From Dehalococcoidia bacterium (GTDB lineage Bacteria > Chloroflexota > Dehalococcoidia > UBA6926), in assembly GCA_965207895.1 (NCBI GenBank), contig CBDBNN010000003.1, positions 451,755 through 515,754 of the forward strand: 64,000 nt of DNA, written 5' to 3'. The translations under genes and the position numbers were made by a program. Below, one piece after another: positions 1-64,000 of the stretch. The notes beneath the pieces were generated by a model. That model ran no database searches. It had not been told where the DNA came from and was given only the letters and a program-made list of their open reading frames with translations. Each line of letters begins with the position of its first letter. Position 1 is the stretch's first letter.

Positions 1-39
1 ACGGCAAGTCCGATAGCGCATCAAAGCCCGACAAGAAGG

Positions 40-804
40 GTGTTTCTCGTTCCCCACGCCGACAACGCGCAGGCGCGGCAGCGGACACCACGTAGACCAT
101 CCATGCCTGAAGCCGCTGGACCTGAGGTCGCGACGGGAGCGTCACTCCTCGACGAATTGATCCTGACCTATATCCCCGAAAGCCTCCCGTGGTGGCTCGC
201 CTGGCCGTTCGTGGCCCTCGGCCTCGCGCTCTGCTTGCTCGGTTACTACGCCTATCGGTTGGTCGTTGCGCTCGCGGCGGGCGTGTCCGGCGGCGCGGTG
301 GTTGTAATTTTTGGACCGGACCTGCTTGCGCTGGAGGGAACGGCGCTGCTGACGACGGCGGGTGGGGCGGGAATCATCCTGCTTGTTCTTGGATCAGTCT
401 TCTATCGCGCGTCCGTCTTCGTGGTCGGCACGGGAATCGGCTTCGGAATCGGCGCCGTGTTCTGGATCCTGGTATCAGGTGACGTGGAGCCGGGCGGCGG
501 AGGACTGACGCTCAGCGGATGGAATCGATTCCAGATATTTGTCGGCTCCCTTATCCCGGGGATTGTCATCGGCATCATCTTCCTGAACTGGGAGCGCCGG
601 TTGATGACGTTGAGCGCCGTGATCATTGGAGCGGGCCTCATGCTGTTTGGACTGCGGTACAGCGGGCTGCCCCTGGGCGTCCGTGAATGGACGCCCTTGC
701 TCGCAGGCGCGGCTATCACCGCCGGCCTCTGGCTAGGCCTGAGGGGCGAGAGTGAAGAGCCTGACGAGCTGGATGAGTCGGATTACTCCTACACGTATCA
801 TTGA
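40..804 (+). CDS. hypothetical integral membrane protein
   Basis: Long ORF with several hydrophobic Gly/Ala/Ile-rich predicted TM segments (WWLAWPFVALGLALCLLGYYAY, IGFGIGAVFWILV). No recognisable family. The true start may be the internal Met near 103. Confidence 0.4.
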   Translation: MFLVPHADNAQARQRTPRRPSMPEAAGPEVATGASLLDELILTYIPESLPWWLAWPFVALGLALCLLGYYAYRLVVALAAGVSGGAVVVIFGPDLLALEGTALLTTAGGAGIILLVLGSVFYRASVFVVGTGIGFGIGAVFWILVSGDVEPGGGGLTLSGWNRFQIFVGSLIPGIVIGIIFLNWERRLMTLSAVIIGAGLMLFGLRYSGLPLGVREWTPLLAGAAITAGLWLGLRGESEEPDELDESDYSYTYH

Positions 805-812
805 CCGCCACA

Positions 813-1469
813 ATGCCCCCACGCATCCTGCTGGGATCGACGAACCCCGCCAAGATTGACCGCCTCCGCGACTGCCTTGAGGGATGGGCGTTCGACTTCG
901 TAACCGTCAAGGAACTGCCGCCGCACGAGCCGCCGGAAGAAACGGGTCACTCACATCTGGAGATTGCCGAGACGAAAGCGGTCGACTGGGCGAAGATCAG
1001 CGGCGGTCTGGCAATAGCCTCCGACGGCGGCATCGATATTCCCGCGCTGGGCCCAAACTGGGACAGCCTGCTGACGCGGCGCGCGGCGGGCGAGGACGCC
1101 ACGGACGAGGATCGAATCCGGCATCTGCTGGCTCTGATGGAGCATCTGCACACCGACGCGGAACGTGAGGCCACGTGGAGGGAGGCCCTTGCAATAGCCT
1201 CGCCGTCCGGCATCCTCCAAACGTGGGAGGTCGTGGGCCCGACGGGCGTCATACGAAATGAACCGTCCTCAAAACGCATCAAGGGATTTTGGCTCGCGGG
1301 CCTTTGGTATATCCCGGCCCTTGGCAAGACTTACACGGAACTTTCGGTTGAGGAACTCAGGCCTGCAAGAGACCCGTGGCTACGGCTGAAGTCGCAGATT
1401 CAGACGTGGCTTGCGGGCGGGGGATATGAAACACTGCACACTCATTCTGGCAACCCTACTGAATCCTGA
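813..1469 (+). CDS. Ham1/RdgB-like non-canonical purine NTP pyrophosphatase family protein
   Basis: ILLGSTNPAKIDRL resembles the N-terminal TxNxxKxxE motif and ASDGGIDIPALG resembles the DDSGLxxDALxGxPG loop of Ham1/RdgB. Start moved to the internal ATG (MPPRILL). Confidence 0.5.
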   Translation: MPPRILLGSTNPAKIDRLRDCLEGWAFDFVTVKELPPHEPPEETGHSHLEIAETKAVDWAKISGGLAIASDGGIDIPALGPNWDSLLTRRAAGEDATDEDRIRHLLALMEHLHTDAEREATWREALAIASPSGILQTWEVVGPTGVIRNEPSSKRIKGFWLAGLWYIPALGKTYTELSVEELRPARDPWLRLKSQIQTWLAGGGYETLHTHSGNPTES

Positions 1470-2404
1470 CTCATCGCCACCAGGCCGTCTTTCTCCAGTG
1501 CGGCCAGCAGTTCCCGCAGCCACTCTGAGTGTAGAGCGGGGGTGTAGTCGTCTCTAGCTAGTGCTCCGAGGTCGTCCAGCGGTATTGCGCCGTTTGAGTG
1601 GTTGCGGAGGGCTTCGACGATGCGGCCGCGGTAGTAGCGTGTCGTTCCGACCCAGCCTTGCTGTGATTGACGAGGCCGCTCGGCGACCTTGAGCGATGGC
1701 AACGTATCGGAAAGCTCTGCATATCGGATCTGCGGCTCGTTTGCGCCGTCGAACAGCGGCCTTGCCGCGCAGAGGTCATTGACTGGACATTCGCCGCACT
1801 TGGGGCGACGTGCTGAGCAGACGGTCGCGCCGAGGTCCATCAGGGCCTGATGCCAGGCCGATGCGCGTACGCCGTCTGATGGGACTGCTGCCTCCGCGAG
1901 CGTCCAACCGACAGCGGCGTCAACGTCACTTTGACCTGCTATCAGCCTGCCCAGCACGCGGCGGATATTGGTGTCCATCACAGGGACAGGTCGTTGGAAA
2001 GCAAAGCAGGTAATCGCTGAGGCGGTATAGCGGCCAATGCCGGGGAGTTCTTGAAGGGTTTGGGGATCATTGGGAACGTGGCCGCCGTATTCGTCAATGA
2101 TGGCCCGCGCTGCGCGTTGGAGGTTGATGGCGCGGCGGTTGTAGCCCATCCCACTCCATGCTCGGATCACGTCTGACACCGACGCATCCGCCAGCGCCTG
2201 AAGCGTCGGGAATCGCTCAAGGAATGCTGAATACACCGGTAGCACGCGCCCGACTCCGGTTTGTTGAAGCATGAACTCCGCGACCATGGCGTGGTAGGGA
2301 TCGTCCGTCCTGCGCCACGGAAGATCGCGGCCATGTTTGCGGTACCACGCGAGCAGCCGACGGCGCAGTTTGGTCAAAGTTGGCCCTGTCAATTTGGGCA
2401 CCAA
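1442..2404 (-). CDS. HhH-GPD family base-excision DNA glycosylase with 4Fe-4S cluster (MutY/endonuclease III-like)
   Basis: Helix-hairpin-helix motif LQELPGIGRYTASAI, catalytic region VMDTNIRRV and a C-x6-C-x2-C-x5-C cluster (CSARRPKCGECPVNDLC). The C-terminal region does not look like a NUDIX domain, so a MutY assignment is tentative. Confidence 0.8.
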   Translation of the reverse strand: MVPKLTGPTLTKLRRRLLAWYRKHGRDLPWRRTDDPYHAMVAEFMLQQTGVGRVLPVYSAFLERFPTLQALADASVSDVIRAWSGMGYNRRAINLQRAARAIIDEYGGHVPNDPQTLQELPGIGRYTASAITCFAFQRPVPVMDTNIRRVLGRLIAGQSDVDAAVGWTLAEAAVPSDGVRASAWHQALMDLGATVCSARRPKCGECPVNDLCAARPLFDGANEPQIRYAELSDTLPSLKVAERPRQSQQGWVGTTRYYRGRIVEALRNHSNGAIPLDDLGALARDDYTPALHSEWLRELLAALEKDGLVAMSQDSVGLPE

Positions 2405-2464
2405 AGCCGGAACGCGGGATGAGAACTGTAGAAGGCGATCATTTCTGATCGCGAACCGGGAAAA

Positions 2465-2832
2465 TTAATCGTAGCCGAGGTCATGCAGGTGGTCTTCCGA
2501 AAAGCCGAGGTGGTGGGCAAGCTCGTGAAGCACCGTCTTACGTATCTCCTCCACCGTCTCGGCAGGGGGCAGTCGCAGCGCCTCGAGTGGTTTCTGAAAG
2601 ATGGTGATTTTGTCCGGCGCGACCATGTTGTAGCCCGTTCCGCGATCCGGCAGGGCAATGCCCTCGTAGAGCCCAAGCAGGCCGTGTCGATTCCGAATAT
2701 CGTTGTCTTCCATCTGCTCCGGCGATGGCCAATCCTGGATGATGATGGCGACGTTATCCAGCCCCGCCTCGATCTCCGGGGGCAGCGAATCCAGTGCCTG
2801 CCCAACCAGCTCTTCAAATTGTTCTGTATCCA
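2465..2832 (-). CDS. putative zinc metallopeptidase (DUF1025-like, HExxH)
   Basis: HELAHHLGF zinc-binding motif near the C-terminus. Start placed at the internal ATG (MDTEQFEEL). Confidence 0.55.
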
Positions 2833-2960
2833 TATGTAGACGGTACCACCCAACCCGCTGCGCCTCACCCCCAAAAGTGCTATCGTGTACTGGCTGGTAT
2901 CGACACAAGCGTATAGGTTCCTCTTGCCGCAAGAGGGAAACCGACTGAAGGAGTGGGGCG

Positions 2961-3392
2961 ATGACAGAGGGGCAGACGATACCGAAGCCGGTTCCGACGC
3001 CGGATCAGGTCACAGAGCCGTTCTGGGAGGCCACCAAAGAGGGCAGGCTGATGATTCAGCGTTGCGTGACCTGTGGCGATCGCTTCTTCTACCCGCGCGA
3101 GCGGTGCCCCAGTTGCCTCTCCGGTGACCTGGAATGGGGCGACGTTAGCGGCAAGGGACGTATCTACAGCTTCATTGTTGTGCGGCAGCCCGGCCATCCC
3201 GGGTTCAATGACGAGGTCCCCTACATATACGCCGTCATCACGCTTGATGAGGATGTCCGCATGAACGGGAACGTCAAGGGCATCGACATCGAGGCCTGTG
3301 AGATTGATATGCCCGTGGAGGTCTACTTCGAGGAGCGCGGCGACCAGATGCTGCCGCAGTGGAAACCCCTCGGCGCGCCCGATCCGTCCTAA
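2961..3392 (+). CDS. DUF35-type Zn-ribbon/OB-fold protein
   Basis: C-x2-C ... C-x2-C zinc ribbon (CVTCGDRFFYPRERCPSC) followed by an OB-fold-like region. Typical of the DUF35 proteins that partner with thiolase/SCP-x-like enzymes. Confidence 0.65.
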   Translation: MTEGQTIPKPVPTPDQVTEPFWEATKEGRLMIQRCVTCGDRFFYPRERCPSCLSGDLEWGDVSGKGRIYSFIVVRQPGHPGFNDEVPYIYAVITLDEDVRMNGNVKGIDIEACEIDMPVEVYFEERGDQMLPQWKPLGAPDPS

Positions 3393-3498
3393 TAAGCCGC
3401 TCGCCCTGAGCCTGTCGAAGGGCGGCCCCCTGCCCGTCATTCTGGCCGTAGGCCAGAATCTGATGCGCATTGTGCGGCTAAATCTGCCCTAATAAGCC
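3388..3498. repeat. ~100-bp segment bounded by 11-bp direct repeats (cctaataagcc) between two convergent genes, containing a 9-bp perfect hairpin
   Basis: cctaataagcc at 3388-3398 and 3488-3498. Each copy overlaps a stop codon (plus-strand gene and minus-strand gene). Internal cattctggcc gta ggccagaat inverted repeat. Confidence 0.4.
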
Positions 3499-4031
3499 AA
3501 ACTCGTTAGCGGCAGGATTTCAGCCGCTGCTTGACTGTCCTCGATGGTGAGGATTCCGACGTGGCCCGGCTCGCGGATGTTGCGTGGCAGGGCCGGACTG
3601 CCCGGGTTGACGATCAGTACTCCTGATTCCGTGCGCTCCACGTGAGCGACGTGCGTGTCGCCGCACACGATCACGTTCACCGGCCCGCCGAAATTGCGCT
3701 CCATCAGTGCCTCTGTCGTGATCCACGGCGTTTCTGCCGGCAGCGGGAACCCGTGAATAAGACCGACGCTGACTCCCTCTGCCTCCACGACGTGGGCGTG
3801 TTTGACGCGGGGATCATCGTCCGGGAACGGCGGTCGAAACCCGTCGCCGTCGCCATTGCCCCGCGCGCCAATGACAGGCGCGATAACTTCCAGCCAATCC
3901 AGAACGTCGATGATGTGCATATCGCCGCCATGCATGACCATGTCGACGCCGGCAAGCAGATCGAACACCTCGCCGGGCATTCGCTCCCCGGCCTCCGGCA
4001 CGTGTGTGTCTGAAATCAGGCCGATGCGCAT
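3489..4031 (-). CDS. YfcE/MJ0936-type metallophosphoesterase
   Basis: MRIGLISDTHVP ... GGDMHI ... IVCGDTHV metal-ligand motifs of the calcineurin-like phosphoesterase fold. Confidence 0.75.
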   Translation of the reverse strand: MRIGLISDTHVPEAGERMPGEVFDLLAGVDMVMHGGDMHIIDVLDWLEVIAPVIGARGNGDGDGFRPPFPDDDPRVKHAHVVEAEGVSVGLIHGFPLPAETPWITTEALMERNFGGPVNVIVCGDTHVAHVERTESGVLIVNPGSPALPRNIREPGHVGILTIEDSQAAAEILPLTSLAY

Positions 4032-4173
4032 CTATTTGTCCCGACCACCTTTCCCTCTCATTGAGACTACCAGCGCCAGTGTTGTTGACCATGCTGATGA
4101 ACCGATTCAAAATAGAAGAGAATGTCCAGCTAGCCCAACTGATCGTCTACCTTGCCACCAAGGAAATCAAGGC

Positions 4174-6534
4174 TTGCAACTCACCGACGAACAGAAGCAG
4201 ATTATTGCACATCCAGATGGATATCACGCCAAAGTCCTGTCGGTTGCTGGCTCTGGCAAGACAACTACGATGGCATACCGTATCAAACACCTGCTTGAAG
4301 AGAGGCAAGTTAGCCCAAAACAAATCCGGGTCTTGATGTTCAATCGAAATGCCAGAGAACAATTCGAGGCGAAACTTAGAGAGATAGGCATTCCAACTGG
4401 GCAAGGCCCACGGGTTGGAACTTTCCACAGCTATGCCCTCGAAGGAATTCGGGATGTATCCTACGTCCGCTGGTTCGACCAAGCACTACAGGAAGTGGCT
4501 CATCTAGAGCTTCGGAAAGCAGTCGACCTTGTGAGACGAAAGCTCCAACTGGACGAAGATGACTTGGACATAGGAGAAGCCGAACGAGCCATTTCTCTCT
4601 GGAAGAGTGAGTTGATTCCACCATCCCGGGCCGGATACCGTGGCAATCTTGGTGACGCATACGTGGCAATCTATAAAGACTTTGAGAGACGAAGAGGAGA
4701 TGTCAATGCCATCACATTCGACGATTTTGTCCCGCTCGCGATCAACAGACTTGAAAGTGATCAGTTGAGACGTCAGTCATTTGTGACCGGGGTGAATTAC
4801 ATCATTGTGGATGAATACCAAGACGTGAATTATGGTCAACAGAGACTGATCGAAATACTCGCGGGCAGCGGTGCCGATGTGATGGTTGTCGGCGACGATG
4901 ATCAGACCATTTACGAATGGCGTGGTGCTCGCAGTGACTACATTCTAGGCGAGTTCGATGCTGTATTCAGTAACAAACCGCACGGCCGGTATAAGCTGAC
5001 CAACTCCTTTCGTTTTGGGTACCTCATAGCTCAGTCCAGCTACAACGTCATTTCGCATAATGCGGAGCGTCTCGCCAAGGATGTACTTTCGAGCAAACCC
5101 GACGAGGATTCTAATATCGGAACATTTGTCGATTCACAGAATGGGGGCGGCGATTCAAATCGTGGTCTGGCAGAAGAGATAGTTACTTTGGTGAAGGCCA
5201 AGGGTGTTGCGCCTCCGGATATTCGTGTACTGGGGCGTACTTACGCGCAGCTCAGCGGCCTTCAGGCAGAACTCTTGCTCGGGAAAGTTCCATTCAGAGT
5301 CATTGGTCAGACATCCTTCCTACAGTCTAAGGAATGTATCTCCCTGCTCGACTATTTGCGGGTTGCGGCAGTGATTCATGAAGTACCAACTCAGATAACC
5401 CGGGACCAGTTCGTCAATATCGCTAACAAGCCACGCCGTTATTTGGCCCGACACGATCTTGAGAGAATGATAGATGAAGCAAGACTGACGAACATCTCCC
5501 TGTCAGAACACATAAATCTCGTGTTGGAAAAAGGCGAAGCATTCACCAATGCGCGTCAGCTCAGGAATTTGACAGAGATGAGAGATGTGCTGGGAGACCT
5601 TTACCAGATGCTGAATGGTCTGAAACCCGGTGCAAAGGTCGAATTGAGCGAACCCATAGGTACCTCATCGAAAATATCAGGGAATAAGACAACGTCTACT
5701 CAGGAGCCAAAAGTCGGCCCAATACTGACGTGGTTGGACGAGAGAGTTGGATTCCGGGAACACTACGAGGACTACTACGGAAGCGGTGAAGCTTCACTTG
5801 AACGTGTCGGCAATCTTAATGCTCTGATTAGTTATGCAGTGCGGCAAGAGGTCGGTTGGCGAGAATTCCTCAACCAGATGGAACAGGCTGATACAACCCT
5901 GGGCTTGCCTGACGACCACTGCATCCTGATGACCACCATTCATAGGGTCAAGGGTCTTGAGTTTGACTATGTGATCATTCCCAACTGTCAGGAAGGCCAC
6001 ATGCCTGTAATCCTTGGAAACGATGACCCGACCTACGATAAGAGCAATGAGAGACAAAAGCCCAAGCAAGCGGAATGGATTGAGAATGAGCGTCGATTGT
6101 TCTATGTCGGCGCTACACGCGCCAAAAAAACACTACTAATCGGCTCGCCGACGATTCCTTCAGGGGGCAAGAACAACTCAACTGGCACCTCATCCGATAC
6201 TGCAGTCAAGTCATCGCGATTTATTGAGGAGATGGAGCTGGAGCCAACGCGCGCAGTGGCCGAAGAACTGTTGAGGGCAGCTCGGGGGGAGTCTGACAAC
6301 AAATTAGCGGATGTTCTACAGGGACTCCCCGGTTATCACCTCATACTAAGCACGGCCAAGAGCTTTTATTCGCAATTCTTCTCTGCTAAGGACAAACAAC
6401 GTCTGGAAAGGGTCAAGATTGGGTCAGCCGAAAGGCCGTTCAGGTACAAGCAGGCTTACGATTCCCCCGAGAAGACTAAACCCAATGATGATGAAGGGAA
6501 CCGTCAGATTTGGGGCCACCTTGACCTCGACTGA
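4174..6534 (+). CDS. UvrD/Rep/PcrA-family SF1 DNA helicase
   Basis: Motif I AGSGKTT, motif II IIVDEYQD, motif III GDDDQTIYEWRGA, motif V TIHRVKGLEFD, motif VI YVGATRA. Start reassigned to the TTG at 4174 (MQLTDEQKQII), preceded by AAGGAAA. The ORF-track N-terminus is read-through over the convergent upstream gene. The gene sits on a visibly AT-richer segment. Confidence 0.85.
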   Translation: MQLTDEQKQIIAHPDGYHAKVLSVAGSGKTTTMAYRIKHLLEERQVSPKQIRVLMFNRNAREQFEAKLREIGIPTGQGPRVGTFHSYALEGIRDVSYVRWFDQALQEVAHLELRKAVDLVRRKLQLDEDDLDIGEAERAISLWKSELIPPSRAGYRGNLGDAYVAIYKDFERRRGDVNAITFDDFVPLAINRLESDQLRRQSFVTGVNYIIVDEYQDVNYGQQRLIEILAGSGADVMVVGDDDQTIYEWRGARSDYILGEFDAVFSNKPHGRYKLTNSFRFGYLIAQSSYNVISHNAERLAKDVLSSKPDEDSNIGTFVDSQNGGGDSNRGLAEEIVTLVKAKGVAPPDIRVLGRTYAQLSGLQAELLLGKVPFRVIGQTSFLQSKECISLLDYLRVAAVIHEVPTQITRDQFVNIANKPRRYLARHDLERMIDEARLTNISLSEHINLVLEKGEAFTNARQLRNLTEMRDVLGDLYQMLNGLKPGAKVELSEPIGTSSKISGNKTTSTQEPKVGPILTWLDERVGFREHYEDYYGSGEASLERVGNLNALISYAVRQEVGWREFLNQMEQADTTLGLPDDHCILMTTIHRVKGLEFDYVIIPNCQEGHMPVILGNDDPTYDKSNERQKPKQAEWIENERRLFYVGATRAKKTLLIGSPTIPSGGKNNSTGTSSDTAVKSSRFIEEMELEPTRAVAEELLRAARGESDNKLADVLQGLPGYHLILSTAKSFYSQFFSAKDKQRLERVKIGSAERPFRYKQAYDSPEKTKPNDDEGNRQIWGHLDLD

Positions 6535-6589
6535 CCTAACAGCCTGAACGGAAGCGTTGTGCTATCTCCTGCTGAAGCTTATCCACCGC

Positions 6590-7318
6590 CTACGGCAGAA
6601 TAATCCCACCCGGCGAGACGCCCGGTGTTTGCGAGTCCGCCGGGGGCAGGACACGGGCGACCCACTGTGAGAGGTCCCGCAGCTCCGTCGGAGTGATCTC
6701 ATGGCCTGCACCGGCGTATTCGTTGTAAATCAGGTCGCCGTAGCCCCACACCTCCAGTTGTGCGTGGGCAATCCGGCCCCGGTCGATCGGCACGACTTGG
6801 TCCTGGTCGCCGTGGCCGACGAAGATGGGCTGCGTCCGCTCCTCAGGCAGTTGGGCGGCAAGCTCTTCCATGTCGCTGATGGAGGCACTGAGCGCGCCTA
6901 TGCCTGCGAACACGTCGGGCCGGGGCAGGCCGTAGCGATAGGCCAGCCCGCCCCCCTGTGAGAAGCCGATAATCAGGATTTTGCCCGGCTCAAGCTTGTA
7001 CGGCTCGCGCATTTCCTCCATGAAGGCGTTAAAGGCCTCCTCCGTGCGCTTTGCCTCCTCCGGGTCATTGAAGCCGCCCGGCGTCGTCCAGCCGAAGCCG
7101 ATCTGCCCTCCGCCGATGTCCAGGGGAACCATGCCGTTCGGGCAGAGATATACGTAGCCCGTCTGGTGGATCGCGGGGGCGAGGCCCGCAAGGTCGTACA
7201 TGCTTGCGCCGAACCCATGCACAAGGATGACGACAGGATAGGAACGCGACTCGTCATAGTCCGTGGGGGTGATGCTGACGTAGTTGAGGGCGTTGCCCTC
7301 GTTTGCCGTTCCCTCCAA
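6590..7318 (-). CDS. alpha/beta hydrolase, phospholipase/carboxylesterase family
   Basis: Nucleophile elbow GFSQGG and downstream HG...D/H residues characteristic of esterase/lipase alpha/beta hydrolases. Confidence 0.7.
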   Translation of the reverse strand: MEGTANEGNALNYVSITPTDYDESRSYPVVILVHGFGASMYDLAGLAPAIHQTGYVYLCPNGMVPLDIGGGQIGFGWTTPGGFNDPEEAKRTEEAFNAFMEEMREPYKLEPGKILIIGFSQGGGLAYRYGLPRPDVFAGIGALSASISDMEELAAQLPEERTQPIFVGHGDQDQVVPIDRGRIAHAQLEVWGYGDLIYNEYAGAGHEITPTELRDLSQWVARVLPPADSQTPGVSPGGIILP

Positions 7319-7335
7319 CGGGCCGCTCCCTTCCT

Positions 7336-8334
7336 CTAGTCGCCGCGACGCGCAGCCCTGCGCGTGCGCGAGGCCAACTCACGGGCCAACAGCAGCGCTC
7401 CGCGCAGGCCGTTGTCGTCCCCGAGTTCCGTCACTTCAAATCGGACAGTGCGGTTCTGCAGCTTGAACGCCCGCTCCCTGGCAACGCTGATTCCGTGTTT
7501 CACGTATTCATCCTGGCCGCGGGCAAGTCCGCCACCAAGCACAATCAACTCCGGGTTGAATATGTTGACGATGTTGGCAAGGCCGACGCCCAGAGCGTAG
7601 CCAGCCTCATCAACTACGGTGCGAGCAAGGTCATCATCCTGAGCTGCAGCGTCGAAGACATCGCGCGCCGTTATGCTTTCGCTGCCCTCTGCTGCCACCT
7701 TTTCAGCGAGAATCGAATCGCCGCCAGCCTCGATCCGCATGCGGGCCATACGCGCGACGGCCGTTCCGGAGGCCATCGCTTCGAAGCAGCCGGACGACAG
7801 CCCACACGGGCACTGGATGCCAGTGTTCATGCTGATTGTCATGTGTCCGAACTCGCCCGCTGCCCCGGCGATGCCGCGCAGCAGCTTGCCGCCGGAGATG
7901 ATGCCGCCGCCGATGCCTGTGCTGATGGTCAGGTAGATCATCTCTGTCGTGCCGCGCCCCGCGCCCATCTGGTGGACGGCGTGCGCAGCGGCAGTGGCGT
8001 CATTTTCGATCTCGATGGGGATGTTCAGTCGCTCCTTGAGCGCGTCTGCCATCGCGAACTCGCGCACCATCGGCAGGTTCGGCGATTCAACGATGACACC
8101 GCTTGCCGTGTCCACCGTGCCCGCGCAGGCCACGACTCCGGCGACTATTTCGCCGTTCGTCCTGGCGATAAGGTCATGGGCGGCCTCAACGATGCCGTCG
8201 ATGAGCAGTTTGGGGTCAGAGCGGGCGGGAGATGAGAACACAGTGCGCCGCATGGCTCCGCGTGGCCTGCGAGCGATTGCGACCCGTGTTTGGGTTCCCC
8301 CAATATCAACACCGAGCAGGTACGGGTTGGCCAT
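7336..8334 (-). CDS. ROK family sugar kinase/regulator (glucokinase-like)
   Basis: N-terminal LGVDIGGTQTRVA ATP-binding motif and CPCGLSSGCFE zinc motif typical of ROK proteins. Confidence 0.8.
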   Translation of the reverse strand: MANPYLLGVDIGGTQTRVAIARRPRGAMRRTVFSSPARSDPKLLIDGIVEAAHDLIARTNGEIVAGVVACAGTVDTASGVIVESPNLPMVREFAMADALKERLNIPIEIENDATAAAHAVHQMGAGRGTTEMIYLTISTGIGGGIISGGKLLRGIAGAAGEFGHMTISMNTGIQCPCGLSSGCFEAMASGTAVARMARMRIEAGGDSILAEKVAAEGSESITARDVFDAAAQDDDLARTVVDEAGYALGVGLANIVNIFNPELIVLGGGLARGQDEYVKHGISVARERAFKLQNRTVRFEVTELGDDNGLRGALLLARELASRTRRAARRGD

Positions 8335-8425
8335 AATTGTGCGCGCTCTCGCTGCCTAATGCTGACGATGGGGGCTGTTGTGCCTGACTGGCGTCCTTGC
8401 TCGTGCAGTTCGACTCTAAAGAACC

Positions 8426-8504
8426 TGGCGACCCGGACGGGATTTGAACCCGTGATCTCTGCCGTGACAGGGCAGTATGTTAAGCCAGACTACACCACCG
8501 GGCC
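8426..8504 (-). tRNA. tRNA-Asp (GTC)
   Basis: Cloverleaf read by eye on the minus strand: acceptor GGCCCGG/CCGGGTC, anticodon stem CTGCC/GGCAG with loop CTGTCAC, T arm ACGGG-TTCAAAT-CCCGT, encoded CCA. Confidence 0.8.
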
Positions 8505-8517
8505 GCGCTTGCTCATG

Positions 8518-10065
8518 CTACGAACGTGCCAATTCCGTGTCAAGAAGAGCCGACGCTGCCGCGCGCGTCCTCGCCGCCGATCGATCCCGCCCGAGTGCTT
8601 CAAGCGTGACGAACAGTGGCGGCGCCGCTGTCCGCCCCGTTGTGGCGACGCGTATTGCGCCAAACAACTTGCGGCCGGACGTGCCAAGCTCTTCCACGAG
8701 TGCCCTGAAACGCGTCTCAATCGACTCATGATTCCACGGTTCGATCTTTTCAATGGCATTGGCGGCGGAGTTCAGCCACTCATGGACTACGTTCGCGTCA
8801 TCCGGCAATGAAATCTTCCACAGGTTCTCATTTGCGTCCGCCAAACGCTTCATTGCCTTGTCGCCCATCCCGGCCCAGATGAGCGCAGGAGGGAATGAGA
8901 CCTCATCAGTGAAGAAGAAGTCAGCCAGGTCCGGCAATTCACTCAGCACGCGCGCGCGATCCTGCGTCAGCGTGGCTGCTTGCCGGGCGAGTTCATTATC
9001 GAGCGGCCGGGCAATCTCGGGCGGCAGACCGCTATCCAGGTACGGGCGCGACGCCTCCACAAACGTCTCCGGCGCCATCTCGCGGATGTACACGCCGTTC
9101 AGCCATTCCAGCTTCTCGCGGTCGAACATTGCCGGTGAGGCCGAGACGCGGTCAAGCGAGAACCCCGCAATTAGTTCGTCTCGCGTCATCTGCGTCGTCT
9201 TGTCGTCCAGTGACCAACCTAAAAGGGCCAGGAAATTCAGCATCGCCTCGGGCAAGAATCCCTCATCACGGTAGTCGAGCAGCGAGACAGAGCCGTGCCG
9301 CTTGGACAACTTTGTCCGGTCTGAACCGAGAATCAGTGGAAGGTGCGCGAACACGGGTGGCGTATAGCCAAACGCCTCATAGATCATGGCGTGGCGCGGG
9401 GCGGATGACATCCACTCATCGCCGCGTATCACGTGCGTGATGGCCATAGCGACGTCATCCACCACGTTGGCGAGATGATAGGTGGGGAACCCGTCCGACT
9501 TGAGGATGACGAAATCGTCGATGAGCCGGTTCTCCCATGAAACATCACCCCGGATGATGTCCGTGAACGTTGTTCGTCCGCTGAGGGGAGTCTTGAAGCG
9601 TACGACGCGATGCTCGCTGTTCTCCGCCTCCTCCCGAGCGCGTTCCTCCGCGCTCAGGTTGCGGCAGCGGCGGTCATAGCCTGTGGGCACATTTCGTTTC
9701 TGCTGCGCGGCGCGGATTGCATCCAGCCTCTCAGGGGTGCAGTAGCAATAGTAGGCCGCGTCCAACTCGACGAGCCGCTCAGCCGCTACGCCGTAGCCCT
9801 CAAGCCGCTGCGACTGCACGTACGGCCCGTAGGGGCCGCCGATGTCCGGCCCTTCATCCCATTCAATGCCGAGCCATCGGAGGGAATCGAGAATCCGCTC
9901 CTCGCTGCCCGGGATGCGCCGCTCCTGGTCGGTGTCCTCAATCCGCACCGCGAAAACGCCGCCTGTGCTGCGCGCAAAGAGCCAGGCGAACAGCGCGCTC
10001 CGGATGTTGCCGACGTGCGGATCTCCCGTCGGGCTTGGCGCGTAGCGTGTTCGCGTCTCTGACAT
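8518..10065 (-). CDS. gltX: glutamate--tRNA ligase
   Basis: Class I HIGH motif HVGNIRSALF and KLSKRHG (KMSKS) motif. Length and overall layout of GluRS. Confidence 0.95.
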   Translation of the reverse strand: MSETRTRYAPSPTGDPHVGNIRSALFAWLFARSTGGVFAVRIEDTDQERRIPGSEERILDSLRWLGIEWDEGPDIGGPYGPYVQSQRLEGYGVAAERLVELDAAYYCYCTPERLDAIRAAQQKRNVPTGYDRRCRNLSAEERAREEAENSEHRVVRFKTPLSGRTTFTDIIRGDVSWENRLIDDFVILKSDGFPTYHLANVVDDVAMAITHVIRGDEWMSSAPRHAMIYEAFGYTPPVFAHLPLILGSDRTKLSKRHGSVSLLDYRDEGFLPEAMLNFLALLGWSLDDKTTQMTRDELIAGFSLDRVSASPAMFDREKLEWLNGVYIREMAPETFVEASRPYLDSGLPPEIARPLDNELARQAATLTQDRARVLSELPDLADFFFTDEVSFPPALIWAGMGDKAMKRLADANENLWKISLPDDANVVHEWLNSAANAIEKIEPWNHESIETRFRALVEELGTSGRKLFGAIRVATTGRTAAPPLFVTLEALGRDRSAARTRAAASALLDTELARS

Positions 10066-10077
10066 CGCAGTCTCATT

Positions 10078-11031
10078 CTAACCCAGCGAATCGACGAGCC
10101 GCGCATCCGTCGTCCCCGCCGTCAGCTCTGCCAGGCATTCTGAAAGGTCATCCGCGAGGGGTGACCGGACCACCAACGTTTCGCGGGTGACAGGATGCTC
10201 GAAGGTCAGGGAAAGCGCGTGCAAAAAGAGTCGCGGCACCGGATCACGACTGCCGCGCGCGTAGATGACGTCTCCGGCGACCGGGTGCCGCAGCGACGCG
10301 AAATGCACCCGAATCTGGTGTGGGCGTCCTGTTTGCGGCTTAGCCTCGGTCAGGGTGTAGCCGCCTTTCAGGTGCGCCAGCACGCTGTAGCGGGTTGTAG
10401 CGGGGCGGCCCGACGCCACGACGGCCATTCGTTGCCGATGCCTCGGATCGCGCCCCACTGATGCCTCAATGACGCCCGCCGGCGGTTCCAACAATCCTCG
10501 CAGCAGGGCGACGTACACCTTCTCTACGCTCCGGGACTGGAACTGCCGGGAAAGCGCCGTGTGCGCGGAGTCATTCTTGGCAATCAGCATCACGCCGGAC
10601 GTGTCCTTGTCCAGACGGTGGACGATTCCAGGCCTGTCATCGCCGCCAATCGTGGAAAGTGGACCCTCGCGGCCCAACAGCGCGTTCACTATGGTTCCTG
10701 TTGGGTGGCCGGGTCCGGGATGAACGGCGACGCCGGGCGGCTTGTCGATCGCGAGGATTTCGTCGTCCTCGTACAGCACAGGCAAGGGTGAATCTTCAGC
10801 GGACAGCCCAGCCGCACCGCCGGTTTCTATCTCGCCGATAATCGTGATCTCGTCGCCGGGTTCAATGCCATGCCCACGCTTGCGCGGTGTCACTCCGTTA
10901 ACACTCACGCGCCCATCCTGGATCAGCCGGCCAATCGCGGAACGTGAAACACTGGCGGTGAGCGTAGCAGCCAGATATCGATCGAGCCGCTTCTCCGCTG
11001 TGTCAGGCGGGACGGTCAGACGTGTCTCCAT
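10078..11031 (-). CDS. rluD: RluA-family 23S rRNA pseudouridine synthase (RluD-like)
   Basis: N-terminal S4 domain (RLDRYLA) and catalytic HRLDKDTSGVML motif. Confidence 0.85.
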   Translation of the reverse strand: METRLTVPPDTAEKRLDRYLAATLTASVSRSAIGRLIQDGRVSVNGVTPRKRGHGIEPGDEITIIGEIETGGAAGLSAEDSPLPVLYEDDEILAIDKPPGVAVHPGPGHPTGTIVNALLGREGPLSTIGGDDRPGIVHRLDKDTSGVMLIAKNDSAHTALSRQFQSRSVEKVYVALLRGLLEPPAGVIEASVGRDPRHRQRMAVVASGRPATTRYSVLAHLKGGYTLTEAKPQTGRPHQIRVHFASLRHPVAGDVIYARGSRDPVPRLFLHALSLTFEHPVTRETLVVRSPLADDLSECLAELTAGTTDARLVDSLG

Positions 11032-11695
11032 CCTCGGCCTTCTGCTCTTCCGTTAGCGGCTCGTCACCTGGCGATGTGTCGGTCGATTCCTCACCCGACT
11101 CATTCTCCGAGGAATCCTCTCCCCCTTCGTGGTGGAGGGTTAGGGTGGGGGTGACACTCCCTGCTGCCGCCTCCAGTTCAAGCCTCTTCTCTGATGCCCG
11201 ATTACGTAGCACGTAGAATGCCAATGCGAACAGCCCTATTGTCAGCGCGGAATCAGCCACATTGAATGTCGGAAAATAGTAGTCGCTCCACACCTGCACG
11301 CTGATGAAATCGACGACTGCGCCCCGGATAAGCCGATCCGCCAGATTCCCCAGCGCGCCCCCCAACAAGAGGGCGAGGGAGTAACGCAGCAGTGCGCTTT
11401 CCCGCCCATTTGTCCGGTAATAGAACAGCACGCCCAACACCCCGATGATGCTTACCAGGATCAGGAACTCCGTGTGACCGCGCAGCAGGCCGAACGCGCT
11501 CCCGGTGTTCGTTACATGCGTCAGCCTTATCAGGCCGGAATCCGGAATCGACTCATATAGGCGTAGATTGCTGACGATCAATAGCTTGGCCGCCTGGTCA
11601 GCGATGAAGATGACCATTGTGACCGCGGCGAATGGCAGAAAATGGCTGCCGAATCCCCTCGGCGTGTTTGGACGCGAGCCGCCGTCCTCTACCAC
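11003..11695 (-). CDS. lspA: lipoprotein signal peptidase (signal peptidase II) with acidic C-terminal tail
   Basis: Conserved LspA blocks NTGSAFGLL, FYYR, NLADR and FNVADSA. Overlaps rluD (classic lspA-rluD arrangement). The start may be the internal Met (MVIFIADQ). Confidence 0.85.
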   Translation of the reverse strand: MVEDGGSRPNTPRGFGSHFLPFAAVTMVIFIADQAAKLLIVSNLRLYESIPDSGLIRLTHVTNTGSAFGLLRGHTEFLILVSIIGVLGVLFYYRTNGRESALLRYSLALLLGGALGNLADRLIRGAVVDFISVQVWSDYYFPTFNVADSALTIGLFALAFYVLRNRASEKRLELEAAAGSVTPTLTLHHEGGEDSSENESGEESTDTSPGDEPLTEEQKAEDGDTSDRPA

Positions 11696-12624
11696 CAGAT
11701 CTTGCGCCCCATCTCCGCGTCGATTTCATCAAGCGGGCGTGTCCACAGGCCGGTGGACAGGTATTTCCAGCCTCCGTCCGCGAACAGGCAGACGATGTTG
11801 CCGCTGTCCATCCGCTCCGCCAGCCGCTGCGCGCAAGCCAGCACCGCGCCGGATGAGATGCCTGCGAAGATGCTCTCCGTCTGCAGCAGCTCCCTGGTCT
11901 TTTCGAACGATTCACGTGAGGTGATGATGAACTGGCCGTCCAGAACCGTCGTATCGAGAATTGGTGGAATGAATCCGTCCTCCAGCGACCGCAGCCCCTG
12001 GATGCGCTCCTCCGGGTGCGGGACGACGGCGATGATACGCGCGTCCGGGTTATGCTCCTTCAGGCGCCTTCCAACGCCAGTCAACGTCCCGCCCGTGCCA
12101 AGCCCCGCCACGAATGTATCAACCTCAGGTAGTTGTTGGATAATCTCCTCGCCCGTGCCGTCGTAGTGGGCGCGTGGATTCGCCTCATTGCCGTACTGGT
12201 ACAGCATCACGTACTTGTCCGGCTCTTTTGCGGCCATCCCCTGCGCGACCTCAATCGCCCCATTCGTCCCGTGACGGCCCTCGCTGAACACGACATTCGC
12301 GCCGAACGATTCAATCAGCGCCTGCCGCTCATCCGTCACGTTGTCCGGCAGGACGACAGTGACGCTGTAGCCCTTGTAGCGGGCGACCATTGCGAGAGAG
12401 ACCCCGGTGTTGCCGCTGGAGGGTTCAAGAATGATGCGGCCGTCGCCCAACGTCCCATCTGCCTCTGCGTTCTCCACCATGAGCAGGGCGATGCGATCCT
12501 TGACACTGCCGGTCGGGTTCTGGCCCTCCAGCTTGGCGAAAAGGCGAACGCCCGGCTTGGGTTGAAGCCGTTTCAGTTCAACGAGGGGTGTATTGCCGAT
12601 TGTGTCTAGTATGCTGCCGGTCAT
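11689..12624 (-). CDS. cysK: cysteine synthase (O-acetylserine sulfhydrylase)
   Basis: PLP-lysine motif NPTGSVKDR, glycine-rich loop SSGNTG and GTGGT motif. Confidence 0.9.
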   Translation of the reverse strand: MTGSILDTIGNTPLVELKRLQPKPGVRLFAKLEGQNPTGSVKDRIALLMVENAEADGTLGDGRIILEPSSGNTGVSLAMVARYKGYSVTVVLPDNVTDERQALIESFGANVVFSEGRHGTNGAIEVAQGMAAKEPDKYVMLYQYGNEANPRAHYDGTGEEIIQQLPEVDTFVAGLGTGGTLTGVGRRLKEHNPDARIIAVVPHPEERIQGLRSLEDGFIPPILDTTVLDGQFIITSRESFEKTRELLQTESIFAGISSGAVLACAQRLAERMDSGNIVCLFADGGWKYLSTGLWTRPLDEIDAEMGRKIWW

Positions 12625-12745
12625 GTGTTATCCGTCATTCTCACGAAAGAGGGAATCCATCGGGCACGGATGCGCCCGTTCGACTAGTGTATCGCGTTGG
12701 CAGTGCGCGTATGTAGGGGGCAAGCCCAAGGCGGAGAAGCGGGCG

Positions 12746-12916
12746 TCAGATAGCGATATCTTTCAGATATTCCTTGAGGTTCTTGGTCATGCTGCGCAGA
12801 GAGACTGCCGTAATTGATGCCGAGATGCCACCACCCGCAAGGGGAACTAGTTTGCCAAGTCCTTTCGCGAACGAGGTCTTTGTCAGCCGCACGCCGATCG
12901 TGCGGAAGAGGGCATA
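12746..12916 (-). pseudogene. displaced C-terminal fragment of an EcsC-family gene (56-codon ORF, below the track cutoff)
   Basis: Translation MPSSAPIGVRLTKTSFAKGLGKLVPLAGGGISASITAVSLRSMTKNLKEYLKDIAI resembles the glycine-rich C-terminal segment I recall for EcsC-family proteins. It begins immediately after, and in the same frame as, the recombinase stop codon. The matching N-terminal part is at 31174-31890. Confidence 0.4.
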
Positions 12917-12946
12917 GCGAAGCGGGATATAGAGTGGCGTCGCGGT

Positions 12947-14563
12947 CAGTCGGAGTTTGGCGATGCGATACGCGGCGTTTGAGTCTCTTGTTTGGCAATC
13001 GACACTACATCCTCGGTCGGGATGGCCAAGGTCAGTTCGACGTTGTTGCTCCCGTCGATGGTGGCCCCGTCCAGGAGCAGCCCCAGCGCCTCCTTGCGCT
13101 CCTCGTCGGTCAGGTCGTCAAGCCTGCCGCCGAGCCGGTGTGCCCACTCGACGATGTGCTCGCCCAGCGCCCGCTTCTCCGCCTCGGCCATCTCCCTGGC
13201 TCGGTAGTCGTCCAGCTTCAGCCGGAGCGTCTCCAGCCGTTCAGTGATGAACTTGCGCTGGCGGTCGAGCTGCTTCTCGGTGATCTTCCCCGACACGTAG
13301 AGCCTTATGGCCCGGTCCTCCTCCAACTGCACCTTTTGCAACTCCCGCTCCGCAATGGCGATCTCCTCGACCAGCTCGCCGTTGTCCGCCCGCGAGTCCA
13401 TGGCCTCGATGCCGGCGACGATGACGCCGGGGTTCTCCAGCACCTTCTTGACCTCGCCCCAGACAAGCGCCTCAAGCCGCTCGGCCCTGATGTTGGGACG
13501 CTCCCGGCATTGCACGCCCTCATTCTCCATTCCGTAGCACCGGTAGTAGCGGCGGGGGGTGTCCAGGTCGTAGATGTAAGCCTTGCCCTTTCGCCTGGAG
13601 GTCTGGCGTCTCGTCCCACGGCAGCCCATGAGGTACCCGCACTCGGCGCACCTGACCAGGTGCTGCAAGAGATAGAAGAGCTTGGTGTTGCGGCCCGAAC
13701 GGGTCAGACGCTTCTTCTTGGTCTCCTGCGCCAGGTCCCATATCTCCTCGTCCACCACCGGGGGGAAGGGCACCTCGACCCACTCGTCCTCGGGTCGGTC
13801 GTACCGCCTCATCCCGTTCTCGGTGGCGACGTGGCGGCGCTTGCCGAAATACCAGGTGCCCTTGTATGCCTCGGTGCGTAGGATGCGGGTGACTATGGCG
13901 TCGTACCAGGGACCGACGGCCCTGGGCGTGGGGACGCCCTCGGCATTCAACTGCTTGGCGATGGCCGGAGCGCCCATGTCTTCGCGGACGTACATGCGGA
14001 AGACGCGGCGTACGACCTCGGCCTCCTTCTCCACGATCTCCGGCCTGCGGTTCTCGCTGAGTTCGTAGCCGTAGGGGACGTTGTTGACAGGGATGCGGCC
14101 CTGCTTGGCCGAGCCCCGCTTGCCCATCGAGGCCCTCTCCCGGAAGTTGTCCAGCTCGATCTTGCCGATGGCCGCCATCAGGCCGAAGGTCTTCATGTCG
14201 ATGGCGTCAAGGACAGCTTCCAGTTCTATCTGGTACGCCTCGACGACCTCCATGAGAGCGGCTGCGGGGTACATGCCCCGGCTGAGCCGGTCGGACTTCC
14301 AGCAGACGATGGTGTCGAAACGTCCCTGGCGGGCGTCGGCCAGCATCCGCTGGAACTCCGGGCGGTTCTTGGACCATCCTCTGCCCACCTCCTGGTAGCG
14401 CGCGGTAATGGTCAGTCCCCTGCGCTCGCAGTGGGCCTCCATGTCGCTGATCTGCTCGGAGATGGAGGTCTTGTCCTCCGTGTCCTGGCTCTTGTCCGAG
14501 ACGCGGGCGTAGATGGCCGCCCGTTTCGTTCCCGTCTGCCTATCGGTGGTACTCGTCGCCATG
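12947..14563 (-). CDS. large serine recombinase (phage-type serine integrase)
   Basis: N-terminal resolvase domain with catalytic AAIYARVSDKSQ, a recombinase domain, a Cys-rich zinc-ribbon region (CAECGYL...C...C) and a coiled-coil C-terminus. Start set to ATG MATSTTDRQ with AGGAGG 6 nt upstream. The longer track ORF is read-through. Confidence 0.9.
12991..13010. repeat. left copy of terminal imperfect inverted repeat (candidate att half-site)
   Basis: 16/20 match to the reverse complement of 31288-31307. Confidence 0.4.
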
Positions 14564-14590
14564 TCTGCCTCCTGTCGTGTCCCTGAAATA

Positions 14591-14622
14591 AAGAAGACCC
14601 GCCTCCTGTCGGGAGCGGGTCT
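14591..14622 (-). promoter_or_regulatory. stem-loop followed by a T-tract immediately upstream of the integrase RBS (terminator/attenuator-like)
   Basis: Minus strand reads gacccgctcccgacaggaggcgggtc then cttctttatttc, then the RBS and ATG of the integrase. Confidence 0.35.
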
Positions 14623-14900
14623 GCGAGTAGTACAATCACTTCGCATCACCTGTTCCCGCAGGTGGCGCCACGGCCCGGGGTGTTTGCAGCACCGCCGGGT
14701 CAACTTCTATCTGCCCTCCATTTTACCGCGCTGGGCTGGAGGGAGTCAAAACGCGTCACCGGTCGGTGCTGCCTCCATTTGAATTGCTGACGCCAATCCC
14801 AGATTACCGACTAGACGCCGGTGAACCATGTCAACGGTCTTGGTGGCAGGTATTTCAGCCGAGCCTAGGTGCCGCCAATGGGTTCGGCGGGAACCGTCAT

Positions 14901-15188
14901 TTACCAGATCCGATACCAGCCGGGGCTGACCACGGACATGATCCCCATGACGAGGATTGCAGCCATGGTAAGGACCCCAACGGCCCAGGCCGCCCCCAGG
15001 TCCCCGCTCAATCGCCACGTGGCCAGGAATGTCAAAGCGCCGCCAAGGACAGCCCAGGGGAGGACGCCGCTCTCAATGATCCATATGGCGATCAGAATGG
15101 CAGAGACTAGACCCGCTCCGACGAGCAGATATGCAGCCGCCAAGTTATCGGTCCCAGCGCTGCTTCGGGCTGAACGCCGTCGCCCCAT
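14901..15188 (-). CDS. small two-TM membrane protein
   Basis: Strong RBS AAGGGAGG 7 nt upstream of the ATG. Two hydrophobic helices (LAAAYLLVGAGLVSAILIAIWII, VGVLTMAAILVMGIMSVV). Confidence 0.45.
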   Translation of the reverse strand: MGRRRSARSSAGTDNLAAAYLLVGAGLVSAILIAIWIIESGVLPWAVLGGALTFLATWRLSGDLGAAWAVGVLTMAAILVMGIMSVVSPGWYRIW

Positions 15189-15383
15189 GCCCGTGCCTCC
15201 CTTTTTGAGATAGAATATCAGAGTTTTCTATCGGCACCAAGACCTTCTTGGTCCGAGTTTGGCACCCCTGGTCCACGATAGGGACTTCAAGAACTCCTTC
15301 AGGTCAGTGGAGGAAGCAGCACCTCCGCTGACAGAGGCGGAAAGCCCGTAGACCCTACCCTCCGCTCCTTACGGTGCGTTCGT

Positions 15384-16589
15384 TCACTCCTCCCGGTCGT
15401 TTCCCGAGAGTGCGCCTCGCAGCTCTATCGCCTGCCGCGTCCGGTCGAGTTCCGCGGCTAGGATCGTCTCCTCTGGCAGGGTGATGCGGTACTCCCCGGC
15501 CATGACGTTGTTGGGCAGGCCGTCGAGGGCGTACCGCGCCAACGCCTCGTCCTTCTCGGAGCAGAGGATGAGTCCCACGGGCGGGTTCTCGCCCTCTCGA
15601 ACCCAGTGCTCCCGCGCGTAGTTCAGGTAGAGGTGCATCTGTCCGGCGTCGGCGTGGGTGAACGCCCCGATCTTCAGGTCGATGACCACGAGACACCGCA
15701 GACCACGGTGGTAGAAGAGCAGGTCCACCCTGTACCACCTGTTGCCGATGCGCAGGCGCCTCTGCCTGCCCATGAAGCAGAAGTCGTCCCCCAGCTCCAT
15801 GAGAAAGGTCTCCAGGTGGCGGATGAGCGCGTCTTCAAGATCGCTCTCGGAGTACTCGTCCTTGAGGCCGAGGAACTCCAGGACGAAGGGGTCCTTGATC
15901 TGCTCCTGGGGCAGCACGGCGTCTTCGGCATTGGGCTTCCGTCCCGACGTGAGCATGGCAGCCTTGTTCTTGGACAGGGCGGTGCGCTCGTAGAACTGGG
16001 AGGCGATCTGTCGGTCTAGCTGACGGACCGACCACCCTCCCCTCAGCGCCTCCGTCTCGTAGAACTCGCGGGCCTGCTCGTCCCTGACCGACAGCAGCCT
16101 CACGTAGGCCGACCAGGGCAACGGGAAGGCTGACAGCAGGTCTTCGAAGCCTACGCCGTCCGATGCGGTCATGAATTCTCCCGACGCCGTCGAGAGAATC
16201 CTCTGTCGATGGGATGAAGCCGATTTTCCCGACACTGTCGGGAGAATCCGGTCAGACGGGAACGAGAGGTAGAAGAGACGCATCTTGTAGATGCCCTGGA
16301 GGGAGAAGCCCCGACCGAACCTTCCGGTCAGGTCCTCAGCCAGTCTCTCGATGAGCGCCGCCCCGTACTCGGCCCGCTCCTCTCCCGACTGCTCGAACTC
16401 GACGATGCGACGTCCTATCAGCCAGTACGCGGCGGTCATGGCGGCGTTCACCGACCGAGCGGCAGAGTCTCTGGCCGCGTCGATGATTCTCGACACGTCT
16501 CCGAAGACAGCCTCGTACGGGGCGTCGTGACTGAGGGTTGAACGCCTCAGTGATGGCTGATTGCGGTTGGGGGACATCTCGGATGGCAT
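15384..16589 (-). CDS. DUF1016 (YhcG/RhuM-like) PDDEXK-fold nuclease family protein
   Basis: C-terminal block RVDLLFYHRGLRCLVVIDLKIGAFTHADAGQMHLYLNY matches the restriction-endonuclease-like core of DUF1016 proteins (D...D/E-x-K arrangement: DLLFY ... IDLK). Confidence 0.75.
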   Translation of the reverse strand: MPSEMSPNRNQPSLRRSTLSHDAPYEAVFGDVSRIIDAARDSAARSVNAAMTAAYWLIGRRIVEFEQSGEERAEYGAALIERLAEDLTGRFGRGFSLQGIYKMRLFYLSFPSDRILPTVSGKSASSHRQRILSTASGEFMTASDGVGFEDLLSAFPLPWSAYVRLLSVRDEQAREFYETEALRGGWSVRQLDRQIASQFYERTALSKNKAAMLTSGRKPNAEDAVLPQEQIKDPFVLEFLGLKDEYSESDLEDALIRHLETFLMELGDDFCFMGRQRRLRIGNRWYRVDLLFYHRGLRCLVVIDLKIGAFTHADAGQMHLYLNYAREHWVREGENPPVGLILCSEKDEALARYALDGLPNNVMAGEYRITLPEETILAAELDRTRQAIELRGALSGNDREE

Positions 16590-16813
16590 CAGGCTTCCTC
16601 CTCCAAGTGGTTGTCCACTTGGACGTCCGGGAGCGCGTCCTTCTCGGACTCCGCTTGCCCGTCGCCGGCCGAGGGCCTGAGCAGCAGGGTGAAGAGACGG
16701 AGCAGCCGGTCCTCGGCGTCGGGTGCGGGCCTGGAGATGACCCTCACCTCCCCAAACTCCGAGAAGTCCTCTTCGGGCATCCGTCGCACTTTCGGTCTCC
16801 TCTTGTCGTTCAT
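16589..16813 (-). CDS. small ORF (73 aa, MNDKRRPKVRRMPEEDF...) translationally coupled to the DUF1016 nuclease
   Basis: Its TGA stop overlaps the ATG of the nuclease (TGATG). A diverged paralogous copy at about 18310-18095 lacks a stop, so that copy is decayed. Substitutions between the copies are enriched at third codon positions in this frame. Confidence 0.3.
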   Translation of the reverse strand: MNDKRRPKVRRMPEEDFSEFGEVRVISRPAPDAEDRLLRLFTLLLRPSAGDGQAESEKDALPDVQVDNHLEEEA

Positions 16814-17060
16814 CGTTCTCTTCGCCGGGCTCTCGTGAGCCCGCACCGGGCTGTCAATGTCGGCGGATCGCAGCCCTCGCCAGAGAGTGTGAACAACTCG
16901 AACGCCGAAAAAGACCTCACGCGTGGTGGCGCCACGGAAGGTCGCCAACGAACAAGCCTCTTCGCGCAGTATTGGGGGTGTACAGGAAATGGAGTTTGGT
17001 GACGAAGTGGCCTGAGTCGTGATTTCGTAGCTGAATCAGGGGCAAATCGCCCTCTACAGG
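16596..17060. repeat. copy A of a diverged ~450-bp duplication
   Basis: Aligns by eye to 18096-18560 at roughly 70-80% identity. Both copies end in gtga(t/g)ttcgtagctgaatcagg ... ctctacagg. Confidence 0.6.
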
Positions 17061-18095
17061 AGGTGGTCGGCGAGCAATCTGTTGAAAGGGTGGAGTTCGG
17101 TCGGCAATGACAAAAGCAGGCTTGAGGTGGGGGTGCATGACGCGGCCCAAATCGGCGGCCCGATGACAAAAGCGGCCAAAAGATGCGCTTGAGGTGGGGG
17201 TGCGTTACACCGGGCGAGACATCGCAAGAAACGCGGACCTGGTGGAAGGCAAAGCTGAAACGAGTTTGCGGGGAAGCAGGAAACTGCCATAGAGACGACC
17301 CAACACGGCCTCTAGGACAGCAAAGACCTGGAGCACATGTACCCCATGAGGCCCGGTCAGCTGGCACCACGCGGCGCTTTACGACACGCAGAGAGCGCGG
17401 GGCAGAAGCGAGGTTGCGTCCAGGGTGTGGCGGGCGCTCACGCAGAGGTGGTTGTGGCGGTAGTTGTGGAGCAATACGTTGCCCAAGGTCGCGCTGGAGC
17501 AATATCCGGGGTGGGGGCACGCATGGGGTCTTCTTGGTCTCGCAGATCGGTGATAATGACCTCACTGTTTGGCTTTCTCCAAGGTTTCCGACCACAGAAA
17601 CCTGGGTGCGTGATCCCTGTTGCACGGGCTTCGCCCAAGAGGGAATGCTGGCGATGCGGAGTTTGACGTTGGTCCTCCGCAACCAGCGCGGGCCGGATCG
17701 ACGGAGTTGACGCAGGGGCCTCCGTTTTCGGTCCAGTCCAGCGGGTTGGAGTTTGACGTTGGTCCTCCACTCGAAGGACATCTGCCTGACGTTCGGCGTT
17801 GATCGCTCCCTCCGTTGGGCACCGGTCTGACGGCTGGGGTTGATCGCCTCGCAGTCTGACCAGGGGGACGACGTGTTAGCGCATCGTCCCCGGCAAACTG
17901 GCCAAAGTGCGCCTGTCGCTTTGGCCAGTTCAGCACGTCTGCGGGATGGCTGGAACGCAGCCGCACCGCAGCTTCCGCACGCAGTTGATGGGGTGCGGTC
18001 CTGGCTGAGGGTTGACCGCCTCGCCGGAGACAGATGACGTTCGGATGCCAATGCTAAGTTGGAATTGACCCACCCCGATAGCGGGCGCATTGGGC

Positions 18096-18560
18096 TTCTG
18101 CCTCCAGGTGGTTGTCCACGAGTCGGTGATCCGAGGGCGGGTCCTTCTGGGACTTCCGCCTGCCTCTCCTCGTCCGTGGGCCTGAGCGGCAGGATGAAGA
18201 GGCGGCGCAGCCGGCCCTCGGCGTCGGGGGCAAGCCTGGAGATGACCCTGACCACGCCGCATTCGGAGAATCCCTCCTCGTGTATCCGTTGTCCGCTCCG
18301 TCTGCTCCTGTCGTTCATCACTCTCTTCACCGGGCTCGCGTGAGCCCCAAAAGGGCTATCAATGTCGGTCTGAATGCCATTGAGTCTGGGGAGCCGAGGG
18401 GCGAAAAAACACGGTCCGTGAGGGGGGCGCTCGCGGGATGCTCCCTCACGAGGTCTCCATCCCAAATGGCCGGATGTGATGTACTACCCGTGTACAAGGA
18501 AATGCGCCGGTTGCATAAATGCAAGTCGGTGGTGAGTTCGTAGCTGAATCAGGTTGGAGT
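18096..18560. repeat. copy B of the diverged ~450-bp duplication
   Basis: See copy A. Confidence 0.6.
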
Positions 18561-18775
18561 GGAGGGGTGTGGGGCCGTTGTTGCGAGCACTTCGAGATAA
18601 GGGCGGGTTCACCCGATTTGGGCGGAAGTTGCAGAAATGCAAGTCGGAAAAGCGGAACAGCGGAGCGCATCGCTGCTAAATCGGAGCGAGCGATTTGGGG
18701 AACGAGGCCTAAACCGGGCCGTGATGGCCTCTACAGGACGCCCCTATCGGACATGAACATGAGGAGGTTTGACGC

Positions 18776-19705
18776 ATGAACGAGGCAGAGTTGAACGGCA
18801 CGCGGGTTGAGGAGACCCAGGATGGCGGGAACCAGGACACCGACGTGTTGGACGATGAAACCCTGACGAGCGAAGTCGGGGACGGTGACGACGCGGACAA
18901 GGAGCGGATGCGGCGGCACAGGTTGAGGGGGTTCCTGCGGGAGCTGGTGCGGGAGGAGGGCCGGATGGAGGCTGCGGAACTACTGGGCGTTGCCTACCGC
19001 ACGCTGGTCAAGGCCGAGGAGACCGGCGAGATCACGGGACGCATGGGCGACGCCATCGAACGGCTGTCGAGCGCGGGCGACAGCCCGGAGGTGAAGCGGC
19101 TCAGGGAGTCGGTCGGAATGGTCGAGGAACGCATGGCCGCGTTGGAATCCGGCATGGGGGCGCTGGGGAAGGAGCTCCGGGACGGACTGGACAAGTTGCG
19201 CATTGCGGCGGCCGGCAAGTCCGATGCCGAGGGCGGCGGCGAGGAAGGGACCCAAGCGGAGGACGCGGGTGAGAAGAAGGCGGGCCGGTCGGAGACCGGG
19301 GCCGCACCTCCGGTGGCGGGCCTGCGCCCCAAAAAGCCCTTCAGGGAGCGGCGCAAGGAGCCCGAGGTGGTCACGGTGAAGCCTGCCGACGACGACCGGG
19401 AGGTCTACGGCAAAGCCTGGCCGCTCATCGAGGAGTGGCGCAGCCTGCGGACAGGTCACCCCAATGAAGGCAAGAGCCTGTCGTGGCTCACGACGCATGA
19501 GCGGCTGCTCGTGCTGGAACTGGCGATGCTGGAGGAGCACGGGCTGACCCTGCCGCCGGAGAAGCAGGCGCTCAGGGGGTTCGGGCGCAGTGGCCAGACC
19601 ACCTGGCGGTGGACGGCGCTGGCGGACACGAGGAAGTCCCTGGCAAGGCGGGAACTGCTGCGCTGGGTGCGCCGGGTCCTCACCGTGGGACTGTGGCGGG
19701 AGTAG
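18776..19705 (+). CDS. hypothetical DNA-binding protein with putative HTH and coiled-coil/charged regions
   Basis: Strong RBS GAGGAGG before the ATG. Segment AAELLGVAYRTLVKAEETGEI resembles an HTH. Flanked on both sides by related repeats (gctgctaaa ... cggagcgag(c/t)gatt). Confidence 0.55.
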   Translation: MNEAELNGTRVEETQDGGNQDTDVLDDETLTSEVGDGDDADKERMRRHRLRGFLRELVREEGRMEAAELLGVAYRTLVKAEETGEITGRMGDAIERLSSAGDSPEVKRLRESVGMVEERMAALESGMGALGKELRDGLDKLRIAAAGKSDAEGGGEEGTQAEDAGEKKAGRSETGAAPPVAGLRPKKPFRERRKEPEVVTVKPADDDREVYGKAWPLIEEWRSLRTGHPNEGKSLSWLTTHERLLVLELAMLEEHGLTLPPEKQALRGFGRSGQTTWRWTALADTRKSLARRELLRWVRRVLTVGLWRE

Positions 19706-19931
19706 GCCCCGGAGCCTGCCTTCGGGGCCGGTTTTCGGCGGCTGCTAAAGCGCAGCGACATGGGCGCTAACTCGGAGCGAGTGATTCACGCTGGGTTGAC
19801 CTGAAACCCCTTCCGAAGCCTTCCATTGCCTGTCCGACCAGGCGATAATTGACGCAGTTTCTGGCTTTTCCAGCGTTTCGTGCCGAGAAACCTGGAGGGT
19901 TCCCGTCCCCCGAATCCGGGACCGGCTGCAT

Positions 19932-20080
19932 AGGATCGAGCCTCGCTCTCCGAACAGCCGCCCAGGGGTCAGACCGGAAGGATTGAGCCTCGCTCTCCCG
20001 ATGGTCTCCCCGGAGGGACAAACGCCTTCCCGCTGCGTGAGCCGGTCGAGGGGTCGAGCCGTTGCTCCTCCGATGCCGTC
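19932..20080. repeat. three imperfect ~30-bp direct repeats (iteron-like) upstream of the 4xHTH gene
   Basis: ggatcgagcctcgctctccgaacagccgcc / ggattgagcctcgctctcccgatggtctcc / gggtcgagccgttgctcctccgatgccgtc at about 50-70 bp spacing. Confidence 0.5.
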
Positions 20081-20749
20081 TCGGAAGTCGGGACACCACC
20101 GTAGCGAGTACGGTGCAGACTCTCGCCGAGGTGCGCCCAGCGTCCCGGCCATTCCTCATGCCTGCGGCGCAAACGTCACGCGGTTGGGTCGCAGCTTCAA
20201 CGCACGCCGTCCTGCTATGACTCCGCATGGCTGCGTCGCTCTCACGGCACCGGTCTCGGACCGATCTGCAGGCCGGACGCATTTCCTCTCACAGCAGCTC
20301 CCCGGTCCGCATCCCCGTGATATGACCCTGGACGAGCTGCGTTTTTCTCACCCCACTTCGTCCCCGCGTCCGGCATCCGACCGTGGGCGAAGTGCGTCTT
20401 GCGTCAAACGAACCCATCACACACACAACCCGCGCCCCGGATGCCGCGCGGGTCAGCAACATCAATATCAAGGAGGTGCACATGCACGTTGAGTAGTTAG
20501 TAGGCGAGACCAAGGGCGCCGGAGTCGGCATTGACGGCTTCACGCCCCCGCCTCTCGCACACAAGGCCCCCATAACAGTTGGCGAGCAAAGGGCCGCTTC
20601 TTCCTCCGCGCGAGGAAGGGTGGCCCTTCTCTTTGCCAGCAACGAACCCACGGAGACGGTCCCGGCTGCCGGGACATCAATTCGAGCGGGACTGTCTCCG
20701 CCCCACGGGGTGGCGGCCGTCCCGCTTCTTCATTGAAAGGAGAAGCGAC

Positions 20750-21907
20750 ATGACGACGGCAACCACACCAACGACCAATCGGCAGAACACGACGGAGACA
20801 ACGACGGATGCGGCAACGCCCGTTGAGGCCATGGGCAAGCCTGAGAGCGAACTCAGGGCGGTGGCCAGGAAGAAGGGCCTCACCATGAGGGAGCTTGCGG
20901 CCCTGATGGGCGTGAGCGCCAGCCACCTCTCCCAGGTCGGCACGGGCAAGAAGCCCTGGACCCCCAACCTGCGGGAGAAGGCGATGGCTGTGCTGGGCGA
21001 GGTCCCAGGACAGGGCTTCGTCTACCGACAGCGCGGCGAGGTCAATTCGGAGAGCAGCTACATCCGGGAGCAGGCACGGACGATGGGCTACACCATGCGG
21101 GAACTCTCCGACCGGTCGGGGGTGAGCTACTCCTACCTCACCCAGGTGGCCCGTGGCCGCCGCAACATGGGCGTCAAGGTGCAGGCCAGCATCGAATCGG
21201 CTCTTGGGGTGGCGGCCAGGGTCGCTCCGGCCAAGCTCGCCAACCGTCAGGGCGAGGTGGTCGAAGGGACGGACAGCAGCTTCATCCGGGAGACCGCCCG
21301 CGCCCTCGGCATCACCATGCGGGAGCTGGCCGAGAAGGTGGGCGTGTCCGCCGGGTACCTGTCCCAGGTGTCACGCGGGCACAGGAGCATGGGCGTGAAG
21401 CTTCAGGCTCGGGTCGAGGCTGTGCTTGGAGGGCGTGCGAAGGTCGCTTCCGCCCAGTGCCCCGACATCGACCGCCAGTTCATCTGGGAGCAGATGGACG
21501 CGCTAAACGTCAGCCAGAACGAGGTCGCGAGGCGGGCGGGCATCAGCTCCGGTCACCTCTCCCAGATCATGAACGGCCAGCGCAGCCCGTCCGCCGTGGT
21601 CATCAGAAAGCTGCACGGGGCGCTGTTCCGGCGCAGCCAAGACCCGCAGCGGGTGATGCCCGTTGCCATGAAGGTCCTGGGCTGGAAGAAGGGTGAGCGC
21701 AGCGGGATGGTGGTGCACGGCGCCCGTGGCCGGGACGGCACTGCCAGGGGCGGCGCGGTGCGCGTCGGCGGCCGGGTGCCCTGGGGCGCGAAGGTGGAGT
21801 ACGCCTTCCGCGCCGGGTACGACGGCAGGGGCAAGGTGTCGGTGGACCACGTGGTGGCGCCGAGCTGCTCCGCCCTGTTGATGCGGCCGGAGCCTACGAC
21901 CGCTTAA
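20750..21907 (+). CDS. protein with four tandem XRE-type helix-turn-helix domains
   Basis: Four repeats of the pattern (L/Y/I)TMRELAxxxGVSxxYLSQVxRGxR(S/N)M. RBS AAAGGAGAAG before the ATG at 20750. Gly/Arg-rich C-terminus. Confidence 0.75.
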   Translation: MTTATTPTTNRQNTTETTTDAATPVEAMGKPESELRAVARKKGLTMRELAALMGVSASHLSQVGTGKKPWTPNLREKAMAVLGEVPGQGFVYRQRGEVNSESSYIREQARTMGYTMRELSDRSGVSYSYLTQVARGRRNMGVKVQASIESALGVAARVAPAKLANRQGEVVEGTDSSFIRETARALGITMRELAEKVGVSAGYLSQVSRGHRSMGVKLQARVEAVLGGRAKVASAQCPDIDRQFIWEQMDALNVSQNEVARRAGISSGHLSQIMNGQRSPSAVVIRKLHGALFRRSQDPQRVMPVAMKVLGWKKGERSGMVVHGARGRDGTARGGAVRVGGRVPWGAKVEYAFRAGYDGRGKVSVDHVVAPSCSALLMRPEPTTA

Positions 21908-21915
21908 GCGCAAAG

Positions 21916-21954
21916 AGAGGGAGGCCATCGGAAGTTGATGGTCTCCCTCTCTAC
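21916..21954. terminator. strong hairpin (16-bp stem, one mismatch) followed by a T-run
   Basis: agagagggaggccatc ggaagtt gatggtctccctctct, then cgctttttgg. Sits between the convergent 4xHTH gene and the R-M operon end. Confidence 0.6.
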
Positions 21955-22274
21955 CGGGCACATATATGTCGCTTTTTGGCGTTGCCGAAATGTCTACGCT
22001 CGTATCAGACGTGTACTGAGAGACAATTGGCGCCAGTTGGCTGCGGCAATAAGCAGTCTCCCGAAAAGCGGCATCACCTGCCGGTTCAACATCCGCTCGT
22101 CTCTAGCTTCGGTAGCCCCTTGTTCTCTCCTTAGACCAGCGCCAGGATAGCCTCAATCTGTCCCACATCTATCTGAGAGGGTACAGCGATATTCTTCTGC
22201 GGCCCTGAGGCGGGCTGAACGGCGGGCGAGGCTTGGCTCACAGTCGGAGTCCCGCTCATTTGTCCGTGCAGCCA

Positions 22275-23003
22275 TCACAGGGGCAGCGACTCTCCGCTCT
22301 CCCGAAGATGCTGGCGACGCCGCTGCGCGTCCGGCATCACCGAAGCAATGAGTGTCCAGAACTCCGGTGAGTGGTCCCGGTGGGTCAGGTGCGCCAATTC
22401 GTGGACGACGACGTATTCCATCAGCGCCGGTTTCACCATCATGGCGCGCCAGTTGAAGCGCAGCGTCCCGTCGGGCGCGCAACTTCCCCAACGCTGACGC
22501 TGGTCGCGCACCAGCACACGAATCCTATCTCCATGTCCAAGCCGCGGCGTCCACCGTTCGACGACCTCTTCAAGTCTCTCTTGGGCGCGCGAGCGGTACC
22601 AGCGCACTACTGCTCGGCGGATCGACTCGTAGCGTTCATCGCCGCTCAGTCCCTTCGGGGCGGCGACCCGGAACCTCCAGTGATCGAAGCGGACTTCCGC
22701 CCTGCGCACGTCTGCGTCCTCCACAACCATGCGGACGTTGCGGCCCAGATAGGGTAGCGTCTCCCCGCTCACGAAGCGCTTGGGGGCGGTTTCCAGCATC
22801 CGGTCCGAGGCGTGACTCAGTATCCAGCCAGCCCGCTTCCGCACAATGGCGCGCAATTCGTTGACGGGCGTGGTCGTCGGCGCGACGACCTGCACCCCGC
22901 CGCCATCCACCGTGATCTGGACGGTCTTCCTGCGCCGACTGCTGCGTCGCACCTCGTAGTCGATGCTGGTATCGCCGAAGCGTACACGGCCCTCCTCGGT
23001 CAC
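22275..23003 (-). CDS. DUF45/YgjP-like zinc metallopeptidase (WLM/SprT-like)
   Basis: HELAHLTHRDHSPEFW zinc-binding motif. GTG start overlaps the hsdR stop (GTGA). This family is commonly linked to Type I R-M loci. Confidence 0.8.
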   Translation of the reverse strand: MTEEGRVRFGDTSIDYEVRRSSRRRKTVQITVDGGGVQVVAPTTTPVNELRAIVRKRAGWILSHASDRMLETAPKRFVSGETLPYLGRNVRMVVEDADVRRAEVRFDHWRFRVAAPKGLSGDERYESIRRAVVRWYRSRAQERLEEVVERWTPRLGHGDRIRVLVRDQRQRWGSCAPDGTLRFNWRAMMVKPALMEYVVVHELAHLTHRDHSPEFWTLIASVMPDAQRRRQHLRESGESLPL

Positions 23004-26000
23004 TGCCCGCTCCGGCGGCTGGCAAGCTCGACTATCCGGCTGGCCAACTCCTCCAGCTGGTCTTCGGTGTAGTCGCCCTTGGGTCTGAGTTCGCGCTTGA
23101 TGTCCCGGCGCATCAGCCGCCTGACATCCTCGTTCACATGCCAATCCACGACCCTGCTGCGCTGGGCGACGACCGACTCGATCCTCAGGGCAACGCTCCT
23201 GGCCTCCTCATCTATCTGAACGTGGTAAACGCCCTGCTCCTCTGCGATGTGCCGGGGAGGAACCTCTCCATTCTCCGGGCGTCTTTCCAGCAGCGCGTAG
23301 ATGGCGAAGGAGGTGGGTGAGAGACCGAACTCCGCCGCGATGTCGGCCTCGCTTCGCATCCGTCCCCGCACCTCAGCGTAGCGCCGGCACGCCTCGGCAG
23401 CGTCTATCACCCTGTTGCGCAGATCGTCGATGATGCGGGCCAGCTGTTCGGACAAGCGCTCGTAGAATGCGGGATTGTCTCCCAGACTCTCGTGGATCTG
23501 GGAGCGGATGGCGTGCTCCATGATGGACGCCCGCGCCTCGTCGTGGGGCAGGGCGGCGATCTTCTGGTCGAAGTCCCGGTCGAGGATGGACACCGGCCGC
23601 ATCATCTCCCGCACCTGGGCGCTGATGCGCTCGTCCACCAGCTTCTTCACCTTGGCCCCAATCTCCGTCCAGTCGATGTCGGCGTCCTCGCGAAGGAATT
23701 GGGCGCGCACGTAGGCGCGTATCTCCGTGAGCCGCGCCAGCCGGTCCGTGTAGTCCAGCGCGCGCGGGTCCGGCAGGAATCGGTCCATGAGACGGGAGAA
23801 ACCCCGGTAGTCGGCGTTGAACCGCTCGAATACGTGAGCCTTGAGGTTGCCCTCGGTGCTGGCGTCGGGCGCGAAGACGCTGACGCACGCCCAGGTGTCG
23901 CTCAGGTCCCGGCCCTTGAAGTGTGACTCGGCCTGGACGGCCGCGGCCTCGACGACCGACGCCGGGTCCTCGTCCATCTCCTGCATCGTGCCCTGCACAT
24001 CCGACCAGTCGAATGTTGAAAGAACGTCTTCGAGGTCCCGAGATACGCCGTGGTAGTCCACGACCAAGCCGTGGGTCTTTTCGGTCTCCGCCCCGTCCTT
24101 TCTATGCGAGAACCGGCGGTTGACCCTCGCAACGGCCTGAAGCAGCCCGTGCTCCCGCAGCGCTCTATCCAGGTAGAGCACCTGCTCCACGGGCGCGTCG
24201 AACCCGGTCAGCAGCATGTCCACCACGACCAGCACCTCCGGCTCGCCCTCCGGATCGACGAAGGCGCTTTCGACCTGTCCCTGGTCGAGTTCGCGCGCCG
24301 CCTTGAACTCCGGCCCGTCGTTTGGGGCTGTGGTGATGATGGGATAGGCGCTGAGGCCGAAATCCTTCAGTCGGCTGGCGTACCGGAGGGCGGCTACCCG
24401 GCTGGGCGCAACCACCTGGGCCTTGAACCCGTTGGGGCGAATCTTCGCCTTGAAATGCTCGGCGATGTCTAGGGCGATCATCTCGATGCGTCGCTCCGCC
24501 TCAGCCACCGTCTCTTTGTTGGCGTAGCGTCGGCGAATCTGCGCTTGGACAGCGGGCGGCTCGTCGCCGAACATGGCATCGTAGAGCTTGTCCAGGGTCT
24601 CCGGCCCCTCGATGGCAAGCTCGGGCAGGCGCGCCTCGTAGAAGATGGGCACCGTCGCGCCGTCGGCCACCGACTGGGGGATGGTGTAGGTGTCGATGAG
24701 CGAGCCAAAGCGCCCTATGGTGTTGCGCTTGAAGCCCTTCTCTATGGGCGTTCCGGTGAACCCGATGAGCGCCGCGTTGGGCAGCGCTTTGGAGAGCCGT
24801 CCCCCGAGGATGCCGTACTGCGTGCGGTGCGCCTCGTCCACCATGACGATGACGTTCTCCGAGGCGTTGAGCACGTCAAGCTCGCCCTCGGGGGTCGTCA
24901 GCGCCTCCTCGAACTTCTGGATGGTCGTCATGATCGTGCGGCCCGCGCCCGTGGTGAGCAGACGACGCAGGTCCCGGCTGGTCGCCGCCCGCTCCGGCGC
25001 AGGGAAGCCGCAACGCTCGAAGGTGCCGGTGATCTGCCGGTCCAGTTGCGTGCGGTCGGTCACCACGACAATCGTGGGATTGCCCAGACGAGGCTCCCGA
25101 CGCAGCCTCGTCGCCAACCACAGCATGGTCAGGGACTTGCCCGAACCCTGCGTGTGCCAGACCACGCCGCCCCGTTCCTCCGGCTTCAGGCCGGTGAGCA
25201 ATCGCTCCAACCCAGCGCGAACCGTGCGGTACTGCTGGTAGCGTGGCAGCTTCTTAACCACACGTCCCCGCTCCGGCTCATAGACCACATAGTCGCGGAG
25301 GATGTCCAGCAGGGTTGCGGGAGGCAGCAGGCCGACGATGAGCTGGGCCTGCCCCTGGGGTTCGACCCCGTACCTCTGCCTCACGTCGTCCTCGGAATGG
25401 CTCCCAAGCCATTTCCACTCGAAGTAGGCGTTCTCCGGCGCGCCGATGGAGGCGTACGCGGCAGCGGCCCCGCAGTGTGCGACGCACAGCAGGTTGTAAT
25501 GGAAGAGCTCGGGAGCGCCGCTCCCGCGCCACTCCGGCCCTGCCTCCTGGTAACGTCGCAACTGCCGCACCGCGTTGGTCTTCCACACGTCCAACAAGGA
25601 AGGCGACTTCGCCTCCATCACCACTAGGGGGATGCCGTTGACGAACAGCACGATGTCGGGAATGACCATGCGTTCGTCGTCCTCGGCGCCGCCTCTCTCG
25701 TTGGCGCGGCGGACGCGGAACTGGGTGGTGACGACGTACTCGTTGAGTCCGCCTTCAGGATGGTCGAAGTCGAAGAAACGAACGATCCGCGAATCCCTGC
25801 CCTGCGGCCCGTCAACGGTCAAGGGCTTGCCATAGGTCAGATACTCGTGGACCGCCTGGTTGCGGCCCATGCCGGTGGCGTCGATGTGCTCAAGGTCGAA
25901 GATGACCCGCCCGGCCTGGGCCTCGGTCATCCATTCGTTCAGACGAAGCAGGGCCGCTCTCAGGCGCCCCTTCAAGAGCACCTCCCGCTCGTCGCCTCGC

Positions 26001-26131
26001 TCCGCCGCCAGCGCCTCGCGCGGCACGTAGGTCCAACCCAGCTTCTCCAGCAAGCGCCTCGCTGGGTCCTCGGCGTGGTTGAATTCGTTGAGCTTGGAGG
26101 GTGTGGTCATAGGACTCCTAGCTACCCTCAT
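23000..26131 (-). CDS. hsdR: Type I restriction enzyme R subunit
   Basis: N-terminal nuclease motif (PDIVLFVNGIPLVVMEAK), SF2 helicase motifs (WHTQGSGKSLTM; VIVMVDEAHRTQ) and a long C-terminal domain. The start may be the internal MTTPSKL (about 26110). Confidence 0.95.
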   Translation of the reverse strand: MRVARSPMTTPSKLNEFNHAEDPARRLLEKLGWTYVPREALAAERGDEREVLLKGRLRAALLRLNEWMTEAQAGRVIFDLEHIDATGMGRNQAVHEYLTYGKPLTVDGPQGRDSRIVRFFDFDHPEGGLNEYVVTTQFRVRRANERGGAEDDERMVIPDIVLFVNGIPLVVMEAKSPSLLDVWKTNAVRQLRRYQEAGPEWRGSGAPELFHYNLLCVAHCGAAAAYASIGAPENAYFEWKWLGSHSEDDVRQRYGVEPQGQAQLIVGLLPPATLLDILRDYVVYEPERGRVVKKLPRYQQYRTVRAGLERLLTGLKPEERGGVVWHTQGSGKSLTMLWLATRLRREPRLGNPTIVVVTDRTQLDRQITGTFERCGFPAPERAATSRDLRRLLTTGAGRTIMTTIQKFEEALTTPEGELDVLNASENVIVMVDEAHRTQYGILGGRLSKALPNAALIGFTGTPIEKGFKRNTIGRFGSLIDTYTIPQSVADGATVPIFYEARLPELAIEGPETLDKLYDAMFGDEPPAVQAQIRRRYANKETVAEAERRIEMIALDIAEHFKAKIRPNGFKAQVVAPSRVAALRYASRLKDFGLSAYPIITTAPNDGPEFKAARELDQGQVESAFVDPEGEPEVLVVVDMLLTGFDAPVEQVLYLDRALREHGLLQAVARVNRRFSHRKDGAETEKTHGLVVDYHGVSRDLEDVLSTFDWSDVQGTMQEMDEDPASVVEAAAVQAESHFKGRDLSDTWACVSVFAPDASTEGNLKAHVFERFNADYRGFSRLMDRFLPDPRALDYTDRLARLTEIRAYVRAQFLREDADIDWTEIGAKVKKLVDERISAQVREMMRPVSILDRDFDQKIAALPHDEARASIMEHAIRSQIHESLGDNPAFYERLSEQLARIIDDLRNRVIDAAEACRRYAEVRGRMRSEADIAAEFGLSPTSFAIYALLERRPENGEVPPRHIAEEQGVYHVQIDEEARSVALRIESVVAQRSRVVDWHVNEDVRRLMRRDIKRELRPKGDYTEDQLEELASRIVELASRRSGQ

Positions 26132-27086
26132 CGAAAGTAGTTGAACTCCAATGACTGGCTACCCTAAGCACGTAATCGGCACAGATTATGGCATTCAGGG
26201 CTTGCCTGCTTGTATTGTATGCAGCAAAACCGTGACTAGCCGCATGGCGATTCGGTGTCGGACTGTGCCTGATTTCTTCCAGGTTCTCGCTCTCCACCCG
26301 AGCGTAGAGTTCGTGCATGATGTATTTGATGACGACCCACTCGTGGCGACCATCCCAGATCAAATTTCTAAACGGTGTATGACCTACTCGCTCCTGGATT
26401 TCTCCGTACTGCCCGCTCTTCGTTCCTTCGATACCGAGCAAGTCCTCACGAATCACTTTCTCGATTAGAGGCAATACTCCGTAACAGGCTGAGCGAAAAT
26501 AACCTAGCCTATAGACCTCCAACGCTTCACGGACCGCGCTCTTGTCTTCGTCATCTACTGAGTAATCCGATAAGCGCGTGGATATGTCTTCAACTATCTC
26601 GCTTGTACATTCACTGTAATACCGGTCTACGAGGTCGCTGAACGTGCTCTCGTCGTAACTTGAGTCGTCCAAGAACTGTGCAAACGGAACAGTTCTATAT
26701 GGGAGCCATCCGGTGGTTGTGCTTGCCTCTTCCATTCGTTGTTCAAATGCAAATGGATTGGGAAGCTTCAGCACGTCCAACGAGGGGAGCCAGGTGTTTG
26801 GCTGCAAGGTAATCTGGGTTATCTCTGATATGGCCCCCAATTGTTGTGTCAACAGGTGAGCCATAAGGGAAGTCATGCGACTCTGGTCAAGGATCGACTG
26901 TAGACCGCTCGTCATGTGTGCCAACGAGCTTTGCCATCTACCCAATTGCCCTTCCATGATACTGGCCTGAATCTTGAAGGAGTCATCCCACAGCTTGCTG
27001 AATGACGCTGTTATCTGATTCATATCGCTCATCACGTGACGCAGGTCCTCATGGGAGGTACCGCGAACATCATCTTCAGTGCTCAT
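26118..27086 (-). CDS. hypothetical protein on an AT-richer segment inside the R-M operon; possible HEPN-like (R-x4-H) protein
   Basis: Clean 322-codon ORF with 14-nt and 4-nt overlaps with neighbours. C-terminal NRHAASHG fits the Rx4-6H HEPN signature. Composition is clearly AT-richer than hsdS/hsdR. Confidence 0.6.
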   Translation of the reverse strand: MSTEDDVRGTSHEDLRHVMSDMNQITASFSKLWDDSFKIQASIMEGQLGRWQSSLAHMTSGLQSILDQSRMTSLMAHLLTQQLGAISEITQITLQPNTWLPSLDVLKLPNPFAFEQRMEEASTTTGWLPYRTVPFAQFLDDSSYDESTFSDLVDRYYSECTSEIVEDISTRLSDYSVDDEDKSAVREALEVYRLGYFRSACYGVLPLIEKVIREDLLGIEGTKSGQYGEIQERVGHTPFRNLIWDGRHEWVVIKYIMHELYARVESENLEEIRHSPTPNRHAASHGFAAYNTSRQALNAIICADYVLRVASHWSSTTFDEGS

Positions 27087-28351
27087 AGCTGCTTTGCCGC
27101 CGTCCTTCCATGCATACGAACGCGACCCGTCAGCAGCGCCTCTGACGCCGATCCCTTCAGTGCTTGCAGCCTTTCCCGCTCCTCGTGCCCCTGCTCAATG
27201 GCCGAGTCTACGCCAGTCAGCACTGAGGCGATGGTCTGCTGCTCTCGCAACGCCGGAAGTGGAATCGAAAGAGAGTTTGTAGCACCCAGCGTCAGGCCAA
27301 AGCGAGTGACTCCATTGGCGATGCGAGCAAACCGGCTTGCCGTCCGTGGAGACCCTAGTAGCTCAGCCAGATACGCGCCATCGGCTAGCTCCATGCGCGG
27401 TCGTGCCAATCCCAGGTGATAGCCACACAGGACTGTTGGCATATCCGCAGTCACATAGGCGGGAATCCCGATTTCATCTGGCGTTTCCGAGTCCTTCGTG
27501 AAGAGAACGTCGTTCTTCCGCAACGCCCATCGGTCACACTCAACCGGGCTAGCGGTCGCAGCCATAAAGCGCATTCCAGGTCGGATTCGGCGACTGTAGA
27601 AGACATCCGTGTAGTTGCAGAGTTCAACCGGAACCTCGCCGTCCACGGTTCTCTTATCGACGCTACTGAAAGCTACCTCCGTCACATCCCCCAGCCGTAC
27701 CACCTCCCAGTTCGCCGGTATCGTCCCGATGCCCGGCGCTTCCTTCCACTCTGTGTGCCAGCCGGGGACACCGCGGGTGAGGAGTTCGTGTAGTAGAGAG
27801 TCGCGCAGTTGCTCGGTGGCGGCGATGGCTGCATCCGTCCTCTCGATTGCTTCATCGATGCCGTCCAGCACGGCGGCGATGGCCCGCTGTTCGGGTAGTG
27901 GGGGGAGTAGGATGGGGAGATTGCGCAAGTGTGTCCAGGATGTTCTTGGCATCTTGGTCCCACCGACTCCACGCATCGCGTATTCATAGGTCTGGTCGCC
28001 ACGAAGCAAGTGACTGAGAAAGGAACTGTCTGCCTCGCTGCCACCGAATATGGCGAGGATGTCGGTCGAGCAAACGCCGTCAAACTGTGCTCGAATCACT
28101 TTTCTCAGGTTTGGACGAAGCTTCCCGTAAAGCGTGTCACCCTCTCGGAAGAGAGTCTTGTTGCTGATCGACTCTCCCGCTCTTCCGTACCCGTTCAAAG
28201 CCCCCTCAGCAATGATGTGTTCAAGGGCAATGTAAGGCCGGTGATCGTGTTTCGTGGGTTTGACTTGCTCCATGCGGAGATTCGCCACATCCCCCAACTG
28301 CACTACCTGCCAGCCGTCGGGTATCGTCCCATTGTCTCCTGAACGTCCCAT
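27083..28351 (-). CDS. hsdS: Type I restriction specificity subunit (two TRDs)
   Basis: Two target-recognition domains each followed by the conserved L-x-x-L-P-x-L-x-E-Q-x-x-I block (LPPLPEQRAIAAVL; LPALREQQTIASVL). Confidence 0.9.
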   Translation of the reverse strand: MGRSGDNGTIPDGWQVVQLGDVANLRMEQVKPTKHDHRPYIALEHIIAEGALNGYGRAGESISNKTLFREGDTLYGKLRPNLRKVIRAQFDGVCSTDILAIFGGSEADSSFLSHLLRGDQTYEYAMRGVGGTKMPRTSWTHLRNLPILLPPLPEQRAIAAVLDGIDEAIERTDAAIAATEQLRDSLLHELLTRGVPGWHTEWKEAPGIGTIPANWEVVRLGDVTEVAFSSVDKRTVDGEVPVELCNYTDVFYSRRIRPGMRFMAATASPVECDRWALRKNDVLFTKDSETPDEIGIPAYVTADMPTVLCGYHLGLARPRMELADGAYLAELLGSPRTASRFARIANGVTRFGLTLGATNSLSIPLPALREQQTIASVLTGVDSAIEQGHEERERLQALKGSASEALLTGRVRMHGRTAAKQL

Positions 28352-28359
28352 CGGTCTCT

Positions 28360-28710
28360 TCAGTTACCTTCGTCCGTGGGCGGGCGTATCTCGTGGATGG
28401 TCACCGGAAGTCCTGCCCGCTTAGCTTCCAGCCAGCGTTTGAAGGAACGCTGGCTTTCTCCGGAGGGCCATCCTCCCAACAGCATTTCCACGCTGATGTC
28501 CTCATCCAGGGCAGGCCAGTGGATGCCCTCGCCAGCGCCTATCAGCCGCCAGTTGTGGCGTTCCTCAGGCGTGGCGTGGATGAGCCTGGGATACCAGGAC
28601 AGTGGCACCGACACGGTCCGCCCGTCGGAGAGCTCTGCGGTCAGGGTATCGTCGGTCACCTCGACCGTCATGGCCTCCGGCACACTCACCTTAAGCGTTG
28701 AAACGTTCAT
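28360..28710 (-). CDS. DUF2442 family protein
   Basis: Size and sequence pattern of DUF2442. Overlaps the DUF4160 gene by 20 nt, the usual pairing. Confidence 0.65.
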   Translation of the reverse strand: MNVSTLKVSVPEAMTVEVTDDTLTAELSDGRTVSVPLSWYPRLIHATPEERHNWRLIGAGEGIHWPALDEDISVEMLLGGWPSGESQRSFKRWLEAKRAGLPVTIHEIRPPTDEGN

Positions 28711-28927
28711 TCCAAGCCTCCAGAAACGAATTCTGATTTTCCTCGACTATCTTCTCGATGCGGCGTATCTCATGCCGCCTCAATCCGCCTGTCTGTTGAA
28801 GCCTGACCGGCTCCAGCCAAAACTTGGCGATGCGGTCATCGCGTTCGACGTGAATGTGGGGAGGCTCTCCCCGGTCGCTCGCGTAGAAGAAGAACCGGTA
28901 CGGCCCCTCCCTCAGTATGACCGGCAT
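28691..28927 (-). CDS. DUF4160 family protein
   Basis: MPVILREGPYRFFFYASDRGEPPHIHVE is the hallmark N-terminus of DUF4160. Confidence 0.7.
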   Translation of the reverse strand: MPVILREGPYRFFFYASDRGEPPHIHVERDDRIAKFWLEPVRLQQTGGLRRHEIRRIEKIVEENQNSFLEAWNERFNA

Positions 28928-28942
28928 GGTCCACCAAGCCTC

Positions 28943-30469
28943 CTATCTGGCATAGCCCATCTCCGCCAGAAGTTCGTCCATCCTGGCCACCGCCTCATCC
29001 CGCCGCTGCTCCGCCTCTCTCAGTTGAGCCAGCGCCTCCTCTACCGGCATCACCTCAACCGGTTCCGTGGTGTCCACGTAGCGGCTGATGTTCAGGTTGA
29101 AGTCGTTGCCCTGTATCTCCTCAAGCTCTGCGACGTGGGCGAATCGCTTCACGTCCTCGAAGTCCCTGTACGCCTCAACGATCCTGCTTATGTGCTCCGG
29201 GTCGATGAAGTTTTGAGCCTTGCCGGGACGGAAGTAACCCTCTTGGGCCGCGTCCACGAACAGCACCTTCCCCCGCCTCTCCACAGGCTTGGCCTTGTTC
29301 AGCACGCAGATGGCGACGGGGATGCTGGCCCCGAAGAAGAGATTTGGGGTTAGGCCGATCACCGCCTCGAACAGGTCGGCCTCAACGATGCCCCGCCGTA
29401 TCCTTCCCTCCGCTCCGCCACGGAACAGGATTCCGTGGGGCATGACCACGCCCACCATGCCCTGGGAGTTGGTCACTCCCAGCATGTGCAGCAGGAAGGC
29501 GAGGTCGCCCCTGGTTCTGGGCGGCGTTGCACCGTAGCGGTCAAAGCGGTGGTGCGGGTCGTTGGGAGCGAAGTCATGCCCCCAGTTTTTGAGGCTGAAG
29601 GGAGGATTGGCGATAACCCGGTCGTAGGACAGTAGCCGTCCTGACTGGTCCACAAGACCCGGCTCCGCTATCACGTCACCAGCCTCCAATCGACCGGCGC
29701 GGAGCCCGTGAAGGAGCAGGTTGAGCTTGCCGATTGCCAGAGTACCGAGGTTCCGCTCTTGGCCATGCAGCGCGAGGTTCCGGTAGTCTCCGCCCTGTTC
29801 CCGCACGTACTGCGCCGCATAGATGAGCATCCCCCCGGAACCGGCTGTCGGATCGCAGATGCGCATCCCTTCTCGGGGTTGGAGTAACTCGATGATGAGC
29901 CGCACCACCGAGCGGGGCGTGTAGAACTCGCCGCCCTTCTTGCCGGCGTCGTCGGCGAACCGGTTGATCAGGTACTCGTAAGCGTCTCCCAGCACGTCAC
30001 CGCCCCCTGCCGCGTCCCTGCGCAGGTTCTCGTCGCTCAGGTCCAAGTCGCCAAAGTGGTTCAATAGGCTGCGGATGATGCGCTCCCGGTTGGCCGGACT
30101 GCCCAGCTTCGACTCGTCGTTCCAGTTGTTCGGAGCCAGTACGCCTTCCAGCCTGGGGTTGGCCTCTTCAATCGCATGGCTGGCCACGTTGAGCGCCTCT
30201 CCCAAGCCCATGGTGGCTCCCAGGAGAGTGGTCCATCGGGCGGATTCAGGGACGAAGAACTCGTGCTCGTCCTGGTCGGTGAGCGCAACCTCACGGGCAA
30301 CGCCCGACTCCACCGCGCCCTCAACCTCCTCGTCGAAGCGGTCGGAGAGCCGCTTGAGGAAGAGGATGGAGAAGATGTAATTCTTGTAGTCGGCGGCGTC
30401 GATCTGCCCGCGCAGAATGTCGGCGGCCTGCCACAGCTTGGACTCAAGCTCCTGTTTAGTGAGTGGCAA
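28943..30469 (-). CDS. hsdM: Type I R-M N6-adenine DNA methyltransferase subunit
   Basis: N-terminal HsdM_N block (LWQAADILRG ... YKNYIFSILFLKRLSD), AdoMet motif and NPPF catalytic motif. Confidence 0.95.
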   Translation of the reverse strand: MPLTKQELESKLWQAADILRGQIDAADYKNYIFSILFLKRLSDRFDEEVEGAVESGVAREVALTDQDEHEFFVPESARWTTLLGATMGLGEALNVASHAIEEANPRLEGVLAPNNWNDESKLGSPANRERIIRSLLNHFGDLDLSDENLRRDAAGGGDVLGDAYEYLINRFADDAGKKGGEFYTPRSVVRLIIELLQPREGMRICDPTAGSGGMLIYAAQYVREQGGDYRNLALHGQERNLGTLAIGKLNLLLHGLRAGRLEAGDVIAEPGLVDQSGRLLSYDRVIANPPFSLKNWGHDFAPNDPHHRFDRYGATPPRTRGDLAFLLHMLGVTNSQGMVGVVMPHGILFRGGAEGRIRRGIVEADLFEAVIGLTPNLFFGASIPVAICVLNKAKPVERRGKVLFVDAAQEGYFRPGKAQNFIDPEHISRIVEAYRDFEDVKRFAHVAELEEIQGNDFNLNISRYVDTTEPVEVMPVEEALAQLREAEQRRDEAVARMDELLAEMGYAR

Positions 30470-31088
30470 CTAGCGCCTCTCCCATTGATGTGTATACGGC
30501 CCTGCGGCCGATGTCATGGATTACGGAGTCCCTAAGTGTCTCGCGTCGCAGGCGGGCGACCTCGACCGCCGCAACGTAGGCATCCTCGGACACCTCCACG
30601 AGTCTGGCCACTGCATCAAGCTCTCCGTCGGACAGTAATGGAATCTCGATCTCTCCCAAGCTACGTGCGGATAGAGTCGTCACCGTGGCGTTGACCACCA
30701 GCCGCTTGGCGAGTTGCGCTCGGCCCTGGGAGGAAGTGAGGAAATACCAGAGCCAGTGTCCCAAGCCGGATTCGGGTCGCTTGGGCCGCACCACCAGCAA
30801 GGTTACACCTGCAACCGTACGCGACACGCCGGGTGGCACAAGCGCGGTCTGAAGCGACCCTGCGCGGGCCGTCACCAGTATGTCGAAGGGTCTCAGCAGG
30901 TGGCGCTCGGTGCGCAGGGTGCGCACGACTCCCACTTCCCGAAGACCGTGTGATTCCAGCCAACCGTCGTCACGCAGGTCGCCGCTCTCGACGATGCGGA
31001 GCATCCAGTCGCCGCGTTGCGATCCGGCCCCGCGTCCAGCTTGGGCGAGGCCCTGGTGTACATGGGCGAGGTCTGCAACACATGCCAT
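30456..31088 (-). CDS. HsdS-like protein with a single target-recognition domain (half-S)
   Basis: FDILVTARAGSL ... VVRPK ... WLWYFLTS ... IEIPLLSDGELDAVARLVE follows the TRD plus conserved-linker pattern of HsdS. It is only about 210 aa and overlaps the hsdM start. Confidence 0.5.
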   Translation of the reverse strand: MACVADLAHVHQGLAQAGRGAGSQRGDWMLRIVESGDLRDDGWLESHGLREVGVVRTLRTERHLLRPFDILVTARAGSLQTALVPPGVSRTVAGVTLLVVRPKRPESGLGHWLWYFLTSSQGRAQLAKRLVVNATVTTLSARSLGEIEIPLLSDGELDAVARLVEVSEDAYVAAVEVARLRRETLRDSVIHDIGRRAVYTSMGEALVATH

Positions 31089-31173
31089 GCGAGTAACATA
31101 GCAGTGTATGGCTATTCAGTCAATGCTTGACATTGTTACAGGGTCAGTAAGCTGCCGAACATAGGAACATGGC

Positions 31174-31890
31174 CTAGCCTCGCCTCCAAAGCTTACCTCG
31201 TCGGGCCGGAGAGGTCTGTAAGGCTACCCTACCTTCTATCGATCCTCGGCTGCTTCCAAATCGGCTGTCCATGAGAACCGTATTTTTTTGTGTCCGCTTT
31301 CGTGTCGATTGGCAGACGAAGAAGGACTTTGATGCATACGCGATCTCTCTCAGGCTGTCAGTCGCCTGGCGTACCCCGAAGACTGCGCCGACCAACAGCC
31401 ATATCCTGACCTCTGTTTCCTCGTTCAGCTGCAGAACACCCTCCTCGAACAGGTCGTCCCACCCATACAGGTACATCAACTTCTGGGCGCATACCACCGC
31501 ATGCCAATTGAGTTGGGCAATGTCTGCCGGAAGCGTCGCTGCCATCAGCCATCCCCCAGGCAGACCGGCGGCGAAGGAAACGCTGGATGACTTGACGATA
31601 TGCGACATGATGATCGCATCGGCCATCCGGTCAAGCGTTTCCATAGGCACGCCGGCCGCAAGAGGCGTTGTCGCGATCGCCTTCCCGACCTCGATGCTGT
31701 TCTGGGCATAGTAGCGATCCAGCTGTTTCCCCAGGAACGTTCTGCGGTCCACCTTCAGTCCTGGGATAGCCGTCATCGCAGGCAGCAGCCGTCGCAGAAT
31801 GGGGTGAGAATGACTATCCCCACGCCCGTTCTTGCTCTCACTTTCCACGCCGCCATCCTCGTCTTGCGTCCGCGTTGATATGTCGGTCAC
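31174..31890 (-). pseudogene. EcsC-family gene, N-terminal part, disrupted by the integrative element
   Basis: The first ~190 residues look protein-like (AAGLPGGWLMAATLP ... LMYLYGWDD). From about residue 192 the ORF reads low-complexity junk (STRKRTQKNTVLMDSRFGSSRGS...). The displaced C-terminus is at 12746-12916. Confidence 0.45.
31288..31307. repeat. right copy of terminal imperfect inverted repeat (candidate att half-site)
   Basis: 16/20 match to the reverse complement of 12991-13010. Confidence 0.4.
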
Positions 31891-32012
31891 GATTATCTCC
31901 CCACGCTTGTCACATCTATTTTAACTGGTCCGCGCGTGCCCACCTAGTCTACGTGTCTGTAGGATCGGTATCGGCGAGGAATGTAGGTAACGTCACGGCA
32001 ATTGTGGAGCAG

Positions 32013-32291
32013 TTACTTGAGCTTTATGTGCTGAATCAATTCTAGGAATTTTGTGGCATCCTTTTCCCGCTCACTAAGGGTAGTCGTATGGATATAGAGA
32101 TCCGGCGAACGCTCAAGAAACCTCTCCATGAGCCGTCGCTTCTCGCTTTCGACTCGATTCAACTGAGAGGGTTCATATACTAGCAACAGGTCGATGTCGT
32201 TTGGGGAGTCGACGCGAAGGCCTGAACCAAACAAATATGCTTCACTGAAACAGTCGCTGATCAGCGAAGCGATAAAAGAGTAGTCTTGCAC
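32013..32291 (-). CDS. minimal nucleotidyltransferase (MNT, Pol-beta superfamily)
   Basis: hG[GS] and DxD signature LFGSGLRVDSPNDIDLLLVY. AT-rich segment. Confidence 0.75.
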   Translation of the reverse strand: MQDYSFIASLISDCFSEAYLFGSGLRVDSPNDIDLLLVYEPSQLNRVESEKRRLMERFLERSPDLYIHTTTLSEREKDATKFLELIQHIKLK

Positions 32292-32298
32292 CGTTCAT

Positions 32299-33474
32299 CT
32301 ACTTCAGATTGTTATGGGCATAGGCGAAAAACGCAGTTTGATTCGCGAGCCAAACGCCAATCGACTCAGCAAAGTCTTGAGCATCCGCACTTACTGGGCC
32401 GCCATTCCAGTTATGTAGATTTATCACGATGTCACCTTTGTCCAAGGTCATTCCGTGGAGATCAGAGAGAGAAAGTACGTATTTGTAGCACAGGATTACC
32501 GTAACCTTGTCCGCTATAAGCAATTTGGTCAGCTGAGGGAAGTCCGGGAAGCTGTAGCGAATCTGATTCCTTTCCAGCCAATTCGCGAAGAAGACGAGAT
32601 CACTTAGGCGTACATCTGTCGTATGTGCCCTATAATGATGACCATTCCAAAAGATTTGCTGCAGCCTTGGGCGGTCTTCCAAGCTCATTTCAACTACCTC
32701 CCCGTCTTGGAGGTATGCGACGCTTGGGTGGTCTCTAAAGTTCAACGTAACGAGGTTGTCATTAGCAGAGATGACCGACAAAAAGTTCTGGAAAGCTGAC
32801 AGGCTAGGGGGATAGCCGCGCCTCTGAGGTTTAATGCCGAAAAGGGATAATAGACCATCCGGGAAAAATAATATGCGCTCCATAGGCTGGTCTGCTCTCG
32901 TGTGGAGAAACTCATGGGAATGGGCAACGAACTGCTCGACCACGTTTTTGTTCTCGCGGTGCAGGAGGTGTTTGTTCTTAGTCAATAAGAGCTCTAGACG
33001 TTGGTTGTTGCTAACCAGTGCGTTTTCAAATTGACGCCACAGTTTCCCGCTGATGGCTTCTTGGTTTTCGCTATGGGGACCGTAGTCATCAAAAATCTGT
33101 TCATTTCGTTGCAAGAGAGGGACTACGGCACGCTCTAAATCTGCAAAAGAGTTGAATCTCTTTGCAAAGAGGGCATCTAGAGATTTCTTTCTGGAGGCTT
33201 TCCATTGCTGGAGCATCAAGATTGTAGTAGAGGTCCTGTCACTATCTGTAGTTCTGTGGCAGTTGGGGCAGAGGAGGAGTAGGTTATTGGGCTCTATAGA
33301 GCCTCCCCCTGCATGCGGTTCAATGTGAGCAATGTCGGCAATACTCTGCCCATCAACTATGAGTTCGGATTGACAGCTCGGATTCATGCATAGGCCTGCC
33401 GATTCGGACCAAAGTAGTCGCTGGGTGGTAAGTGGGACTGGGGGTCTAGTCATCACAGATACCCAGCGAATCAT
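32299..33474 (-). CDS. HNH endonuclease-domain protein with an uncharacterised ~280-aa C-terminal domain
   Basis: N-terminal C-x4-C ... IAHIEPHAGGGSIEPNNLLLLCPNCH HNH motif. AT-rich. 7-bp gap to the downstream MNT gene, so an operon. Confidence 0.75.
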   Translation of the reverse strand: MIRWVSVMTRPPVPLTTQRLLWSESAGLCMNPSCQSELIVDGQSIADIAHIEPHAGGGSIEPNNLLLLCPNCHRTTDSDRTSTTILMLQQWKASRKKSLDALFAKRFNSFADLERAVVPLLQRNEQIFDDYGPHSENQEAISGKLWRQFENALVSNNQRLELLLTKNKHLLHRENKNVVEQFVAHSHEFLHTRADQPMERILFFPDGLLSLFGIKPQRRGYPPSLSAFQNFLSVISANDNLVTLNFRDHPSVAYLQDGEVVEMSLEDRPRLQQIFWNGHHYRAHTTDVRLSDLVFFANWLERNQIRYSFPDFPQLTKLLIADKVTVILCYKYVLSLSDLHGMTLDKGDIVINLHNWNGGPVSADAQDFAESIGVWLANQTAFFAYAHNNLK

Positions 33475-33530
33475 GCCCTTACTTCACCTCACAAAGCACG
33501 AGGGAAGATTGGTGAGCGTCTAGCTTTGTT

Positions 33531-34406
33531 CTATTCGAACGCGGGCATGCCGCAGAAGGCTTCGTAGTCGATGAGTTCCGTCACCGTCGGGTTCTCGCCG
33601 CATGCGGGGCAATTCGGATCCTTGCGGATCTTGACCGTCCGCATGTCCATGTCCAGCGCATCGACCATCAGCAGTCGATTCACCAGCGGCTTGCCGACGC
33701 CCAGGATCAGCTTGATGGCCTCTGTGGCCATGAGGGAGCCGATGATGCCCGGCAGCACGCCAAGCACGCCAGCCTCCGCGCAGGAGGGAACCATGCCGGG
33801 GGGCGGCGGCGCGGGGTACAGGCAGCGGTAGCAGCCCTTCTCGGGCAGGAACGTCGTTACCTGCCCGTCAAACATGAAGATTGAACCGTGCACGACGGGC
33901 TTGCCCGTCAGCACGCCGAGGTCGTTGATGAGGTACCGCGTGGGGAAGTTGTCCGTCCCGTCGATGAGGATGTCAAACTCCTCCGCGATCTCCATGGCGT
34001 TCTCAGAGTTGATATGCTTGGCGATCTTGACGATGTCTGCGTCCGGGTTGATCTCCCGGATGGTGTCCTCGGCGGAGTCGACCTTGGGGCGGCCGATGTC
34101 ATCGTGCCCGTGCAGTAGTTGTCGGTGCAGGTTGGTGATATCGACGTCATCGAAATCGACGATGCCGATCTTGCCGACACCGGCGGCGGCCAGGTACATG
34201 GCGAGCGGGGAACCGAGCCCGCCGGCCCCGATGAGCAGCACGCTCGCGTCCATCAGCTTGCGCTGCCCGATGCTGCCGACCTGCGGCATGATGATGTGCC
34301 GACTGAATCGTTGCACCTGCTGCGGCGTCATCACGCGCGGGGGGTCAATCGGAGCGGTTGCCGCGACACCGTTCGCAGTCGTTGTCCTCTCTGTTGTCGT
34401 CGCCAT
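33531..34406 (-). CDS. moeB: molybdopterin-synthase adenylyltransferase MoeB/ThiF (E1-like)
   Basis: Rossmann GAGGLGS, ThiF-family core and a C-terminal CxxC...CxxC zinc motif (CYRC ... CPAC). Confidence 0.85.
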   Translation of the reverse strand: MATTTERTTTANGVAATAPIDPPRVMTPQQVQRFSRHIIMPQVGSIGQRKLMDASVLLIGAGGLGSPLAMYLAAAGVGKIGIVDFDDVDITNLHRQLLHGHDDIGRPKVDSAEDTIREINPDADIVKIAKHINSENAMEIAEEFDILIDGTDNFPTRYLINDLGVLTGKPVVHGSIFMFDGQVTTFLPEKGCYRCLYPAPPPPGMVPSCAEAGVLGVLPGIIGSLMATEAIKLILGVGKPLVNRLLMVDALDMDMRTVKIRKDPNCPACGENPTVTELIDYEAFCGMPAFE

Positions 34407-34547
34407 TACTGATGTCTCCAGTTATCCCTAGCGGTATCCCGTTCAGACAGTATAGGGGATTGGGGGTGGGGGTGGGGGGGGATTCTGTTGGCACGCCCGT
34501 TGCCAAAAACGTTACGCTAGTAACGTTACGCAATAACCGCCACACTT

Positions 34548-35255
34548 TTGGAGGGAGAGATGGCAACAGCGACGCGGGAGCAGGTACCGCGGGAAGCATT
34601 TCGGGGTATGTATTTGGCCCCGAATGCTTCGTTGTACATCCGAGCAACTTTCCCCCCAGAAACTCACTTAAGCCTACCTTCAACCAAGCTACTTAGGTGG
34701 ATACGAACTGGTGTAGCTGGCGATTCGTACCAAGGCATCCCGGGTAAGGACATCTTGATTGACTTCGAAGACCTGATTTCAATGCGAGTCATTTCTGCGC
34801 TGCGGGGTGCCGGTGTGACCTGGCCCAAGATTTGGGAAGGAGAGAACTGGCTAAAGGAGAATACGACTGCTAGGAAACCTTTCGCCACGATGCACATTTG
34901 GAGCGGTTCGGGTGACATCTTTACGGAGTGGTCTAGGAGGCTGATTGCTGCTAGTCGGCATGGCCAACTTGCGTTCGACATATTGCGCGATTTCATAATT
35001 CCAGTTCATGGCCTGGGTTTCGATGAGCACAGCAAAGTAGCTAGATGGTGGGAGCCGTCTTCGGAAGTAAGACTCCATCCAGAAATCCAGTTTGGTGCGC
35101 CATGCATAGCGGGGACACGAATTCCCACACAGGCGGTTGTAGGAGCCGTAAACGCTGGGGATCCCAAAGAGCTTGTGCAAAAGGCCTACGAGATTACTGC
35201 GGAACAACTGGAGGCCGCACTTGTCTGGGAATCGCGACTCCGTTCTGCAGCCTAA
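34548..35255 (+). CDS. DUF433 domain protein with N-terminal extension
   Basis: C-terminal PEIQFGAPCIAGTRIPTQAVVGAVNAGDPKELVQKAYEITAEQLEAAL matches DUF433. AT-rich islet. Confidence 0.65.
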   Translation: MEGEMATATREQVPREAFRGMYLAPNASLYIRATFPPETHLSLPSTKLLRWIRTGVAGDSYQGIPGKDILIDFEDLISMRVISALRGAGVTWPKIWEGENWLKENTTARKPFATMHIWSGSGDIFTEWSRRLIAASRHGQLAFDILRDFIIPVHGLGFDEHSKVARWWEPSSEVRLHPEIQFGAPCIAGTRIPTQAVVGAVNAGDPKELVQKAYEITAEQLEAALVWESRLRSAA

Positions 35256-35649
35256 CCCTCGGTACGCTTTAGATGAATCTTTGTCGCGGCCTGTCGCTCA
35301 GGCCTTGGCTAGTGTAGGTATTCCGATCTTCTCAGTAATTGACATTCTTGGGAAAGAGGGCGCAACCGACAAAGAGATCTTAACGTGGTGCCTAAACGAA
35401 GATGGAATCTGGATACATGCGGATGACATTCGACATAGGAGATTGTTGCGCGAAGGTTCAGCTGGTGCCAAGACAGTTTGGGTGTTTAGGCCTGATGGCA
35501 AACTAGGTGTAGCTGAGCAACTCCGCATACTCGCTGTAGTGCTACCACGCCTCGAAGATAGGATTGAATCTAACCCTTCGACACTTCACTACATAGCGAG
35601 CGCTGTTAATTCGCTCGCGACTCCCAAGCTAACGGCAATTAGGGGTTGA
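35173..35649 (+). CDS. DUF5615 (PIN-like, Mut7-C-type) protein, partner of DUF433
   Basis: LDESLSRPVAQALASVGIPIFSVIDILG matches the DUF5615 N-terminus. Start is uncertain (no clean ATG; possibly TTG near 35219). Overlaps the upstream gene as DUF433/DUF5615 pairs usually do. Confidence 0.5.
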   Translation: MCKRPTRLLRNNWRPHLSGNRDSVLQPNPRYALDESLSRPVAQALASVGIPIFSVIDILGKEGATDKEILTWCLNEDGIWIHADDIRHRRLLREGSAGAKTVWVFRPDGKLGVAEQLRILAVVLPRLEDRIESNPSTLHYIASAVNSLATPKLTAIRG

Positions 35650-35735
35650 GGTTTTCTCTTCAGGCCCCACTCTTCGTTCTATTCATACTCATGCGTACTT
35701 TGCTCTGCTGCTGCGTGGTACCTAGGGCACATGAT

Positions 35736-36020
35736 TCAGCTTATCCGAGCGCTGATTGATGAACGGGCGACAATTACACGTCTTGCAGCTAGCCTGACGT
35801 CGTCGGCTGCGTCCTTGAGCACTTTGATATCGCCAAGTGCGTAGTCATAGTCGCTGGCATCTGAGTCCATGTCAGCCACGCTCTCTTGCAGGAAGTTTTG
35901 CTGGCTTACGATAGCCTCTTCAAGCAGTTGGAGTGCCTTTTCAGCGGCGGTGGCGATGCCGTCCAGAAAAAACAGTTCGTGTAGCCCACTATGTTCGATA
36001 TCACTCATTTGGTACCTCAA
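35736..36020 (-). CDS. hypothetical small acidic protein
   Basis: ORF on the AT-rich islet. No family recognised. Confidence 0.3.
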   Translation of the reverse strand: MRYQMSDIEHSGLHELFFLDGIATAAEKALQLLEEAIVSQQNFLQESVADMDSDASDYDYALGDIKVLKDAADDVRLAARRVIVARSSISARIS

Positions 36021-36107
36021 GACTGCCTAGTTGATTTGTAGTCCGGTGACCGGAACACAGGAGGCTGGCCGGTGTCAAGGTGGTCTTGGCGGTGTACGAA
36101 CAAAAGG

Positions 36108-36184
36108 TGGCGCGCCCGGCAGGATTCGAACCCGCGACCCTCGGTTCCGAAGACCGATGCTCTACTCCACTGAGCTACGGGCGC
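36108..36184 (-). tRNA. tRNA-Arg (TCG)
   Basis: Cloverleaf by eye: acceptor GCGCCCG/CGGGCGC, D arm GCTCAGTGGAGTAGAGC, anticodon stem TCGGT/ACCGA with loop CTTCGGA, T arm GCGGG-TTCGAAT-CCTGC, discriminator G and encoded CCA. Confidence 0.8.
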
Positions 36185-36395
36185 GCGCCATCAGTACAGA
36201 ACAGTATCCATCGTAACGCTGATTGGGGCGAGGGGGCTTTTGGTACCCGCTCCTCCTTCGACAGGATCGGGGCGAGCGGGGGAGAGATTCCTCGGCTGTG
36301 CTCGGAATGACAGGGGAAGGCAGCGCTGCGCGCCGCACTGGATCCCCGCTTTCGCGGGAATGACGAAAGGGATGCGGGGATGACGGTTAAAGACT

Positions 36396-36423
36396 GGGGG
36401 CGCCCACCACGGTGGGCGCCCCC
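36396..36423 (-). terminator. GC-rich hairpin downstream of the substrate-binding-protein gene
   Basis: ggcgcccacc ac ggtgggcgcc perfect inverted repeat, followed on the minus strand by a short T-rich run. Confidence 0.4.
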
Positions 36424-36484
36424 TTCAACTCGATCACTCTGCGAGCCTCACATGGCTCGTGTCATGTCAGGTTGTCTGTTTGAG

Positions 36485-38278
36485 CTAGTTGTCCTCCAGC
36501 AGGTACGTGTGCGCATGGCGGTAGAAGTTGCCGTAGGACTGTGACGGAATCGTCGGCATCACGCCGCCGACCCGGTCGGAGAAGACCGGAATCGCCAACT
36601 GGAAGCCGCCCATCGTGCGCACCTGATCCTTCAGGACGATCTCTGCCGCCTGCCACGCCAACTCGCGCCGCGCCTCGCGGTCGAGCTCAATGGACTGCGC
36701 GTCGATCAGCCTGTCCAGCTCAGGGTTGGAGTACTTGCCGTAGTTCCTGCCGGAACCGGAGTAGAAGTACTCATACAGGATGAAGTCCGGGTCAAACCCG
36801 CCGATCCATCCCGCGTGGCCGCCCAGATCGAAGTCGCCGGCGTTCATCCGTGTGTAGTAGTCGGCCGTTTCGAGTTGGCCGGCAACGACATTGAAGCCGA
36901 CCTTCTCAAGGTCTTCAATCACGGTGACTGCGTACACGCTGTAGAACGGGGCGTAAATCATGGTGGCGGACAACTCACCCTGCTCATAGCCCGCGTCCGC
37001 CAGGATCTGGCGCGCCTGCTCCTGGTTCGCCTCAGGATCGCTGTAGTCGTGGCCTGTGATGGCCTTCAGCCGCTCCTCCGGCAGCGCGAAGTAGCTAGTG
37101 GGCAGGAACGGGCCGCCGGTGCCGGGAGCGATCCAGTCGTTGTATCCGAGCTTGATGAGCTTGTTCCGATCAATCGCCAGGCTGATGGCGTCACGCACCG
37201 GCTGGGTGTTCCACGGCTCGCGATTGAAGTTCGGGATGGCGGAGAACATCATGCCGGGGTGAACGGCGGACGCCCACTTCTGGCAGACGTCGCACTCGCG
37301 CAGGAGGGTGTTGGCGTTCGCCCCGTTCCAACCGCCGGCGCTGCCGCCGATGTGGATGCGGCCGGAGCGAAGGCCGGCAACCTGCGACTGGTTGTTGAGA
37401 ATCAGGATCTCGATTCCGTCAAGGTACGGGAACGGCTGATCCCAATAGTCGTCCTTGCGCTCCATGACCATCTTCTCGCCGGAGAGCCAATCTGCGACCA
37501 CGAACGGTCCGGTCCCGATTGGCGGCTCCTCGCGCATTCTATTTGTGTCCTCGGCGTAGAGGTGGCTTGGCTTGACCACGTGATAGGGCAGCCCGATCAC
37601 TTCCAGCATCGACGGCTTGGGGCGGTCCAGATGGAATACCGCCGTCAGGTCGTCTGCGCACGTCACGTTATTCAGAACTGCGAAGTGGGCTGAGCGCGGG
37701 TTGCGCAACAGCCCGTCGCCTGTGCGCAGCGTGTTATACATCCATTCGATATCCGCGCAGGAGAACGCGACGCCATCCGAGAACGTGACGCCATCACGTA
37801 GATTGAACGTCCACGTCAAGCCGTCTTCTGCCTGCTCCCAGTCGGTGGCCAGGTCAGGAACGATGGTCCAATATGCCCCGTCAATGAAGTCCTGCTTGTC
37901 ACCCCAGTCTTGCTTGGAGACGAGCATATTGCCCACCGGATGGCCGTAATGCGGCGCGCTTCCGGCTGCCTCCTCCCAGTTGCTGAAGGTAGGGCCTTCG
38001 GACGTCGTCGCCATGATCAGCGTTCCGCCGTAGCTCGCGTTCGGATCAATCGGAACGCCGCTGATGGAATGGGTCATCATGTCGGTGCTCATGTCGTCGT
38101 CCATGTCATCGTCCATGTCCGTTTCTTCATCCATGTCATCGTCGTCCATGGACGTATCTTCGCTGGACGTGTCAGTGGACGTGTCGTCGTCGTCTGATGT
38201 TGTTCCGCACGCGGACGCAACGACGAGGAACGCCGCCGCCACAAGCGTGAGCAACAGTAGTAACATCCGATTTGTCAT
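36485..38278 (-). CDS. ABC transporter substrate-binding lipoprotein, family 5 (peptide/nickel type)
   Basis: Lipoprotein signal peptide with lipobox VASAC, then a poly-acidic Asp/Met/Thr low-complexity linker, then the SBP_bac_5 fold. Confidence 0.85.
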   Translation of the reverse strand: MTNRMLLLLLTLVAAAFLVVASACGTTSDDDDTSTDTSSEDTSMDDDDMDEETDMDDDMDDDMSTDMMTHSISGVPIDPNASYGGTLIMATTSEGPTFSNWEEAAGSAPHYGHPVGNMLVSKQDWGDKQDFIDGAYWTIVPDLATDWEQAEDGLTWTFNLRDGVTFSDGVAFSCADIEWMYNTLRTGDGLLRNPRSAHFAVLNNVTCADDLTAVFHLDRPKPSMLEVIGLPYHVVKPSHLYAEDTNRMREEPPIGTGPFVVADWLSGEKMVMERKDDYWDQPFPYLDGIEILILNNQSQVAGLRSGRIHIGGSAGGWNGANANTLLRECDVCQKWASAVHPGMMFSAIPNFNREPWNTQPVRDAISLAIDRNKLIKLGYNDWIAPGTGGPFLPTSYFALPEERLKAITGHDYSDPEANQEQARQILADAGYEQGELSATMIYAPFYSVYAVTVIEDLEKVGFNVVAGQLETADYYTRMNAGDFDLGGHAGWIGGFDPDFILYEYFYSGSGRNYGKYSNPELDRLIDAQSIELDREARRELAWQAAEIVLKDQVRTMGGFQLAIPVFSDRVGGVMPTIPSQSYGNFYRHAHTYLLEDN

Positions 38279-38387
38279 TAACCAGCCTCCTCCCCTTTAA
38301 AGGGCTGTTGGTACTAGACGATAATGAACCGCCTACAGACAAGGGTCAATACCTAGTTATGCAAAGTTGTGTGGGGAGAAGGGGCCG

Positions 38388-40052
38388 TCACATGGATTCC
38401 GGCGCTGTCATCCCCATCAACGTCAACGCGTTTCGCAGAACCGTGCCCGCCGCCTGTGTGAGTCGCAGCCGTGCCAGCGTCACGTGTGATTCTTCTCCCA
38501 AAACGCGATGTTTCGTATAGAAATCATGAAATGCCGTGGCGAGTTCATAGGAATAGTGCGGCAGATGGTGCGGCTCCAGGTTGCGCGCTGCCAGTTCCAC
38601 AACTTCCGGAAAACGGAGCATCGTGCGAGCCAGCTGAAGCTCTGCGTCTTCAGTCAGCGCGTCGAAGTCGGCGTCCTGCGACGTATCGTCAGGGTCGATG
38701 CCATTTTCTCGAGCATTGCGAAGGATGGATGAGATGCGGGCGAAGGCGTACTGGATGTAGTAGACGGGGTTATCGGGAGCTTCTTTCTTGGCCAACTCAA
38801 GATCGAAATCCATCTGGGAATCCGCCGACCGCGCCAGGAAGAAATACCGGCAGGCATCCGGGCCCACCTCGCTAATCACCTCTGCCAGTGTGATGATGTC
38901 GCCCGTCCGCTTGGATACCCGCACGACCTCATCCCCACGCTTGAGGGTGACAAGCTGGACGAGGATGAATTGCAGACGTTCCGGGTCGACGTCCAGCGCC
39001 TTAACCACCGCCTTCATGCGCGGCACGTGCCCCTGGTGATCCGCGCCCCATACGTTGACCACGCGATCGAAACTCCGCCCCAGGAACTTGTCGTAGTGAT
39101 AGGCGATGTCTGAGGCGAAATACGTTGGCGCGCCAGTTTGTCGTACCAGCACACTGTCACGTTCGTCGCCCAGATCGGTGCCGGTGAACCAGACTGCACC
39201 CTCGCGCTCAGCCGTGTAGCCGTTTGCGCGAACCTCGTCGATCGCCTTTTCGTATGTCCCGTCCGCAAACAGGGAGCGCTCACTGAACCAGCGGTCAAAG
39301 CGAACGTCGATGAGTTCGAGGTCTTCGCGGATAGAGTCAATCATCCGCGCCATGCCGATTTCGCCGAGCTCACGGATGCCGTCCTCGCCGTCTGCGAATT
39401 GCTCACCGTAATCCGAGGCCAGCTCTTGTCCGAGCTCTACGAGGTACGCGCCGTGGTAGCCCTCCGTCGGAAATTCCGCGTCTCTCTCCAACGCCTGCAG
39501 GTAGCGGGCGTGGAGGGACTCAAAGAAATTGTCCATCTGGCTGCCGGCGTCATTCACGTAGTATTCGCGCTGGACGGCGTAGCCGGACGCCTCCAGCACG
39601 TTCGCGACGGCGCTGCCCTGTACCGCCCCGCGACCATGGCCGACGTGAACGGGGCCCGTTGGATTCACACTGACGAACTCAACCTGTGCGCTGATGCCCG
39701 TTCCGCTCGTTCCGTGCCCGAAGCGGTCTCCCTCGGCCAGGATCGTACCCACCTGCTGCATGATCCAGCGCGCATCCAGACCGAAATTGACAAATCCGGG
39801 CGGCGCGACGGTCACCGAGGTGACCTCCTCTTGCTCCGGCAGACGCTCACGCAAGATTTCCGCGATGGCCAGCGGTGACATCCGCGCGGATCGGGCCATT
39901 TTAAGCGGCAGACTGGAGGCGTAGTCGCCGTGTTCCTGGTTCTGTGGCCGCTCCACGGCGGGGTCCTGGTGCTCAAGGGCAGGCAGCGCGCCATCGGCCT
40001 GCGCGCGGCGCAGCGCCTCGGAGAGCATGTCAGAGATTGTGTCCTTGATCAT
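38388..40052 (-). CDS. argS: arginine--tRNA ligase
   Basis: HIGH-type motif PTGPVHVGHGRG and a C-terminal DALR anticodon-binding region. Confidence 0.95.
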   Translation of the reverse strand: MIKDTISDMLSEALRRAQADGALPALEHQDPAVERPQNQEHGDYASSLPLKMARSARMSPLAIAEILRERLPEQEEVTSVTVAPPGFVNFGLDARWIMQQVGTILAEGDRFGHGTSGTGISAQVEFVSVNPTGPVHVGHGRGAVQGSAVANVLEASGYAVQREYYVNDAGSQMDNFFESLHARYLQALERDAEFPTEGYHGAYLVELGQELASDYGEQFADGEDGIRELGEIGMARMIDSIREDLELIDVRFDRWFSERSLFADGTYEKAIDEVRANGYTAEREGAVWFTGTDLGDERDSVLVRQTGAPTYFASDIAYHYDKFLGRSFDRVVNVWGADHQGHVPRMKAVVKALDVDPERLQFILVQLVTLKRGDEVVRVSKRTGDIITLAEVISEVGPDACRYFFLARSADSQMDFDLELAKKEAPDNPVYYIQYAFARISSILRNARENGIDPDDTSQDADFDALTEDAELQLARTMLRFPEVVELAARNLEPHHLPHYSYELATAFHDFYTKHRVLGEESHVTLARLRLTQAAGTVLRNALTLMGMTAPESM

Positions 40053-40194
40053 GGGAACTTAAAGTATGCCACCTAAGGGAATTCGGAGCGAAACGAGAAA
40101 CCTATAGAGGGTGTGACTGTTTGAGAGCCGGAACGCGGCACACAACCTATTCCAAGGTCAAAGCCTGACCGCGAACCTTGGCTGTCGGCACTGC

Positions 40195-42894
40195 CTACCC
40201 GCCCTCCGGCGCGTCGCTCACACGCTCCCAGAATCGCTTTAGTTCTACCTTCAGGGGCGCATGTTTGTCCTGCGATAACTCCGGGTCATGCGCCGCGACG
40301 GCCAGCGCATGCCGCCGCGCCTCTTCAATGAGCGCCAGATCGGCGAATGTCGCGACCTGCAGGTCCGGCAGTCCGCTTTGTCGCGTGCCAAGAAGTTCTC
40401 CCGGTCCGCGCAATTGAAGGTCGGCCTCCGCCACCTTGAATCCGTCGCTCGTGTTCTCCATCACCGATAGCCGTTTATTGACCTCTTCCGTGTCTGACTC
40501 AGAGACAAGGATGCAGTAGCTGTTCTCCGTGCCGCGCCCCACTCGTCCCCGGTACTGGTGCAGCTGGGACAGGCCGAAGCGATCCGCTCCGTCAATCATC
40601 ATCACCGTCGCGTTGGGAACGTCGATACCGACCTCTACAACAGCAGTAGACACAAGCACGTCAACATCACCCCCGTGCAGCGCGTCCATGACGCGATCCT
40701 TCTCCGCAGCCCGCATCCGGCCGTGGAGCAGCCCAACGCTCAGGTCAGGAAAGACCTCCCGGGAGAGTCGTTCATGCTCTGCCACCGCCGCCTTGGCCGC
40801 CACAGCCTCGGACTCCTCGACCAGTGGGCAGATGATGAATGATTGCCGACCCTCTCCCGCCTCTCTGCGGATGAATCCGTAAGCCCGCTCGCGCTCGTGC
40901 GGCGGGACAATGGCAGTTCTGATGGGCGGCCTTCCGGGTGGCATCTCATGAATGGTTGAAACATCCAGGTCGCCATAGATCGCAAGCGCCAGCGTGCGCG
41001 GGATAGGGGTTGCGGTCATGACGAGCAGGTGTGGTGCAAAGCCCTTGTTGCGGAGCGAGGCCCGCTGCTCAACGCCAAACCGGTGCTGCTCGTCCACCAC
41101 CGCAAGTCCGAGATTATTGAAAGCGACCCCTTCCTGGATCAGCGCGTGTGTGCCGATGACGATATCAACGTCGCCCCGGGCGATGAGATCATGCAGCTGC
41201 GATTTCGCGCCTGCCGCCATGCTGCCCGTCAGGCGAGCGATGCGGAGCGGTCTGTCCGGCAGGATTCCGCTGAAGCCTCGATAGGGACCTCCGTCATTCG
41301 CCTCCCGGTTTCCGTAACTGAAGACGCCCGTGAGGGTACGGAAATGCTGTTCCGCAAGCACCTCCGTCGGGGCCATCAAAGCACCCTGGAAGCCGTTCGC
41401 CGCGGCTGTCACGAGGGCCAGCGCCGCGACAACCGTCTTGCCACTGCCAACGTCGCCCTGCAAGAGCCGCATCATCGGCGCGCTCCCGCCAATGTCCGTC
41501 AGTATCTCTTCCACCACATGATCCTGGTCGGCCGTCAGCGTGAAGGGCAGGGCGCTCAGCACATTCTTGACAGCCTCGTCGCTGCGCGGGATCGGCGCGC
41601 CAAGCTCTCGCTGCTGCTGCCTCCGCCGTTCCAGCAAACCGAGTTGGAGGAGGAAGAGTTCATCGAACGCCAGCCGACGGCGCGCCCGCTCGTCGTCGGA
41701 CAAGTCCGAGGGGTGATGAATGAGGCCGAGGGCCTGTCGCAGCCCCGGCAGGTTCGCCGTTCGAATGATGTCATCCGGCAAGAATTCCTCTACGAGCGGC
41801 AGCGCCCGTTCCGCCGCCGGGCCGATCAGCCGCCTCATCCCGCTCTGTGTCACCCCTTTGGTAAGCGGGTAAATGGGGACTAACTCGCCGGCAGCCATCC
41901 TGTCCTCAGCCCGAAGCTGCTCATACGTCTCCACCTGGAACTGCGCCCGGTTGCGATATTCTCCAAGCCGACCAATCAGGAGCAGCCGCGCCCCTTTCTT
42001 GAGATTTCTCATGACCCACGGGTTGCCGAACCAGACCGCCTTCACCTGCCCCGTGGCATCGCTGACCGCCGCCTCGACGCGCATGACCTGGCGGCCCCTG
42101 GTGTAGCCTCCCCCGCCCGCCCTCTCAACGCGAACGGAGATAGCGGTCTGCTCCCCGTAGGTCAGCCGTGCGATGGGTGAGACGGGCACGTACCGCCGTG
42201 GAAAAGCCCAGAGCGCATCGCGATACGTCTCAACGCCCAGCTTTCCAAGGCCCGCCTTCATTCGCGATGGCGCGTCCAACGGGTCATCGAGCGACGTGAC
42301 CGGCGTCACCTTTGGAGCGGGCTTGGGAACATTGCGCCGCGTTGGTTTGGGCGGCGCGATCCTCTCTGCCGGGGATCGATGTTCCGTTCTCGAACGAGTA
42401 GTCGAGACTTCTTCCACCCGATCCCAACCCGGGTCGGGCGGCACGTCCATCCGTTGCGGAGGCTGTCGTCGTTCCACCGTGTCCGCGGTGACAGGGCCAC
42501 GTGTGGCGCCGGGATTTTCTGACGGTTCGTGCACTCTCTCCGTCTGAGGCCGCTCCGAATCCGAGACTGGCTCGGAATCGCGCAGTTGTTCCAGTGTCTC
42601 GCGTATCCACGCTGCGCGCGCGTCCGGCAGCAGATCGTCATAACCTGGCAGACCGATGCCCGCTACATCCAACGCGCGCTTAACGTCCGGGTCTTCAATC
42701 CATCTCTCAAGGAATGCGTCCAGTCCGCCGATGACGGCGCGGTTTGCGTGGTTCTGGTCGCGTTCAAGGCGCAGAACATGGCGAATTGTTTCAACTTTGC
42801 GCGTGACGCGCTCGTCCTGTGCCGCAGGGGTAGACGATGGCTCGCTTTGAGATGCGCGGCTGGGGCCGACAGGCAAGCGGCCCTGTGTCATGGT
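40195..42894 (-). CDS. recG: ATP-dependent DNA helicase RecG with a long low-complexity N-terminal extension
   Basis: Walker A GDVGSGKT, DEQHRFG motif, TATPIPRTL and RGRVGRG motifs. Start moved to MTQGRL, just downstream of the DegV stop. About 240 N-terminal residues are Pro/Glu/Arg/Thr-rich. Confidence 0.9.
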   Translation of the reverse strand, partial: TMTQGRLPVGPSRASQSEPSSTPAAQDERVTRKVETIRHVLRLERDQNHANRAVIGGLDAFLERWIEDPDVKRALDVAGIGLPGYDDLLPDARAAWIRETLEQLRDSEPVSDSERPQTERVHEPSENPGATRGPVTADTVERRQPPQRMDVPPDPGWDRVEEVSTTRSRTEHRSPAERIAPPKPTRRNVPKPAPKVTPVTSLDDPLDAPSRMKAGLGKLGVETYRDALWAFPRRYVPVSPIARLTYGEQTAISVRVERAGGGGYTRGRQVMRVEAAVSDATGQVKAVWFGNPWVMRNLKKGARLLLIGRLGEYRNRAQFQVETYEQLRAEDRMAAGELVPIYPLTKGVTQSGMRRLIGPAAERALPLVEEFLPDDIIRTANLPGLRQALGLIHHPSDLSDDERARRRLAFDELFLLQLGLLERRRQQQRELGAPIPRSDEAVKNVLSALPFTLTADQDHVVEEILTDIGGSAPMMRLLQGDVGSGKTVVAALALVTAAANGFQGALMAPTEVLAEQHFRTLTGVFSYGNREANDGGPYRGFSGILPDRPLRIARLTGSMAAGAKSQLHDLIARGDVDIVIGTHALIQEGVAFNNLGLAVVDEQHRFGVEQRASLRNKGFAPHLLVMTATPIPRTLALAIYGDLDVSTIHEMPPGRPPIRTAIVPPHERERAYGFIRREAGEGRQSFIICPLVEESEAVAAKAAVAEHERLSREVFPDLSVGLLHGRMRAAEKDRVMDALHGGDVDVLVSTAVVEVGIDVPNATVMMIDGADRFGLSQLHQYRGRVGRGTENSYCILVSESDTEEVNKRLSVMENTSDGFKVAEADLQLRGPGELLGTRQSGLPDLQVATFADLALIEEARRHALAVAAHDPELSQDKHAPLKVELKRFWERVSDAPEGG

Positions 42895-42904
42895 TGAATC
42901 CCCG

Positions 42905-43822
42905 TCACCGTCCGGGCGGCGAAACAATTGCGACGCCAATGCACCCCGGCCCGGCGTAGGTTCCCACCGCCGCGCCGATTGTATAGACGGGCACGTCATC
43001 AAGGCTGAGGCGCTCCTTGGCGCGGCCAGCCATCTCTTGTGCCCGATCATGATCTGTCGTGCTGGCGTAGGCGAGCTGTTCAAGGTCTCCGCTTTCTAGC
43101 GCCAGTGACTCAAGGCGCGCATGCGCCTTGGCGCGAGAGCGTACACGTTCCAATGGATGAACCTCGCCGTCGCGAAACTCCAGCACCGGCTTGACACTCA
43201 GCAGCCCGCCAAGGAACCGCTGTGCCTTGCCGATCCGGCCGCCACGGGCCAGGTATTCCAGAGTATCGACTGCGAAATAGATGCGGGTTCGGCTAGCCGT
43301 ATCGCGCGCCCATTCAGCGAGTTCCTCAATCCCCATTCCGTCCTGCGCCCTTTGCACAGCGCCTTGCGCAAGAACCCCGAGGCCCATCGCGACCAGCAGG
43401 GAGTCCACAACCTCAATGACGGCGTCGGGATGGTCTTTCAGAGTCATATCCCTGCCAATCAGCGCTGAGTTGTATGTTCCACTCAGCTTGGACGAGCAGG
43501 TCAGTGCCAAAACAGGGCCGTTGGGCGCCAACGCAGAGAATGCGTCGGCGAAGTCCTGTGGCGACGGCTGTGCCGTCTTTGGGAAAGTGCGTCCCTGTTG
43601 CAGACGATCATAGAACTCTCCACTGCGGATGGTGACACCATCGCGGAATTGTTCCTCGCCGAAAAAGACATACGCCGGGACAATTGTGATTCCGGCTCGC
43701 TCGGCGTCCTCCTGACCGATATCGGACGTGCTGTCGGTGACGATCTGTACCGTGCTCTGGGATGCGCTTGTCACATGAACCTCCGGATGGTCCCCGCGCG
43801 CCCGTGCGGACGCTATTGGCAC
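42905..43822 (-). CDS. DegV family fatty-acid-binding protein
   Basis: DegV hallmark IVTDSTSDI near the N-terminus and overall DegV length. Confidence 0.85.
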   Translation of the reverse strand: MPIASARARGDHPEVHVTSASQSTVQIVTDSTSDIGQEDAERAGITIVPAYVFFGEEQFRDGVTIRSGEFYDRLQQGRTFPKTAQPSPQDFADAFSALAPNGPVLALTCSSKLSGTYNSALIGRDMTLKDHPDAVIEVVDSLLVAMGLGVLAQGAVQRAQDGMGIEELAEWARDTASRTRIYFAVDTLEYLARGGRIGKAQRFLGGLLSVKPVLEFRDGEVHPLERVRSRAKAHARLESLALESGDLEQLAYASTTDHDRAQEMAGRAKERLSLDDVPVYTIGAAVGTYAGPGCIGVAIVSPPGR

Positions 43823-43963
43823 AATGCCAACAACCCGTCACCCTGTCAACGCAAGTGAGGACATCAGTGCGAGGCCGATTACACTTGGTTCACGCCATAA
43901 ACCGTGCAGGTCGTGATGTTCTGAGTAGTCTTGAGCGCATAGGATCTGTTCAGGCCACGGCGT

Positions 43964-45490
43964 GTGGAGGTTGGGCGTCGAATGAAAGGGCTATTCGCCG
44001 CGGGCACGCTGTTTCTGTTGGTTGTTATTGCGATCACCTTGGCTGGAGCTTTCCCCTCTGTTTGGGATTACACATTCACGGGGTTTTGCGGCCAACTCTG
44101 TGAGGAGGATTTTTGGGAATCAGCAACGTTGGAGGATGTAAGAGCGAAGATTGACGGCGGCACTAACGTCAATGCGAGGAGGACGCACGACGAGAATTCG
44201 CCACTGCACGTTGCGCTGCGACAGGCCGTCGATCCTGCAATCGTCGAACTTCTGCTAATCTCCGGGGCAGACCCGAATGCAGCCGGCTACAGGCACCTTG
44301 GAAACCGAAGACTCCCAAAGCGGCTGAGTCCAAGAAGCCCCCTGCAAATGGCCACAGAATACGGTGAGCATGATCCGGCCGTCATACGACTCCTTCTGGA
44401 ATATGGCGCTGACCCCAACCCCGAAACCGAGGCCCAGGATGGCAGCTACGCTCTAAGATCAAACTCCCCACTTGTCTACGCTACCTTGCGCCCGACCACA
44501 TATGGCCGTGAAATTATCGACGCCCTGCTGAGTTACGGGGCGGATCACGAGGCACGGGCAAAAACCCGGAGCGGCCTTGGCGCAACACCACTTCAACTCG
44601 CGGCGGCACACGCGGATGCCGCCACCCTCAATGTGTTTGGGCAACACGGGGTGGGCATCAATAGCCAGTTAGACAGTGAGGGATCCGGAGAACATTGCAA
44701 GTATGGATGGATTCTGCGTACGGCGGCCCAGTATAATCCGCACCCTGACACTGTCAATTTCATCGTTGAACAAGGAGTTGGCGTCAACTGCGTGAATGAC
44801 GAAGGTGTAACTCCCCTCCACCTAGCGGCTCAACACAATGGGAATCTCGAAGTGGTTCAAGCTCTGCTGGAACTCGGGGCGGATGTCAACGCAAGAACCA
44901 TTCGATATGCGTATGGTTCTCCGCTCTCGCTACATACTGGTGTTACGCCCCTCCACGCGGCTCTCTTAGGCGACCATTGTCAGGAGGTGGGCCACTGCCT
45001 GAGTGTCGGAGCCCGACTGCTGTCACACGGCGCTAATGCCGATGCGCATACCTCGGGAGACGTAACTCCTCTTCACCTGGGTGCCACAACTGGAGTTGAC
45101 GCCGAAGTGATCCGGTTGCTGCTACATCAGGGCGCCGACGCTTCAGTTGTGACATCTAGGGGTAAAGGTAAATCTGTATTGCATTCCGCGCTATCCGGAA
45201 CCCGCGAAGCCAATCCTGAAGTAATCGCCCTGTTGTTGGACAACGGCGCGCCAATCCCTTGGCGGACGAAGAGTAGAGGATACGGTAACGCTAACCTGCA
45301 CCAAGCTCAAGCGATCCACTGGGCGGTATTCAACGAGGCTCCACTTGAGGTACTCAAAATACTCATCGACCGCGGCGCCAATCTGAATTCGAAAAATGCG
45401 GTGGGCAACACGCCATGCAAACTGGCCCAGAGGGACAGCTACGTGAGAAGCAGTTACTGGGACGCCGCCGCCGAGTTGCTCTGCCACTAG
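43964..45490 (+). CDS. secreted/membrane-anchored ankyrin-repeat protein
   Basis: N-terminal hydrophobic signal/anchor (LFAAGTLFLLVVIAITLAGA). About 12 ANK repeats (SPLHVALRQAVDPAIVELLLISGADPNA; TPLHLAAQHNGNLEVVQALLELGADVNA, and so on). Confidence 0.8.
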   Translation: MEVGRRMKGLFAAGTLFLLVVIAITLAGAFPSVWDYTFTGFCGQLCEEDFWESATLEDVRAKIDGGTNVNARRTHDENSPLHVALRQAVDPAIVELLLISGADPNAAGYRHLGNRRLPKRLSPRSPLQMATEYGEHDPAVIRLLLEYGADPNPETEAQDGSYALRSNSPLVYATLRPTTYGREIIDALLSYGADHEARAKTRSGLGATPLQLAAAHADAATLNVFGQHGVGINSQLDSEGSGEHCKYGWILRTAAQYNPHPDTVNFIVEQGVGVNCVNDEGVTPLHLAAQHNGNLEVVQALLELGADVNARTIRYAYGSPLSLHTGVTPLHAALLGDHCQEVGHCLSVGARLLSHGANADAHTSGDVTPLHLGATTGVDAEVIRLLLHQGADASVVTSRGKGKSVLHSALSGTREANPEVIALLLDNGAPIPWRTKSRGYGNANLHQAQAIHWAVFNEAPLEVLKILIDRGANLNSKNAVGNTPCKLAQRDSYVRSSYWDAAAELLCH

Positions 45491-45873
45491 TTCCTCTGTG
45501 ATGCAACCGCGCTCCCATATGACATGGGTCCGGCGTTAGGCAGCCCTCCGAACTCCGCGCCGTCGCTCCGCCGGGGATGGCGTCTGCCTGAGGCCCCACT
45601 GGACCTCGCGCCGATACCTCGCCGGACCGTAGGCGGCAGGGCTCCGAGTGGCTGTGCTGCCGGTTGATGGCTTGCCCTGTGGCCTCATTGGTGTCGTCGT
45701 CATGTTTATCCCCTGTCTCCCTCTGAGCGCCCCTTACTGCCATTCAACGCATGCATGCAAACGGGATGCGCTCGTGTGTTCTATTACATACAGAATAGCA
45801 CGGGCGTTCCATAATGCAAGTCTTGGACAAACGTGCAGTAGGCGACCGTTCGGCGGATGTATAGTGAGGCAAG

Positions 45874-46605
45874 TTGGAGACTAGTAAGGACACGGTCGTG
45901 ATTGAACTTGAAGGTATTGCCAAGCGCTACGAGGTTGGCGCAATCACCGTTACCGCCCTGGAAAATGTCGACCTGACCATCAATGAGGGTGAATTTGTGG
46001 TCGTTCTCGGCCCATCCGGCAGTGGCAAGACAACGCTGCTGAATATGATTGGGGCGTTGGATACCCCCACCGAGGGTCGCATAACGGTGCATGGGCAGGA
46101 GGTCACGGGCGCGTCAAAGGGTCAACTCTTTGCGTATCGCCGCTCTAAGGTGAGTTTCATCTTCCAGAGCTTCAACCTGTTCCCCGGACTTACTGCACGT
46201 GAAAACGTGCAATTCGGGATTGATGCCGCCGAGAAGCGCAACGGTAATGGGCCCGGGGCAGTCGATGTGCTAACGGATGTCGGTCTTGGCGAGCGCGTCG
46301 CTCATTTCCCACATGAACTCTCCGGCGGCGAGCAGCAGCGCGTGGCCATTGCTCGTGCCCTCGCAACGGGCAATCCCGTTGTTCTTGCCGATGAGCCGAC
46401 CGGCGAACTGGATTTCACCACCGGCGCCCAGATCCTTGAGCTGCTGCGCCGCCAGTCAGAATCCGGAAAGACAATCCTGGTTGTCACACACAACAGGGAG
46501 ATCTCCCGCATGGCGGATCGTGTCATCGAGCTGAGCAGCGGCAACATTGTTCATGACGGGCCGCCGGAGGGCGGCCGTGCCGCCATCTCTGATCTGCGCT
46601 GGTAG
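45874..46605 (+). CDS. ABC transporter ATP-binding protein (MacB/LolD-like)
   Basis: Walker A GPSGSGKTT, ABC signature LSGGEQQRVAIARAL, Walker B VLADEPTGELD. Confidence 0.9.
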   Translation: METSKDTVVIELEGIAKRYEVGAITVTALENVDLTINEGEFVVVLGPSGSGKTTLLNMIGALDTPTEGRITVHGQEVTGASKGQLFAYRRSKVSFIFQSFNLFPGLTARENVQFGIDAAEKRNGNGPGAVDVLTDVGLGERVAHFPHELSGGEQQRVAIARALATGNPVVLADEPTGELDFTTGAQILELLRRQSESGKTILVVTHNREISRMADRVIELSSGNIVHDGPPEGGRAAISDLRW

Positions 46606-46618
46606 TCGGATCCCATCA

Positions 46619-49102
46619 ATGACACTCCGCTTACTGATCAAATGGTCCCTGCGTGACCTGCGGTCGCGCTGGATTCAGGTGCTCACCATCGCCCTGGTTA
46701 TCGGTCTGGGCATTGGCAGCTTCGCCTCGTTCAACAGCATGACGGCGTGGCGTTTGGCTTCAAATGACGCCAGCTTTGAGGCCACCCGCATGTACGACCT
46801 GCGTGTTGGCCTCAGTGACAACAGCTTTGTTCCTACCGGACAACTGACTGAGGCAATCGAGTCCATCCCCTCCGCGCAGAGCATCGAGGGCATCGAAGAG
46901 CGGCTTTCGATTCCTACTCAACTCAAGCTCAATTACGAGGTGGAGGACGAGGAAACGGGCGAGACCCGGACTGAAACACTGCTTGTGCCCGGGCTGCTGG
47001 TTGGCATGGACTTTGCAGACCCCGAAGGTATTTCCGTCAACCGCGTTCATCTGACCGAAGGACGTGAACTTGGCCCCTCTGACGCCGGCCAATTCAACGT
47101 TTTGTTTGAGCACAAATTTGCGCTCGCATACAGCCTGCCGCCCGAGGGAGAGGCTCTTCTGGCAGGAGGGCGAACGGTCCGCTATGTCGGCCACGTTCTT
47201 GCGCCGGAGCATTTCCTGGTGCTCACGGAAACCGGCGCCTTCTTTGCCCATGCCAGTTATGCCGTCGTCTTCGCCTCACTGGAAACCGTGCAGACTGTCG
47301 CTGAACGTCCTGGCCTTGTGCATGAGGCGATTATTCGCATCAACGATGACGCATCGAGGGAGGCAATCATCGGGGAGCTGGAAAGCGCCTTGCGTACCGC
47401 GCTCCCGCAGGTTGGGTTTGAAGTGACGCAGGACATTGATCATCCCTCATATCGTTCCATCACGGAGGATGTTGAGGGCGACCAACAGACAACGAACATC
47501 ATCGCATTTGCCCTCTTCATCGGCGCAGTCTTTGCTGCGTTCAACCTCACGTCCCGGATGGTGGAGACGCAGCGACGGGAGATCGGCGTGGCGATGGCGC
47601 TTGGCGTCACACCGAAACAGATCGCTCTCCGTCCGCTCATCGCGGGCGCGCAGATAGCCGTTACGGGTGTCGTCTTCGGCTTGATTGTCGGATGGCTGTT
47701 GGCACAAGCCCTGAAGAGTGTGCTAAATGAGTTTGTTCCGCTGCCCATCTGGGTTTCGCCGTTCCAGTACGGGATATTCGGAACCGTTACGGTCGTCGGA
47801 CTGCTTGTCATGTTCATCGCTATCGGCTATCCGGTCTGGCGCGCCGTCAGGGTCAATCCGATTGACGCCATCAAAACTGGACACCTGGCCGCGCGGGGCG
47901 GCGGGCTCGCGCCGCTGCTTACCCGGCTGCCAATTCCGGGCGCGACCTTTGCTCAACTGCCGTTCCGCAACGTTGCGCGAGCGCCGCGCCGTGTTTTCCT
48001 CACCGTCATGGGCATCGCTGCGGCCGTCGCCGTCACCGTCGTTCTTGTTGGGATACTCGACTCCTACCTGGAGACTCTTCGGCAGGGCCGTGACGAGGTG
48101 CTGAGCACGGCTCCGGAACGCCTGGAAATCGATCTTGCTCTGCCGGTACCGGTCAATTCGTCCATCGTCGAAAATGTCCGTGACGCCGAAACGATCACCG
48201 CAATTGAACCGGGGCTGCGCACGTTCGCGTCACTCTCAGTGCCGGAGGGCGACGTGGAAATCGACGGTCTTCTCAGGTTCATGGACTTTGACAGCGATAT
48301 CTGGACTCCGACGTCCATTGAAGGTTCACTGGATACCGATAGACGAGGCGTTGTTATCGCTCGAAAGGCAGCTGCCGACCTGGGTGTTGATGTTGGAGAC
48401 TCCATCGTTCTTACGCATCCCGTGCGAGAAGGACTGACATCATTCTCGCTGCAGGACACCATTCTGCCTGTACTCGCTATCCATCCGCACTACATCCGCA
48501 ACTCTGCGTATATGGACAACCGCCATCTGGATCTGCTGAATATCCCCACAATGACCAATCGCATCACTGCGGTGGCGAAACCGGGAGCGGCGGTTGTGGA
48601 CATCAAGGAAGAGCTGTTCCCGATAAGCGGAGTGGTGTCCGTTGCGACGGTCGCCGAAGAGGCCAACCTTACCGAGGAGTTGCTCAATCAGTTCATCAGC
48701 GTGATGCGGCTGATGCAGTTGATTCCGTTGCTGCTGGCAATCTTGATTGCCTACAACACCGCGAACATTGCCATGGATGAGCGCCGCCGTGAGCATGCGA
48801 CGATGGCCGCGTTTGGCGTTCCTTATAGGACCGTGCTTCGCATGGCCGTCGTGGAGAGCGCGATTCTGGGCGCGCTGGCCACTATTGTCGGGGCGATGCT
48901 CGGCTTTGGGCTGATGCTCTACATCACGGAAGTGCTGCTGCCGCGAACGACGCCTGATCTGGGTCTGGTCATCACATTCTCCGTGACATCCGTGTTGACG
49001 GTCGTCATCCTGGGCGTGGTAGCCGTGGGCCTGGCCCCGCTCCTGACGACGCGCCGCCTCCGCCGCGCGGACATCCCCTCCACGCTGCGGGTGATGGAGT
49101 AG
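46619..49102 (+). CDS. ABC transporter permease with two FtsX-like domains
   Basis: Two blocks of four TM helices separated by large extracytoplasmic domains. Start moved to ATG MTLRLLIKW, after the ATPase stop. Confidence 0.85.
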   Translation: MTLRLLIKWSLRDLRSRWIQVLTIALVIGLGIGSFASFNSMTAWRLASNDASFEATRMYDLRVGLSDNSFVPTGQLTEAIESIPSAQSIEGIEERLSIPTQLKLNYEVEDEETGETRTETLLVPGLLVGMDFADPEGISVNRVHLTEGRELGPSDAGQFNVLFEHKFALAYSLPPEGEALLAGGRTVRYVGHVLAPEHFLVLTETGAFFAHASYAVVFASLETVQTVAERPGLVHEAIIRINDDASREAIIGELESALRTALPQVGFEVTQDIDHPSYRSITEDVEGDQQTTNIIAFALFIGAVFAAFNLTSRMVETQRREIGVAMALGVTPKQIALRPLIAGAQIAVTGVVFGLIVGWLLAQALKSVLNEFVPLPIWVSPFQYGIFGTVTVVGLLVMFIAIGYPVWRAVRVNPIDAIKTGHLAARGGGLAPLLTRLPIPGATFAQLPFRNVARAPRRVFLTVMGIAAAVAVTVVLVGILDSYLETLRQGRDEVLSTAPERLEIDLALPVPVNSSIVENVRDAETITAIEPGLRTFASLSVPEGDVEIDGLLRFMDFDSDIWTPTSIEGSLDTDRRGVVIARKAAADLGVDVGDSIVLTHPVREGLTSFSLQDTILPVLAIHPHYIRNSAYMDNRHLDLLNIPTMTNRITAVAKPGAAVVDIKEELFPISGVVSVATVAEEANLTEELLNQFISVMRLMQLIPLLLAILIAYNTANIAMDERRREHATMAAFGVPYRTVLRMAVVESAILGALATIVGAMLGFGLMLYITEVLLPRTTPDLGLVITFSVTSVLTVVILGVVAVGLAPLLTTRRLRRADIPSTLRVME

Positions 49103-49123
49103 TTAGTAGCGCGGCTAGATGGA

Positions 49124-49375
49124 CTACCTTCCAAATAGCACCTGAATAAGCTCGTCCTTCGTAACCTCAAGATAATTGGCAACATCCCGCAAAATGCTAT
49201 CCAGAGTACCCACCGGCAGTGGGTCGTTCTTGGGCACTGTTACATGGTGAGGAGCACCCATCTCATCACTTACGAGCCGCATATGACTTCCCCGTTGACG
49301 CCGAGAGTTGTAACCATAGTGTCTACGCAACAGCGCGGCCAACTCTTGCCCCGAGAGATCGCGGGGTGCCCTCAC
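49124..49375 (-). CDS. hicA: HicA-family toxin (YcfA-like mRNA interferase)
   Basis: RQRGSHMRL ... HHVTVPKNDPLPVGTLDSILRD fits the HicA GSH motif. 4-nt overlap with the upstream HicB gene. Confidence 0.65.
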   Translation of the reverse strand: MRAPRDLSGQELAALLRRHYGYNSRRQRGSHMRLVSDEMGAPHHVTVPKNDPLPVGTLDSILRDVANYLEVTKDELIQVLFGR

Positions 49376-49599
49376 ACTGCAATAACTTCCTTGTCAGTGA
49401 CGCGCTCGATAGAGATTGTCTCCGGCGCTTCTCCGTCCTCGAAGTGGCATAATACGGCGTCACGGATCATGAATTTGATCCCATTCCAGTCGTCCGCGAA
49501 TGTGAAAATGCTGTAACCAAGGGCCTGCGCCTCGAAGCCACCCTCCGGTGATTCCCGTACAAGAAACGTGATTTCCTTAGGTGCTATGTCCATGGCCAC
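49372..49599 (-). CDS. hicB: HicB-family antitoxin
   Basis: Small acidic protein (ESPEGGFEAQALGYSIFTFADDWNGIKFMIRDA) of the HicB/UPF0150 type. Confidence 0.65.
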   Translation of the reverse strand: MAMDIAPKEITFLVRESPEGGFEAQALGYSIFTFADDWNGIKFMIRDAVLCHFEDGEAPETISIERVTDKEVIAV

Positions 49600-49638
49600 T
49601 GCCTCCCTTGCCCAACAGTATAGTCAGGCGTGGACAGC

Positions 49639-51882
49639 CTACCCACCGTTGCGCTTCTCCTGGAGGGCCGCGTAGACTTTCTCAGCTGTGATTGGCAGCG
49701 ACGTGATTCGTACGCCCACGGCGTCCTCAATGGCGTTTGCAATGGCGGGCGCGGTCATGATGTTCGTGTGCTCGCCGATGCCGCGGACTGCGTATGGTCC
49801 GTCGCCCACATCCGACTCCAACACAATCTCGTTCAGCTCCGGCAGATCACGAATGGTCGGGAGTTTCATGTCCGCGAATGACGGGTTTGTGACGCGGCCC
49901 GATTCGTCGTAGACCGTCTCCGTCATCACCGTCTCGCCGAAGCCGTATACGACGCCGCCCTCAAGCTGGCCGTAGAAAGCGACAGGGTTCAGCACGCGGC
50001 CCGTCTCATGGACGGCGGTGATCTTGACCACGCGGACCTCGCCCGTCTCAGGGTCGACCTCAACCTCGGCGATCTGCGTGCCGAATGCGGTGTAGGGGCT
50101 TGTCCCCTCCTGGATATCCACGCGAGTCACCATAGGCTCGCCGGTCCGCGCCACAAGCTGACCGAAAGAGATGCTCTCGCCGCTCTCATTGGTCACGTTG
50201 CCGCCCGTGAGCGTCAGACGCTCCTCATCCCAGCCCTGGAACTCTGCCGCAAGACGCCGCAGCTTGTCCGCCGTGTCCGATGCAGCCATGTGGCCGACAG
50301 TGCTCGTCACACGCGCGCCGCGGCTGCCGCCGATGCCCTGCAATGGTCCAAGCTGGCTGCTAGGGAAGGACAGCGCCTCCACATCCTGCGGCGAAACACC
50401 AAGCTGCTCCGCGACAACCTGGGCGATGATCGTGAACGTCCCCCCGCCGGTATCAAATGTGGAGAAGTGGGCGGTGATTGAGCCGTCTGCCGCAATCGTC
50501 ACCTGGCAGGCCGCCGCGCCGCCTCCCTGCGAGTGGTGGCCGGTGCCAATGCCGCGCCCGACATTCGTCGTCTTGGCTGCAGAATAGTCCGCCGCCTGAA
50601 GCGCCTCCTCCAGTGTGGTGTCTGCCCGAAGCGCCTGATATTCATCACCGTTCATCAGTGGCTCGCCTTCGTGGACGATATTCCGGGTGCGGAACTCCGC
50701 CGGCTCCATGCCGATGGCCCGCGCGCAAAGGTCGATGTGTGACTCTCCGGCCCACAACCCCTGCGGCATCCCCGGCGCCCGCGCGAAACCGCACGGTACA
50801 AGGTTGGCGTATGTGTGCGTGATGGACATGGCAACGTTTTCGCAGCGGTATGCCCCGCCCATTTCGAATACGCCCCGCAGGCCGTTCGGGACAGGCGCGT
50901 AGGACACGTAGCCCCCGATGGCCAGATATGCGTCCGCCTGCCACGCCGTGATCGTCCCATCGTGCTTGACCCCCGCCTTGATGCGAATCTCAGACGGATG
51001 CCTCGGGTTGGACGCCATCAACTCTTCGGAATAATCAAAGAGTAGCTTGATGGGGCGACCCGTCCTCTTGGCGAACTCATACATGATGTACACGCCCACC
51101 GCGTCCGTCTTGCCGCCAAAAGACCCGCCGATGTACGAGGTGTTGATGACTACCTTTTCCTGGGGCAGTTCAAGAACCCGCGTCAGTTCCCCAATGTTCA
51201 TGGCTGGCAACTGGCACGACATCCAGATCTGCGCCGTGCCATCCGCCTCAACGTCAATGAGAACGGCGTGCGGCTCCAAATATGCCTGATGCTGGTGCGG
51301 TGTCGAGTAAGACTCCTCGACAATCACGTCCGCCTCTGCGAATCCTGCCTCAATGTCGCCACGGCCACGATCCAGCGCGACAACAATGTTTGTCGGCGTC
51401 TCCGGCGCGTCCTTGACGCCGATGTAGTTCGCAAAATCCGGATGCAGAATTGGCGCGTCCGGCTGTGCAGCCTCCCGAGCAGAAAGCACGGCTGGCAACT
51501 CTTCATATTCCACCTGGATCAGCTCAAGTGCGCGCTCGGCGATGTCCTCGTCCTCCGCAACGACTGCCGCCACCTTGTCGCCTACGTACATCACTTTGTC
51601 CCAGCACAGCGCGGGCTCATCCTTGATTGGCGCTCGACTCGTTCGCACACCCTCCAGGTCTTTGCCCGTCAGCACCAGATGGACGCCGGGCAAAGCCGAC
51701 GCCTCGGTCGTATCGATATTCACGATGCGCGCATGGGCGAACGGGCTGCGCAGGATCTTGCACCACAGCATCCCCGGCAGCGCGCGATCCATCCCATAGA
51801 TACCGCTGCCAGTCACCTTGTCAGGGCCCTCCGCCCGCGGTGTCGCCCGACCGACGATGTTGTAGGACGCAAGTTGTGTCAC
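49639..51882 (-). CDS. xanthine dehydrogenase/aldehyde oxidase family molybdopterin-binding subunit
   Basis: Ald_Xan_dh_C and molybdopterin-binding domain pattern. About 747 aa. Confidence 0.9.
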   Translation of the reverse strand: MTQLASYNIVGRATPRAEGPDKVTGSGIYGMDRALPGMLWCKILRSPFAHARIVNIDTTEASALPGVHLVLTGKDLEGVRTSRAPIKDEPALCWDKVMYVGDKVAAVVAEDEDIAERALELIQVEYEELPAVLSAREAAQPDAPILHPDFANYIGVKDAPETPTNIVVALDRGRGDIEAGFAEADVIVEESYSTPHQHQAYLEPHAVLIDVEADGTAQIWMSCQLPAMNIGELTRVLELPQEKVVINTSYIGGSFGGKTDAVGVYIMYEFAKRTGRPIKLLFDYSEELMASNPRHPSEIRIKAGVKHDGTITAWQADAYLAIGGYVSYAPVPNGLRGVFEMGGAYRCENVAMSITHTYANLVPCGFARAPGMPQGLWAGESHIDLCARAIGMEPAEFRTRNIVHEGEPLMNGDEYQALRADTTLEEALQAADYSAAKTTNVGRGIGTGHHSQGGGAAACQVTIAADGSITAHFSTFDTGGGTFTIIAQVVAEQLGVSPQDVEALSFPSSQLGPLQGIGGSRGARVTSTVGHMAASDTADKLRRLAAEFQGWDEERLTLTGGNVTNESGESISFGQLVARTGEPMVTRVDIQEGTSPYTAFGTQIAEVEVDPETGEVRVVKITAVHETGRVLNPVAFYGQLEGGVVYGFGETVMTETVYDESGRVTNPSFADMKLPTIRDLPELNEIVLESDVGDGPYAVRGIGEHTNIMTAPAIANAIEDAVGVRITSLPITAEKVYAALQEKRNGG

Positions 51883-51995
51883 GCTGTTACCCCCATTGGA
51901 CTGCCTCGAGCCGGAACGCGGCGGCCAAACGACTTGTATATTCGGCGCCTGAGCGCGAACTTCAAAAAACGCCGCACCTGAATCATACCGCGAAA

Positions 51996-53114
51996 CTAGA
52001 ATCGCATCCGTATCTGGCCGCCCGCCGCCGGCCCGGTCTCAACATGCTGCGGCTGATCAAGCGCAGGCTCCAAAGACGCCACCGCAACGCCAATCAGGCG
52101 GAACTCCCGCCCCGGCTCGAGTTCGCGACGCAAGAGCTCATCCGCCAGGCCAAGCACTGCGGCCTCATCATCGGTGGGGCGTGGCAACGATTGTTGCCGC
52201 GTGAACGTTGTGAAATCCGAGAGACGCAACTTGAGGCGGACAGTCCGCGCCCGCAGGCCCTTGGTCCGCATCTGACGAACCACGTCTGCTCCTTGCTCAC
52301 GAACCAAATTGAGCAAGACTTCCCCGTCAGCAGTGTCCGTGCGCATCGTCGTCTCGCTACTGATGGACTTGACTTGGCGCTCGTCCTCGAACTCCAACTC
52401 AGATGAGCCGCCGCCGAGTGCTCGCTCCTTCAGCCATGCCCCCCGCGCCCCGAACTCCCTGGTGAGCCAGTCACTGTCTGCTGTGGCAAGGTCTCCCATG
52501 GTGCGAATGCCGCGGGCGTTGAGCGCACGGAGCGCCACCGGCCCGACACCGCTCAGCAGGGAAACGTCCAGTGGCGCAAGGAATTCGTCTTCGGTTGCGG
52601 GGGGCACAAGCAGCAGCCCGTCAGGCTTACCGACCTGTGACGCTACTTTTGCCACGGTCCGGTTGACGCCACCGCCGATTGTCACGGCGAGACCCGTGGC
52701 GCGCCGTACACGCCTCTTGATCTCCATGCCCAGGGGCTCCAGCATCTCCGGCCCGGCTACGTCTGTGACATCCACGTATGCCTCATCCACGGAGATCTGC
52801 TGCACCATTGGGGTTACACGACGCAGTATGGTCATAACTTGCCGCGAGATGTTGCCGTATCCTCCGGGACGATGTCCGACGCGAATGATGTCAGGGCTGA
52901 GACGCAGCGCGGTCGCCATGGGCATCGCAGAGCGGGCTCCCAGCTTGCGCGCTTCATACGACGCGGCGGCAACTACTCCGCGCGATTCCGGCGGCCCGCC
53001 CACAACGATGGGTTTGCCGCGCAGGCTGGGATCATCACGCTGCGCGACAGCCGCGAAAAACGCGTCCATATCCGCGTGAAAGATGTATCTCCACGGCCGC
53101 GGCCACTCACTCAT
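51996..53114 (-). CDS. dinB: DNA polymerase IV
   Basis: Y-family N-terminus YIFHADMDAFFAAV and a little-finger region. Confidence 0.9.
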   Translation of the reverse strand: MSEWPRPWRYIFHADMDAFFAAVAQRDDPSLRGKPIVVGGPPESRGVVAAASYEARKLGARSAMPMATALRLSPDIIRVGHRPGGYGNISRQVMTILRRVTPMVQQISVDEAYVDVTDVAGPEMLEPLGMEIKRRVRRATGLAVTIGGGVNRTVAKVASQVGKPDGLLLVPPATEDEFLAPLDVSLLSGVGPVALRALNARGIRTMGDLATADSDWLTREFGARGAWLKERALGGGSSELEFEDERQVKSISSETTMRTDTADGEVLLNLVREQGADVVRQMRTKGLRARTVRLKLRLSDFTTFTRQQSLPRPTDDEAAVLGLADELLRRELEPGREFRLIGVAVASLEPALDQPQHVETGPAAGGQIRMRF

Positions 53115-53194
53115 GCCAGCATTCTACCCAGCTGTTGTCATTCTGAGCGCAGCGAAGAATCTAGAGACTCAATCTGCAAGCAACGCCGGAACGC

Positions 53195-53330
53195 GGCAGA
53201 CCTACGTATGTGGCCGTCCAATCTGGTTTGCGAACCGGGGAAAAAGCCGCCGACGCCGGAACGCGGCGGACTAACGAAAAGGACTGTCCAATCCGGATCG
53301 CGAACCGAGAAAACAATTAGCTGAAATTAG
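53195..53330. repeat. two imperfect tandem ~60-bp repeats in the dinB-MFS intergenic region
   Basis: gccggaacgcggcagacctacgtatgtggccgtccaatctggtttgcgaaccgggg and gccggaacgcggcggactaacgaaaaggactgtccaatccggatcgcgaaccgag. Confidence 0.5.
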
Positions 53331-54603
53331 GGCGCCGAAGCGTGAGAATAAGCACGATGCACAGGAGCAGAGGCATGAATAGCAACAGGATCGGTGTCTT
53401 GTATTCGTCGTGTGTGTCGAACCACCAGCCGACGAATATCGGGGAGAGGATGGACCCGATGGCAGATGTCCCTGTCTGTATTCCCATCAACCGACCAAAG
53501 ATGGCCCGACCCCAGAGCTCGCCCTGCAGCGCCAGCCGGGACGGCGTTGTCATTCCCCAGCCGATTCCGTGGGTGACGCCGTACAAGATTGCGCCATTCA
53601 GATTTGTTGTCGTCAAGAAGAAGTACAAGCCGATGAGCTGCATGATGAATGCCGCCGCCAGCACATATCGCTTGTCAAACTTGTCGGCCAGGAAGCCCGA
53701 GCCAAGGCGGCCCGGCAGCCCGCCGATTGTCCAAATCAACACGGCCAGCCCGGCCTCGGTTGCCGAAAGTCCAAAGGTCTGCAGCGCGGGAATCTGGAAG
53801 ATGACCAGCGCCGAGAAGCCCATCTGCTGCATGCCGCTTGCAAGGACATACTGGTAATATCCAGGGCTTCGCAGCACATTGCCGATACCAATCAGCGAAG
53901 CCTCTCCGACCGGTACCCCTCCCCCTGTCAATGTGACCGGCGCGCCCGATGAGTCTTCAGTCGGCGGGTCCCCGTCCGGACGTTGGCCATACGCCTCCGG
54001 CGCGCGCCGCGTGATCAGCGCCAATGGGATGCAGATCACCCACATGGCAACCCCGATGCCGGCTAGTGTGGGTCGCCAGCCGAACATCTCGACCAACGCG
54101 ACAATTCCGAAAACAAGGAAACCGGCAAAGCCCGGCCCGAGGAGCATGAATCCGAGCGCGCGGCCACGCATGCGGTTGAACCAATTCGTGACTGCTGTGC
54201 TGATGATCAGGAATGACCCTGCGCCGAGCCCCAGGGCCAACAACATATACGCCGCATAAAATTGCACGACGTTCTGAGTGAGCGACACCAGGATGAAGCC
54301 TATTCCGCCGATGATAAAGCCAAAAATGAGGATGATTCTCGGGCCTACCCGATCGACGAGAAATCCCATGATCGGCCCCAGGACTCCCGATTCGGCACGT
54401 TGAATTGCTACTGCTCCCGAGACGACAGTTCGACTACCTCCTGCCACAGAGTCCGCAATAGGATTCACGAAGGCAGAGAAGCCGTAGAAACCGACGCCAG
54501 TGGAAAAGAGCATCAACAGGAAGCCGGACAGAACGATCCACCACCCGTAGAACACGCGACGGGGATTCAATATCCCGAGTGACGACCGCGGCTGAACCGT
54601 CAT
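53317..54603 (-). CDS. MFS transporter
   Basis: Twelve predicted TM helices and an MFS loop motif (GFLVDRVGPR). Confidence 0.85.
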   Translation of the reverse strand: MTVQPRSSLGILNPRRVFYGWWIVLSGFLLMLFSTGVGFYGFSAFVNPIADSVAGGSRTVVSGAVAIQRAESGVLGPIMGFLVDRVGPRIILIFGFIIGGIGFILVSLTQNVVQFYAAYMLLALGLGAGSFLIISTAVTNWFNRMRGRALGFMLLGPGFAGFLVFGIVALVEMFGWRPTLAGIGVAMWVICIPLALITRRAPEAYGQRPDGDPPTEDSSGAPVTLTGGGVPVGEASLIGIGNVLRSPGYYQYVLASGMQQMGFSALVIFQIPALQTFGLSATEAGLAVLIWTIGGLPGRLGSGFLADKFDKRYVLAAAFIMQLIGLYFFLTTTNLNGAILYGVTHGIGWGMTTPSRLALQGELWGRAIFGRLMGIQTGTSAIGSILSPIFVGWWFDTHDEYKTPILLLFMPLLLCIVLILTLRRPNFS

Positions 54604-54709
54604 TTATCGTCCACTAGTCCGTGGGCGCCACCAAAGAAGTGTCACGCGCCCGCCACTTATACTGGCGTGAGCGTGAGCGCAACGCTAACCCCTGTCAAGC
54701 CGCGCGCGG

Positions 54710-56335
54710 CTATTCGACAGAGATAAGGTAGGGATACAGCGGTTGGCCGCCGTTCTGGATTTCCACCTCGACATCATCCGGGCAGACGGCGCTTATGGCC
54801 TCGGCGGCGGATTCAGCCTGCTCTTCTGTGATTCCTGCGCCGTAGTACAGCGTGACGATCATTTCGCCCTCGGGTGCGATGCGCTCAACAAGTGACTGTG
54901 CCACTGCCTCCGGAGTTTCACCGGACACAACCAAGTCACCTTCAAGCAGGCCGATTGGCTGCTCCGCCGCGTACGTCACGTCGCCGGCCTGGCCGCTGCG
55001 GACGGCAAATGTCACCTCCGCCCATCGGAGTTCATCAACCGCGCCCTGCATGCCGTCAACGTTGTCCTGGACAGTGTCGGTCGCTGAGTAGGTCAACAGA
55101 GCCGCGATGCCCTGCTGCACGGACTCTGTCGGTAGCACGGTGACAGTCTTGGTGTGGATGAGGTCGCGCGAGACCTCTGCCGTTGCGGAGATGTTCTTGT
55201 TGTTGGGCAGGATGATGATGTCCGGGGCGGGTATTGACTCCACCGCCTCCGCGATCTCCTCTGCGGACGGGTTCATGGATTGTCCGCCCCAGATAATCGA
55301 GCCCGCGCCAAGCCCTCGCATGATGCGCACAAATCCGGGGCCGGACGCTACCGATACGACGCCGCAGACCACGTCTTCGATGTCCTCGCCGTGTCCCGCG
55401 AGAAACTGCTGGTGTTGTTGATCCATGTCCCGGATGGAGACCTGCTCCAGCCGTCCCATCCCTTCGGCCTCGGTCAGCACGATCTCCGGTTCTGAGGTGT
55501 GCAGGTGGACGCGAATCAACCCATCTCCCTCAACGATGGACTCGGACTCGCCGAACAGCGCCATCGTTGCGCGAACAGTGTCCATGTTGGACGTGGGCTC
55601 CATCAGCACGAACTCCGTGCAATAGCCCCATGCCTCCCCTTCGCCGCCTGCGTACAGGCTTGGGTCGATGGCGGATATTGTGGGGGCTTCAAGGGCCGGG
55701 CCGGGGTCTTCTCCCGTCAGCCGGGAGAGCGCTCCACGCAGCAGCACCGCAATGCCCTGTCCGCCGGAATCAACGACGCCTGCGCTTGCGAGCACGGGCA
55801 ACAACTCCGGCGTCCGAGCGGTGGACGCGTCAGCCTCATCGGCAGCGGCACGTAGAGTGTCGATAACGTCCGCCGAGTCGCTCGCATTTGCCGCCTCGCC
55901 CGCCTCGCGCCCAACGGTCAGCATCGTGCCTTCGACGGGCTTGCTCATTGCTCCATAGGCGGCGTCAGACGCGGCCTGCAGCCCCTTCGCAAGCGCCGGC
56001 CCGTCCATGACGCCAACACCGTCCAGCCCTTGTGCGAGGCCCTTCAGATACTGCGAGAGGATGACGCCGCTGTTGCCGCGGGCCCCACGCAACGCCCCCT
56101 GCCCAATGGTGTGTGACATCGCGCCGACAGTGCCGTCGCCGGGGTTCTCCTGTGCGTCTCGGAGAGCCGTTTGGATCGTGAGCATCATGTTCGTGCCCGT
56201 GTCGCCGTCCGGCACTGGATACACATTGAGCGCGTTCACGGCGTCAACATTCGTTTGAAGCCACTCTGCGCCGCCCGTTAAGGCCTCAAGCAGCTCCTGT
56301 CCATTGAGAGTTCCGTCGCCGCCCGAAGTCGTCAT
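54710..56335 (-). CDS. DAK2-domain fusion protein (YloV/FakA-like fatty acid kinase subunit)
   Basis: N-terminal Dak2 domain (DGDTGTNM) plus a C-terminal DegV-interacting domain. Start moved to MTTSGGD with GGGGAGG RBS. Confidence 0.8.
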   Translation of the reverse strand: MTTSGGDGTLNGQELLEALTGGAEWLQTNVDAVNALNVYPVPDGDTGTNMMLTIQTALRDAQENPGDGTVGAMSHTIGQGALRGARGNSGVILSQYLKGLAQGLDGVGVMDGPALAKGLQAASDAAYGAMSKPVEGTMLTVGREAGEAANASDSADVIDTLRAAADEADASTARTPELLPVLASAGVVDSGGQGIAVLLRGALSRLTGEDPGPALEAPTISAIDPSLYAGGEGEAWGYCTEFVLMEPTSNMDTVRATMALFGESESIVEGDGLIRVHLHTSEPEIVLTEAEGMGRLEQVSIRDMDQQHQQFLAGHGEDIEDVVCGVVSVASGPGFVRIMRGLGAGSIIWGGQSMNPSAEEIAEAVESIPAPDIIILPNNKNISATAEVSRDLIHTKTVTVLPTESVQQGIAALLTYSATDTVQDNVDGMQGAVDELRWAEVTFAVRSGQAGDVTYAAEQPIGLLEGDLVVSGETPEAVAQSLVERIAPEGEMIVTLYYGAGITEEQAESAAEAISAVCPDDVEVEIQNGGQPLYPYLISVE

Positions 56336-56461
56336 CGATCCTCCCCGCCTTATTGCCTCACTCCCATCACTCTGGTAGCATACGTCCTCGTGCAGTAACG
56401 GTGCAGCCGCCCTTTTTGGGCGCGCGAGAATCAACCTAAAGACAACGATAGATTAGTAACC

Positions 56462-56659
56462 ATGGCAAAGTGTCAATTCTGCGACAAAGGTCCCCAATTC
56501 GGTAACCGCGTCAGCCACTCGAATCGCAAGACGCGTCGACGCTGGAACGTGAACATGCAGCGCGTCTCCCAGTACGACGAGAACGGTGTTCGCACGCAGG
56601 TGCGCATGTGTACCCGCTGCATCCGAACACTCGCCAAGACGGGGAAGTTGCCCACCTAG
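56462..56659 (+). CDS. rpmB: 50S ribosomal protein L28
   Basis: MAKCQFCDKGPQFGNRVSHSNRKTRRRWNVN is the canonical L28 N-terminus. Confidence 0.9.
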   Translation: MAKCQFCDKGPQFGNRVSHSNRKTRRRWNVNMQRVSQYDENGVRTQVRMCTRCIRTLAKTGKLPT

Positions 56660-56757
56660 GGCTTCCGTACGACTGCCCGCCATTCCACGCTAGAATGACT
56701 AGGCGCTTTGGCTAATGACGCCGAGGCGTCCCGATTCAGATACCAAGGTGGGGGTTC

Positions 56758-57955
56758 AATGGCGGAGAAACTTGTTCTTGCGTATAGCGGTGGATTAGAT
56801 ACGTCCGTTGCCGTGCGGTGGATCCAGGAGAACTACGGCTACGATGTCGTCACGCTGACGGCCAACCTCGGCAACGTTGATAACCTCGATGAGATTCGCC
56901 AGCGCGCGCTGGAGTCCGGCGCGGTCGGGGCGCACGTCGCCGATGTCCGTGATGACTTCATCCGCGAGTTTGTTTTCCCCGCCCTCAAGGCTAACGCCCT
57001 CTATCAGGGCGTCTATCCTGTCGCTACTGCGCTCGGTCGCCCGCTGATCGCCCGGCTGATGGTCGAGGCGGCTCGGCAGGAGGGCGCGACGGCAGTCGCG
57101 CACGGTTGCACCGGCAAGGGCAATGACCAGGTTCGCCTCGATGTGTCCGTTGGCGCGCTCGCCCCGGATCTCAAGGTTGTCGCGCCCGCCCGCGAGTGGG
57201 GCATGACACGCGTCGAAGAGATTGCCTACGCCAGGGAACATGAGATTCCTGTCCCATCCACGCTCGAAAAGCCGTATTCGACCGATGACAACCTGTGGGG
57301 CCGCAGCATCGAGGCCGGCGTGCTTGAGGACGCGTGGCGGGAGCCACCGGAGAACGCCTACGAGTGGACGGTCGCGCCGCACGAAGCGCCGGATGAGCCG
57401 CGCTACGTCGAATTGCAGTTTGAAGAGGGCCTGCCCATCGCGCTGGACGGCGCGGAGATGGAGCCGGTTGACCTGGTGGAGACGCTATCAAACATTGGCG
57501 GCGAGCACGGTGTTGGCCGCATCGACCACATCGAGGATCGGCTCGTCGGCATCAAGTCGCGCGAGATCTATGAGGCCCCCGCTGCGACCATCCTGATCCA
57601 CGCGCACAAGGCGTTGGAAGGCATGGTTCTCACCAAGGACCAGGTGAGGTTCGGCGAGACCGTATCCCGTGAGTACGCGCAGCTTGTGTACGATGGCCTG
57701 TGGTTCAGCCAGTTGCGGGAGGACTTGCAGGCGTACGTGGATAGCAGCCAGCGGGCGGTGACCGGCGCGGTGCGGGTCAAGCTGCATAAGGGCCACGCGA
57801 CGGTGGTTGGGCGAAAGAGCGATTACGCCCTCTACCAGCACGCGCTCGCCACCTACGACGAGGGTGATGTCTTTGATCAATCAGCCTCTCCGGGCTTCAT
57901 CCACCTTTGGGGCCTCCCCATCCGCACACAGGCGCGCGTCCGTCCGGAGGAGTAG
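56758..57955 (+). CDS. argG: argininosuccinate synthase
   Basis: AYSGGLDTS PP-loop and downstream ArgG blocks. Start at ATG MAEKLVLA. Confidence 0.95.
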
Positions 57956-57966
57956 GGGGTACACCC

Positions 57967-58356
57967 CTAGTACATAATCAGTTCGCGCGGAACGAGGGTT
58001 TCGCCCCTCGGATCGACAGCGAGGGCAAATGCCTCTAGGGTCAGAGCACCCAGCAGGAGAGGTGAATCTTCGTCTCCGAAAGCGGCATAAGTGATGAGAC
58101 TCTGGTCGCCAATCGTAGCTACGGCGTAGCCAATGTCTCGTTCGATGCGCTGTCCATTCGCAATTGTAAATGACTGCCTGGCAACGGGTTCTACGCCTAG
58201 TTCCTGCAACATCGTTGCGGGAAGTGTTGTCATGGACGCGCCCGTATCAACAAAGGCGTCAACATCCAGCGATTGTTCGCCATCCAAACTCGCCAAACGT
58301 ATTGGCCACGTAAACGTACTCACGAAGAAGTCCTTAGTCCAACTGCGTCCTTCCAT
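57967..58356 (-). CDS. retropepsin-like aspartic protease family protein
   Basis: DTGAS active-site motif in a roughly 130-aa clan AA-like protein. Confidence 0.65.
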   Translation of the reverse strand: MEGRSWTKDFFVSTFTWPIRLASLDGEQSLDVDAFVDTGASMTTLPATMLQELGVEPVARQSFTIANGQRIERDIGYAVATIGDQSLITYAAFGDEDSPLLLGALTLEAFALAVDPRGETLVPRELIMY

Positions 58357-58428
58357 AGTCTAATGATATTCGAGAGATCCAGAGGGACGATTCCAAGCCA
58401 CCGCTCCCCCGCGCCGTATCCTGTGTGT

Positions 58429-58527
58429 ATGGCGAATGAATTGAGTACGAACCCCGCGGATTTTCTTGCCTCGCTGCCGTTTGACCGGCGGTTGGCCACG
58501 CATGATGTCAAAGGATCGATTGCGTGA
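58429..58527 (+). pseudogene. duplicated 5' fragment of argH (33 codons, premature stop)
   Basis: MANELSTNPADFLASLPFDRRLATHDVKGSIA* matches the argH N-terminus at 61962. The nucleotide duplication spans about 58405-58560 versus 61940-62095, close to 88% identity by eye. Confidence 0.6.
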
Positions 58528-58589
58528 GCACTGGCGCTTGGGCGGGCGAACGTGCTGACGTCGACGAACTGGGAACCCGACGTTACGTC

Positions 58590-59048
58590 TTACCCACTCG
58601 TCTTCTTACTTCTGGACTCCTCGTAAGAAGTGAGAAAATCATCCACGCTCGTGCGGGCGATGGCCTGACCGACCACGTCCAGCGGCAGATCATCGAGGCG
58701 CTTGAAACGCACACATGACTTGCCCATGTTCAGCCGCTTACCGCTCGCCGTGTATGCGGACGTGAACCACTCCAACGTCTCGGGGTTGTCATAGACATTG
58801 TTTAGATAGAGCGACATGTATTGCTTCTGGGACGCGAGCGCTGCGAATCCGAGCGGCTGCTTGTTATACGTGTCGGGATAACGGCTGAGCGGCACAACGT
58901 AGCCGATCATCCCATAGGCCATGCACTCCTCGTAGCCGTCCGGGAGATTGGCCAATACAACCTGCCGTACTGCTTGCATTGCCTCCCGCCGCTCCTCCGG
59001 CAGGCCGGCCAGATACTCCTCAACCGTTGCGGCGTCACTCTTCACCAT
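58590..59048 (-). CDS. DUF1801 (YdhG-like) domain protein
   Basis: Sequence pattern EEYLAGLPEERREAMQAVRQVV ... GMIGY typical of DUF1801. Confidence 0.65.
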   Translation of the reverse strand: MVKSDAATVEEYLAGLPEERREAMQAVRQVVLANLPDGYEECMAYGMIGYVVPLSRYPDTYNKQPLGFAALASQKQYMSLYLNNVYDNPETLEWFTSAYTASGKRLNMGKSCVRFKRLDDLPLDVVGQAIARTSVDDFLTSYEESRSKKTSG

Positions 59049-59492
59049 CTCACTGTCCTTCGACCCATCTTTTCCCGACGTAATCCTCCCATCGGCTGCC
59101 TGCCAATGTTGTGCAGGTACTGTAGCAAACAGCCCTGACGATACTAATAATTGGGGACTTATATCGAATCTTACCCAAACGAGGATAGGGGTTAGCTATG
59201 ACTGAGACAGAGCAATTTGCGCCTGATACAACAAAGTGTGAAGAGCATCACGTGACAGACGAAGAGAGACTTGCGGCTCTTGGCCTGACCGGCGGGCTTC
59301 TGGGGAAGGCCAAAATGCGGCTACGTATTCTTCCTGAGCAGGATGAACCTCCACGTAAAGACTCTGATAAGCACGATATTCAAACTCAGTCATGCCCACC
59401 TCCCGTAGACGTAGCCTAACAGGACTTGACATCGCACGGAAGTTCGGGTAAAATAGTACCATAAAGTCGAGTAGGGGGGGCAGGGAGAAGAC

Positions 59493-60431
59493 ATGGCAAG
59501 AAACGCACCAGGTAAGCACTACCGCAAGGGTATGTCCCTTGTGGAGGCGGTCAAGGCATTCTCGGATGAAGAGGCGGTTGAGGCGATGTTCGTCTCGGCT
59601 CGATGGCCTGACGGCGTGCGTTGCCCTGAGTGCGATTCCGAGAACATCCAGGAGCGCCCGACACGCAAGCCACAGCCATTCCGTTGCCGAACGTGCCGCA
59701 AGGATTTCAGCGTCAAGACAGGAACGGTGATGCAGGGGTCTAACCTGCCACTAGGGACATGGGCGCTGGCCTCTTACCTGCTCACGACGAACCTCAAGAG
59801 CGTATCCAGCATGAAGCTACATCGTGACTTGGGAATCGGGCAGAAGGCCGCGTGGCATCTAGCCCATCGCATTCGCAAGGCATGGGAATCGGATAACGGG
59901 CTGTTCTCCGGTCCAGTCGAGTCAGATGAGACGGCGATAGGCGGTGTAGAGAAGAATAAACACGCGAACAAGAAGAATCGGCAAGGCCGCGGATCGGTTG
60001 GCAAGACCATCGTTCACGGTATGCTTGACCGCCCCACGAATCAGGTTGTGGCGGACGTTGTGGACACGCCGGACGCGACAACGCTACAGGGGCGCGTGCT
60101 AGACGCTACTGAGACGACAGCGCAGGTCTACACGGACGATGCGACAGCCTACAAGGGCATGGCACGCCGCCACTCGGCAGTCAGTCACAGCGCAGGCGAG
60201 TACGTGCGCGAGCAAGCCCACACGAACGGGATTGAGTCGTTCTGGGCGATGCTCGACCGAGGAATCATGGGAACGTTCCACCATGTCAGCCCGAAGCATC
60301 TGGGGCGCTACGTCACGGAGTTTGCCGAGCGGCACAATGACCGCATGGAAGACACGCAGGAGCAGATTCTACGGCTGGTTCGTGGCATGGACGGTAAGCG
60401 CCTGCGATACCAAGACTTGATAGAGGGGTAA
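59493..60431 (+). CDS. IS1595-family (ISXO2-like) transposase
   Basis: N-terminal zinc ribbon (CPECDS ... CRTCRKDF), DDE region with TDDATAYKG and ISXO2-like C-terminus. Moderately AT-richer than the flanks. Confidence 0.85.
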   Translation: MARNAPGKHYRKGMSLVEAVKAFSDEEAVEAMFVSARWPDGVRCPECDSENIQERPTRKPQPFRCRTCRKDFSVKTGTVMQGSNLPLGTWALASYLLTTNLKSVSSMKLHRDLGIGQKAAWHLAHRIRKAWESDNGLFSGPVESDETAIGGVEKNKHANKKNRQGRGSVGKTIVHGMLDRPTNQVVADVVDTPDATTLQGRVLDATETTAQVYTDDATAYKGMARRHSAVSHSAGEYVREQAHTNGIESFWAMLDRGIMGTFHHVSPKHLGRYVTEFAERHNDRMEDTQEQILRLVRGMDGKRLRYQDLIEG

Positions 60432-60444
60432 ACGGGGGAACAGA

Positions 60445-60711
60445 ATGAACAGAGACAGGAAATTGATTCGCGGCATCCTTGCGTATACAAAGGCAAATGC
60501 GTGCGGAGAGCCTATAGATGCGCCTGAAATTGACAATTACACGGCGATTCAGATTCATTATCATATCCGTCTTTGCACCGAGGCTGGATTCATTCGGTCA
60601 AGGGAAATCACCACAAAGGCGGATGCCCATGAACGCTATCAGATTCTAGACCTCACATGGCAGGGGCATGAGGAACTCGCCAAGATGAATAATCCTCAGG
60701 TATATCTGTGA
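60445..60711 (+). CDS. DUF2513-like small protein (passenger of the IS1595-family element)
   Basis: MNRDRKLIRGILAYTK resembles the DUF2513 N-terminus. Immediately downstream of the transposase. Confidence 0.5.
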   Translation: MNRDRKLIRGILAYTKANACGEPIDAPEIDNYTAIQIHYHIRLCTEAGFIRSREITTKADAHERYQILDLTWQGHEELAKMNNPQVYL

Positions 60712-60712
60712 A

Positions 60713-61111
60713 TCACCCTGACGCCCTGCAATCATTGAGGAACATGGTTCCGAGCACGTATAGGCCGACAACGCATGTGGCCTCGAAGCGCTGTCCTTTG
60801 TCGAGTCGGATGATTTCAGCTTCTGAGAGGTCGTTCAACCTCATGCTGTCCATTAATCCATCAACTCGTAGATACACGGATTCGCTCTCGATTCGCTCGA
60901 TGCGCCCGTACACCGTTATCCATTTGTCCTTGCGTTGCGCGTCGAATCGAACGGCGTTGCTATCGCGCTCATTGAAGAGCGTCTGCGCGGAAACCCTTGG
61001 GATTGGCGTGGGCGTGGCAGTCGGGGCACTTGGTGTTGGCGTTGGCTCTGCACCGCACCCCATGATGATGAGCGCGAACACGAAAACGGACACGGCAAAC
61101 AGGATTCTCAC
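60713..61111 (-). CDS. hypothetical lipoprotein
   Basis: Signal peptide with lipobox (FALIIMGCGAEP) then a Pro/Thr linker. Start placed at a GTG (VRILFAV). Confidence 0.45.
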   Translation of the reverse strand: MRILFAVSVFVFALIIMGCGAEPTPTPSAPTATPTPIPRVSAQTLFNERDSNAVRFDAQRKDKWITVYGRIERIESESVYLRVDGLMDSMRLNDLSEAEIIRLDKGQRFEATCVVGLYVLGTMFLNDCRASG

Positions 61112-61329
61112 GCAGGTACCCCCTTGTGGCAAGGATCGGACTATGTTTGCGTACCACAGCCACAAGCCTCGTTGAGCCACAAGGGGGCATGTTTAGCCCA
61201 TCCCTGCATCGCTCAACGGCGTCAGGACTGTGGTACGCACGGGTAGACTAGGAGTTGGTACGGGGCGATGTCAAATTGCGGAACACACCAGCATTACAGG
61301 ACGGACGCTGGGGCATGGGGGTAAAGGAT

Positions 61330-61737
61330 ATGGCTATGCCGAAACAAGATTTTGAGAATCACTACACGAAGTGGCACAAGCCGAACGAAGAACAGAACGA
61401 CACTGTTTGCGGTCTTCTCGCAGGCAGTGACAGCTACACTGGCCAGTACTTTGTTTATGAAGGTAGGTGGATATGCAGTGATTGCCTTGAATTCTCGAAC
61501 ACGAGACTCTACAGCCGCCTTGAGCAAGGTGTGACTCTCAATGCTGGGGAGTTGGGTCAATGGCTTGGAGGTAAGGCGTTTCTCGTACCCACCTTATTGA
61601 GTCTTATTAACAGTCGTGTTGCAACGACAGCCAAAAGATTCGCCGACTATCGGCGTGAGCAGGAGGGATTGAATCTCGCGGCTCGTGTAGAGGAACTTGA
61701 AAAAATCGTCGAGAGGCTATTGAACAATGTCGAGTAA
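61330..61737 (+). CDS. hypothetical protein
   Basis: ORF on the inserted AT-richer DNA. Start at internal ATG (MAMPKQDF). Cys-containing, no family recognised. Confidence 0.35.
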   Translation: MAMPKQDFENHYTKWHKPNEEQNDTVCGLLAGSDSYTGQYFVYEGRWICSDCLEFSNTRLYSRLEQGVTLNAGELGQWLGGKAFLVPTLLSLINSRVATTAKRFADYRREQEGLNLAARVEELEKIVERLLNNVE

Positions 61738-61961
61738 GAAACCCAAGCGCAAGACCGGCAGACCACCCAAGCAAGTGGAGAAGATACCCGACACGTTCGA
61801 GAACGTGGTCAAGGCTCTGGTCAAGCCATCACCGAAGAAGAAGCCGCCCAAGGCGGGAACTTAGTGGGGCTTGGGTAAGATTCGATATAAGTCCCAATAA
61901 TTGCATCCGCGCTTGCCCGGGCGCCGTCATGTCCTCTCGTTCCACCCGCTATCCTGTATGT

Positions 61962-63320
61962 ATGGCGGATGAATTGAGTACGAACCCGGCGGATTTTCTT
62001 GCCTCGCTGCCGTTTGACCGGCGGGTGGCCATGCATGACGTCGTCGGCTCTATTGCATGGGCACGGGCATTGACGCGCGCTGATGTGCTGACAAGTGATG
62101 AAGAGCAGTCAATCGTTGATGGCCTGGAGTCCATCCGCGCCGAGCTTGAATCAGGAGAGTTCCCGTTCCGCCCCGAACTCGAAGACATCCACTTCAATGT
62201 TGAGCGGCGGCTGATCGAGCTTATCGGCCCTGTTGGCGGCAAGCTGCATACCGGCCGCTCTCGCAACGACCAGGTCGCGACGGATTCCCGCCTCTATGTA
62301 AAGGACGCTATTGCCGCCGCGCTGGAACGCCTGAATTCATATTGCCGTGCCCTTTTGGATCAAGCGGAGCAGGGCATGGACGTCATCTTGCCCGGCTATA
62401 CGCATCTCCAACGCGCCCAGCCCGTCTTGCTCGCCCACCACCTGCTCGCCTATGTTGAGATGGCGGATCGCGACGCGGGCCGTTTGCGGGATGCGCTCAC
62501 ACGTACAGACGTGATGCCTCTTGGCAGCGCTGCCCTCACCGGCACGGCCTACCCAATCGACCGTGAGGCGCTGGCCGCCGATCTTGGGTTCGCCGCCGTT
62601 AGCCGCAACAGCATGGACGCCGTGGCTGATCGCGACTACATCATTGAGTTCCTGTCCGCCGCCGCGCTGACGATGACGCATCTTTCGCGTTTCTGCGAGG
62701 AGATCATCCTGTGGTCGTCGGATGAATTCGGCTTCGTGCGCGTTGGCGGAGACTATGCCTCCGGTTCCAGCATCATGCCGCAGAAGCGCAACCCGGACAT
62801 CGCAGAGTTGGTGCGCGGAAAGACGGGGCGCGTAGTGGGCGACCTGGTCGCCCTTGTTACCAGCGCCAAGGCGCTGCCGCTCGCCTACAACCGTGACCTG
62901 CAGGAAGACAAGGAGCCGCTGTTCGACGCGGCGGATACTCTACTTGGCAGCCTTGTAATGATGGTCGGCATGGTTCCGACGCTGGAGTTCCAGCCGGACA
63001 AGATGCGTGCTGCTGCTGAGAGCGGCTTTCTGTTGGCGACGGAGTTGGCAGATTATCTCGCCGCAAAAGGCGTCCCCTTCCGGGAGGCCCATGGCATCGT
63101 CAACGTTTTGGTGGAGTCGACGTTGGCAGATGGCAAGGAACTACGCGACCTGACTCTCGACGATTACAAGCGCGCCTCGGAGCACTTTGAGCAGGATGTC
63201 CTGGACATTACAGTCGAGTCCGCAGTCGCCAAGCGAGATACCACCGGCGGTACCGCCCCTAACCGCGTGCGAGATGCCATCGCTGCTGCGCGGGCGCGTC
63301 TCGACGCGGAAAAACCCTAA
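61962..63320 (+). CDS. argH: argininosuccinate lyase
   Basis: Fumarate-lyase family signature GSSIMPQKRNPD and the ArgH N-terminus. Start set to MADELSTNP. Confidence 0.95.
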   Translation: MADELSTNPADFLASLPFDRRVAMHDVVGSIAWARALTRADVLTSDEEQSIVDGLESIRAELESGEFPFRPELEDIHFNVERRLIELIGPVGGKLHTGRSRNDQVATDSRLYVKDAIAAALERLNSYCRALLDQAEQGMDVILPGYTHLQRAQPVLLAHHLLAYVEMADRDAGRLRDALTRTDVMPLGSAALTGTAYPIDREALAADLGFAAVSRNSMDAVADRDYIIEFLSAAALTMTHLSRFCEEIILWSSDEFGFVRVGGDYASGSSIMPQKRNPDIAELVRGKTGRVVGDLVALVTSAKALPLAYNRDLQEDKEPLFDAADTLLGSLVMMVGMVPTLEFQPDKMRAAAESGFLLATELADYLAAKGVPFREAHGIVNVLVESTLADGKELRDLTLDDYKRASEHFEQDVLDITVESAVAKRDTTGGTAPNRVRDAIAAARARLDAEKP

Positions 63321-63329
63321 GCGCCACAC

Positions 63330-64000
63330 ATGTCTTGCCGCGATCACATCAAGATCGGCCCGTCCATCCTTGCTGCCGACTTTGCGCGGCTTGGCGAAGA
63401 GGTAGAGGCGGCGGCTCGGGGCGGCGCAGACTACATTCACGTCGATGTGATGGACGGAAATTTTGTTCCCCCCATCACGTTTGGCGCGCAGATGATCGAG
63501 GCCATCAAACCGTATGCCGGCGGCCTGCCCCTCGTCATCCACATGATGGTTACCGAGCCCGCGCGACAGGTTGAACATATTGCTAAGGCTGGCGGCGACG
63601 TCATCGTCGTCCACGCCGAGGCCTGCGTGGATCTGGCCGGAACAATTGCCGCGATACGCAAGGCGGGGGTACGGGCGGGCATCGCCGTCAAGCCGGACAC
63701 GCCTATCGACCCTATCCTGCCATTTCTGGACGACATCGCCACTGCGCTTCTGATGACAGTGAATCCGGGCTACGGCGGACAACCATACCAGCCAGAGGTG
63801 GAATCCAAGATTGCCGAAATGCGCAGGATCATCGACAAGCGCGGCGTCGACGTCAGCATCGAAGTCGATGGGGGTATCAACGAGAACACGGTTGAACAAG
63901 TAGTGCGGGCCGGCGCCCGCCTGCTCGTTGCCGGAACAGCCGTCTACGGTCGCCCGGAACCCGTTCCGGAGCGCATTGCTTTACTTCGGCAGATGGCGGA
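63330..64000 (+). CDS. rpe: ribulose-phosphate 3-epimerase (partial; runs off the window end)
   Basis: IGPSILAADFARLGEE ... DVMDGNFVP ... VHAE motifs of Rpe. No stop codon before the end of the window. Confidence 0.85.
   Translation, partial: MSCRDHIKIGPSILAADFARLGEEVEAAARGGADYIHVDVMDGNFVPPITFGAQMIEAIKPYAGGLPLVIHMMVTEPARQVEHIAKAGGDVIVVHAEACVDLAGTIAAIRKAGVRAGIAVKPDTPIDPILPFLDDIATALLMTVNPGYGGQPYQPEVESKIAEMRRIIDKRGVDVSIEVDGGINENTVEQVVRAGARLLVAGTAVYGRPEPVPERIALLRQMA

What the first reader, a model, noticed from the sequence alone, without database searches (positions are those of the whole stretch)
12746..31890. ~18-kb integrative element inserted into an EcsC-family gene by a large serine recombinase
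A large serine recombinase (12947-14563) sits at the left edge of the element. To the right, the ORF at 31174-31890 looks like a genuine protein for about 190 residues and then degenerates into low-complexity read-through, which is the pattern expected for a gene interrupted by foreign DNA. A 56-codon ORF at 12746-12916 starts immediately after the recombinase stop codon, in the same frame, and has the composition of a real protein C-terminus (GKLVPLAGGGISASITAV...). I think it is the displaced C-terminal end of the same EcsC-family gene. The two ends also carry an imperfect 20-bp inverted repeat (12991-13010 versus the reverse complement of 31288-31307, 16/20). That relationship is what is expected between the host-derived or phage-derived half-sites of attL and attR of a serine integrase. 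Everything between the ends is accessory: Type I R-M, DUF1016 nuclease, repeats, multi-HTH regulator. So the element looks like a defence-carrying integrative island.
Basis: partly seen in the sequence, partly recalled or inferred. Interest (0 to 1): 0.7.

Follow-up and report, generated by a model that had tools for sequence, protein, structure and literature searches.

The report
Mobile defence island splitting a gene
An 18.3-kb mobile DNA element carrying a restriction-modification defence system was inserted by its own large serine recombinase into a conserved gene of an uncultivated Dehalococcoidia bacterium; this is a well-understood kind of element, mapped here to the base pair.

Summary
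An 18,342-bp element (window 12983-31324) plus a 2-bp crossover core (TC on the minus strand) splits a 266-codon gene inside codon 189. A related genome has the same gene order (moeB/thiF, the gene, cysK, lspA, rluD, gltX) with the gene intact and no element, and the two host blocks abut there with exactly 2 bp of overlap. The reconstructed attP is the most symmetric site in the window and is centred on that TC. The same right end, 100% identical over about 240 bp, is joined at the same TC to two other genes in other assemblies, so the element is mobile and uses several target sites. Corrections: the C-terminal fragment has 78 codons and starts 36 nt upstream of the recombinase stop, in another frame. 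The recombinase ORF therefore crosses attL. The gene does not hit Pfam EcsC directly. Not all of the interior is accessory: recombinase, DUF1016 nuclease, a small ORF, a 309-aa protein, a conserved RNA-like motif and a 4xHTH regulator form a backbone shared by many Dehalococcoidia elements. The Type I R-M block is the cargo. This is a new member of a known kind.

The parts
12746..12982 (-). Displaced 3' part of the split host gene (codons 189-266 plus stop). The first 36 nt overlap the last 12 codons of the recombinase in another frame.
   Evidence: tblastn of the rebuilt protein: residues 189-266 at 12982-12749, 100%. Alignment to intact homologues.
12958..13005 (-). attL. Reading the minus strand: element-derived P arm 13005-12983 (GTGTCGATTGCCAAACAAGAGAC), 2-bp core TC 12982-12981, host-derived B' arm 12980-12958.
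   Evidence: Comparison with the empty site in L001. The P arm is conserved at the 3' end of the recombinase gene in 80 related loci, and sequence diverges right after the core.
12946..14562 (-). Large serine recombinase, 538 aa, with the YARVSDKSQ catalytic-serine motif. The ORF runs across attL, so its last 12 codons are host DNA.
   Evidence: Pfam Resolvase 4e-24, Recombinase 1e-21, Zn_ribbon_recom 2e-10. PHROG 95 integrase 6e-102. Distant match to the solved SPbeta integrase structure.
14901..15188 (-). Possible 95-aa hydrophobic protein. This segment (about 14800-15350) is absent from the near-identical element in L003.
   Evidence: GC frame plot. Gap in the L003 alignment. No significant family hit.
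15384..16589 (-). DUF1016/YhcG PD-(D/E)XK nuclease (PADLOC candidate defence family PDC-S02). Part of the conserved backbone.
   Evidence: Pfam YhcG_C 2e-56, DUF1016_N 6e-41. PADLOC PDC-S02 1.6e-134. 78-87% nt identity in more than 30 related loci.
16589..16813 (-). Small ORF (74 aa, MNDKRRP...VRVISRPAPDAEDRLLRLF). Its stop overlaps the DUF1016 start codon. It is a conserved partner of this recombinase family and a candidate accessory or directionality factor (inference).
   Evidence: tblastn: present on the same strand upstream of the recombinase in 58 of 80 loci. No Pfam or PHROG hit.
17998..18553 (-). Diverged second copy (79%) of the segment 16524-17040, which holds the small ORF and its upstream region. 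It lies in a 1.8-kb stretch (16950-18775) with weak coding signal.
   Evidence: Repeat families D1, D7, D11, D12. Alignment A2. Frame plot.
18776..19705 (+). 309-aa protein of unknown family. Backbone gene; its C-terminal part is conserved in many related elements.
   Evidence: Frame plot. blastn hits for 19342-19705 in more than 20 loci. No Pfam, PHROG or PADLOC hit.
19863..19976 (+). Conserved non-coding motif of about 115 nt; candidate structured RNA. A repeat of its last hairpin follows 47 nt downstream.
   Evidence: Near-invariant across elements whose recombinases are about 65-70% identical. 95.7% of cells paired against 25-58% when slid, and compensatory changes at 7 pairs. The covariance model finds one strong copy per element in 20 of 81 sources. 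No Rfam family.
20747..21907 (+). Regulator with four Xre-type HTH_3 domains. Backbone gene.
   Evidence: Pfam HTH_3 4e-28 in 4 stretches. Frame plot places the start near 20747. Conserved in related loci.
22275..31088 (-). Cargo: a Type I restriction-modification locus.
- YgjP-like metallopeptidase, 22275-about 22990
- HsdR, 23000-26131
- unknown 322-aa gene, 26118-27086
- HsdS, 27083-28351
- DUF2442, 28360-28710
- DUF4160, 28691-28927
- HsdM, 28943-30469
- HsdS-like half protein, 30456-31088
   Evidence: Pfam. PADLOC REase_I 1e-133, Specificity_I 2e-49, MTase_I 1e-144. Shared only with L003/L082-L085, where hsdS and the neighbouring gene are swapped.
31302..31349 (-). attR. Reading the minus strand: host-derived B arm 31349-31327, core TC 31326-31325, element-derived P' arm 31324-31302 (CTTCTTCGTCTGCCAATCGACAC).
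   Evidence: Homology to L001 ends at 31325. Homology to the same element in L082/L083 starts exactly at 31326.
31325..31890 (-). 5' part of the split host gene (codons 1-188 and two bases of codon 189). The ORF then reads 49 element-encoded codons to a stop at 31174.
   Evidence: Alignment to intact homologues. 91% nt identity to L001 over 31325-31930.

Best explanation
Window 12983-31324 is an integrated mobile element. Its own large serine recombinase (LSR) inserted it by conservative site-specific recombination between an element site (attP) and a chromosomal site (attB) inside a conserved 266-codon gene that is distantly EcsC-like.

Shown:
- The staggered cut fell at a 2-bp non-palindromic core (TC), which is now present once at each end (attL and attR).
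- The attP site lies at the very 3' end of the recombinase gene. After integration the recombinase therefore ends in 12 host-encoded codons.
- The host gene is split in codon 189, so no full-length product can be made.
- The element has two parts. A backbone of about 9 kb holds the recombinase, a DUF1016 nuclease, a small ORF, a 309-aa protein, a conserved RNA-like motif and a 4xHTH regulator. The cargo is a complete Type I restriction-modification system with small embedded genes.
- The same element end is joined to other genes in other genomes, so the element moves and can use several target sites.

Inferred, not shown: that excision still occurs, which protein is the directionality factor, how the element passes between cells, and that the cargo protects the host.
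For: Empty site:
- L001 (GCA_965243495.1) has ThiF, an intact 266-aa gene, PALP(cysK), LspA, RluD and GltX.
- Window blocks 7001-12982 and 31325-31930 map to adjacent L001 positions with a 2-bp overlap.
- attR matches attB up to ...AAAGTC, and attL matches from TCAAA....

Restored ORF:
- It aligns gap-free with six intact homologues of 82-91% identity.
- All eight members of the closest protein cluster are uninterrupted at the junction; the truncated allele occurs on one contig only.

attP symmetry:
- 16/24 about the TC, the window maximum, reached at 6 of about 63,800 positions.
- A search of the whole window for the reverse complement of the P arm at the right spacing with the same dinucleotide gives one hit, 18,308 bp away.

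Recombinase: three LSR domains are present.

Mobility:
- The right end is 100% identical over about 240 bp and is joined at the same TC to a helicase gene (L082, L084) and to an Amidohydro_2 gene (L083).
- In the Amidohydro_2 case, joining the host flanks of L083 and L003 restores MDYKYISSDDHMDLCYVPP.
- The L003 backbone is 99-100% identical over 15.8-23.3 kb.

Family: the P arm is conserved at the 3' end of the recombinase gene in 80 related loci, and sequence diverges straight after the core.

Cargo: a complete Type I R-M system.
Against: - No excised circle, attP junction or same-strain empty site was seen. Exact scans of JGI metagenomes and IMG/VR for either arm found nothing.
- No directionality factor, relaxase, replication gene or packaging gene was recognised.
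- The closest recombinases (89-95% identical) sit in other genes, and this attB resembles theirs only weakly. This insertion could therefore be a secondary-site event.
- This attB has weak internal symmetry, 9/24.
Confidence: 0.9

Rival explanations
1. The recombinase has relaxed specificity and works more like a TnpX/TndX-type transposase or a 'multi-targeting' LSR. The EcsC-like gene would then be an incidental secondary site, not a dedicated attB.
For: - Recombinases at least about 90% identical to this one sit at four sites in three gene families. These are helicase site 1 (L002, L004, L005), helicase site 2 (L007, L008), Amidohydro_2 (L003) and the EcsC-like gene (window).
- An identical P' end is joined to three different B arms.
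- The EcsC-like target was seen only once.
- Durrant et al. (PMC10083194) call a 90%-identity LSR cluster multi-targeting when it uses more than 3 target gene clusters.
Against: - Six loci from different genomes use exactly the same dinucleotide in the helicase gene, so specificity is not loose.
- The recombinase variants differ: the window and L003 genes are about 89% identical in nucleotides, and their P arms differ at positions -2 to -7. Each variant may have its own site.
- Only 3 gene families are used, not more than 3.
- DUF4368, typical of the multi-targeting clade, was not detected.
Confidence: 0.3
2. The element is an immobile remnant: it was inserted once and can no longer excise.
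For: No directionality factor was identified. The interior holds a diverged duplication and 1.8 kb of weak coding signal. No excised form was found.
Against: - The recombinase ORF is intact and both arms are preserved.
- The backbone is 99-100% identical to a copy at a different site in another genome.
- The right end is 100% identical in four other contigs. Both observations indicate very recent movement.
Confidence: 0.07
3. It is a prophage or phage satellite rather than a non-viral integrative island.
For: LSRs are common phage integrases, and PHROG 95 'integrase' matches. The Xre-type regulator resembles phage repressors.
Against: No capsid, terminase, portal, tail or lysis family was found among the ORFs scanned with Pfam and PHROGs. 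The element is only 18.3 kb. There was no match in IMG/VR for the attP arm.
Confidence: 0.03

Closest known systems
Intragenic LSR-integrated elements such as SPbeta (SprA, in spsM), the Bacillus skin element (SpoIVCA, in sigK) and A118-type Listeria prophages (in comK). These examples are from my own knowledge.
   Same: A large serine recombinase with Resolvase, Recombinase and zinc-ribbon domains. Insertion inside a coding sequence. A 2-bp core. attP of about 50 bp with inverted arms. The gene is restorable by precise excision. The SPbeta integrase is the best solved-structure match.
   Different: - This element has no phage or sporulation context and carries a Type I R-M system.
- The host is an uncultivated Dehalococcoidia bacterium.
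- The recombinase ORF itself crosses attP.
- No directionality factor is recognisable.
- Sequence identity to characterised integrases is low: the match covers only residues 57-333, E 7e-20.
LSR and attachment-site catalogue of Durrant et al. 2022 (PMC10083194), including 'multi-targeting' LSR clusters
   Same: The logic is the same: attB is inferred from an empty site in a relative, the target genes are disrupted, and close LSR relatives sit in different target genes.
   Different: This clade lacks DUF4368 and does not target short AT-rich motifs. It reuses exact sites in GC-rich coding sequence. I could not check whether this clade is in their database.
Defence systems carried as cargo of integrative mobile elements (general concept, from my own knowledge)
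   Same: A complete Type I R-M system, a PDC-S02/DUF1016 nuclease and small embedded genes travel on a self-integrating element.
   Different: The DUF1016 gene belongs to the conserved backbone, not to the variable cargo. No defence phenotype has been tested.

Membership tests
Large serine recombinase (serine integrase) | N-terminal resolvase catalytic domain with the serine nucleophile motif | tested here: met
   Pfam PF00239 4.3e-24, residues 62-203 of the 585-aa ORF. The YARVSDKSQ and SDRLSRG motifs can be read in the sequence.
Large serine recombinase (serine integrase) | C-terminal Recombinase domain plus zinc-ribbon domain | tested here: met
   PF07508 1e-21 and PF13408 2.1e-10. PHROG 95 integrase 5.9e-102.
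LSR-integrated element | attL and attR share only a short (2-bp) non-palindromic core, with no longer target duplication | tested here: met
   The host blocks overlap by exactly 2 bp (TC) against the empty site in L001.
LSR-integrated element | Reconstructed attP of about 50 bp with inverted arms centred on the core | tested here: met
   16/24 symmetric positions, the window maximum, reached at 6 of about 63,800 positions. 12-nt arms lie 11 nt from the core on each side.
LSR-integrated element | Uninterrupted attB in related genomes, and a restored ORF on joining the flanks in silico | tested here: met
   L001 synteny and intact gene. Gap-free alignment of the rebuilt protein.
LSR-integrated element | The same element found at independent sites or genomes (mobility) | tested here: met
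   An identical right end is joined to helicase and Amidohydro_2 genes. The backbone is 99-100% identical in L003.
LSR-integrated element | Recombination directionality factor and a detectable excised circle | not testable with these tools
   No recognisable RDF. The small ORF found upstream of the recombinase in 58 of 80 loci is only a candidate. No attP junction in the public scans. No reads were available.
EcsC protein family (Pfam PF12787) | Significant match of the protein to the EcsC HMM | tested here: not met
   The rebuilt protein and both fragments have no EcsC hit at E<=0.01 or E<=1.
EcsC protein family (Pfam PF12787) | Homology through intermediates to proteins that match EcsC | tested here: inconclusive
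   P0020 (34% identity, 88% coverage, E 9e-32) carries PF12787. 3 of 12 aligned members hit it, best E 1.6e-6.
Type I restriction-modification system | HsdR, HsdM and HsdS all present and full length | tested here: met
   Pfam HSDR_N/SWI2_SNF2/T1RH-like_C, HsdM_N/N6_Mtase and Methylase_S. PADLOC REase_I, MTase_I and Specificity_I.
Prophage | Virion structural, packaging or lysis genes | tested here: not met
   None among the ORFs scanned with Pfam and PHROGs.
ICE / integrative mobilisable element | Relaxase, type IV secretion or coupling protein, or a recognisable oriT | tested here: not met
   No such Pfam family in any ORF of at least 200 aa in the element. oriT cannot be tested.
Multi-targeting LSR (Durrant et al. 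2022) | One 90%-identity LSR cluster integrated in more than 3 target gene clusters; often has DUF4368 | tested here: inconclusive
   Four sites in three gene families among recombinases about 90-95% identical to this one. DUF4368 not detected. Definition read.

The most novel reading that the evidence does not exclude
The window element may be one member of an abundant, undescribed family of modular LSR elements in uncultivated Dehalococcoidia (318 relatives, several copies per genome). In this reading:
- A fixed backbone, which includes a new structured RNA and a 4xHTH regulator, is retargeted by exchanging the recombinase/attP end.
- Sister clades insert specifically into the recombinase genes of other elements and into a helicase gene next to ubiquitin-like system genes, which would amount to competition between elements.
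- Because the recombinase ORF spans attP, the enzyme carries a different C-terminal tail when integrated than when excised. That difference could act as a built-in sensor of state.
Probability: 0.3. Interest if true: 0.6.

Novelty: new member of a known kind. Interest (0 to 1): 0.35.

Why it matters
- It gives a base-pair-exact attP/attB/attL/attR set for a recombinase from a lineage with no genetic tools.\n- It shows recent horizontal movement of a Type I R-M system between Dehalococcoidia genomes.\n- It yields natural examples of one cargo with an identical P' arm placed at three different GC-rich coding sites by recombinase variants about 90% identical. That is useful material for studying how serine integrases change target specificity.\n- As biology it is an ordinary case of a known mechanism.

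Tried and rejected
- Join at the 7-bp direct repeat CGCGTAT (31342-31336 and 12974-12968). It is in frame and looked convincing. Alignment to intact homologues shows it deletes 8 codons (ASKSNAAY). The repeat is part of the host gene.\n- Join at the 8-bp repeat CGACTGAC (31364 and 12952). It is out of frame (read from the sequence).\n- Direct Pfam EcsC assignment: no hit.\n- Search for attR in the 80 related loci by P-arm reverse complement with matching dinucleotide. Only the window gave a true hit, because the elements extend beyond the 10-kb flanks.\n- Exact-protein look-ups of window proteins (DUF4160, the 210-aa protein, P0007): not on record.\n- Exact scans for the P' arm (JGI metagenomes, IMG/VR) and for a degenerate P arm (JGI metagenomes): no match.\n- Rfam at gathering and E<=1 thresholds over the non-coding stretches: nothing relevant.\n- Single-sequence folding of the conserved motif: z = -1.1, not significant.\n- Literature search for LSR, attB and Chloroflexi: no paper.\n- Looking for a shared motif among the three attB sites by eye and by register-matched comparison. 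Only weak similarity was found, CGTA at -14 to -11 in two B arms. No conclusion drawn.
Full report
**Observation**

All the genes concerned lie on the minus strand. ORF and Pfam scans show a large serine recombinase (LSR) at 12946-14562, with Resolvase, Recombinase and Zn_ribbon_recom domains. To its right lie:
- a DUF1016/YhcG nuclease;
- a 309-aa protein;
- a four-HTH regulator;
- a complete Type I R-M locus: a YgjP-like peptidase, HsdR, an unknown 322-aa protein, HsdS, DUF2442, DUF4160, HsdM and a half-HsdS-like protein.

ORF 31174-31890 and the sequence ending at 12746 were the proposed halves of one gene.

**Is it a split gene?**

My first in-silico join used a 7-bp direct repeat (CGCGTAT). 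It gave an in-frame 258-aa protein. A protein search with that sequence found intact proteins of 266-278 aa with 82-91% identity from Chloroflexi/Dehalococcoidia assemblies. It also found the truncated 238-aa ORF itself, on a single contig.

The alignment showed my join had removed 8 residues. The intact sequence reads ...SLREIAYASKS|NAAYRIAK.... The repeat belongs to the host gene. The true crossover lies at a TC dinucleotide (minus strand) at 31326-31325 and 12982-12981.

The rebuilt protein maps as residues 1-188 at the right end and residues 189-266 at 12982-12749. The C-terminal fragment is therefore 78 codons, not 56. It starts 36 nt upstream of the recombinase stop and is in a different frame.

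**Empty site**

The contig encoding the closest intact homologue (L001, GCA_965243495.1) has ThiF, the intact gene, PALP(cysK), LspA, RluD, GltX and ROK. This is the same order as in the window. blastn maps window 7001-12982 and 31325-31930 onto adjacent L001 positions with a 2-bp overlap. attR follows attB up to AAAGTC, and attL follows it from TCAAA.

The element is therefore 12983-31324 (18,342 bp) plus the 2-bp core. All eight members of the closest protein cluster are uninterrupted at the junction.

**Attachment sites**

Joining the element ends gives this attP: GTGTCGATTGCC-AAACAAGAGAC-TC-CTTCTTCGTCT-GCCAATCGACAC. Its symmetry about the TC is 16/24. That is the highest value anywhere in the window and is reached at only 6 of about 63,800 positions. 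The TC position had been fixed independently, from the homologue comparison.

As given they match at 6/20 positions; with the right arm moved 9 nt they match at 15/20. attB itself is only weakly symmetric (9/24).

**Mobility**

A scan of species-representative genomes with the recombinase found 318 relatives. The best 80 are all in Dehalococcoidia or Chloroflexota MAGs, often with several per genome. None has the EcsC-like gene within 10 kb.

In all of them the P arm (coding V-S-I-A) sits at the 3' end of the recombinase gene. Similarity stops right after the core dinucleotide.

L003 (OZ242299.1) carries a backbone 99-100% identical to the window over 15.8-23.3 kb. Its recombinase gene, however, is only about 89% identical in nucleotides, and 14.8-15.35 kb is missing.

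I then used a homologue of the 210-aa gene next to attR to fetch the far end of that element and three further contigs. In each of the contigs that reach the junction, the roughly 240 bp from TC-CTTCTTCGTCTGCCAATCGACAC inward are 100% identical to the window. Homology breaks exactly at the TC.
- In L082 and L084 the flank is a helicase gene.
- In L083 the flank is ATGGACTACAAGTACATC. Joined to the L003 attL flank, it restores MDYKYISSDDHMDLCYVPP..., the start of an Amidohydro_2 gene.
- Contig L085 begins at that TC.

One attP-bearing element has therefore integrated at three or more sites, each time at a TC core.

**Specificity**

The recombinases closest to the window's (89-95% identical) sit mostly in one exact site of the helicase gene (...GACGAGGTC-GA-TTACAGC...). 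A more distant clade uses the same dinucleotide in the opposite orientation, with GA as its core.

The EcsC-like attB resembles the helicase attB only weakly. The EcsC-like gene may be the dedicated site of this recombinase variant, or it may be a secondary site. By the criterion of Durrant et al. (more than 3 target gene clusters per 90% LSR cluster), this clade is borderline, with three gene families and four sites.

**Anatomy**

Comparison with the 80 loci separates backbone from cargo.

Backbone:
- the recombinase;
- DUF1016;
- a 74-aa ORF found upstream of the recombinase on the same strand in 58 of 80 loci;
- the 309-aa protein;
- a conserved non-coding block;
- the 4xHTH regulator.

Cargo: the Type I R-M block, shared only with L003 and L082-L085. 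There, hsdS and the gene next to it are exchanged.

No phage structural gene, relaxase or replication gene was recognised. The route of transfer between cells is unknown.

**'EcsC'**

Neither the rebuilt protein nor its fragments match Pfam EcsC. Distant homologues do: P0020 carries PF12787, and 3 of 12 aligned members hit it, best E 1.6e-6. 'Distantly EcsC-like' is the most that can be said.

**Side finding**

The non-coding block holds a motif of about 115 nt (19863-19976, plus strand). It is almost invariant among elements whose recombinases are only 65-70% identical.

Adding divergent copies, the predicted three-hairpin structure keeps 95.7% of cells paired, against 25-58% when partners are slid. 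It shows compensatory changes at 7 pairs. These probably reflect few independent events, and single-sequence folding is not significant (z = -1.1).

A covariance model finds one strong copy per element in 20 of 81 sources, always on the strand of the 4xHTH gene. Rfam has no match.

**Verdict**

It is a new member of a well-known kind: an LSR-integrated, defence-carrying island inside a gene. The family-level features could be worth a dedicated study, but they are only partly established here. They are:
- exchange of the recombinase end between otherwise identical elements;
- sister clades that target other elements' recombinase genes;
- a recombinase ORF that spans attP;
- the conserved RNA-like motif.

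Noticed in passing
window 19863-19976 (+); second hairpin copy about 19979-20013: Non-coding motif of about 115 nt, nearly invariant across related elements. The predicted three-hairpin structure has some compensatory changes. No Rfam family matches. There is one copy per element, always between the 309-aa gene and the 4xHTH gene. It could be a structured RNA or a protein-binding or ssDNA site.
   Followed up: partly
window 12946-12982 (-): The recombinase ORF crosses attL, so its last 12 codons (QTPRIASPNSD*) are host DNA. In the circular form the ORF would instead end in 27 P'-encoded residues (PSSSANRHESGHKKIRFSWTADLEAAEDR). In L003 the integrated tail is more than 100 aa. The enzyme's C-terminus therefore depends on integration state and site.
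   Followed up: partly
L032-L059 and L062-L074 (loci): Sister clades of this recombinase family are inserted inside the Resolvase domain (...IIESVDEFYSEN|) or the Recombinase domain (...ILRNEVYTGT|) of a different serine recombinase gene. These are elements nested in other elements' integrase genes.
   Followed up: partly
L002, L004-L009, L010-L031, L034, L082, L084: A Helicase_C-containing helicase gene is a hot spot. Two clades use the same GA/TC dinucleotide (...VWDEV|DYSVY...) in opposite orientations, and L007/L008 use a second site about 100 codons downstream. In L082 the gene lies next to Prok_Ub, Prok-E2_D and ThiF genes.
   Followed up: partly
window 12946-15800 versus L003: Mosaic structure. 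The backbone is 99-100% identical to L003 from 15.8 to 23.3 kb, but the recombinase gene is only about 88-92% identical and 14.8-15.35 kb is absent in L003. The recombinase/attP end looks exchanged between otherwise identical elements that sit in different targets.
   Followed up: yes
window 16524-17040 and 17998-18553; 16950-18775: About 520 bp is duplicated directly (79% identity), including the small ORF and its upstream region. The duplication lies in 1.8 kb with little codon-position GC signal, yet this stretch is about 80% conserved in L036-L043. It could be a decayed gene copy or further non-coding function.
   Followed up: partly
window 31931-33530: A patch of 48% GC holding a 391-aa HNH-domain protein (32299-33474, -) lies between the split gene and moeB. 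L001 has only a 161-bp intergenic spacer there. This is a second, independent small insertion.
   Followed up: partly
window 34471-36107: Between moeB and tRNA-Arg the window has a DUF433 protein (34548-35255, +). L001 has an N6_N4_Mtase and a 197-aa gene at the same place. This is a third variable islet at this locus.
   Followed up: no
window 26110-28280: Within the R-M cargo, hsdS and the gene between hsdS and hsdR differ from the otherwise 93-94% identical copies in L082/L083. The window has an unknown 322-aa protein in a 52% GC stretch; the other copies have DUF6414 there. This looks like a cassette swap that changes specificity.
   Followed up: partly
L085 position 1: One metagenome contig begins exactly at the TC core of attR. 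That would be expected if the assembly graph branches at the attachment site because the population is mixed.
   Followed up: no
window 28360-28927 (-): An overlapping DUF4160/DUF2442 gene pair is embedded between hsdM and hsdS. It is conserved in all copies of this R-M locus.
   Followed up: no

Follow-up and report, generated by a model that had tools for sequence, protein, structure and literature searches.

Large-serine-recombinase islands and prophage-like elements are exemplified by SPbeta, the skin element of B. subtilis, and the SCCmec ccr cassettes. The locus described here—situated in a 64,000-nucleotide stretch of DNA from a Dehalococcoidia bacterium, the whole of which is called the window—resembles these elements in that its recombinase, with Resolvase, Recombinase, and Zn-ribbon domains, lies at the very edge of the element, that specific target genes are entered with the recombinase ORF crossing the junction, that defence genes are carried as cargo, and that several copies occur per genome. 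It differs from them in that no phage structural genes lie nearby and IMG/VR yields no match, that the hosts are uncultured Dehalococcoidia, and that an orphan gene of ~75 aa together with a conserved leader of 0.6–0.9 kb always precedes the recombinase. To our knowledge, a conserved ~75-aa gene plus leader ahead of the recombinase has not been described for elements of the SPbeta, skin, or SCCmec type.

Recombination directionality factors, among them SprB of SPbeta, phiRv1 Xis, and TP901-1 Orf7, share no fold, bind with helices and/or strands to the DBD2/coiled-coil junction of their integrases, and generally lack synteny with the integrase gene (PMC12286644). Like these factors, the small protein considered here measures ~60–75 aa, belongs to no conserved family, is encoded on the integrase's own element, and contains a predicted strand-plus-helix motif resembling those expected to engage the DBD2/coiled-coil junction. 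Unlike most of them, its gene is strictly syntenic with the integrase gene; moreover, it has no sequence similarity to any solved chain. Nucleases of the DUF1016/YhcG type have been found as mobile-element cargo, as on the Rickettsia RAGE pLbaR (PMC4316617), and embedded in Type I restriction–modification (R-M) loci (PMC9881135). The DUF1016 gene in the window shares with such cargo elsewhere (PDC-S02) the same two Pfam domains, an intact D...(D/E)xK signature, a mobile element beside a Type I R-M system, and a stand-alone organization, but occupies a defined slot between the small gene and the serine integrase. On Pseudomonas plasmids, by contrast, the overlap of DUF1016 is with the end of a gene for a tyrosine integrase. 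As in Type II toxin–antitoxin systems, the stop codon of a small upstream ORF here overlaps the start of a potentially harmful enzyme; in contrast to such systems, each partner is also found alone, an antitoxin-like DNA-binding fold is absent, and the constant neighbor of the small gene is the recombinase.

Architecture of the Island

With a probability of roughly 0.6, this locus represents the recombinase-bearing end of an integrative genomic island from a member of the Dehalococcoidia (Chloroflexota), provided with a cargo slot and with a second copy of leader and small gene (copy B) that stems from tandem elements. The terminal gene of the element (12946–14562, minus strand) encodes a large serine recombinase of 538 aa, counted from M48 of a 585-aa ORF; this start was inferred from orthologs beginning MATRTTDR... 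or MTMRTTER.... The protein matches the Pfam families Resolvase, Recombinase, and Zn_ribbon_recom, all above their cut-offs, and a PHROG integrase at 1.4e-102. Directly after it follow the housekeeping genes cysK, lspA, rluD, and gltX, and the similarity to a sister element (L004) ends at 12973, which approximately marks one end of the element. Recombinase ORFs run past the end of the element and continue into target genes that recur. A region of ~140 bp upstream of the recombinase is 83–90% identical in many loci in a reading frame unlike that of the recombinase body, a mismatch which indicates that this conservation is non-coding. It includes a promoter-like site (TTGACT-18-TAAAAT; 14720–14749, minus strand; a consensus match only), the one such match in a promoter and terminator scan in which terminator counts stayed at chance level. 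Judging by this conserved upstream region and promoter-like site of its own, the recombinase may belong to a different operon from the small gene.

Upstream of the recombinase lies the cargo slot. Window and sister element are 97.8% identical except for a 610-bp insertion exactly between nuclease and recombinase, the recombinase itself (89.8%), and the chromosomal flank, which is different. The extra segment (14751–15360, minus strand), absent from the sister element, represents an additional occupant of the slot and contains a hydrophobic 95-aa ORF (14901–15188, minus strand) without a Pfam match. The other occupant, at 15384–16589 on the minus strand, is the 401-aa DUF1016/YhcG PD-(D/E)XK nuclease that the initial annotation had placed there. 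Both of its Pfam domains exceed the gathering threshold—DUF1016_N (PF17761) with 6e-41 and 140 bits against a cut-off of 32.8, YhcG_C (PF06250) with 2e-56 and 191 bits against 32.5—and the PADLOC PDC-S02 model PDLC04807 covers residues 22–391 (E = 1.6e-134). The additional label "RhuM-like" finds no support, since DUF1016/YhcG models alone match. The motifs VDL288 and DLK304, both inside the YhcG_C match, form the intact D...(D/E)xK signature and, by the general PD-(D/E)XK pattern, are putative catalytic residues. With a dN/dS of 0.20, the gene is already catalogued in PADLOC as the single-gene defence candidate PDC-S02, a candidate there too, and is ordinary stand-alone cargo of an integrative island.

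The intact small gene (small ORF A, 16589–16813, minus strand) encodes 74 aa (MNDKRR...HLEEEA), and its TGA overlaps the nuclease ATG in the TGATG junction noted from the start. Synteny was surveyed in 80 genome loci carrying the small ORF and in 13 recombinase-seeded metagenome loci with upstream sequence. A large serine recombinase lies downstream of the small ORF in 63 of the 80 genome loci, with a full DUF1016 gene between the two in 27 of them, a partial one in 4, and none in 32. In the metagenome set, the small ORF is directly upstream of the recombinase in 13 of 13 loci, none of which has DUF1016. The gap between small ORF and recombinase narrows to 56–150 bp where the nuclease is missing; elsewhere it is filled by other cargo, namely a PAPS-reductase-like gene, a Phd/YefM gene, or DUF1016 with further genes. 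The conserved backbone hence consists of a long non-coding regulatory leader, the ~75-aa gene, a variable cargo slot, and a large serine recombinase at the edge, and in the window the slot holds the DUF1016/YhcG nuclease and the small membrane-protein ORF. Synteny links the small gene to the recombinase and not to the nuclease: judged by gene order in about 100 related loci of uncultured Dehalococcoidia, it travels with the serine integrase. Apart from this one uncharacterized small gene, the island is an ordinary integrative one. The host Dehalococcoidia are largely sponge-associated.

A Candidate Excision-Control Factor

The small protein might be a factor for recombination directionality or excision control that acts on the recombinase or on the expression of its gene, a tentative reading to which we give well under even odds. 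A location on the integrase's element is necessary, not sufficient, for such a role, and is seen in the 63 of 80 genome loci and all 13 recombinase-seeded loci. The diversity in fold of known factors and their binding with helices and/or strands (PMC12286644) make the role plausible. A conserved β-strand and amphipathic helix of the small protein (VRVIS...DAEDRLRRLFTLLL) would fold on binding of the partner, while the basic N-terminus and the acidic tail would stay disordered. AlphaFold2 predicts a single helix (residues 33–45) and is otherwise of low confidence, with a mean pLDDT of 60. The proposed role is weakened by this model, by the mostly non-syntenic position of known factors, by the recombinase's own upstream region, and by the finding that the small ORF is 99% identical between the window and its sister element whereas the recombinase is just 90% identical. 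It also draws no help from Mantel correlations, which do not discriminate: divergence of the small ORF tracks that of the nuclease (r = 0.55) about as well as that of the recombinase (r = 0.49–0.52; nuclease–recombinase, r = 0.37), so that there is no specific signal of co-evolution between small ORF and recombinase.

It is possible but doubtful that a large, unexplored clade of Dehalococcoidia serine integrases has its cognate directionality (excision) factor in the ~75-aa protein, encoded in fixed synteny upstream with the cargo slot in between. Were it true, dozens of integrase/factor pairs could be picked out ready-made by the one motif PDAxDRLRRLFTLL, and the island would be organized such that an excision switch governs the expression of defence cargo like DUF1016. 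Directionality factors are in demand for genome engineering with integrases and difficult to identify, and an orphan family of small proteins tightly tied to one large-serine-recombinase clade constitutes a concrete candidate for directionality or excision control.

A different role, in our estimation an unlikely one, would be that of a DNA-binding switch like Cro or Xis, which would act on the leader palindromes to control transcription on the cargo/integrase side as against the p309/HTH side, without contact to the recombinase. The idea derives from the position of the small ORF as the first gene beside a conserved non-coding divergent region of ~600–900 bp with repeated operator-like motifs. 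In the window, the leader of copy B (leader B, 18319–18775, minus strand) is such a conserved divergent-promoter region with operator-like palindromes, contiguous, as in single-copy loci, with the divergently transcribed p309 (18776–19705, plus strand; 309 aa, without family assignment), a gene conserved beside the leader in many related loci, not all. In many loci each leader has two occurrences of CCTGTACACGGGTA, and the leaders carry G+C-rich palindromes, one of which shows compensatory variants by eye. The basic N-terminus of the small protein would suit DNA binding, and its ORF's own ribosome-binding site is weak and sits behind a conserved hairpin. Against this, no helix-turn-helix, ribbon-helix-helix, or winged-helix fold is predicted by AlphaFold2, the one helix aside, and no DNA-binding family is matched; it is the strand-helix core that is invariant, whereas the basic N-terminus varies; and a multi-HTH protein and p309 are already at hand as regulators.

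The Small Gene and the Nuclease

The initial annotation saw in the small ORF a dedicated, coupled partner of the DUF1016 gene and made this pairing depend on recurrence in other genomes. The small ORF does recur: in 35 of the 80 genome loci it is followed by a full-length nuclease, which in most cases overlaps it by 1 nt, as here. It is nevertheless improbable that the small protein is an antitoxin-like inhibitor, activator, or specificity subunit of the nuclease within a two-gene defence or addiction module. What speaks for such a partnership is that the TGATG overlap, or a gap of at most 12 nt, is kept in most nuclease-bearing loci, that in this subset the small ORF diverges slightly more in step with the nuclease than with the recombinase (r = 0.55 vs 0.49), and that the acidic disordered tail could conceivably mimic DNA. 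The distribution of the genes argues the other way. Small ORF and recombinase occur without nuclease in the 32 genome and 13 metagenome loci mentioned above, the small ORF persists intact beside a truncated or decayed nuclease (L015, L035, L047, L049), and in two loci (L062, L068) another gene splits it from the nuclease. Conversely, the second copy in L033 comprises an intact 425-aa nuclease and a recombinase without small ORF, and DUF1016 homologs of ~60% identity on three plasmids lack it as well. About 170 clusters of the small ORF contrast with at least 8000 DUF1016 homologs, and PADLOC handles DUF1016 as a single-gene candidate. The two genes thus do not co-occur as a unit in the manner of a Type II toxin–antitoxin pair, and the small ORF shows no recognizable DNA-binding antitoxin fold or family.

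The overlap itself arises because the strong Shine-Dalgarno sequence of the nuclease lies within the last codons of small ORF A (GGAGGAGGAA), from which the nuclease, by the look of the sequence, is translated on its own account. This embedded ribosome-binding site also accounts for the conserved C-terminal LE(A/E)EA residues of the small protein. Had the nuclease come with a small partner of its own, the pair would have pointed to a new module of two genes for defence or addiction, but the evidence speaks against this.

A Probable Remnant of Another Element

Copy B (18090–18775) lies 1.5 kb upstream of copy A, the leader and small ORF adjoining the nuclease. As initially observed, leader and small ORF are indeed present a second time, with 78–79% nucleotide identity over 282 bp (16586–16863 vs 18087–18368); further up, over ~300 bp, leader similarity is confined to weaker conserved islands, including one of 25 nt (17016–17040/18529–18553). 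Small ORF B (18090–18318, minus strand) is a pseudogene with a net frameshift of +4 nt, a stop codon lost by change of TGA to CAA (18090–18092), and five replacements at invariant or near-invariant positions of the family (F20C, P29L, D35G, T42I, L44P). The stop loss reported for this copy therefore stands, but the reported loss of the nuclease was partial: a 5′-terminal stub of a second DUF1016 gene, ~31 codons long, is left (17998–18090, minus strand), reading RRSTLSQD where the intact nuclease has RRSTLSHD. The protein identity of ~80% given for the two copies is in fact the nucleotide figure; at the protein level, the small ORFs are 62% identical over the first 55 codons and ~46% overall. 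Likewise, the earlier count of 6 synonymous changes among 14 substitutions is replaced by 13 synonymous and 23 non-synonymous among 36 in 55 codons. The dN/dS between the copies, which had been called for, amounts to 0.51 over this stretch.

The description of copy B as a decayed tandem duplicate is right as to the decay and probably wrong as to a local duplication. Copy A is 89.5% identical to its counterpart in L013, 85.6% to that in L017, and 85.3% to that in L001, against 79.5% to copy B. Copy A is accordingly 6–10 percentage points closer to copies of other genomes than to copy B, which is equidistant (~79%) from copy A and from those of other genomes, so the two are not mutual closest relatives. 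Copy B is probably the dead remnant of another element of this kind, left by tandem insertion and subsequent deletion. Leader B, the small-ORF pseudogene, and the 31 nuclease codons would be the original neighbors of p309, while copy A, the intact nuclease, and the recombinase would derive from another, diverged member of this element family; tandem insertion would have joined the two, and a deletion would then have removed the nuclease body and recombinase of the first. This history of accretion plus deletion is a probable reconstruction, one that does not account for the 0.9-kb spacer between the copies. Scars consisting of a small ORF and a truncated nuclease have also arisen independently in L003 and L014, where the truncation points differ (codons 65 and 101). 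The upstream, truncated copy of L014 shares 90.7% identity with L011, and its own neighbor is not among its ten best matches (<74%).

Duplication in place, in which leader, small ORF, and nuclease 5′ end were copied in tandem and one copy then decayed, is a distinctly less probable origin. The direct orientation of the copies 1.5 kb apart fits it, the nominal best match of copy B is copy A (79.5%), and fast evolution of a pseudogene could mask a sister relationship. It is at odds with the greater closeness of copy A to other genomes' copies, with the collinearity of copy B—rather than copy A—with p309 as in single-copy loci, with a 0.9-kb spacer that copies nothing in the unit, and with the L014 case, where the analogous truncated copy is clearly of another lineage than its neighbor. 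An integrase target site inside the DUF1016 gene was also considered as a cause of the truncations and rejected, as the truncation points differ (~codon 31, 65, and 101) and no 3′ half of a nuclease follows the recombinase in the window. Taken together, the loci describe a multi-copy, mosaic island family of uncultured Dehalococcoidia with a defined cargo slot and tandem-joining scars.

Coding Status of the Small Gene and the Surrounding DNA

The small-ORF family comprises 168 homologs, or 170 clusters in an exhaustive search, and is centered on a conserved 28-residue stretch (SEFGEVRVISRPAPDAEDRLRRLFTLLL). No meaningful match was obtained against Pfam, NCBIfam, PHROGs, PADLOC, or PDB sequences, and an IMG/VR scan with the family alignment found no relatives. 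Across the family, dN/dS amounts to 0.52, falling to 0.33 within the core, with third codon positions the most variable, in agreement with the coding constraint surmised at the outset. The view that the small ORF is no gene and the repeated block merely a non-coding leader repeat can be set aside almost entirely: a weak ribosome-binding site, a structure prediction of low confidence, and the many spurious ORFs that arise in G+C-rich DNA would fit it, but the ATG start, the ~75-aa length, and the invariant core are shared by more than 100 sequences, with identities reaching down to 37%, dN/dS lies below 1 with an excess of third-position change, and the adjacent leader is instead equally similar in all six frames, with indels. 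Since start, length, and core are conserved, variation concentrates at third positions, and the neighboring leader has no frame preference, the small ORF is, by its pattern of conservation, a genuine coding gene of an orphan family.

Several longer ORFs in this region are artifacts. The 551-aa ORF at 16810–18465, which runs through copy B, is a product of G+C-rich non-coding DNA, and genes of 197–263 aa called in the leaders of L001–L003 are spurious in view of their six-frame-equal similarity, their indels, and the stops that copy B of the window has in that frame. As to a structured regulatory RNA in the leader, Rfam gave nothing on 14600–20700 beyond a chance miRNA match (E = 0.88), and for 17 leaders RNAalifold returned −8 kcal/mol, a covariation term of ~0, and no convincing consensus structure. 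Leader A (16814–17112, minus strand), non-coding and upstream of small ORF A, has conserved islands in common with the leaders of other loci. A p309 pseudogene was sought in the spacer (17113–17997, strand unassigned), which contains no coding remnant of it. The spacer has matches only in L004 and L005, which carry the same element, and in two stretches of L038 lying on either side of a decayed p309 homolog, and it holds two pairs of direct repeats, one of 21 nt (at 17658 and 17748) and one of 22 nt (at 17120 and 17187).

The Small ORF and Its Junction with the Nuclease Gene

On the reverse strand, the window carries a 401-aa ORF of the DUF1016/YhcG PD-(D/E)XK family (15384–16589), in which both Pfam domains are matched. 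As described in the initial annotation, its start codon (ATG) overlaps the stop codon (TGA) of a small ORF of 74 aa (MNDKRR...HLEEEA; 16589–16813, −). The last codons of this small ORF are GGAGGAGGAAGCCTGATG, and the nuclease therefore has a strong Shine–Dalgarno sequence within the small ORF.

Judged by its conservation, the small ORF is a genuine gene and belongs to an orphan family; the initial annotation had seen a hint of coding constraint. A search of 5.8 billion proteins returned 168 relatives of ~75 aa, nearly all unnamed, the sole named one coming from a Chloroflexota MAG. When 1.84 billion representatives were searched exhaustively with a profile, only 170 clusters emerged, nearly all of short proteins; a few matches are ~230–290 aa long, with the matching region at one end. 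Down to 37% overall identity, the family keeps its ATG, its size, and a core of 28 residues, SEFGEVRVISRPAPDAEDRLRRLFTLLL; the basic N-terminal and acidic C-terminal ends are variable. Most variation falls at third codon positions. For dN/dS, the median is 0.52 across the whole ORF and 0.33 when only the core is taken; constraint on the nuclease is stronger (0.20). No match was found in Pfam, NCBIfam, PHROGs, PADLOC, or PDB, and AlphaFold2 gives one confident helix (residues 33–45) and little else.

The Constant Neighbor of the Small ORF

The constant neighbor of the small ORF is a large serine recombinase (12946–14562, − in the window), not the nuclease. Using the window proteins, 80 genome loci were scored, all from Dehalococcoidia/Chloroflexota MAGs except one 2.3-kb contig binned as Acidobacteriota; three further loci, all on one 3.6-Mb contig, were scored in the same way. 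The recurrent order is p309 (a divergent gene for a 309-aa protein; 18776–19705, +), leader, small ORF, a variable stretch, and the recombinase at the element edge. The recombinase lies downstream of the small ORF in 63/80 genome loci, with a full DUF1016 in between in 27, a partial one in 4, and none in 32. At nuclease-free loci, the gap between small ORF and recombinase is often just 56–150 bp. Alternative occupants of the variable stretch are a PAPS-reductase-like gene or a Phd/YefM gene, and in some loci extra genes follow the nuclease. A recombinase-seeded search added 17 metagenome loci, 13 of them with upstream sequence; the small ORF is directly upstream of the recombinase in all 13, DUF1016 in none. 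Viewed from the nuclease, the picture is unchanged: DUF1016 homologs number at least 8000, the window DUF1016 matches the PADLOC single-gene candidate PDC-S02 at 1.6e-134, no small-ORF relative was found near ~60%-identical DUF1016 copies on Pseudomonas and Leptolyngbya plasmids, and one locus (L033) holds one intact DUF1016 and a recombinase without the small ORF. The initial annotation was largely right in what it observed, its numbers being off. Its interpretation is partly right, in that the small gene is real and does recur beside DUF1016; the dedicated partnership at the heart of that interpretation is not supported, given the 32 genome and 13 metagenome loci that have a recombinase and no DUF1016.

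The Acidobacteriota-binned contig (L027, JAPPFQ010000315.1) carries one small-ORF/DUF1016 locus, and its label probably reflects a binning error rather than transfer between phyla. At another locus, L038, the DUF1016 gene (8228–10704) is split by a ~1.3-kb insertion between codons 337 and 338. On two Pseudomonas plasmids whose DUF1016 is ~60% identical to that of the window, pTTS12 (L086, NZ_CP009975.1; 1308–3670) and pBYT1-1 (L084; about 1900–3649), the DUF1016 gene overlaps the stop codon of a tyrosine integrase gene that lies upstream; on pBYT1-1, this integrase gene is missing from the gene table and was deduced from sequence shared with pTTS12. The location of DUF1016 directly beside site-specific recombinases therefore recurs across phyla and recombinase classes.

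The Non-Coding Leader

In the leader flanking the small ORF, similarity is equal in all six frames and indels are present, a pattern by which the leader is conserved but non-coding. By the same evidence, the 197–263-aa genes called in leaders of other assemblies and a 551-aa window ORF running through this region are artefacts. The motif CCTGTACACGGGTA is conserved in the leader (window site 18483–18500) and occurs in those of most loci ~180 nt and ~660 nt upstream of the small-ORF ATG, often as two copies ~480–490 bp apart (e.g., 4343 and 4822 in locus L001; 7331 and 7822 in locus L031); paired in this way, the motifs look like operator sites for divergent promoters. A G+C-rich palindrome, GGGAGGAC-TCGCGA-GTCCTCCC, lies ~110–140 nt upstream of the small ORF in L001, L002, L013, L017, L029, and other loci, its equivalent at the intact window copy being GTGGCGCCAC (about 16925–16945). 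It shows compensatory variants between loci (GGGGGGCAC...GTGCCCCCC; AAAGGGAGGA...TCCTCCCTTT), was not detected by RNAalifold, and might form a hairpin or be bound by a dimeric protein. In the leader of the second window copy, near the p309 start, a palindromic 20-mer occurs twice, 118 nt apart, as GTTGCATAAATGCAAGTCGG (18510–18529) and GTTGCAGAAATGCAAGTCGG (18628–18647).

Possible Roles of the Small Protein

The surveyed loci show a backbone of leader, small gene, cargo slot, and serine recombinase, DUF1016 being one of several slot occupants. The small protein would serve the recombination module, and in the preferred version, to which we assign a probability of roughly 35%, it may act as a directionality or excision-control factor whose strand-helix core, which is conserved, would take up its fold on the integrase. 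No fold is common to the known directionality factors, which bind the DBD2/coiled-coil junction through helices and/or strands (PMC12286644). The main alternative, a DNA-binding switch acting on the leader palindromes, is rather doubtful; divergence correlations do not discriminate between it, a directionality factor, and a nuclease partner. The last of these roles, which the overlapping genes would suit and the nuclease-free loci argue against, is improbable. The locus represents a known kind of integrative island whose cargo is of the defence type, and the one uncharacterised small gene on it, linked to the integrase, is worth a directed test.

State and Origin of the Second Copy

A second block, copy B, lies ~1.5 kb upstream of the intact copy A in the direction of transcription. 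Segments 16586–16863 and 18087–18368 share 78–79% nucleotide identity, and weaker islands of similarity reach ~300 bp further up the leader. The second copy had been correctly recognized, but protein identity is 62% over the first 55 codons rather than ~80%, and the changes comprise 13 synonymous and 23 non-synonymous ones (13 of 36 rather than 6 of 14). On sequence evidence, copy B is dead because of a net +4 nt frameshift, a stop codon that is now CAA, and replacements at five invariant or near-invariant family positions. The loss of the stop had been noted as well; the nuclease partner, reported as lost, is not wholly gone, ~31 codons of its 5′ end persisting at 17998–18090.

Copy B and its leader are collinear with p309, just as in single-copy loci. 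Copy A is 89.5%, 85.6%, and 85.3% identical to its counterparts in L013, L017, and L001, respectively, and 79.5% identical to copy B, which is equidistant from copy A and the copies of other genomes. L003 and L014 bear the same kind of scar, in which a small ORF and a shortened nuclease lie upstream of a complete set; the nuclease is cut off at different points. In L014, the truncated copy shares 90.7% identity with a copy from a different genome; the ten best matches of this truncated copy, all >73.9%, do not include its own neighbor. The spacer between copies A and B (17113–17997) matches, beyond the same element (L004, L005), only two L038 segments flanking a decayed p309 homolog. The most economical history, as a reconstruction, would be the tandem joining of two diverged elements, followed by a deletion reaching from inside the nuclease of the first into the left part of the second. 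The spacer also contains a perfect 21-nt direct repeat, GGAGTTTGACGTTGGTCCTCC (17658–17678 and 17748–17768, 90 nt apart), and a 22-nt repeat (17120–17141 and 17187–17208, 67 nt apart), neither of which was seen outside this element (window, L004, L005) except for one 22-mer copy in L038.

Borders, Mosaicism, and Cargo of the Element

By sequence comparison, the element is mobile and mosaic. Its sister element in L004 (OZ242299.1) is 97.8% identical between 24813 and 15361, a span that takes in copies A and B as well as the spacer. L004 is without the 610-bp segment (14751–15360) that separates nuclease from recombinase in the window and contains a hydrophobic 95-aa ORF (14901–15188, −), whose product looks like a membrane protein. 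This segment sits exactly at the nuclease/recombinase junction, where identity to L004 also falls to 90%; the two recombinases are 89.8% identical. Similarity ends at 12973, followed by a different chromosomal flank in L004. No relative was found in IMG/VR.

The window recombinase abuts the housekeeping genes cysK, lspA, rluD, and gltX, and recombinase ORFs elsewhere run into recurrent flanking target genes, a pattern suggesting that sub-lineages of the element insert at specific genes. Two such genes recur, one for a ResIII-like helicase and one, small and on the opposite strand, that is resolvase-like; recombinase ORFs end inside them at L002, L007, L008, L019, L021, and L036 (3′ of the recombinase), and at L024, L026, L031–L034, L039, L048, L050, and L081–L083.

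On the far side from the recombinase, a four-HTH regulator (20579–21907) adjoins a Type I R-M locus (22275–31088) comprising a YgjP-like metallopeptidase gene (22275–23144), hsdR (23000–26131), a 322-aa gene without assignment (26118–27086), hsdS (27083–28351), hsdM (28943–30469), and a half-size hsdS-like gene (30456–31088). A stretch of lower G+C (0.52–0.55) at 32299–35255, just before a tRNA-Arg (36108–36184), carries HNH endonuclease, ThiF-family, and DUF433 genes and may represent either additional cargo of the island or its far end.

Follow-up and report, generated by a model that had tools for sequence, protein, structure and literature searches.

The region at 16814-18775 lies within a window of 64 kb, the whole stretch of DNA analysed here. 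It is built on an arrangement that is present in two copies, in which a leftward small ORF is followed by a leader of ~400 nt, a rightward gene for a 309-aa predicted HTH protein (p309) and a structured non-coding element. The first copy, cassette A (about 16814-17995), is degenerate, with decayed operators, a mostly deleted p309 gene and a strongly diverged downstream element. Pseudogene debris at 17998-18318, comprising a truncated YhcG start and a frameshifted small ORF, separates it from the leader of cassette B, which runs up to an intact p309 gene just outside the region.

A repeat search and alignment identified a direct duplication with a period of ~1505 bp that brackets the region, its arms at 16524-17040 and 17998-18553 being ~79% identical. 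Sequence homology shows most of the stretch (16814-18320) to be a degenerate paralogue of the intact cassette to its right. This diverged duplication and three gene remnants inside the region had escaped the initial annotation. Its denial of any credible protein gene is correct in so far as none inside the region is intact: the 551-aa minus-strand ORF at 16810-18465 is read-through over pseudogene debris, and no Pfam domain was detected in any ORF tested inside the region. Its further view, that the region does not look like decayed coding sequence, fails for 37 codons of p309, ~30 codons of the N-terminus of YhcG and the frameshifted small ORF; a recognisable decayed gene was the finding that it had set against itself, and these three remnants therefore overturn it for part of the region.

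Just left of the region, the small ORF of cassette A (16589-16813, minus strand; 74 aa, MNDKRRPKV...) is intact in the ORF list and in translation. It has no match in Pfam, NCBIfam or PHROG, and belongs to a recurring module of Ser-recombinase, YhcG and small ORF, its homologues adjoining YhcG in L012, L022, L031, L033, L049, L053 and L055 (tblastn). The degenerate paralogue of the p309 leader (16814-17349, plus strand) was delineated with the alignment of the two copies, repeat families D7 and D11 and the leader profile; a profile from 25 other loci matches 16970-17093 at positions 121-245 (nhmmer, E=7e-7). Read from the sequence, leader A carries GTGTACA and a decayed site GTTTGGTGACGAAGTGG (about 16994-17012) resembling the O1 palindrome of leader B described below. 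These are followed by TTCGTAGCTGAATCAGG (17024-17040), by an O2-like ATGACAAAAGC(A/G)G that is locally duplicated together with CTTGAGGTGGGGGTGC (17107-17136 and 17162-17203) and, at the 3' end, by GGCCTCTAGGACAGC (17308-17322) and the ribosome-binding-site remnant CATGAGG (17345-17351). The dyad symmetry of the operator-like sites is lost. They resemble another operator type of the family, TTGAC, and hence cassette A would derive from a heterologous element.

Next comes the remnant of a second p309 gene, its 37 C-terminal codons (GPVSWHHAALYDTQRARGRSEVASRVWRALTQRWLWR) with a TAG stop (17350-17463, plus strand); in six-frame translation it matches positions 272-307 of the p309-family HMM and ends at the stop codon, with a modest E-value of 4.4e-4. 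It has blastn matches to the 3' ends of p309 in L025, L023, L019 and L059, and shows 61% nucleotide identity with the 3' end of p309 of cassette B. The deletion in the cassette A gene extends from the ribosome-binding site to about codon 271. Element A (17464-17995, plus strand), delineated with nhmmer, alignment A4, folds and covariation, is a strongly diverged, 3'-truncated paralogue of the post-p309 element: a profile of 74 loci yields two collinear matches by nhmmer, one of 17497-17605 to profile positions 91-208 (E=1e-6) and the other of 17874-17982 to positions 353-463 (E=3.4e-13). The alignment places a GATAAT box at 17552-17557, fold predictions give three tandem hairpins (H1 at 17648-17686, H2 at 17695-17734 and H3 at 17736-17779) with an exact 21-mer in H1 and H3, and covariation that includes copy A supports a hairpin CTGCGGgatGGCTGgaacgCAGCCgcaCCGCAG at about 17939-17971.

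The start codon and ~30 N-terminal codons of a second YhcG gene (...ARRSTLSQD...; 17998-18090, minus strand), located through repeat families D8, D4 and D3, alignment A1 and translation inside ORF 16810-18465, mark the junction of the two cassettes as the alignments place it. The small ORF of copy B (18054-18318, minus strand), recovered by tblastn, by alignment A1 and within ORFs 16810-18465 and 18054-18233, is a pseudogene: its residues 1-55 are 62% identical to copy A, and a 1-nt insertion (alignment A1, column 181) shifts the frame, the C-terminal DNHLEAEA motif lying in another one. Together, the p309 remnant, the frameshifted small ORF, the truncated YhcG and the collinear homology of leader and element are the features that define a pseudogenised, decayed segmental duplicate. 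Two independent MAGs (L003 and L004) share this layout at 99.4% identity, which excludes an assembly artefact. The present arrangement would have arisen by a deletion that fused element A, at about profile position 463, to codon ~30 of the YhcG gene of cassette B, within a longer history of accretion of related elements and later deletion. We thus consider it quite probable, from the sequence comparisons, that the region is the scar of two related Dehalococcoidia ICE control cassettes in tandem, the first decayed and the second retaining a leader with putative operators of p309.

The short repeats by which the region was first singled out all exist, at coordinates slightly different from those originally listed. 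The 21-mer GGAGTTTGACGTTGGTCCTCC lies at 17658-17678 and 17748-17768 (listed at 17652 and 17745) and aaatgcaagtcgg at 18517 and 18635 (listed at 18504 and 18641); gacaaaagc(a/g)g occurs at 17109 and 17165, ttgaggtgggggtgc at 17122 and 17189, and GGGTTGAnCGCCTC at 16535, 17837 and 18009. TGACGTT is found at 17664, 17754, 17787 and 18035, which are four of its seven occurrences in the whole window. In the comparison with shuffled sequence that had been proposed as a check, the repeats are well in excess, no value observed for 16950-18775 being reached in any of 300 dinucleotide-preserving shuffles: there are 24 repeated 12-mers (0.27 +/- 0.72 in shuffles) and 13 repeated 15-mers (0.02), and the longest exact repeat is of 21 nt (10.6 +/- 1.1). 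Repeated 12-mers are absent from four equal-length coding stretches of the window. At up to 3 mismatches the 21-mer occurs in only two places in the window, with 0 expected, and TGAC(G/A) occurs 10 times on the plus strand of 16870-18090 (3.0 +/- 1.6 expected), its reverse complement being absent there.

Several interpretations of these repeats were rejected. GGGTTGAnCGCCTC does not constitute a binding-site family, two of its three copies being the duplicated N-terminal coding segment of YhcG. Since it occurs just twice in 64 kb and in none of 80 other loci, the 21-mer is neither a CRISPR array nor a REP/MITE family, and an exact scan of JGI metagenomes returned 0 hits for it. A 214-nt repeat was considered as the template/variable repeat pair of a DGR, and reverse transcriptase is absent among the ORFs scanned. 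BLAST searches found no match in PLSDB plasmids for the region, the non-coding element of cassette B or p309, and none in INPHARED phages for the region.

Iterons and a centromere-like site, both suggested for the repeats initially, find no support: there is no regular tandem array and neither a rep nor a par gene nearby, the repeats being hairpins or scattered duplicates. TRF reports only two trivial tandem arrays, and the repeat families have 2-3 copies at irregular spacing. The combination that defines iterons (at least three direct repeats of 17-22 bp with regular spacing, a rep gene and an AT-rich/DnaA region) is not found, the GC content being 61-62% throughout, nor is that of a parS/parC centromere, namely a repeat array with parA/parB-type genes. 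We hold it very improbable that the stretch is any origin- or partition-like array, whether of iterons, a centromere or an oriT with the relaxase-binding repeats of a mobilisable island. The many short repeats, the strand-biased TGAC(G/A) motifs and the GC-rich inverted repeat of 13-15 bp in leader B (18417-18450) would accord with such an array, as would the place of the leader in complete relatives, between T4SS and leading-region-like genes, where an oriT is expected. Nevertheless, a segmental duplication, hairpins and two operators account for the repeats, and the repeats of copy A are absent from all other loci. A Pfam scan of the larger ORFs of the window island found no rep, parA/parB or relaxase genes, the retrieved flanks likewise contain no relaxase gene, and no known nic-site consensus is apparent in the stretch. 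Of the array of operators envisaged in the initial annotation, one family stands: the two copies of aaatgcaagtcgg are the 3' halves of two identical palindromes in leader B.

Leader B (18365-18775, plus strand) emerged from blastn, nhmmer, alignments, RNAalifold and operator typing as the intact, conserved regulatory region of p309. In most of 80 loci, blastn finds it 65-82% identical to the 400 nt that precede p309 homologues, the similarity breaking off sharply on the left, and it matches the leader profile with E=1.9e-98 (nhmmer). From left to right it comprises the GC-rich hairpin noted above, GTGTACA (18490-18496), a putative operator O1, GTTGCATAAATGCAAG (18510-18525), the TTCGTAGCTGAATCAGG shared with leader A (18537-18553) and a block GCGAGCACTTCGAG, a second putative operator O2, GTTGCAGAAATGCAAG (18628-18643), a box GCTAAATCGGAGCGAGCGATT (18675-18695), direct repeats CCTCTACAGGAC and CCCCTATCGGAC (18728-18752) and the ribosome-binding site GAGGAGG (18761-18767). 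A sigma-70 consensus scan of 16500-20700 returned no promoter-like site, and the accompanying terminator scan gave two terminator-like sites, not above shuffles. O1 and O2 are identical 16-bp palindromes GTTGCAnAAATGCAAG, with arms of 5-6 bp and a 4-nt spacer; their centres are 118 bp apart, ~260 bp (O1) and ~140 bp (O2) upstream of the p309 start codon, and these positions are conserved across loci. Within one leader, O1 and O2 are always of the same type in the ~80 loci, and at least five types occur: TTGCA/TGCAA, TTCCC/GGGAA, TTGAC/GTCAA, TTCCG/CGGAA and TTGGA/TCCAA. In loci with tandem leaders (L022, L053, L010 and L036), the first and second leader differ in type, which fits the accretion of heterologous elements and speaks against co-regulated duplicate leaders.

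The adjoining p309 gene (18776-19705, plus strand) encodes a protein with an acidic tail and a predicted HTH at ~37-100, with the recognition helix AYRTLVKAEE at 73-82. The AlphaFold model adds a long helix (104-145), a disordered linker and a C-terminal helical domain, its confident part being the HTH region (pLDDT about 85). At least 823 homologues exist, none with a Pfam domain or a name; p309 itself has no Pfam, NCBIfam or PHROG membership, no Pfam HTH model matches it, and a match to an excisionase HTH is weak (E=0.068). Its nearest PDB folds by Foldseek are N15 Cro, lambda Cro, Aca11 and C.Esp1396I, at values that are not significant (E of 2 or more). The p309 columns that carry most mutual information on operator class are residues 75, 79, 78, 63 and 73, all in or beside the predicted recognition helix; by our own calculation, the chance of the top five of 309 columns falling inside a 17-residue window is about 3e-7. 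Residue 75 splits perfectly, being R in 23 loci and K in the 43 of the other class. Operator class is not congruent with the C-terminal domain, in which L034 and L056 are 97% identical and differ in class. Since no more than about 500 bp separates the operators from the HTH codons, linkage could account for part of their association; residues 1-60, which are physically between the two, are less class-associated, and this counts against linkage.

The module displays two features of an HTH repressor-operator system, namely dyad sites in its own promoter region and covariation of operator and helix. The half-site core (TT-NNN) and helix residues 73, 75, 77, 78 and 79 present themselves in the alignments as matched specificity types, comparable to phage immunity groups. 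Given that O1 and O2 change together and with residues 63, 73, 75, 78 and 79 in or beside the recognition helix, we infer that p309 binds both as operators, and the sign of the regulation is likewise something that we infer. It would bind through its Cro/Xre-like HTH, probably as one dimer per palindrome, and would control its own promoter together with a divergent leftward promoter. The latter would serve the type IV secretion operon in complete relatives, and the small-ORF/YhcG/recombinase module would here have been under its control.

The palindromes could also serve as RNA hairpins, and as such they are more stable than shuffles (z = -3.8 and -3.0). This allows a different reading, in which they and the conserved blocks act as RNA within a long structured 5' UTR, an attenuator or riboregulator of p309, the identical hairpins being bound by an RNA-binding factor or alternating between a local and a long-range pairing partner. 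In the RNAalifold prediction both palindromes fold into hairpins, and 11 of 26 sequences show GC-to-CG swaps; the hairpin at 18417-18450 shows compensatory changes and an invariant U.G pair; and a leader of about 400 nt is in keeping with conjugation operons, in which long leaders with RNA switches are known, that of pLS20 being 456 nt long (PMC13401043). We nevertheless deem it improbable that leader B works as RNA and not through DNA operators. Hairpins that act separately as RNA would have no need of a common sequence, whereas O1 and O2 never differ in type; that type follows the predicted DNA-reading helix of the adjoining protein, which RNA structure alone would not predict; the arms are of only 5-6 bp; and O1 itself may not be transcribed at all. 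Operators recognised by p309 remain our preferred interpretation of the two palindromes.

In the wider family, about 80 of the 82 loci carry the leader and the downstream element, and there are up to four copies per genome. One locus (L001) has its p309 homologue between a T4SS operon (TrbL, pilin, VirB4 and coupling protein) and genes for a primase, Rad52, SSB and RadC. The canonical downstream element, element B (19689-20353, plus strand; blastn, nhmmer and covariation), is 75-93% identical overall and 84-96% in its core across about 80 loci (blastn), matches its profile with E=1.4e-149 (nhmmer) and exceeds every adjacent gene in conservation. First come the p309 terminator (19706-19745) and a box GCTAACTCGGAGCGAGTGATT, then a near-invariant core (19841-20016) that contains two hairpins GGATYGAGCCTCGCTCTCC; this is followed by a covarying hairpin (about 20162-20200) and a terminator-like module (about 20292-20352), such modules being repeated 1-3 times across loci. 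Single-nucleotide indels within the core argue against a small coding gene there. Wobble pairs and covariation are seen on the plus strand. On neither strand does the whole element fold with a better energy than shuffles (z = -0.8 and +1.0), and the claims of structure therefore rest on covariation and not on energy. Rfam 15 recovers just two tRNAs in the whole window, and at E<=5-10 gives only sub-threshold chance matches in 16400-19000 and 19650-20650.

As for the initial suggestion of a structured ncRNA locus, the hairpins formed by the 21-mer family are structural counterparts of those in this conserved, strand-specific element, and hence structured nucleic acid is plausible at the site of the 21-mer. 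Element A could then be a functional, diverged paralogue, in which the three GGAGTTTGACGTTGGTCCTCC hairpins act on the plus strand either as RNA (for instance a cis-acting leader, antiterminator or sRNA) or as single-stranded DNA (a priming or single-strand origin signal). The two copies of the 21-mer are identical at 21 of 21 positions, with flanks of only 42-53% identity, and H1, H2 and H3 keep the canonical outer stem, 5' bulge, inner stem and small loop with different stem sequences. The hairpin at 17939-17971 still pairs through a new inner stem GGCTG/CAGCC and fits the covariation pattern, with 93% paired and 0 of 500 shuffles attaining its score; 17642-17790 folds better than shuffles (z = -2.6), and the GATAAT box is kept. 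The strand-specific enrichment of TGAC(G/A), too, suggests that cassette A may not be pure debris. Conversely, the minus strand of the hairpin part folds about equally well against its own shuffles (z = -2.7). The core that is near-invariant in the ~80 loci is unalignable by blastn or nhmmer in the hairpin part of copy A, a divergence such as loss of constraint would produce. Furthermore, the adjoining p309 is deleted, the element ends at profile position ~463 of 679, the 21-mer is without a counterpart in the metagenomes, and copy A is known only from the window and two near-identical MAGs, too few to gauge selection. On balance we are inclined to doubt that element A is functional, and favor its reading as part of a decayed cassette. 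We propose only tentatively that the ~650-nt element B represents a new class of strand-specific functional nucleic acid, of which the hairpin array at 17648-17779 would be a functional paralogue of altered specificity. Element B might serve the ICE's own primase as a single-strand origin or priming signal; alternatively, it might be an RNA acting in cis that lets RNA polymerase pass the terminator-like modules and reach the establishment genes.

The nearest counterparts of p309 are HTH regulators of the Cro/CI and controller (C-protein) types with paired palindromic operators, among them lambda and N15 Cro and C.Esp1396I, and ICE immunity regulators such as ImmR or SetR. Like these, p309 combines a small predicted HTH domain with short dyad sites, two per region, in what appears to be a divergent promoter region beside its own gene; there are distinct specificity (immunity) types, in which operator and recognition helix change together, and Cro/Xre proteins are its nearest folds, albeit without a significant match. 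Unlike them, it is a protein of 309 aa with an acidic tail, a long helix and a conserved C-terminal domain, and its operators are 105-118 bp apart instead of adjacent. A functional parallel is offered by plasmid p576, in which the repressor Reg576 and its operators control the establishment genes (PMC6294495). That repressor of a conjugative element acts on itself and on the first-entering genes via repeated short operators in several promoter regions, and we propose that p309 does likewise; Reg576, however, is a ribbon-helix-helix protein that binds dual TTATCCC heptamers (PMC6294495), whereas p309 is a predicted HTH protein with palindromic sites, and the two have no sequence relationship.

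Tandem accretion of ICEs, IMEs and decayed CIMEs at one integration site is known (PMC7563491). Comparably, two related elements or their remnants stand side by side here near a site-specific recombinase gene, internal deletions and pseudogenes follow, and other loci also carry tandem leaders of different operator type. In contrast to that precedent, the junction here is a deletion between a non-coding element and YhcG and not a recombination site. For element B, precedents exist among single-strand origins and cis-acting RNAs, such as the ICEBs1 sso (PMC4595007), the Frpo ssDNA promoter (PMC9849209) and the conAn2 antiterminator RNA (PMC8191782). In common with these, element B and its paralogue are non-coding, strand-specific, hairpin-rich and several hundred nt long; element B lies between a regulator gene and primase/SSB-type genes, is conserved beyond its neighbours and is followed by terminator-like hairpins. 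It nonetheless has no sequence or Rfam similarity to any of the three, and its wobble pairs on the coding (plus) strand are not what a template-strand promoter hairpin of the Frpo kind would predict.

The flagged stretch is thus in itself ordinary, consisting of tandem mobile-element debris and a promoter-operator region. What it leads to is a multi-copy ICE family with a fixed control cassette in uncultured Dehalococcoidia, one of the MAGs that carry it being RHO1_bin_9 (Chloroflexota); a literature search found no description of this ICE family, of the p309 regulator-operator code or of element B. Element B, at the head of the block of primase, SSB and Rad52 genes, may serve ssDNA-to-dsDNA conversion or early expression during conjugation, steps of a kind unstudied in this phylum. 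In the p309 family, which lacks a Pfam domain, recognition helix and operators would together make up a specificity code of at least five types that can be read. These p309/operator types offer a means of sequence-based typing of the ICEs, and the code yields a model, open to test, of how co-resident ICEs in unculturable organisms might exclude each other in an immunity-like manner.

The initial annotation had described 16950-18775 as dense in short direct repeats, and a direct reading of the region shows that these exist, if 2-13 nt away from the coordinates first given: the 21-mer GGAGTTTGACGTTGGTCCTCC starts at 17658 and 17748, gacaaaagc(a/g)g at 17109 and 17165, ttgaggtgggggtgc at 17122 and 17189, and aaatgcaagtcgg at 18517 and 18635. 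When compared with 300 dinucleotide-preserving shuffles of the same stretch, the repetition is above chance, both in the number of repeated 12-mers (24 versus 0.27) and in the longest exact repeat (21 nt versus 10.6), with none of the 300 shuffles equaling the observed number or length; in coding stretches of the same length, no 12-mer is repeated. We additionally recovered a direct duplication, which is absent from the first description: its two arms (16524-17040 and 17998-18553) recur at a period of about 1505 bp and have diverged to about 79% identity. Two of the three copies of GGGTTGAnCGCCTC represent the duplicated N-terminal coding segment of YhcG.

The stretch is part of an island (about 12.9-36.1 kb) with a tRNA-Arg gene at its end, in chromosome-like sequence from the Dehalococcoidia (Chloroflexota); genes in this neighborhood have their best relatives in MAGs with the names Dehalococcoidia bacterium and Chloroflexota bacterium RHO1_bin_9. 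The island codes for a large serine recombinase and a YhcG-type PD-(D/E)XK nuclease, followed by the repeat-dense stretch, the predicted HTH regulator p309 (309 aa; 18776-19705, + strand), a four-Xre-type-HTH protein, YgjP, a type I restriction-modification system, and HNH, ThiF and DUF433 genes. The p309 family comprises at least 823 homologues, all of them unnamed and lacking any Pfam domain, and single genomes carry up to four copies. The p309 homologue of a complete relative (L001) is flanked on the left by a type IV secretion (T4SS) operon pointing leftward (TrbL, pilin, VirB4, coupling protein) and on the right by rightward primase, Rad52, SSB and RadC genes; therefore, p309 marks the divergent control region of an integrative conjugative element (ICE). 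As no T4SS genes occur in the island as scanned, it holds only ICE remnants.

The recombinase/YhcG/74-aa ORF module (12946-16813), whose 74-aa ORF is without a family match, also adjoins the p309 leader in several genomes (fetched p309 loci L012, L022, L031, L033 and L053); in other genomes the T4SS operon is on the side held by this module. A palindromic unit of 26-27 nt, ATTCTCCCGACGCCGTCGAGAGAATCC, is present twice within the YhcG coding sequence, 48 nt apart (16175-16249). The protein with four tandem Xre-type HTHs (20579-21907) is conserved (about 58-62% identity) in many loci, where its gene lies about 2 kb 3' of p309 (at about 8-10.5 kb in some 30 loci; near 11.8 kb in L048), and the genes normally between the two are missing in the window. 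Three segments with a GC content of 48-52%, versus about 60-65% elsewhere in the window, are likely foreign cargo: 4001-6000, inside a UvrD-like helicase ORF (3802-6534), 26001-27000, near an unassigned 322-aa ORF that separates the type I R gene from the S gene, and 32001-33000, near the HNH gene.

Dissection of the stretch revealed parts of two related ICE control cassettes, each built from a small ORF, a leader, p309 and a structured non-coding element. The degenerate cassette A begins with its leader (16814-17349; nhmmer E=7e-7 for 16970-17093), followed by the remnant of a second p309, namely 37 C-terminal codons to the stop (17350-17463; family HMM positions 272-307, E=4.4e-4, and blastn matches to p309 gene 3' ends), and by a diverged and truncated element A (17464-17995; two collinear nhmmer matches, E=1e-6 and 3.4e-13). 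The deletion in the p309 remnant extends from an RBS remnant, CATGAGG (17345-17351), to about codon 271. Next come the beginning of a second YhcG gene, with its start codon and about 30 codons (17998-18090), identified from the repeat families and alignment of the duplicated arms, a frameshifted copy of the small ORF (18054-18318), recognized by alignment and homologue comparison, and the intact leader B (18365-18775), delimited by leader blastn and nhmmer searches across loci. Thus, the initial view that the stretch has no credible protein gene stands, inasmuch as no gene in it is intact, a 551-aa minus-strand ORF is read-through, and Pfam gave no match for any ORF tested in the region; the accompanying statement that it does not look like decayed coding sequence was partly wrong, given the p309 remnant, the truncated YhcG start and the frameshifted small ORF. 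That two independent MAGs, L003 and L004, share the same two-cassette arrangement at 99.4% identity shows it to be real. The window is about 99.5% identical to L003 over 15820-19450 and 8-20% diverged on both sides, a pattern that is a recombination mosaic and suggests recent recombination covering exactly the control cassettes. Across 15300-20300, a 38-nt indel near 15327 was also seen relative to L003/L004.

Leader B belongs to a conserved region of about 400 nt upstream of p309 (65-82% identity across about 80 loci, with a sharp left boundary in blastn; nhmmer E=1.9e-98 for 18365-18786) that has no Rfam match. Each aaatgcaagtcgg copy makes up the 3' half of a palindrome in this leader, the two palindromes being the putative operators O1 (GTTGCATAAATGCAAG, 18510-18525) and O2 (GTTGCAGAAATGCAAG, 18628-18643). 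Across 80 loci the O1 and O2 cores are always identical within any one leader, and at least five types are found: TTGCA-N4-TGCAA, TTCCC-N4-GGGAA, TTGAC-N4-GTCAA, TTCCG-AAAA-CGGAA and TTGGA..TCCAA. In an alignment of p309 proteins from these loci, we scored each column for the mutual information it shares with operator class; the five highest-ranking columns (residues 75, 79, 78, 63 and 73) lie in or beside the predicted recognition helix AYRTLVKAEE (73-82), in a region otherwise nearly invariant. Residue 75 is R in 23/23 TTGCA-type loci and K in 43/43 TTCCC-type loci, and the helix AYRTLVK accompanies TTGCA, N(Y/H)KTL(T/A/V)R TTCCC, AYRTVVR TTGAC, NYKTLHQ TTCCG, and DYRTLVK TTGGA. This association is not a mere clade effect, because C-terminal domains that are 94-97% identical carry different helix/operator classes (e.g. 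L034/L056, L013/L058, L028/L007). Linkage does contribute to it, as no more than about 500 bp separates the operators from the HTH codons; however, p309 residues 1-60, encoded physically between them, are less class-associated, counter to pure linkage. From this co-variation in sequence, we infer that p309 would bind O1 and O2, regulating its own and the divergent promoter. The confident parts of the AlphaFold model of p309 are limited to the HTH region and portions of the C-terminal domain, and its nearest solved folds, Cro and controller proteins, are non-significant matches; this structural evidence is no more than suggestive. Of the site types first proposed for the whole stretch, operators are supported for the aaatgcaagtcgg family, and iterons or a centromere-like site are not supported. 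Elsewhere, a box, GCTAAATCGGAGCGAGCGATT, is found in the p309 leader (18675-18695) and again where the downstream element begins (19757-19777); it is conserved across loci in both positions and may serve as a common promoter or binding site. Two nearly invariant tandem direct repeats (consensus CCCCTACAGGACA, 18728-18752) directly precede the p309 RBS.

The canonical element following p309, element B (19689-20353), shows 75-93% nucleotide identity in about 80 loci (84-96% in its core, 19841-20016; at about 6800-7600 in L005-L082) and is more conserved than p309 itself, whose protein identity among the fetched loci is 53-98%, mostly 55-70%. Its core contains single-nucleotide indels and is therefore non-coding; Rfam has no match for the element. 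The core is almost invariant, leaving little measurable covariation, and its predicted + strand stems include invariant U.G pairs. Covariation is seen in one hairpin further 3' (about 20162-20200): its inner stem takes at least five different forms, every one of them paired, among them the GGCTG/CAGCC of copy A (about 17939-17971). Its pairing (93% versus 84.6% in shuffles) and double-change cells (32 versus 14.2) give a score reached by 0/500 shuffles, slid controls pair at only 25-43%, and on the opposite strand its many G.U pairs would turn into A.C mismatches. The element starts with the p309 terminator and ends with a terminator-like module; this module, GCAGCTC...GAGCTGCGTCTTTTTC (about 20292-20352), occurs in tandem one to three times in many loci (e.g. 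L045 7517-7662, L043 7515-7587, L022 7631-7741). In complete ICEs the element precedes the primase, Rad52 and SSB genes. By analogy, candidate counterparts include the single-strand origin sso of ICEBs1 (PMC4595007), the ssDNA promoter Frpo of leading regions (PMC9849209) and conAn2, the cis-acting antiterminator RNA of conjugation operons (PMC8191782), none of which we prefer, although the + strand wobble pairs disfavor a Frpo-type template-strand promoter hairpin. The literature searched yielded no description of either the p309 helix-operator code or this ultra-conserved element.

In element A, the 21-mer copies form the tops of hairpins H1 (17648-17686) and H3 (17736-17779), with H2 between them. 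On alignment, H1 and H3 stand in place of two canonical hairpins, GGATYGAGCCTCGCTCTCC, with the same outer stem, 5' bulge, inner stem and small loop, and with different stem sequences. The early proposal of a structured ncRNA is hence plausible, as a structured nucleic acid, for the 21-mer family. The gacaaaagc(a/g)g ... ttgaggtgggggtgc pair reflects a local duplication within leader A, at the place corresponding to O2, and ATGACAAAAGCAGG in that leader resembles a decayed TTGAC-type site. We regard cassette A, which is found only in the window and the two near-identical MAGs, as mostly debris: its gene is deleted, its operators are no longer symmetrical, its element is truncated, and it has drifted from an otherwise nearly fixed consensus. 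That it retains a residual function, or has gained a new one, strikes us as rather unlikely, even as the 21-mer is identical at two sites with flanks only 42-53% identical, the hairpin architecture is preserved, and TGAC(G/A) is enriched in a strand-specific manner. On the + strand of 16870-18090, within cassette A only, this motif occurs 10 times versus 3.0 expected, and on the - strand 0 times versus 2.6; neither leader B nor element B shows such a bias. Local duplications account for part of the enrichment.

Two tandem leaders together with the recombinase/YhcG/small-ORF module were also detected in L022, L031, L053 and L055, and two tandem leaders in L010, L030 and L036. Wherever the operators of both could be typed, the leaders differ: TTCCC then TTGCA in L022 and L053, and TTCCC then TTGAC in L010 and L036. 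Such differing leaders fit a history in which heterologous elements, or remnants of them, accreted next to one another, as ICEs and IMEs are known to do (PMC7563491). A designed duplicate is a poor fit as their origin, since the two leaders differ in operator type. In the window, accretion would have been followed by a deletion that fused element A to the YhcG gene of cassette B. Overall, the initial observation is confirmed and its interpretation partly supported: the repeat-dense stretch is ordinary in kind, an ICE control region accompanied by the debris of accretion.
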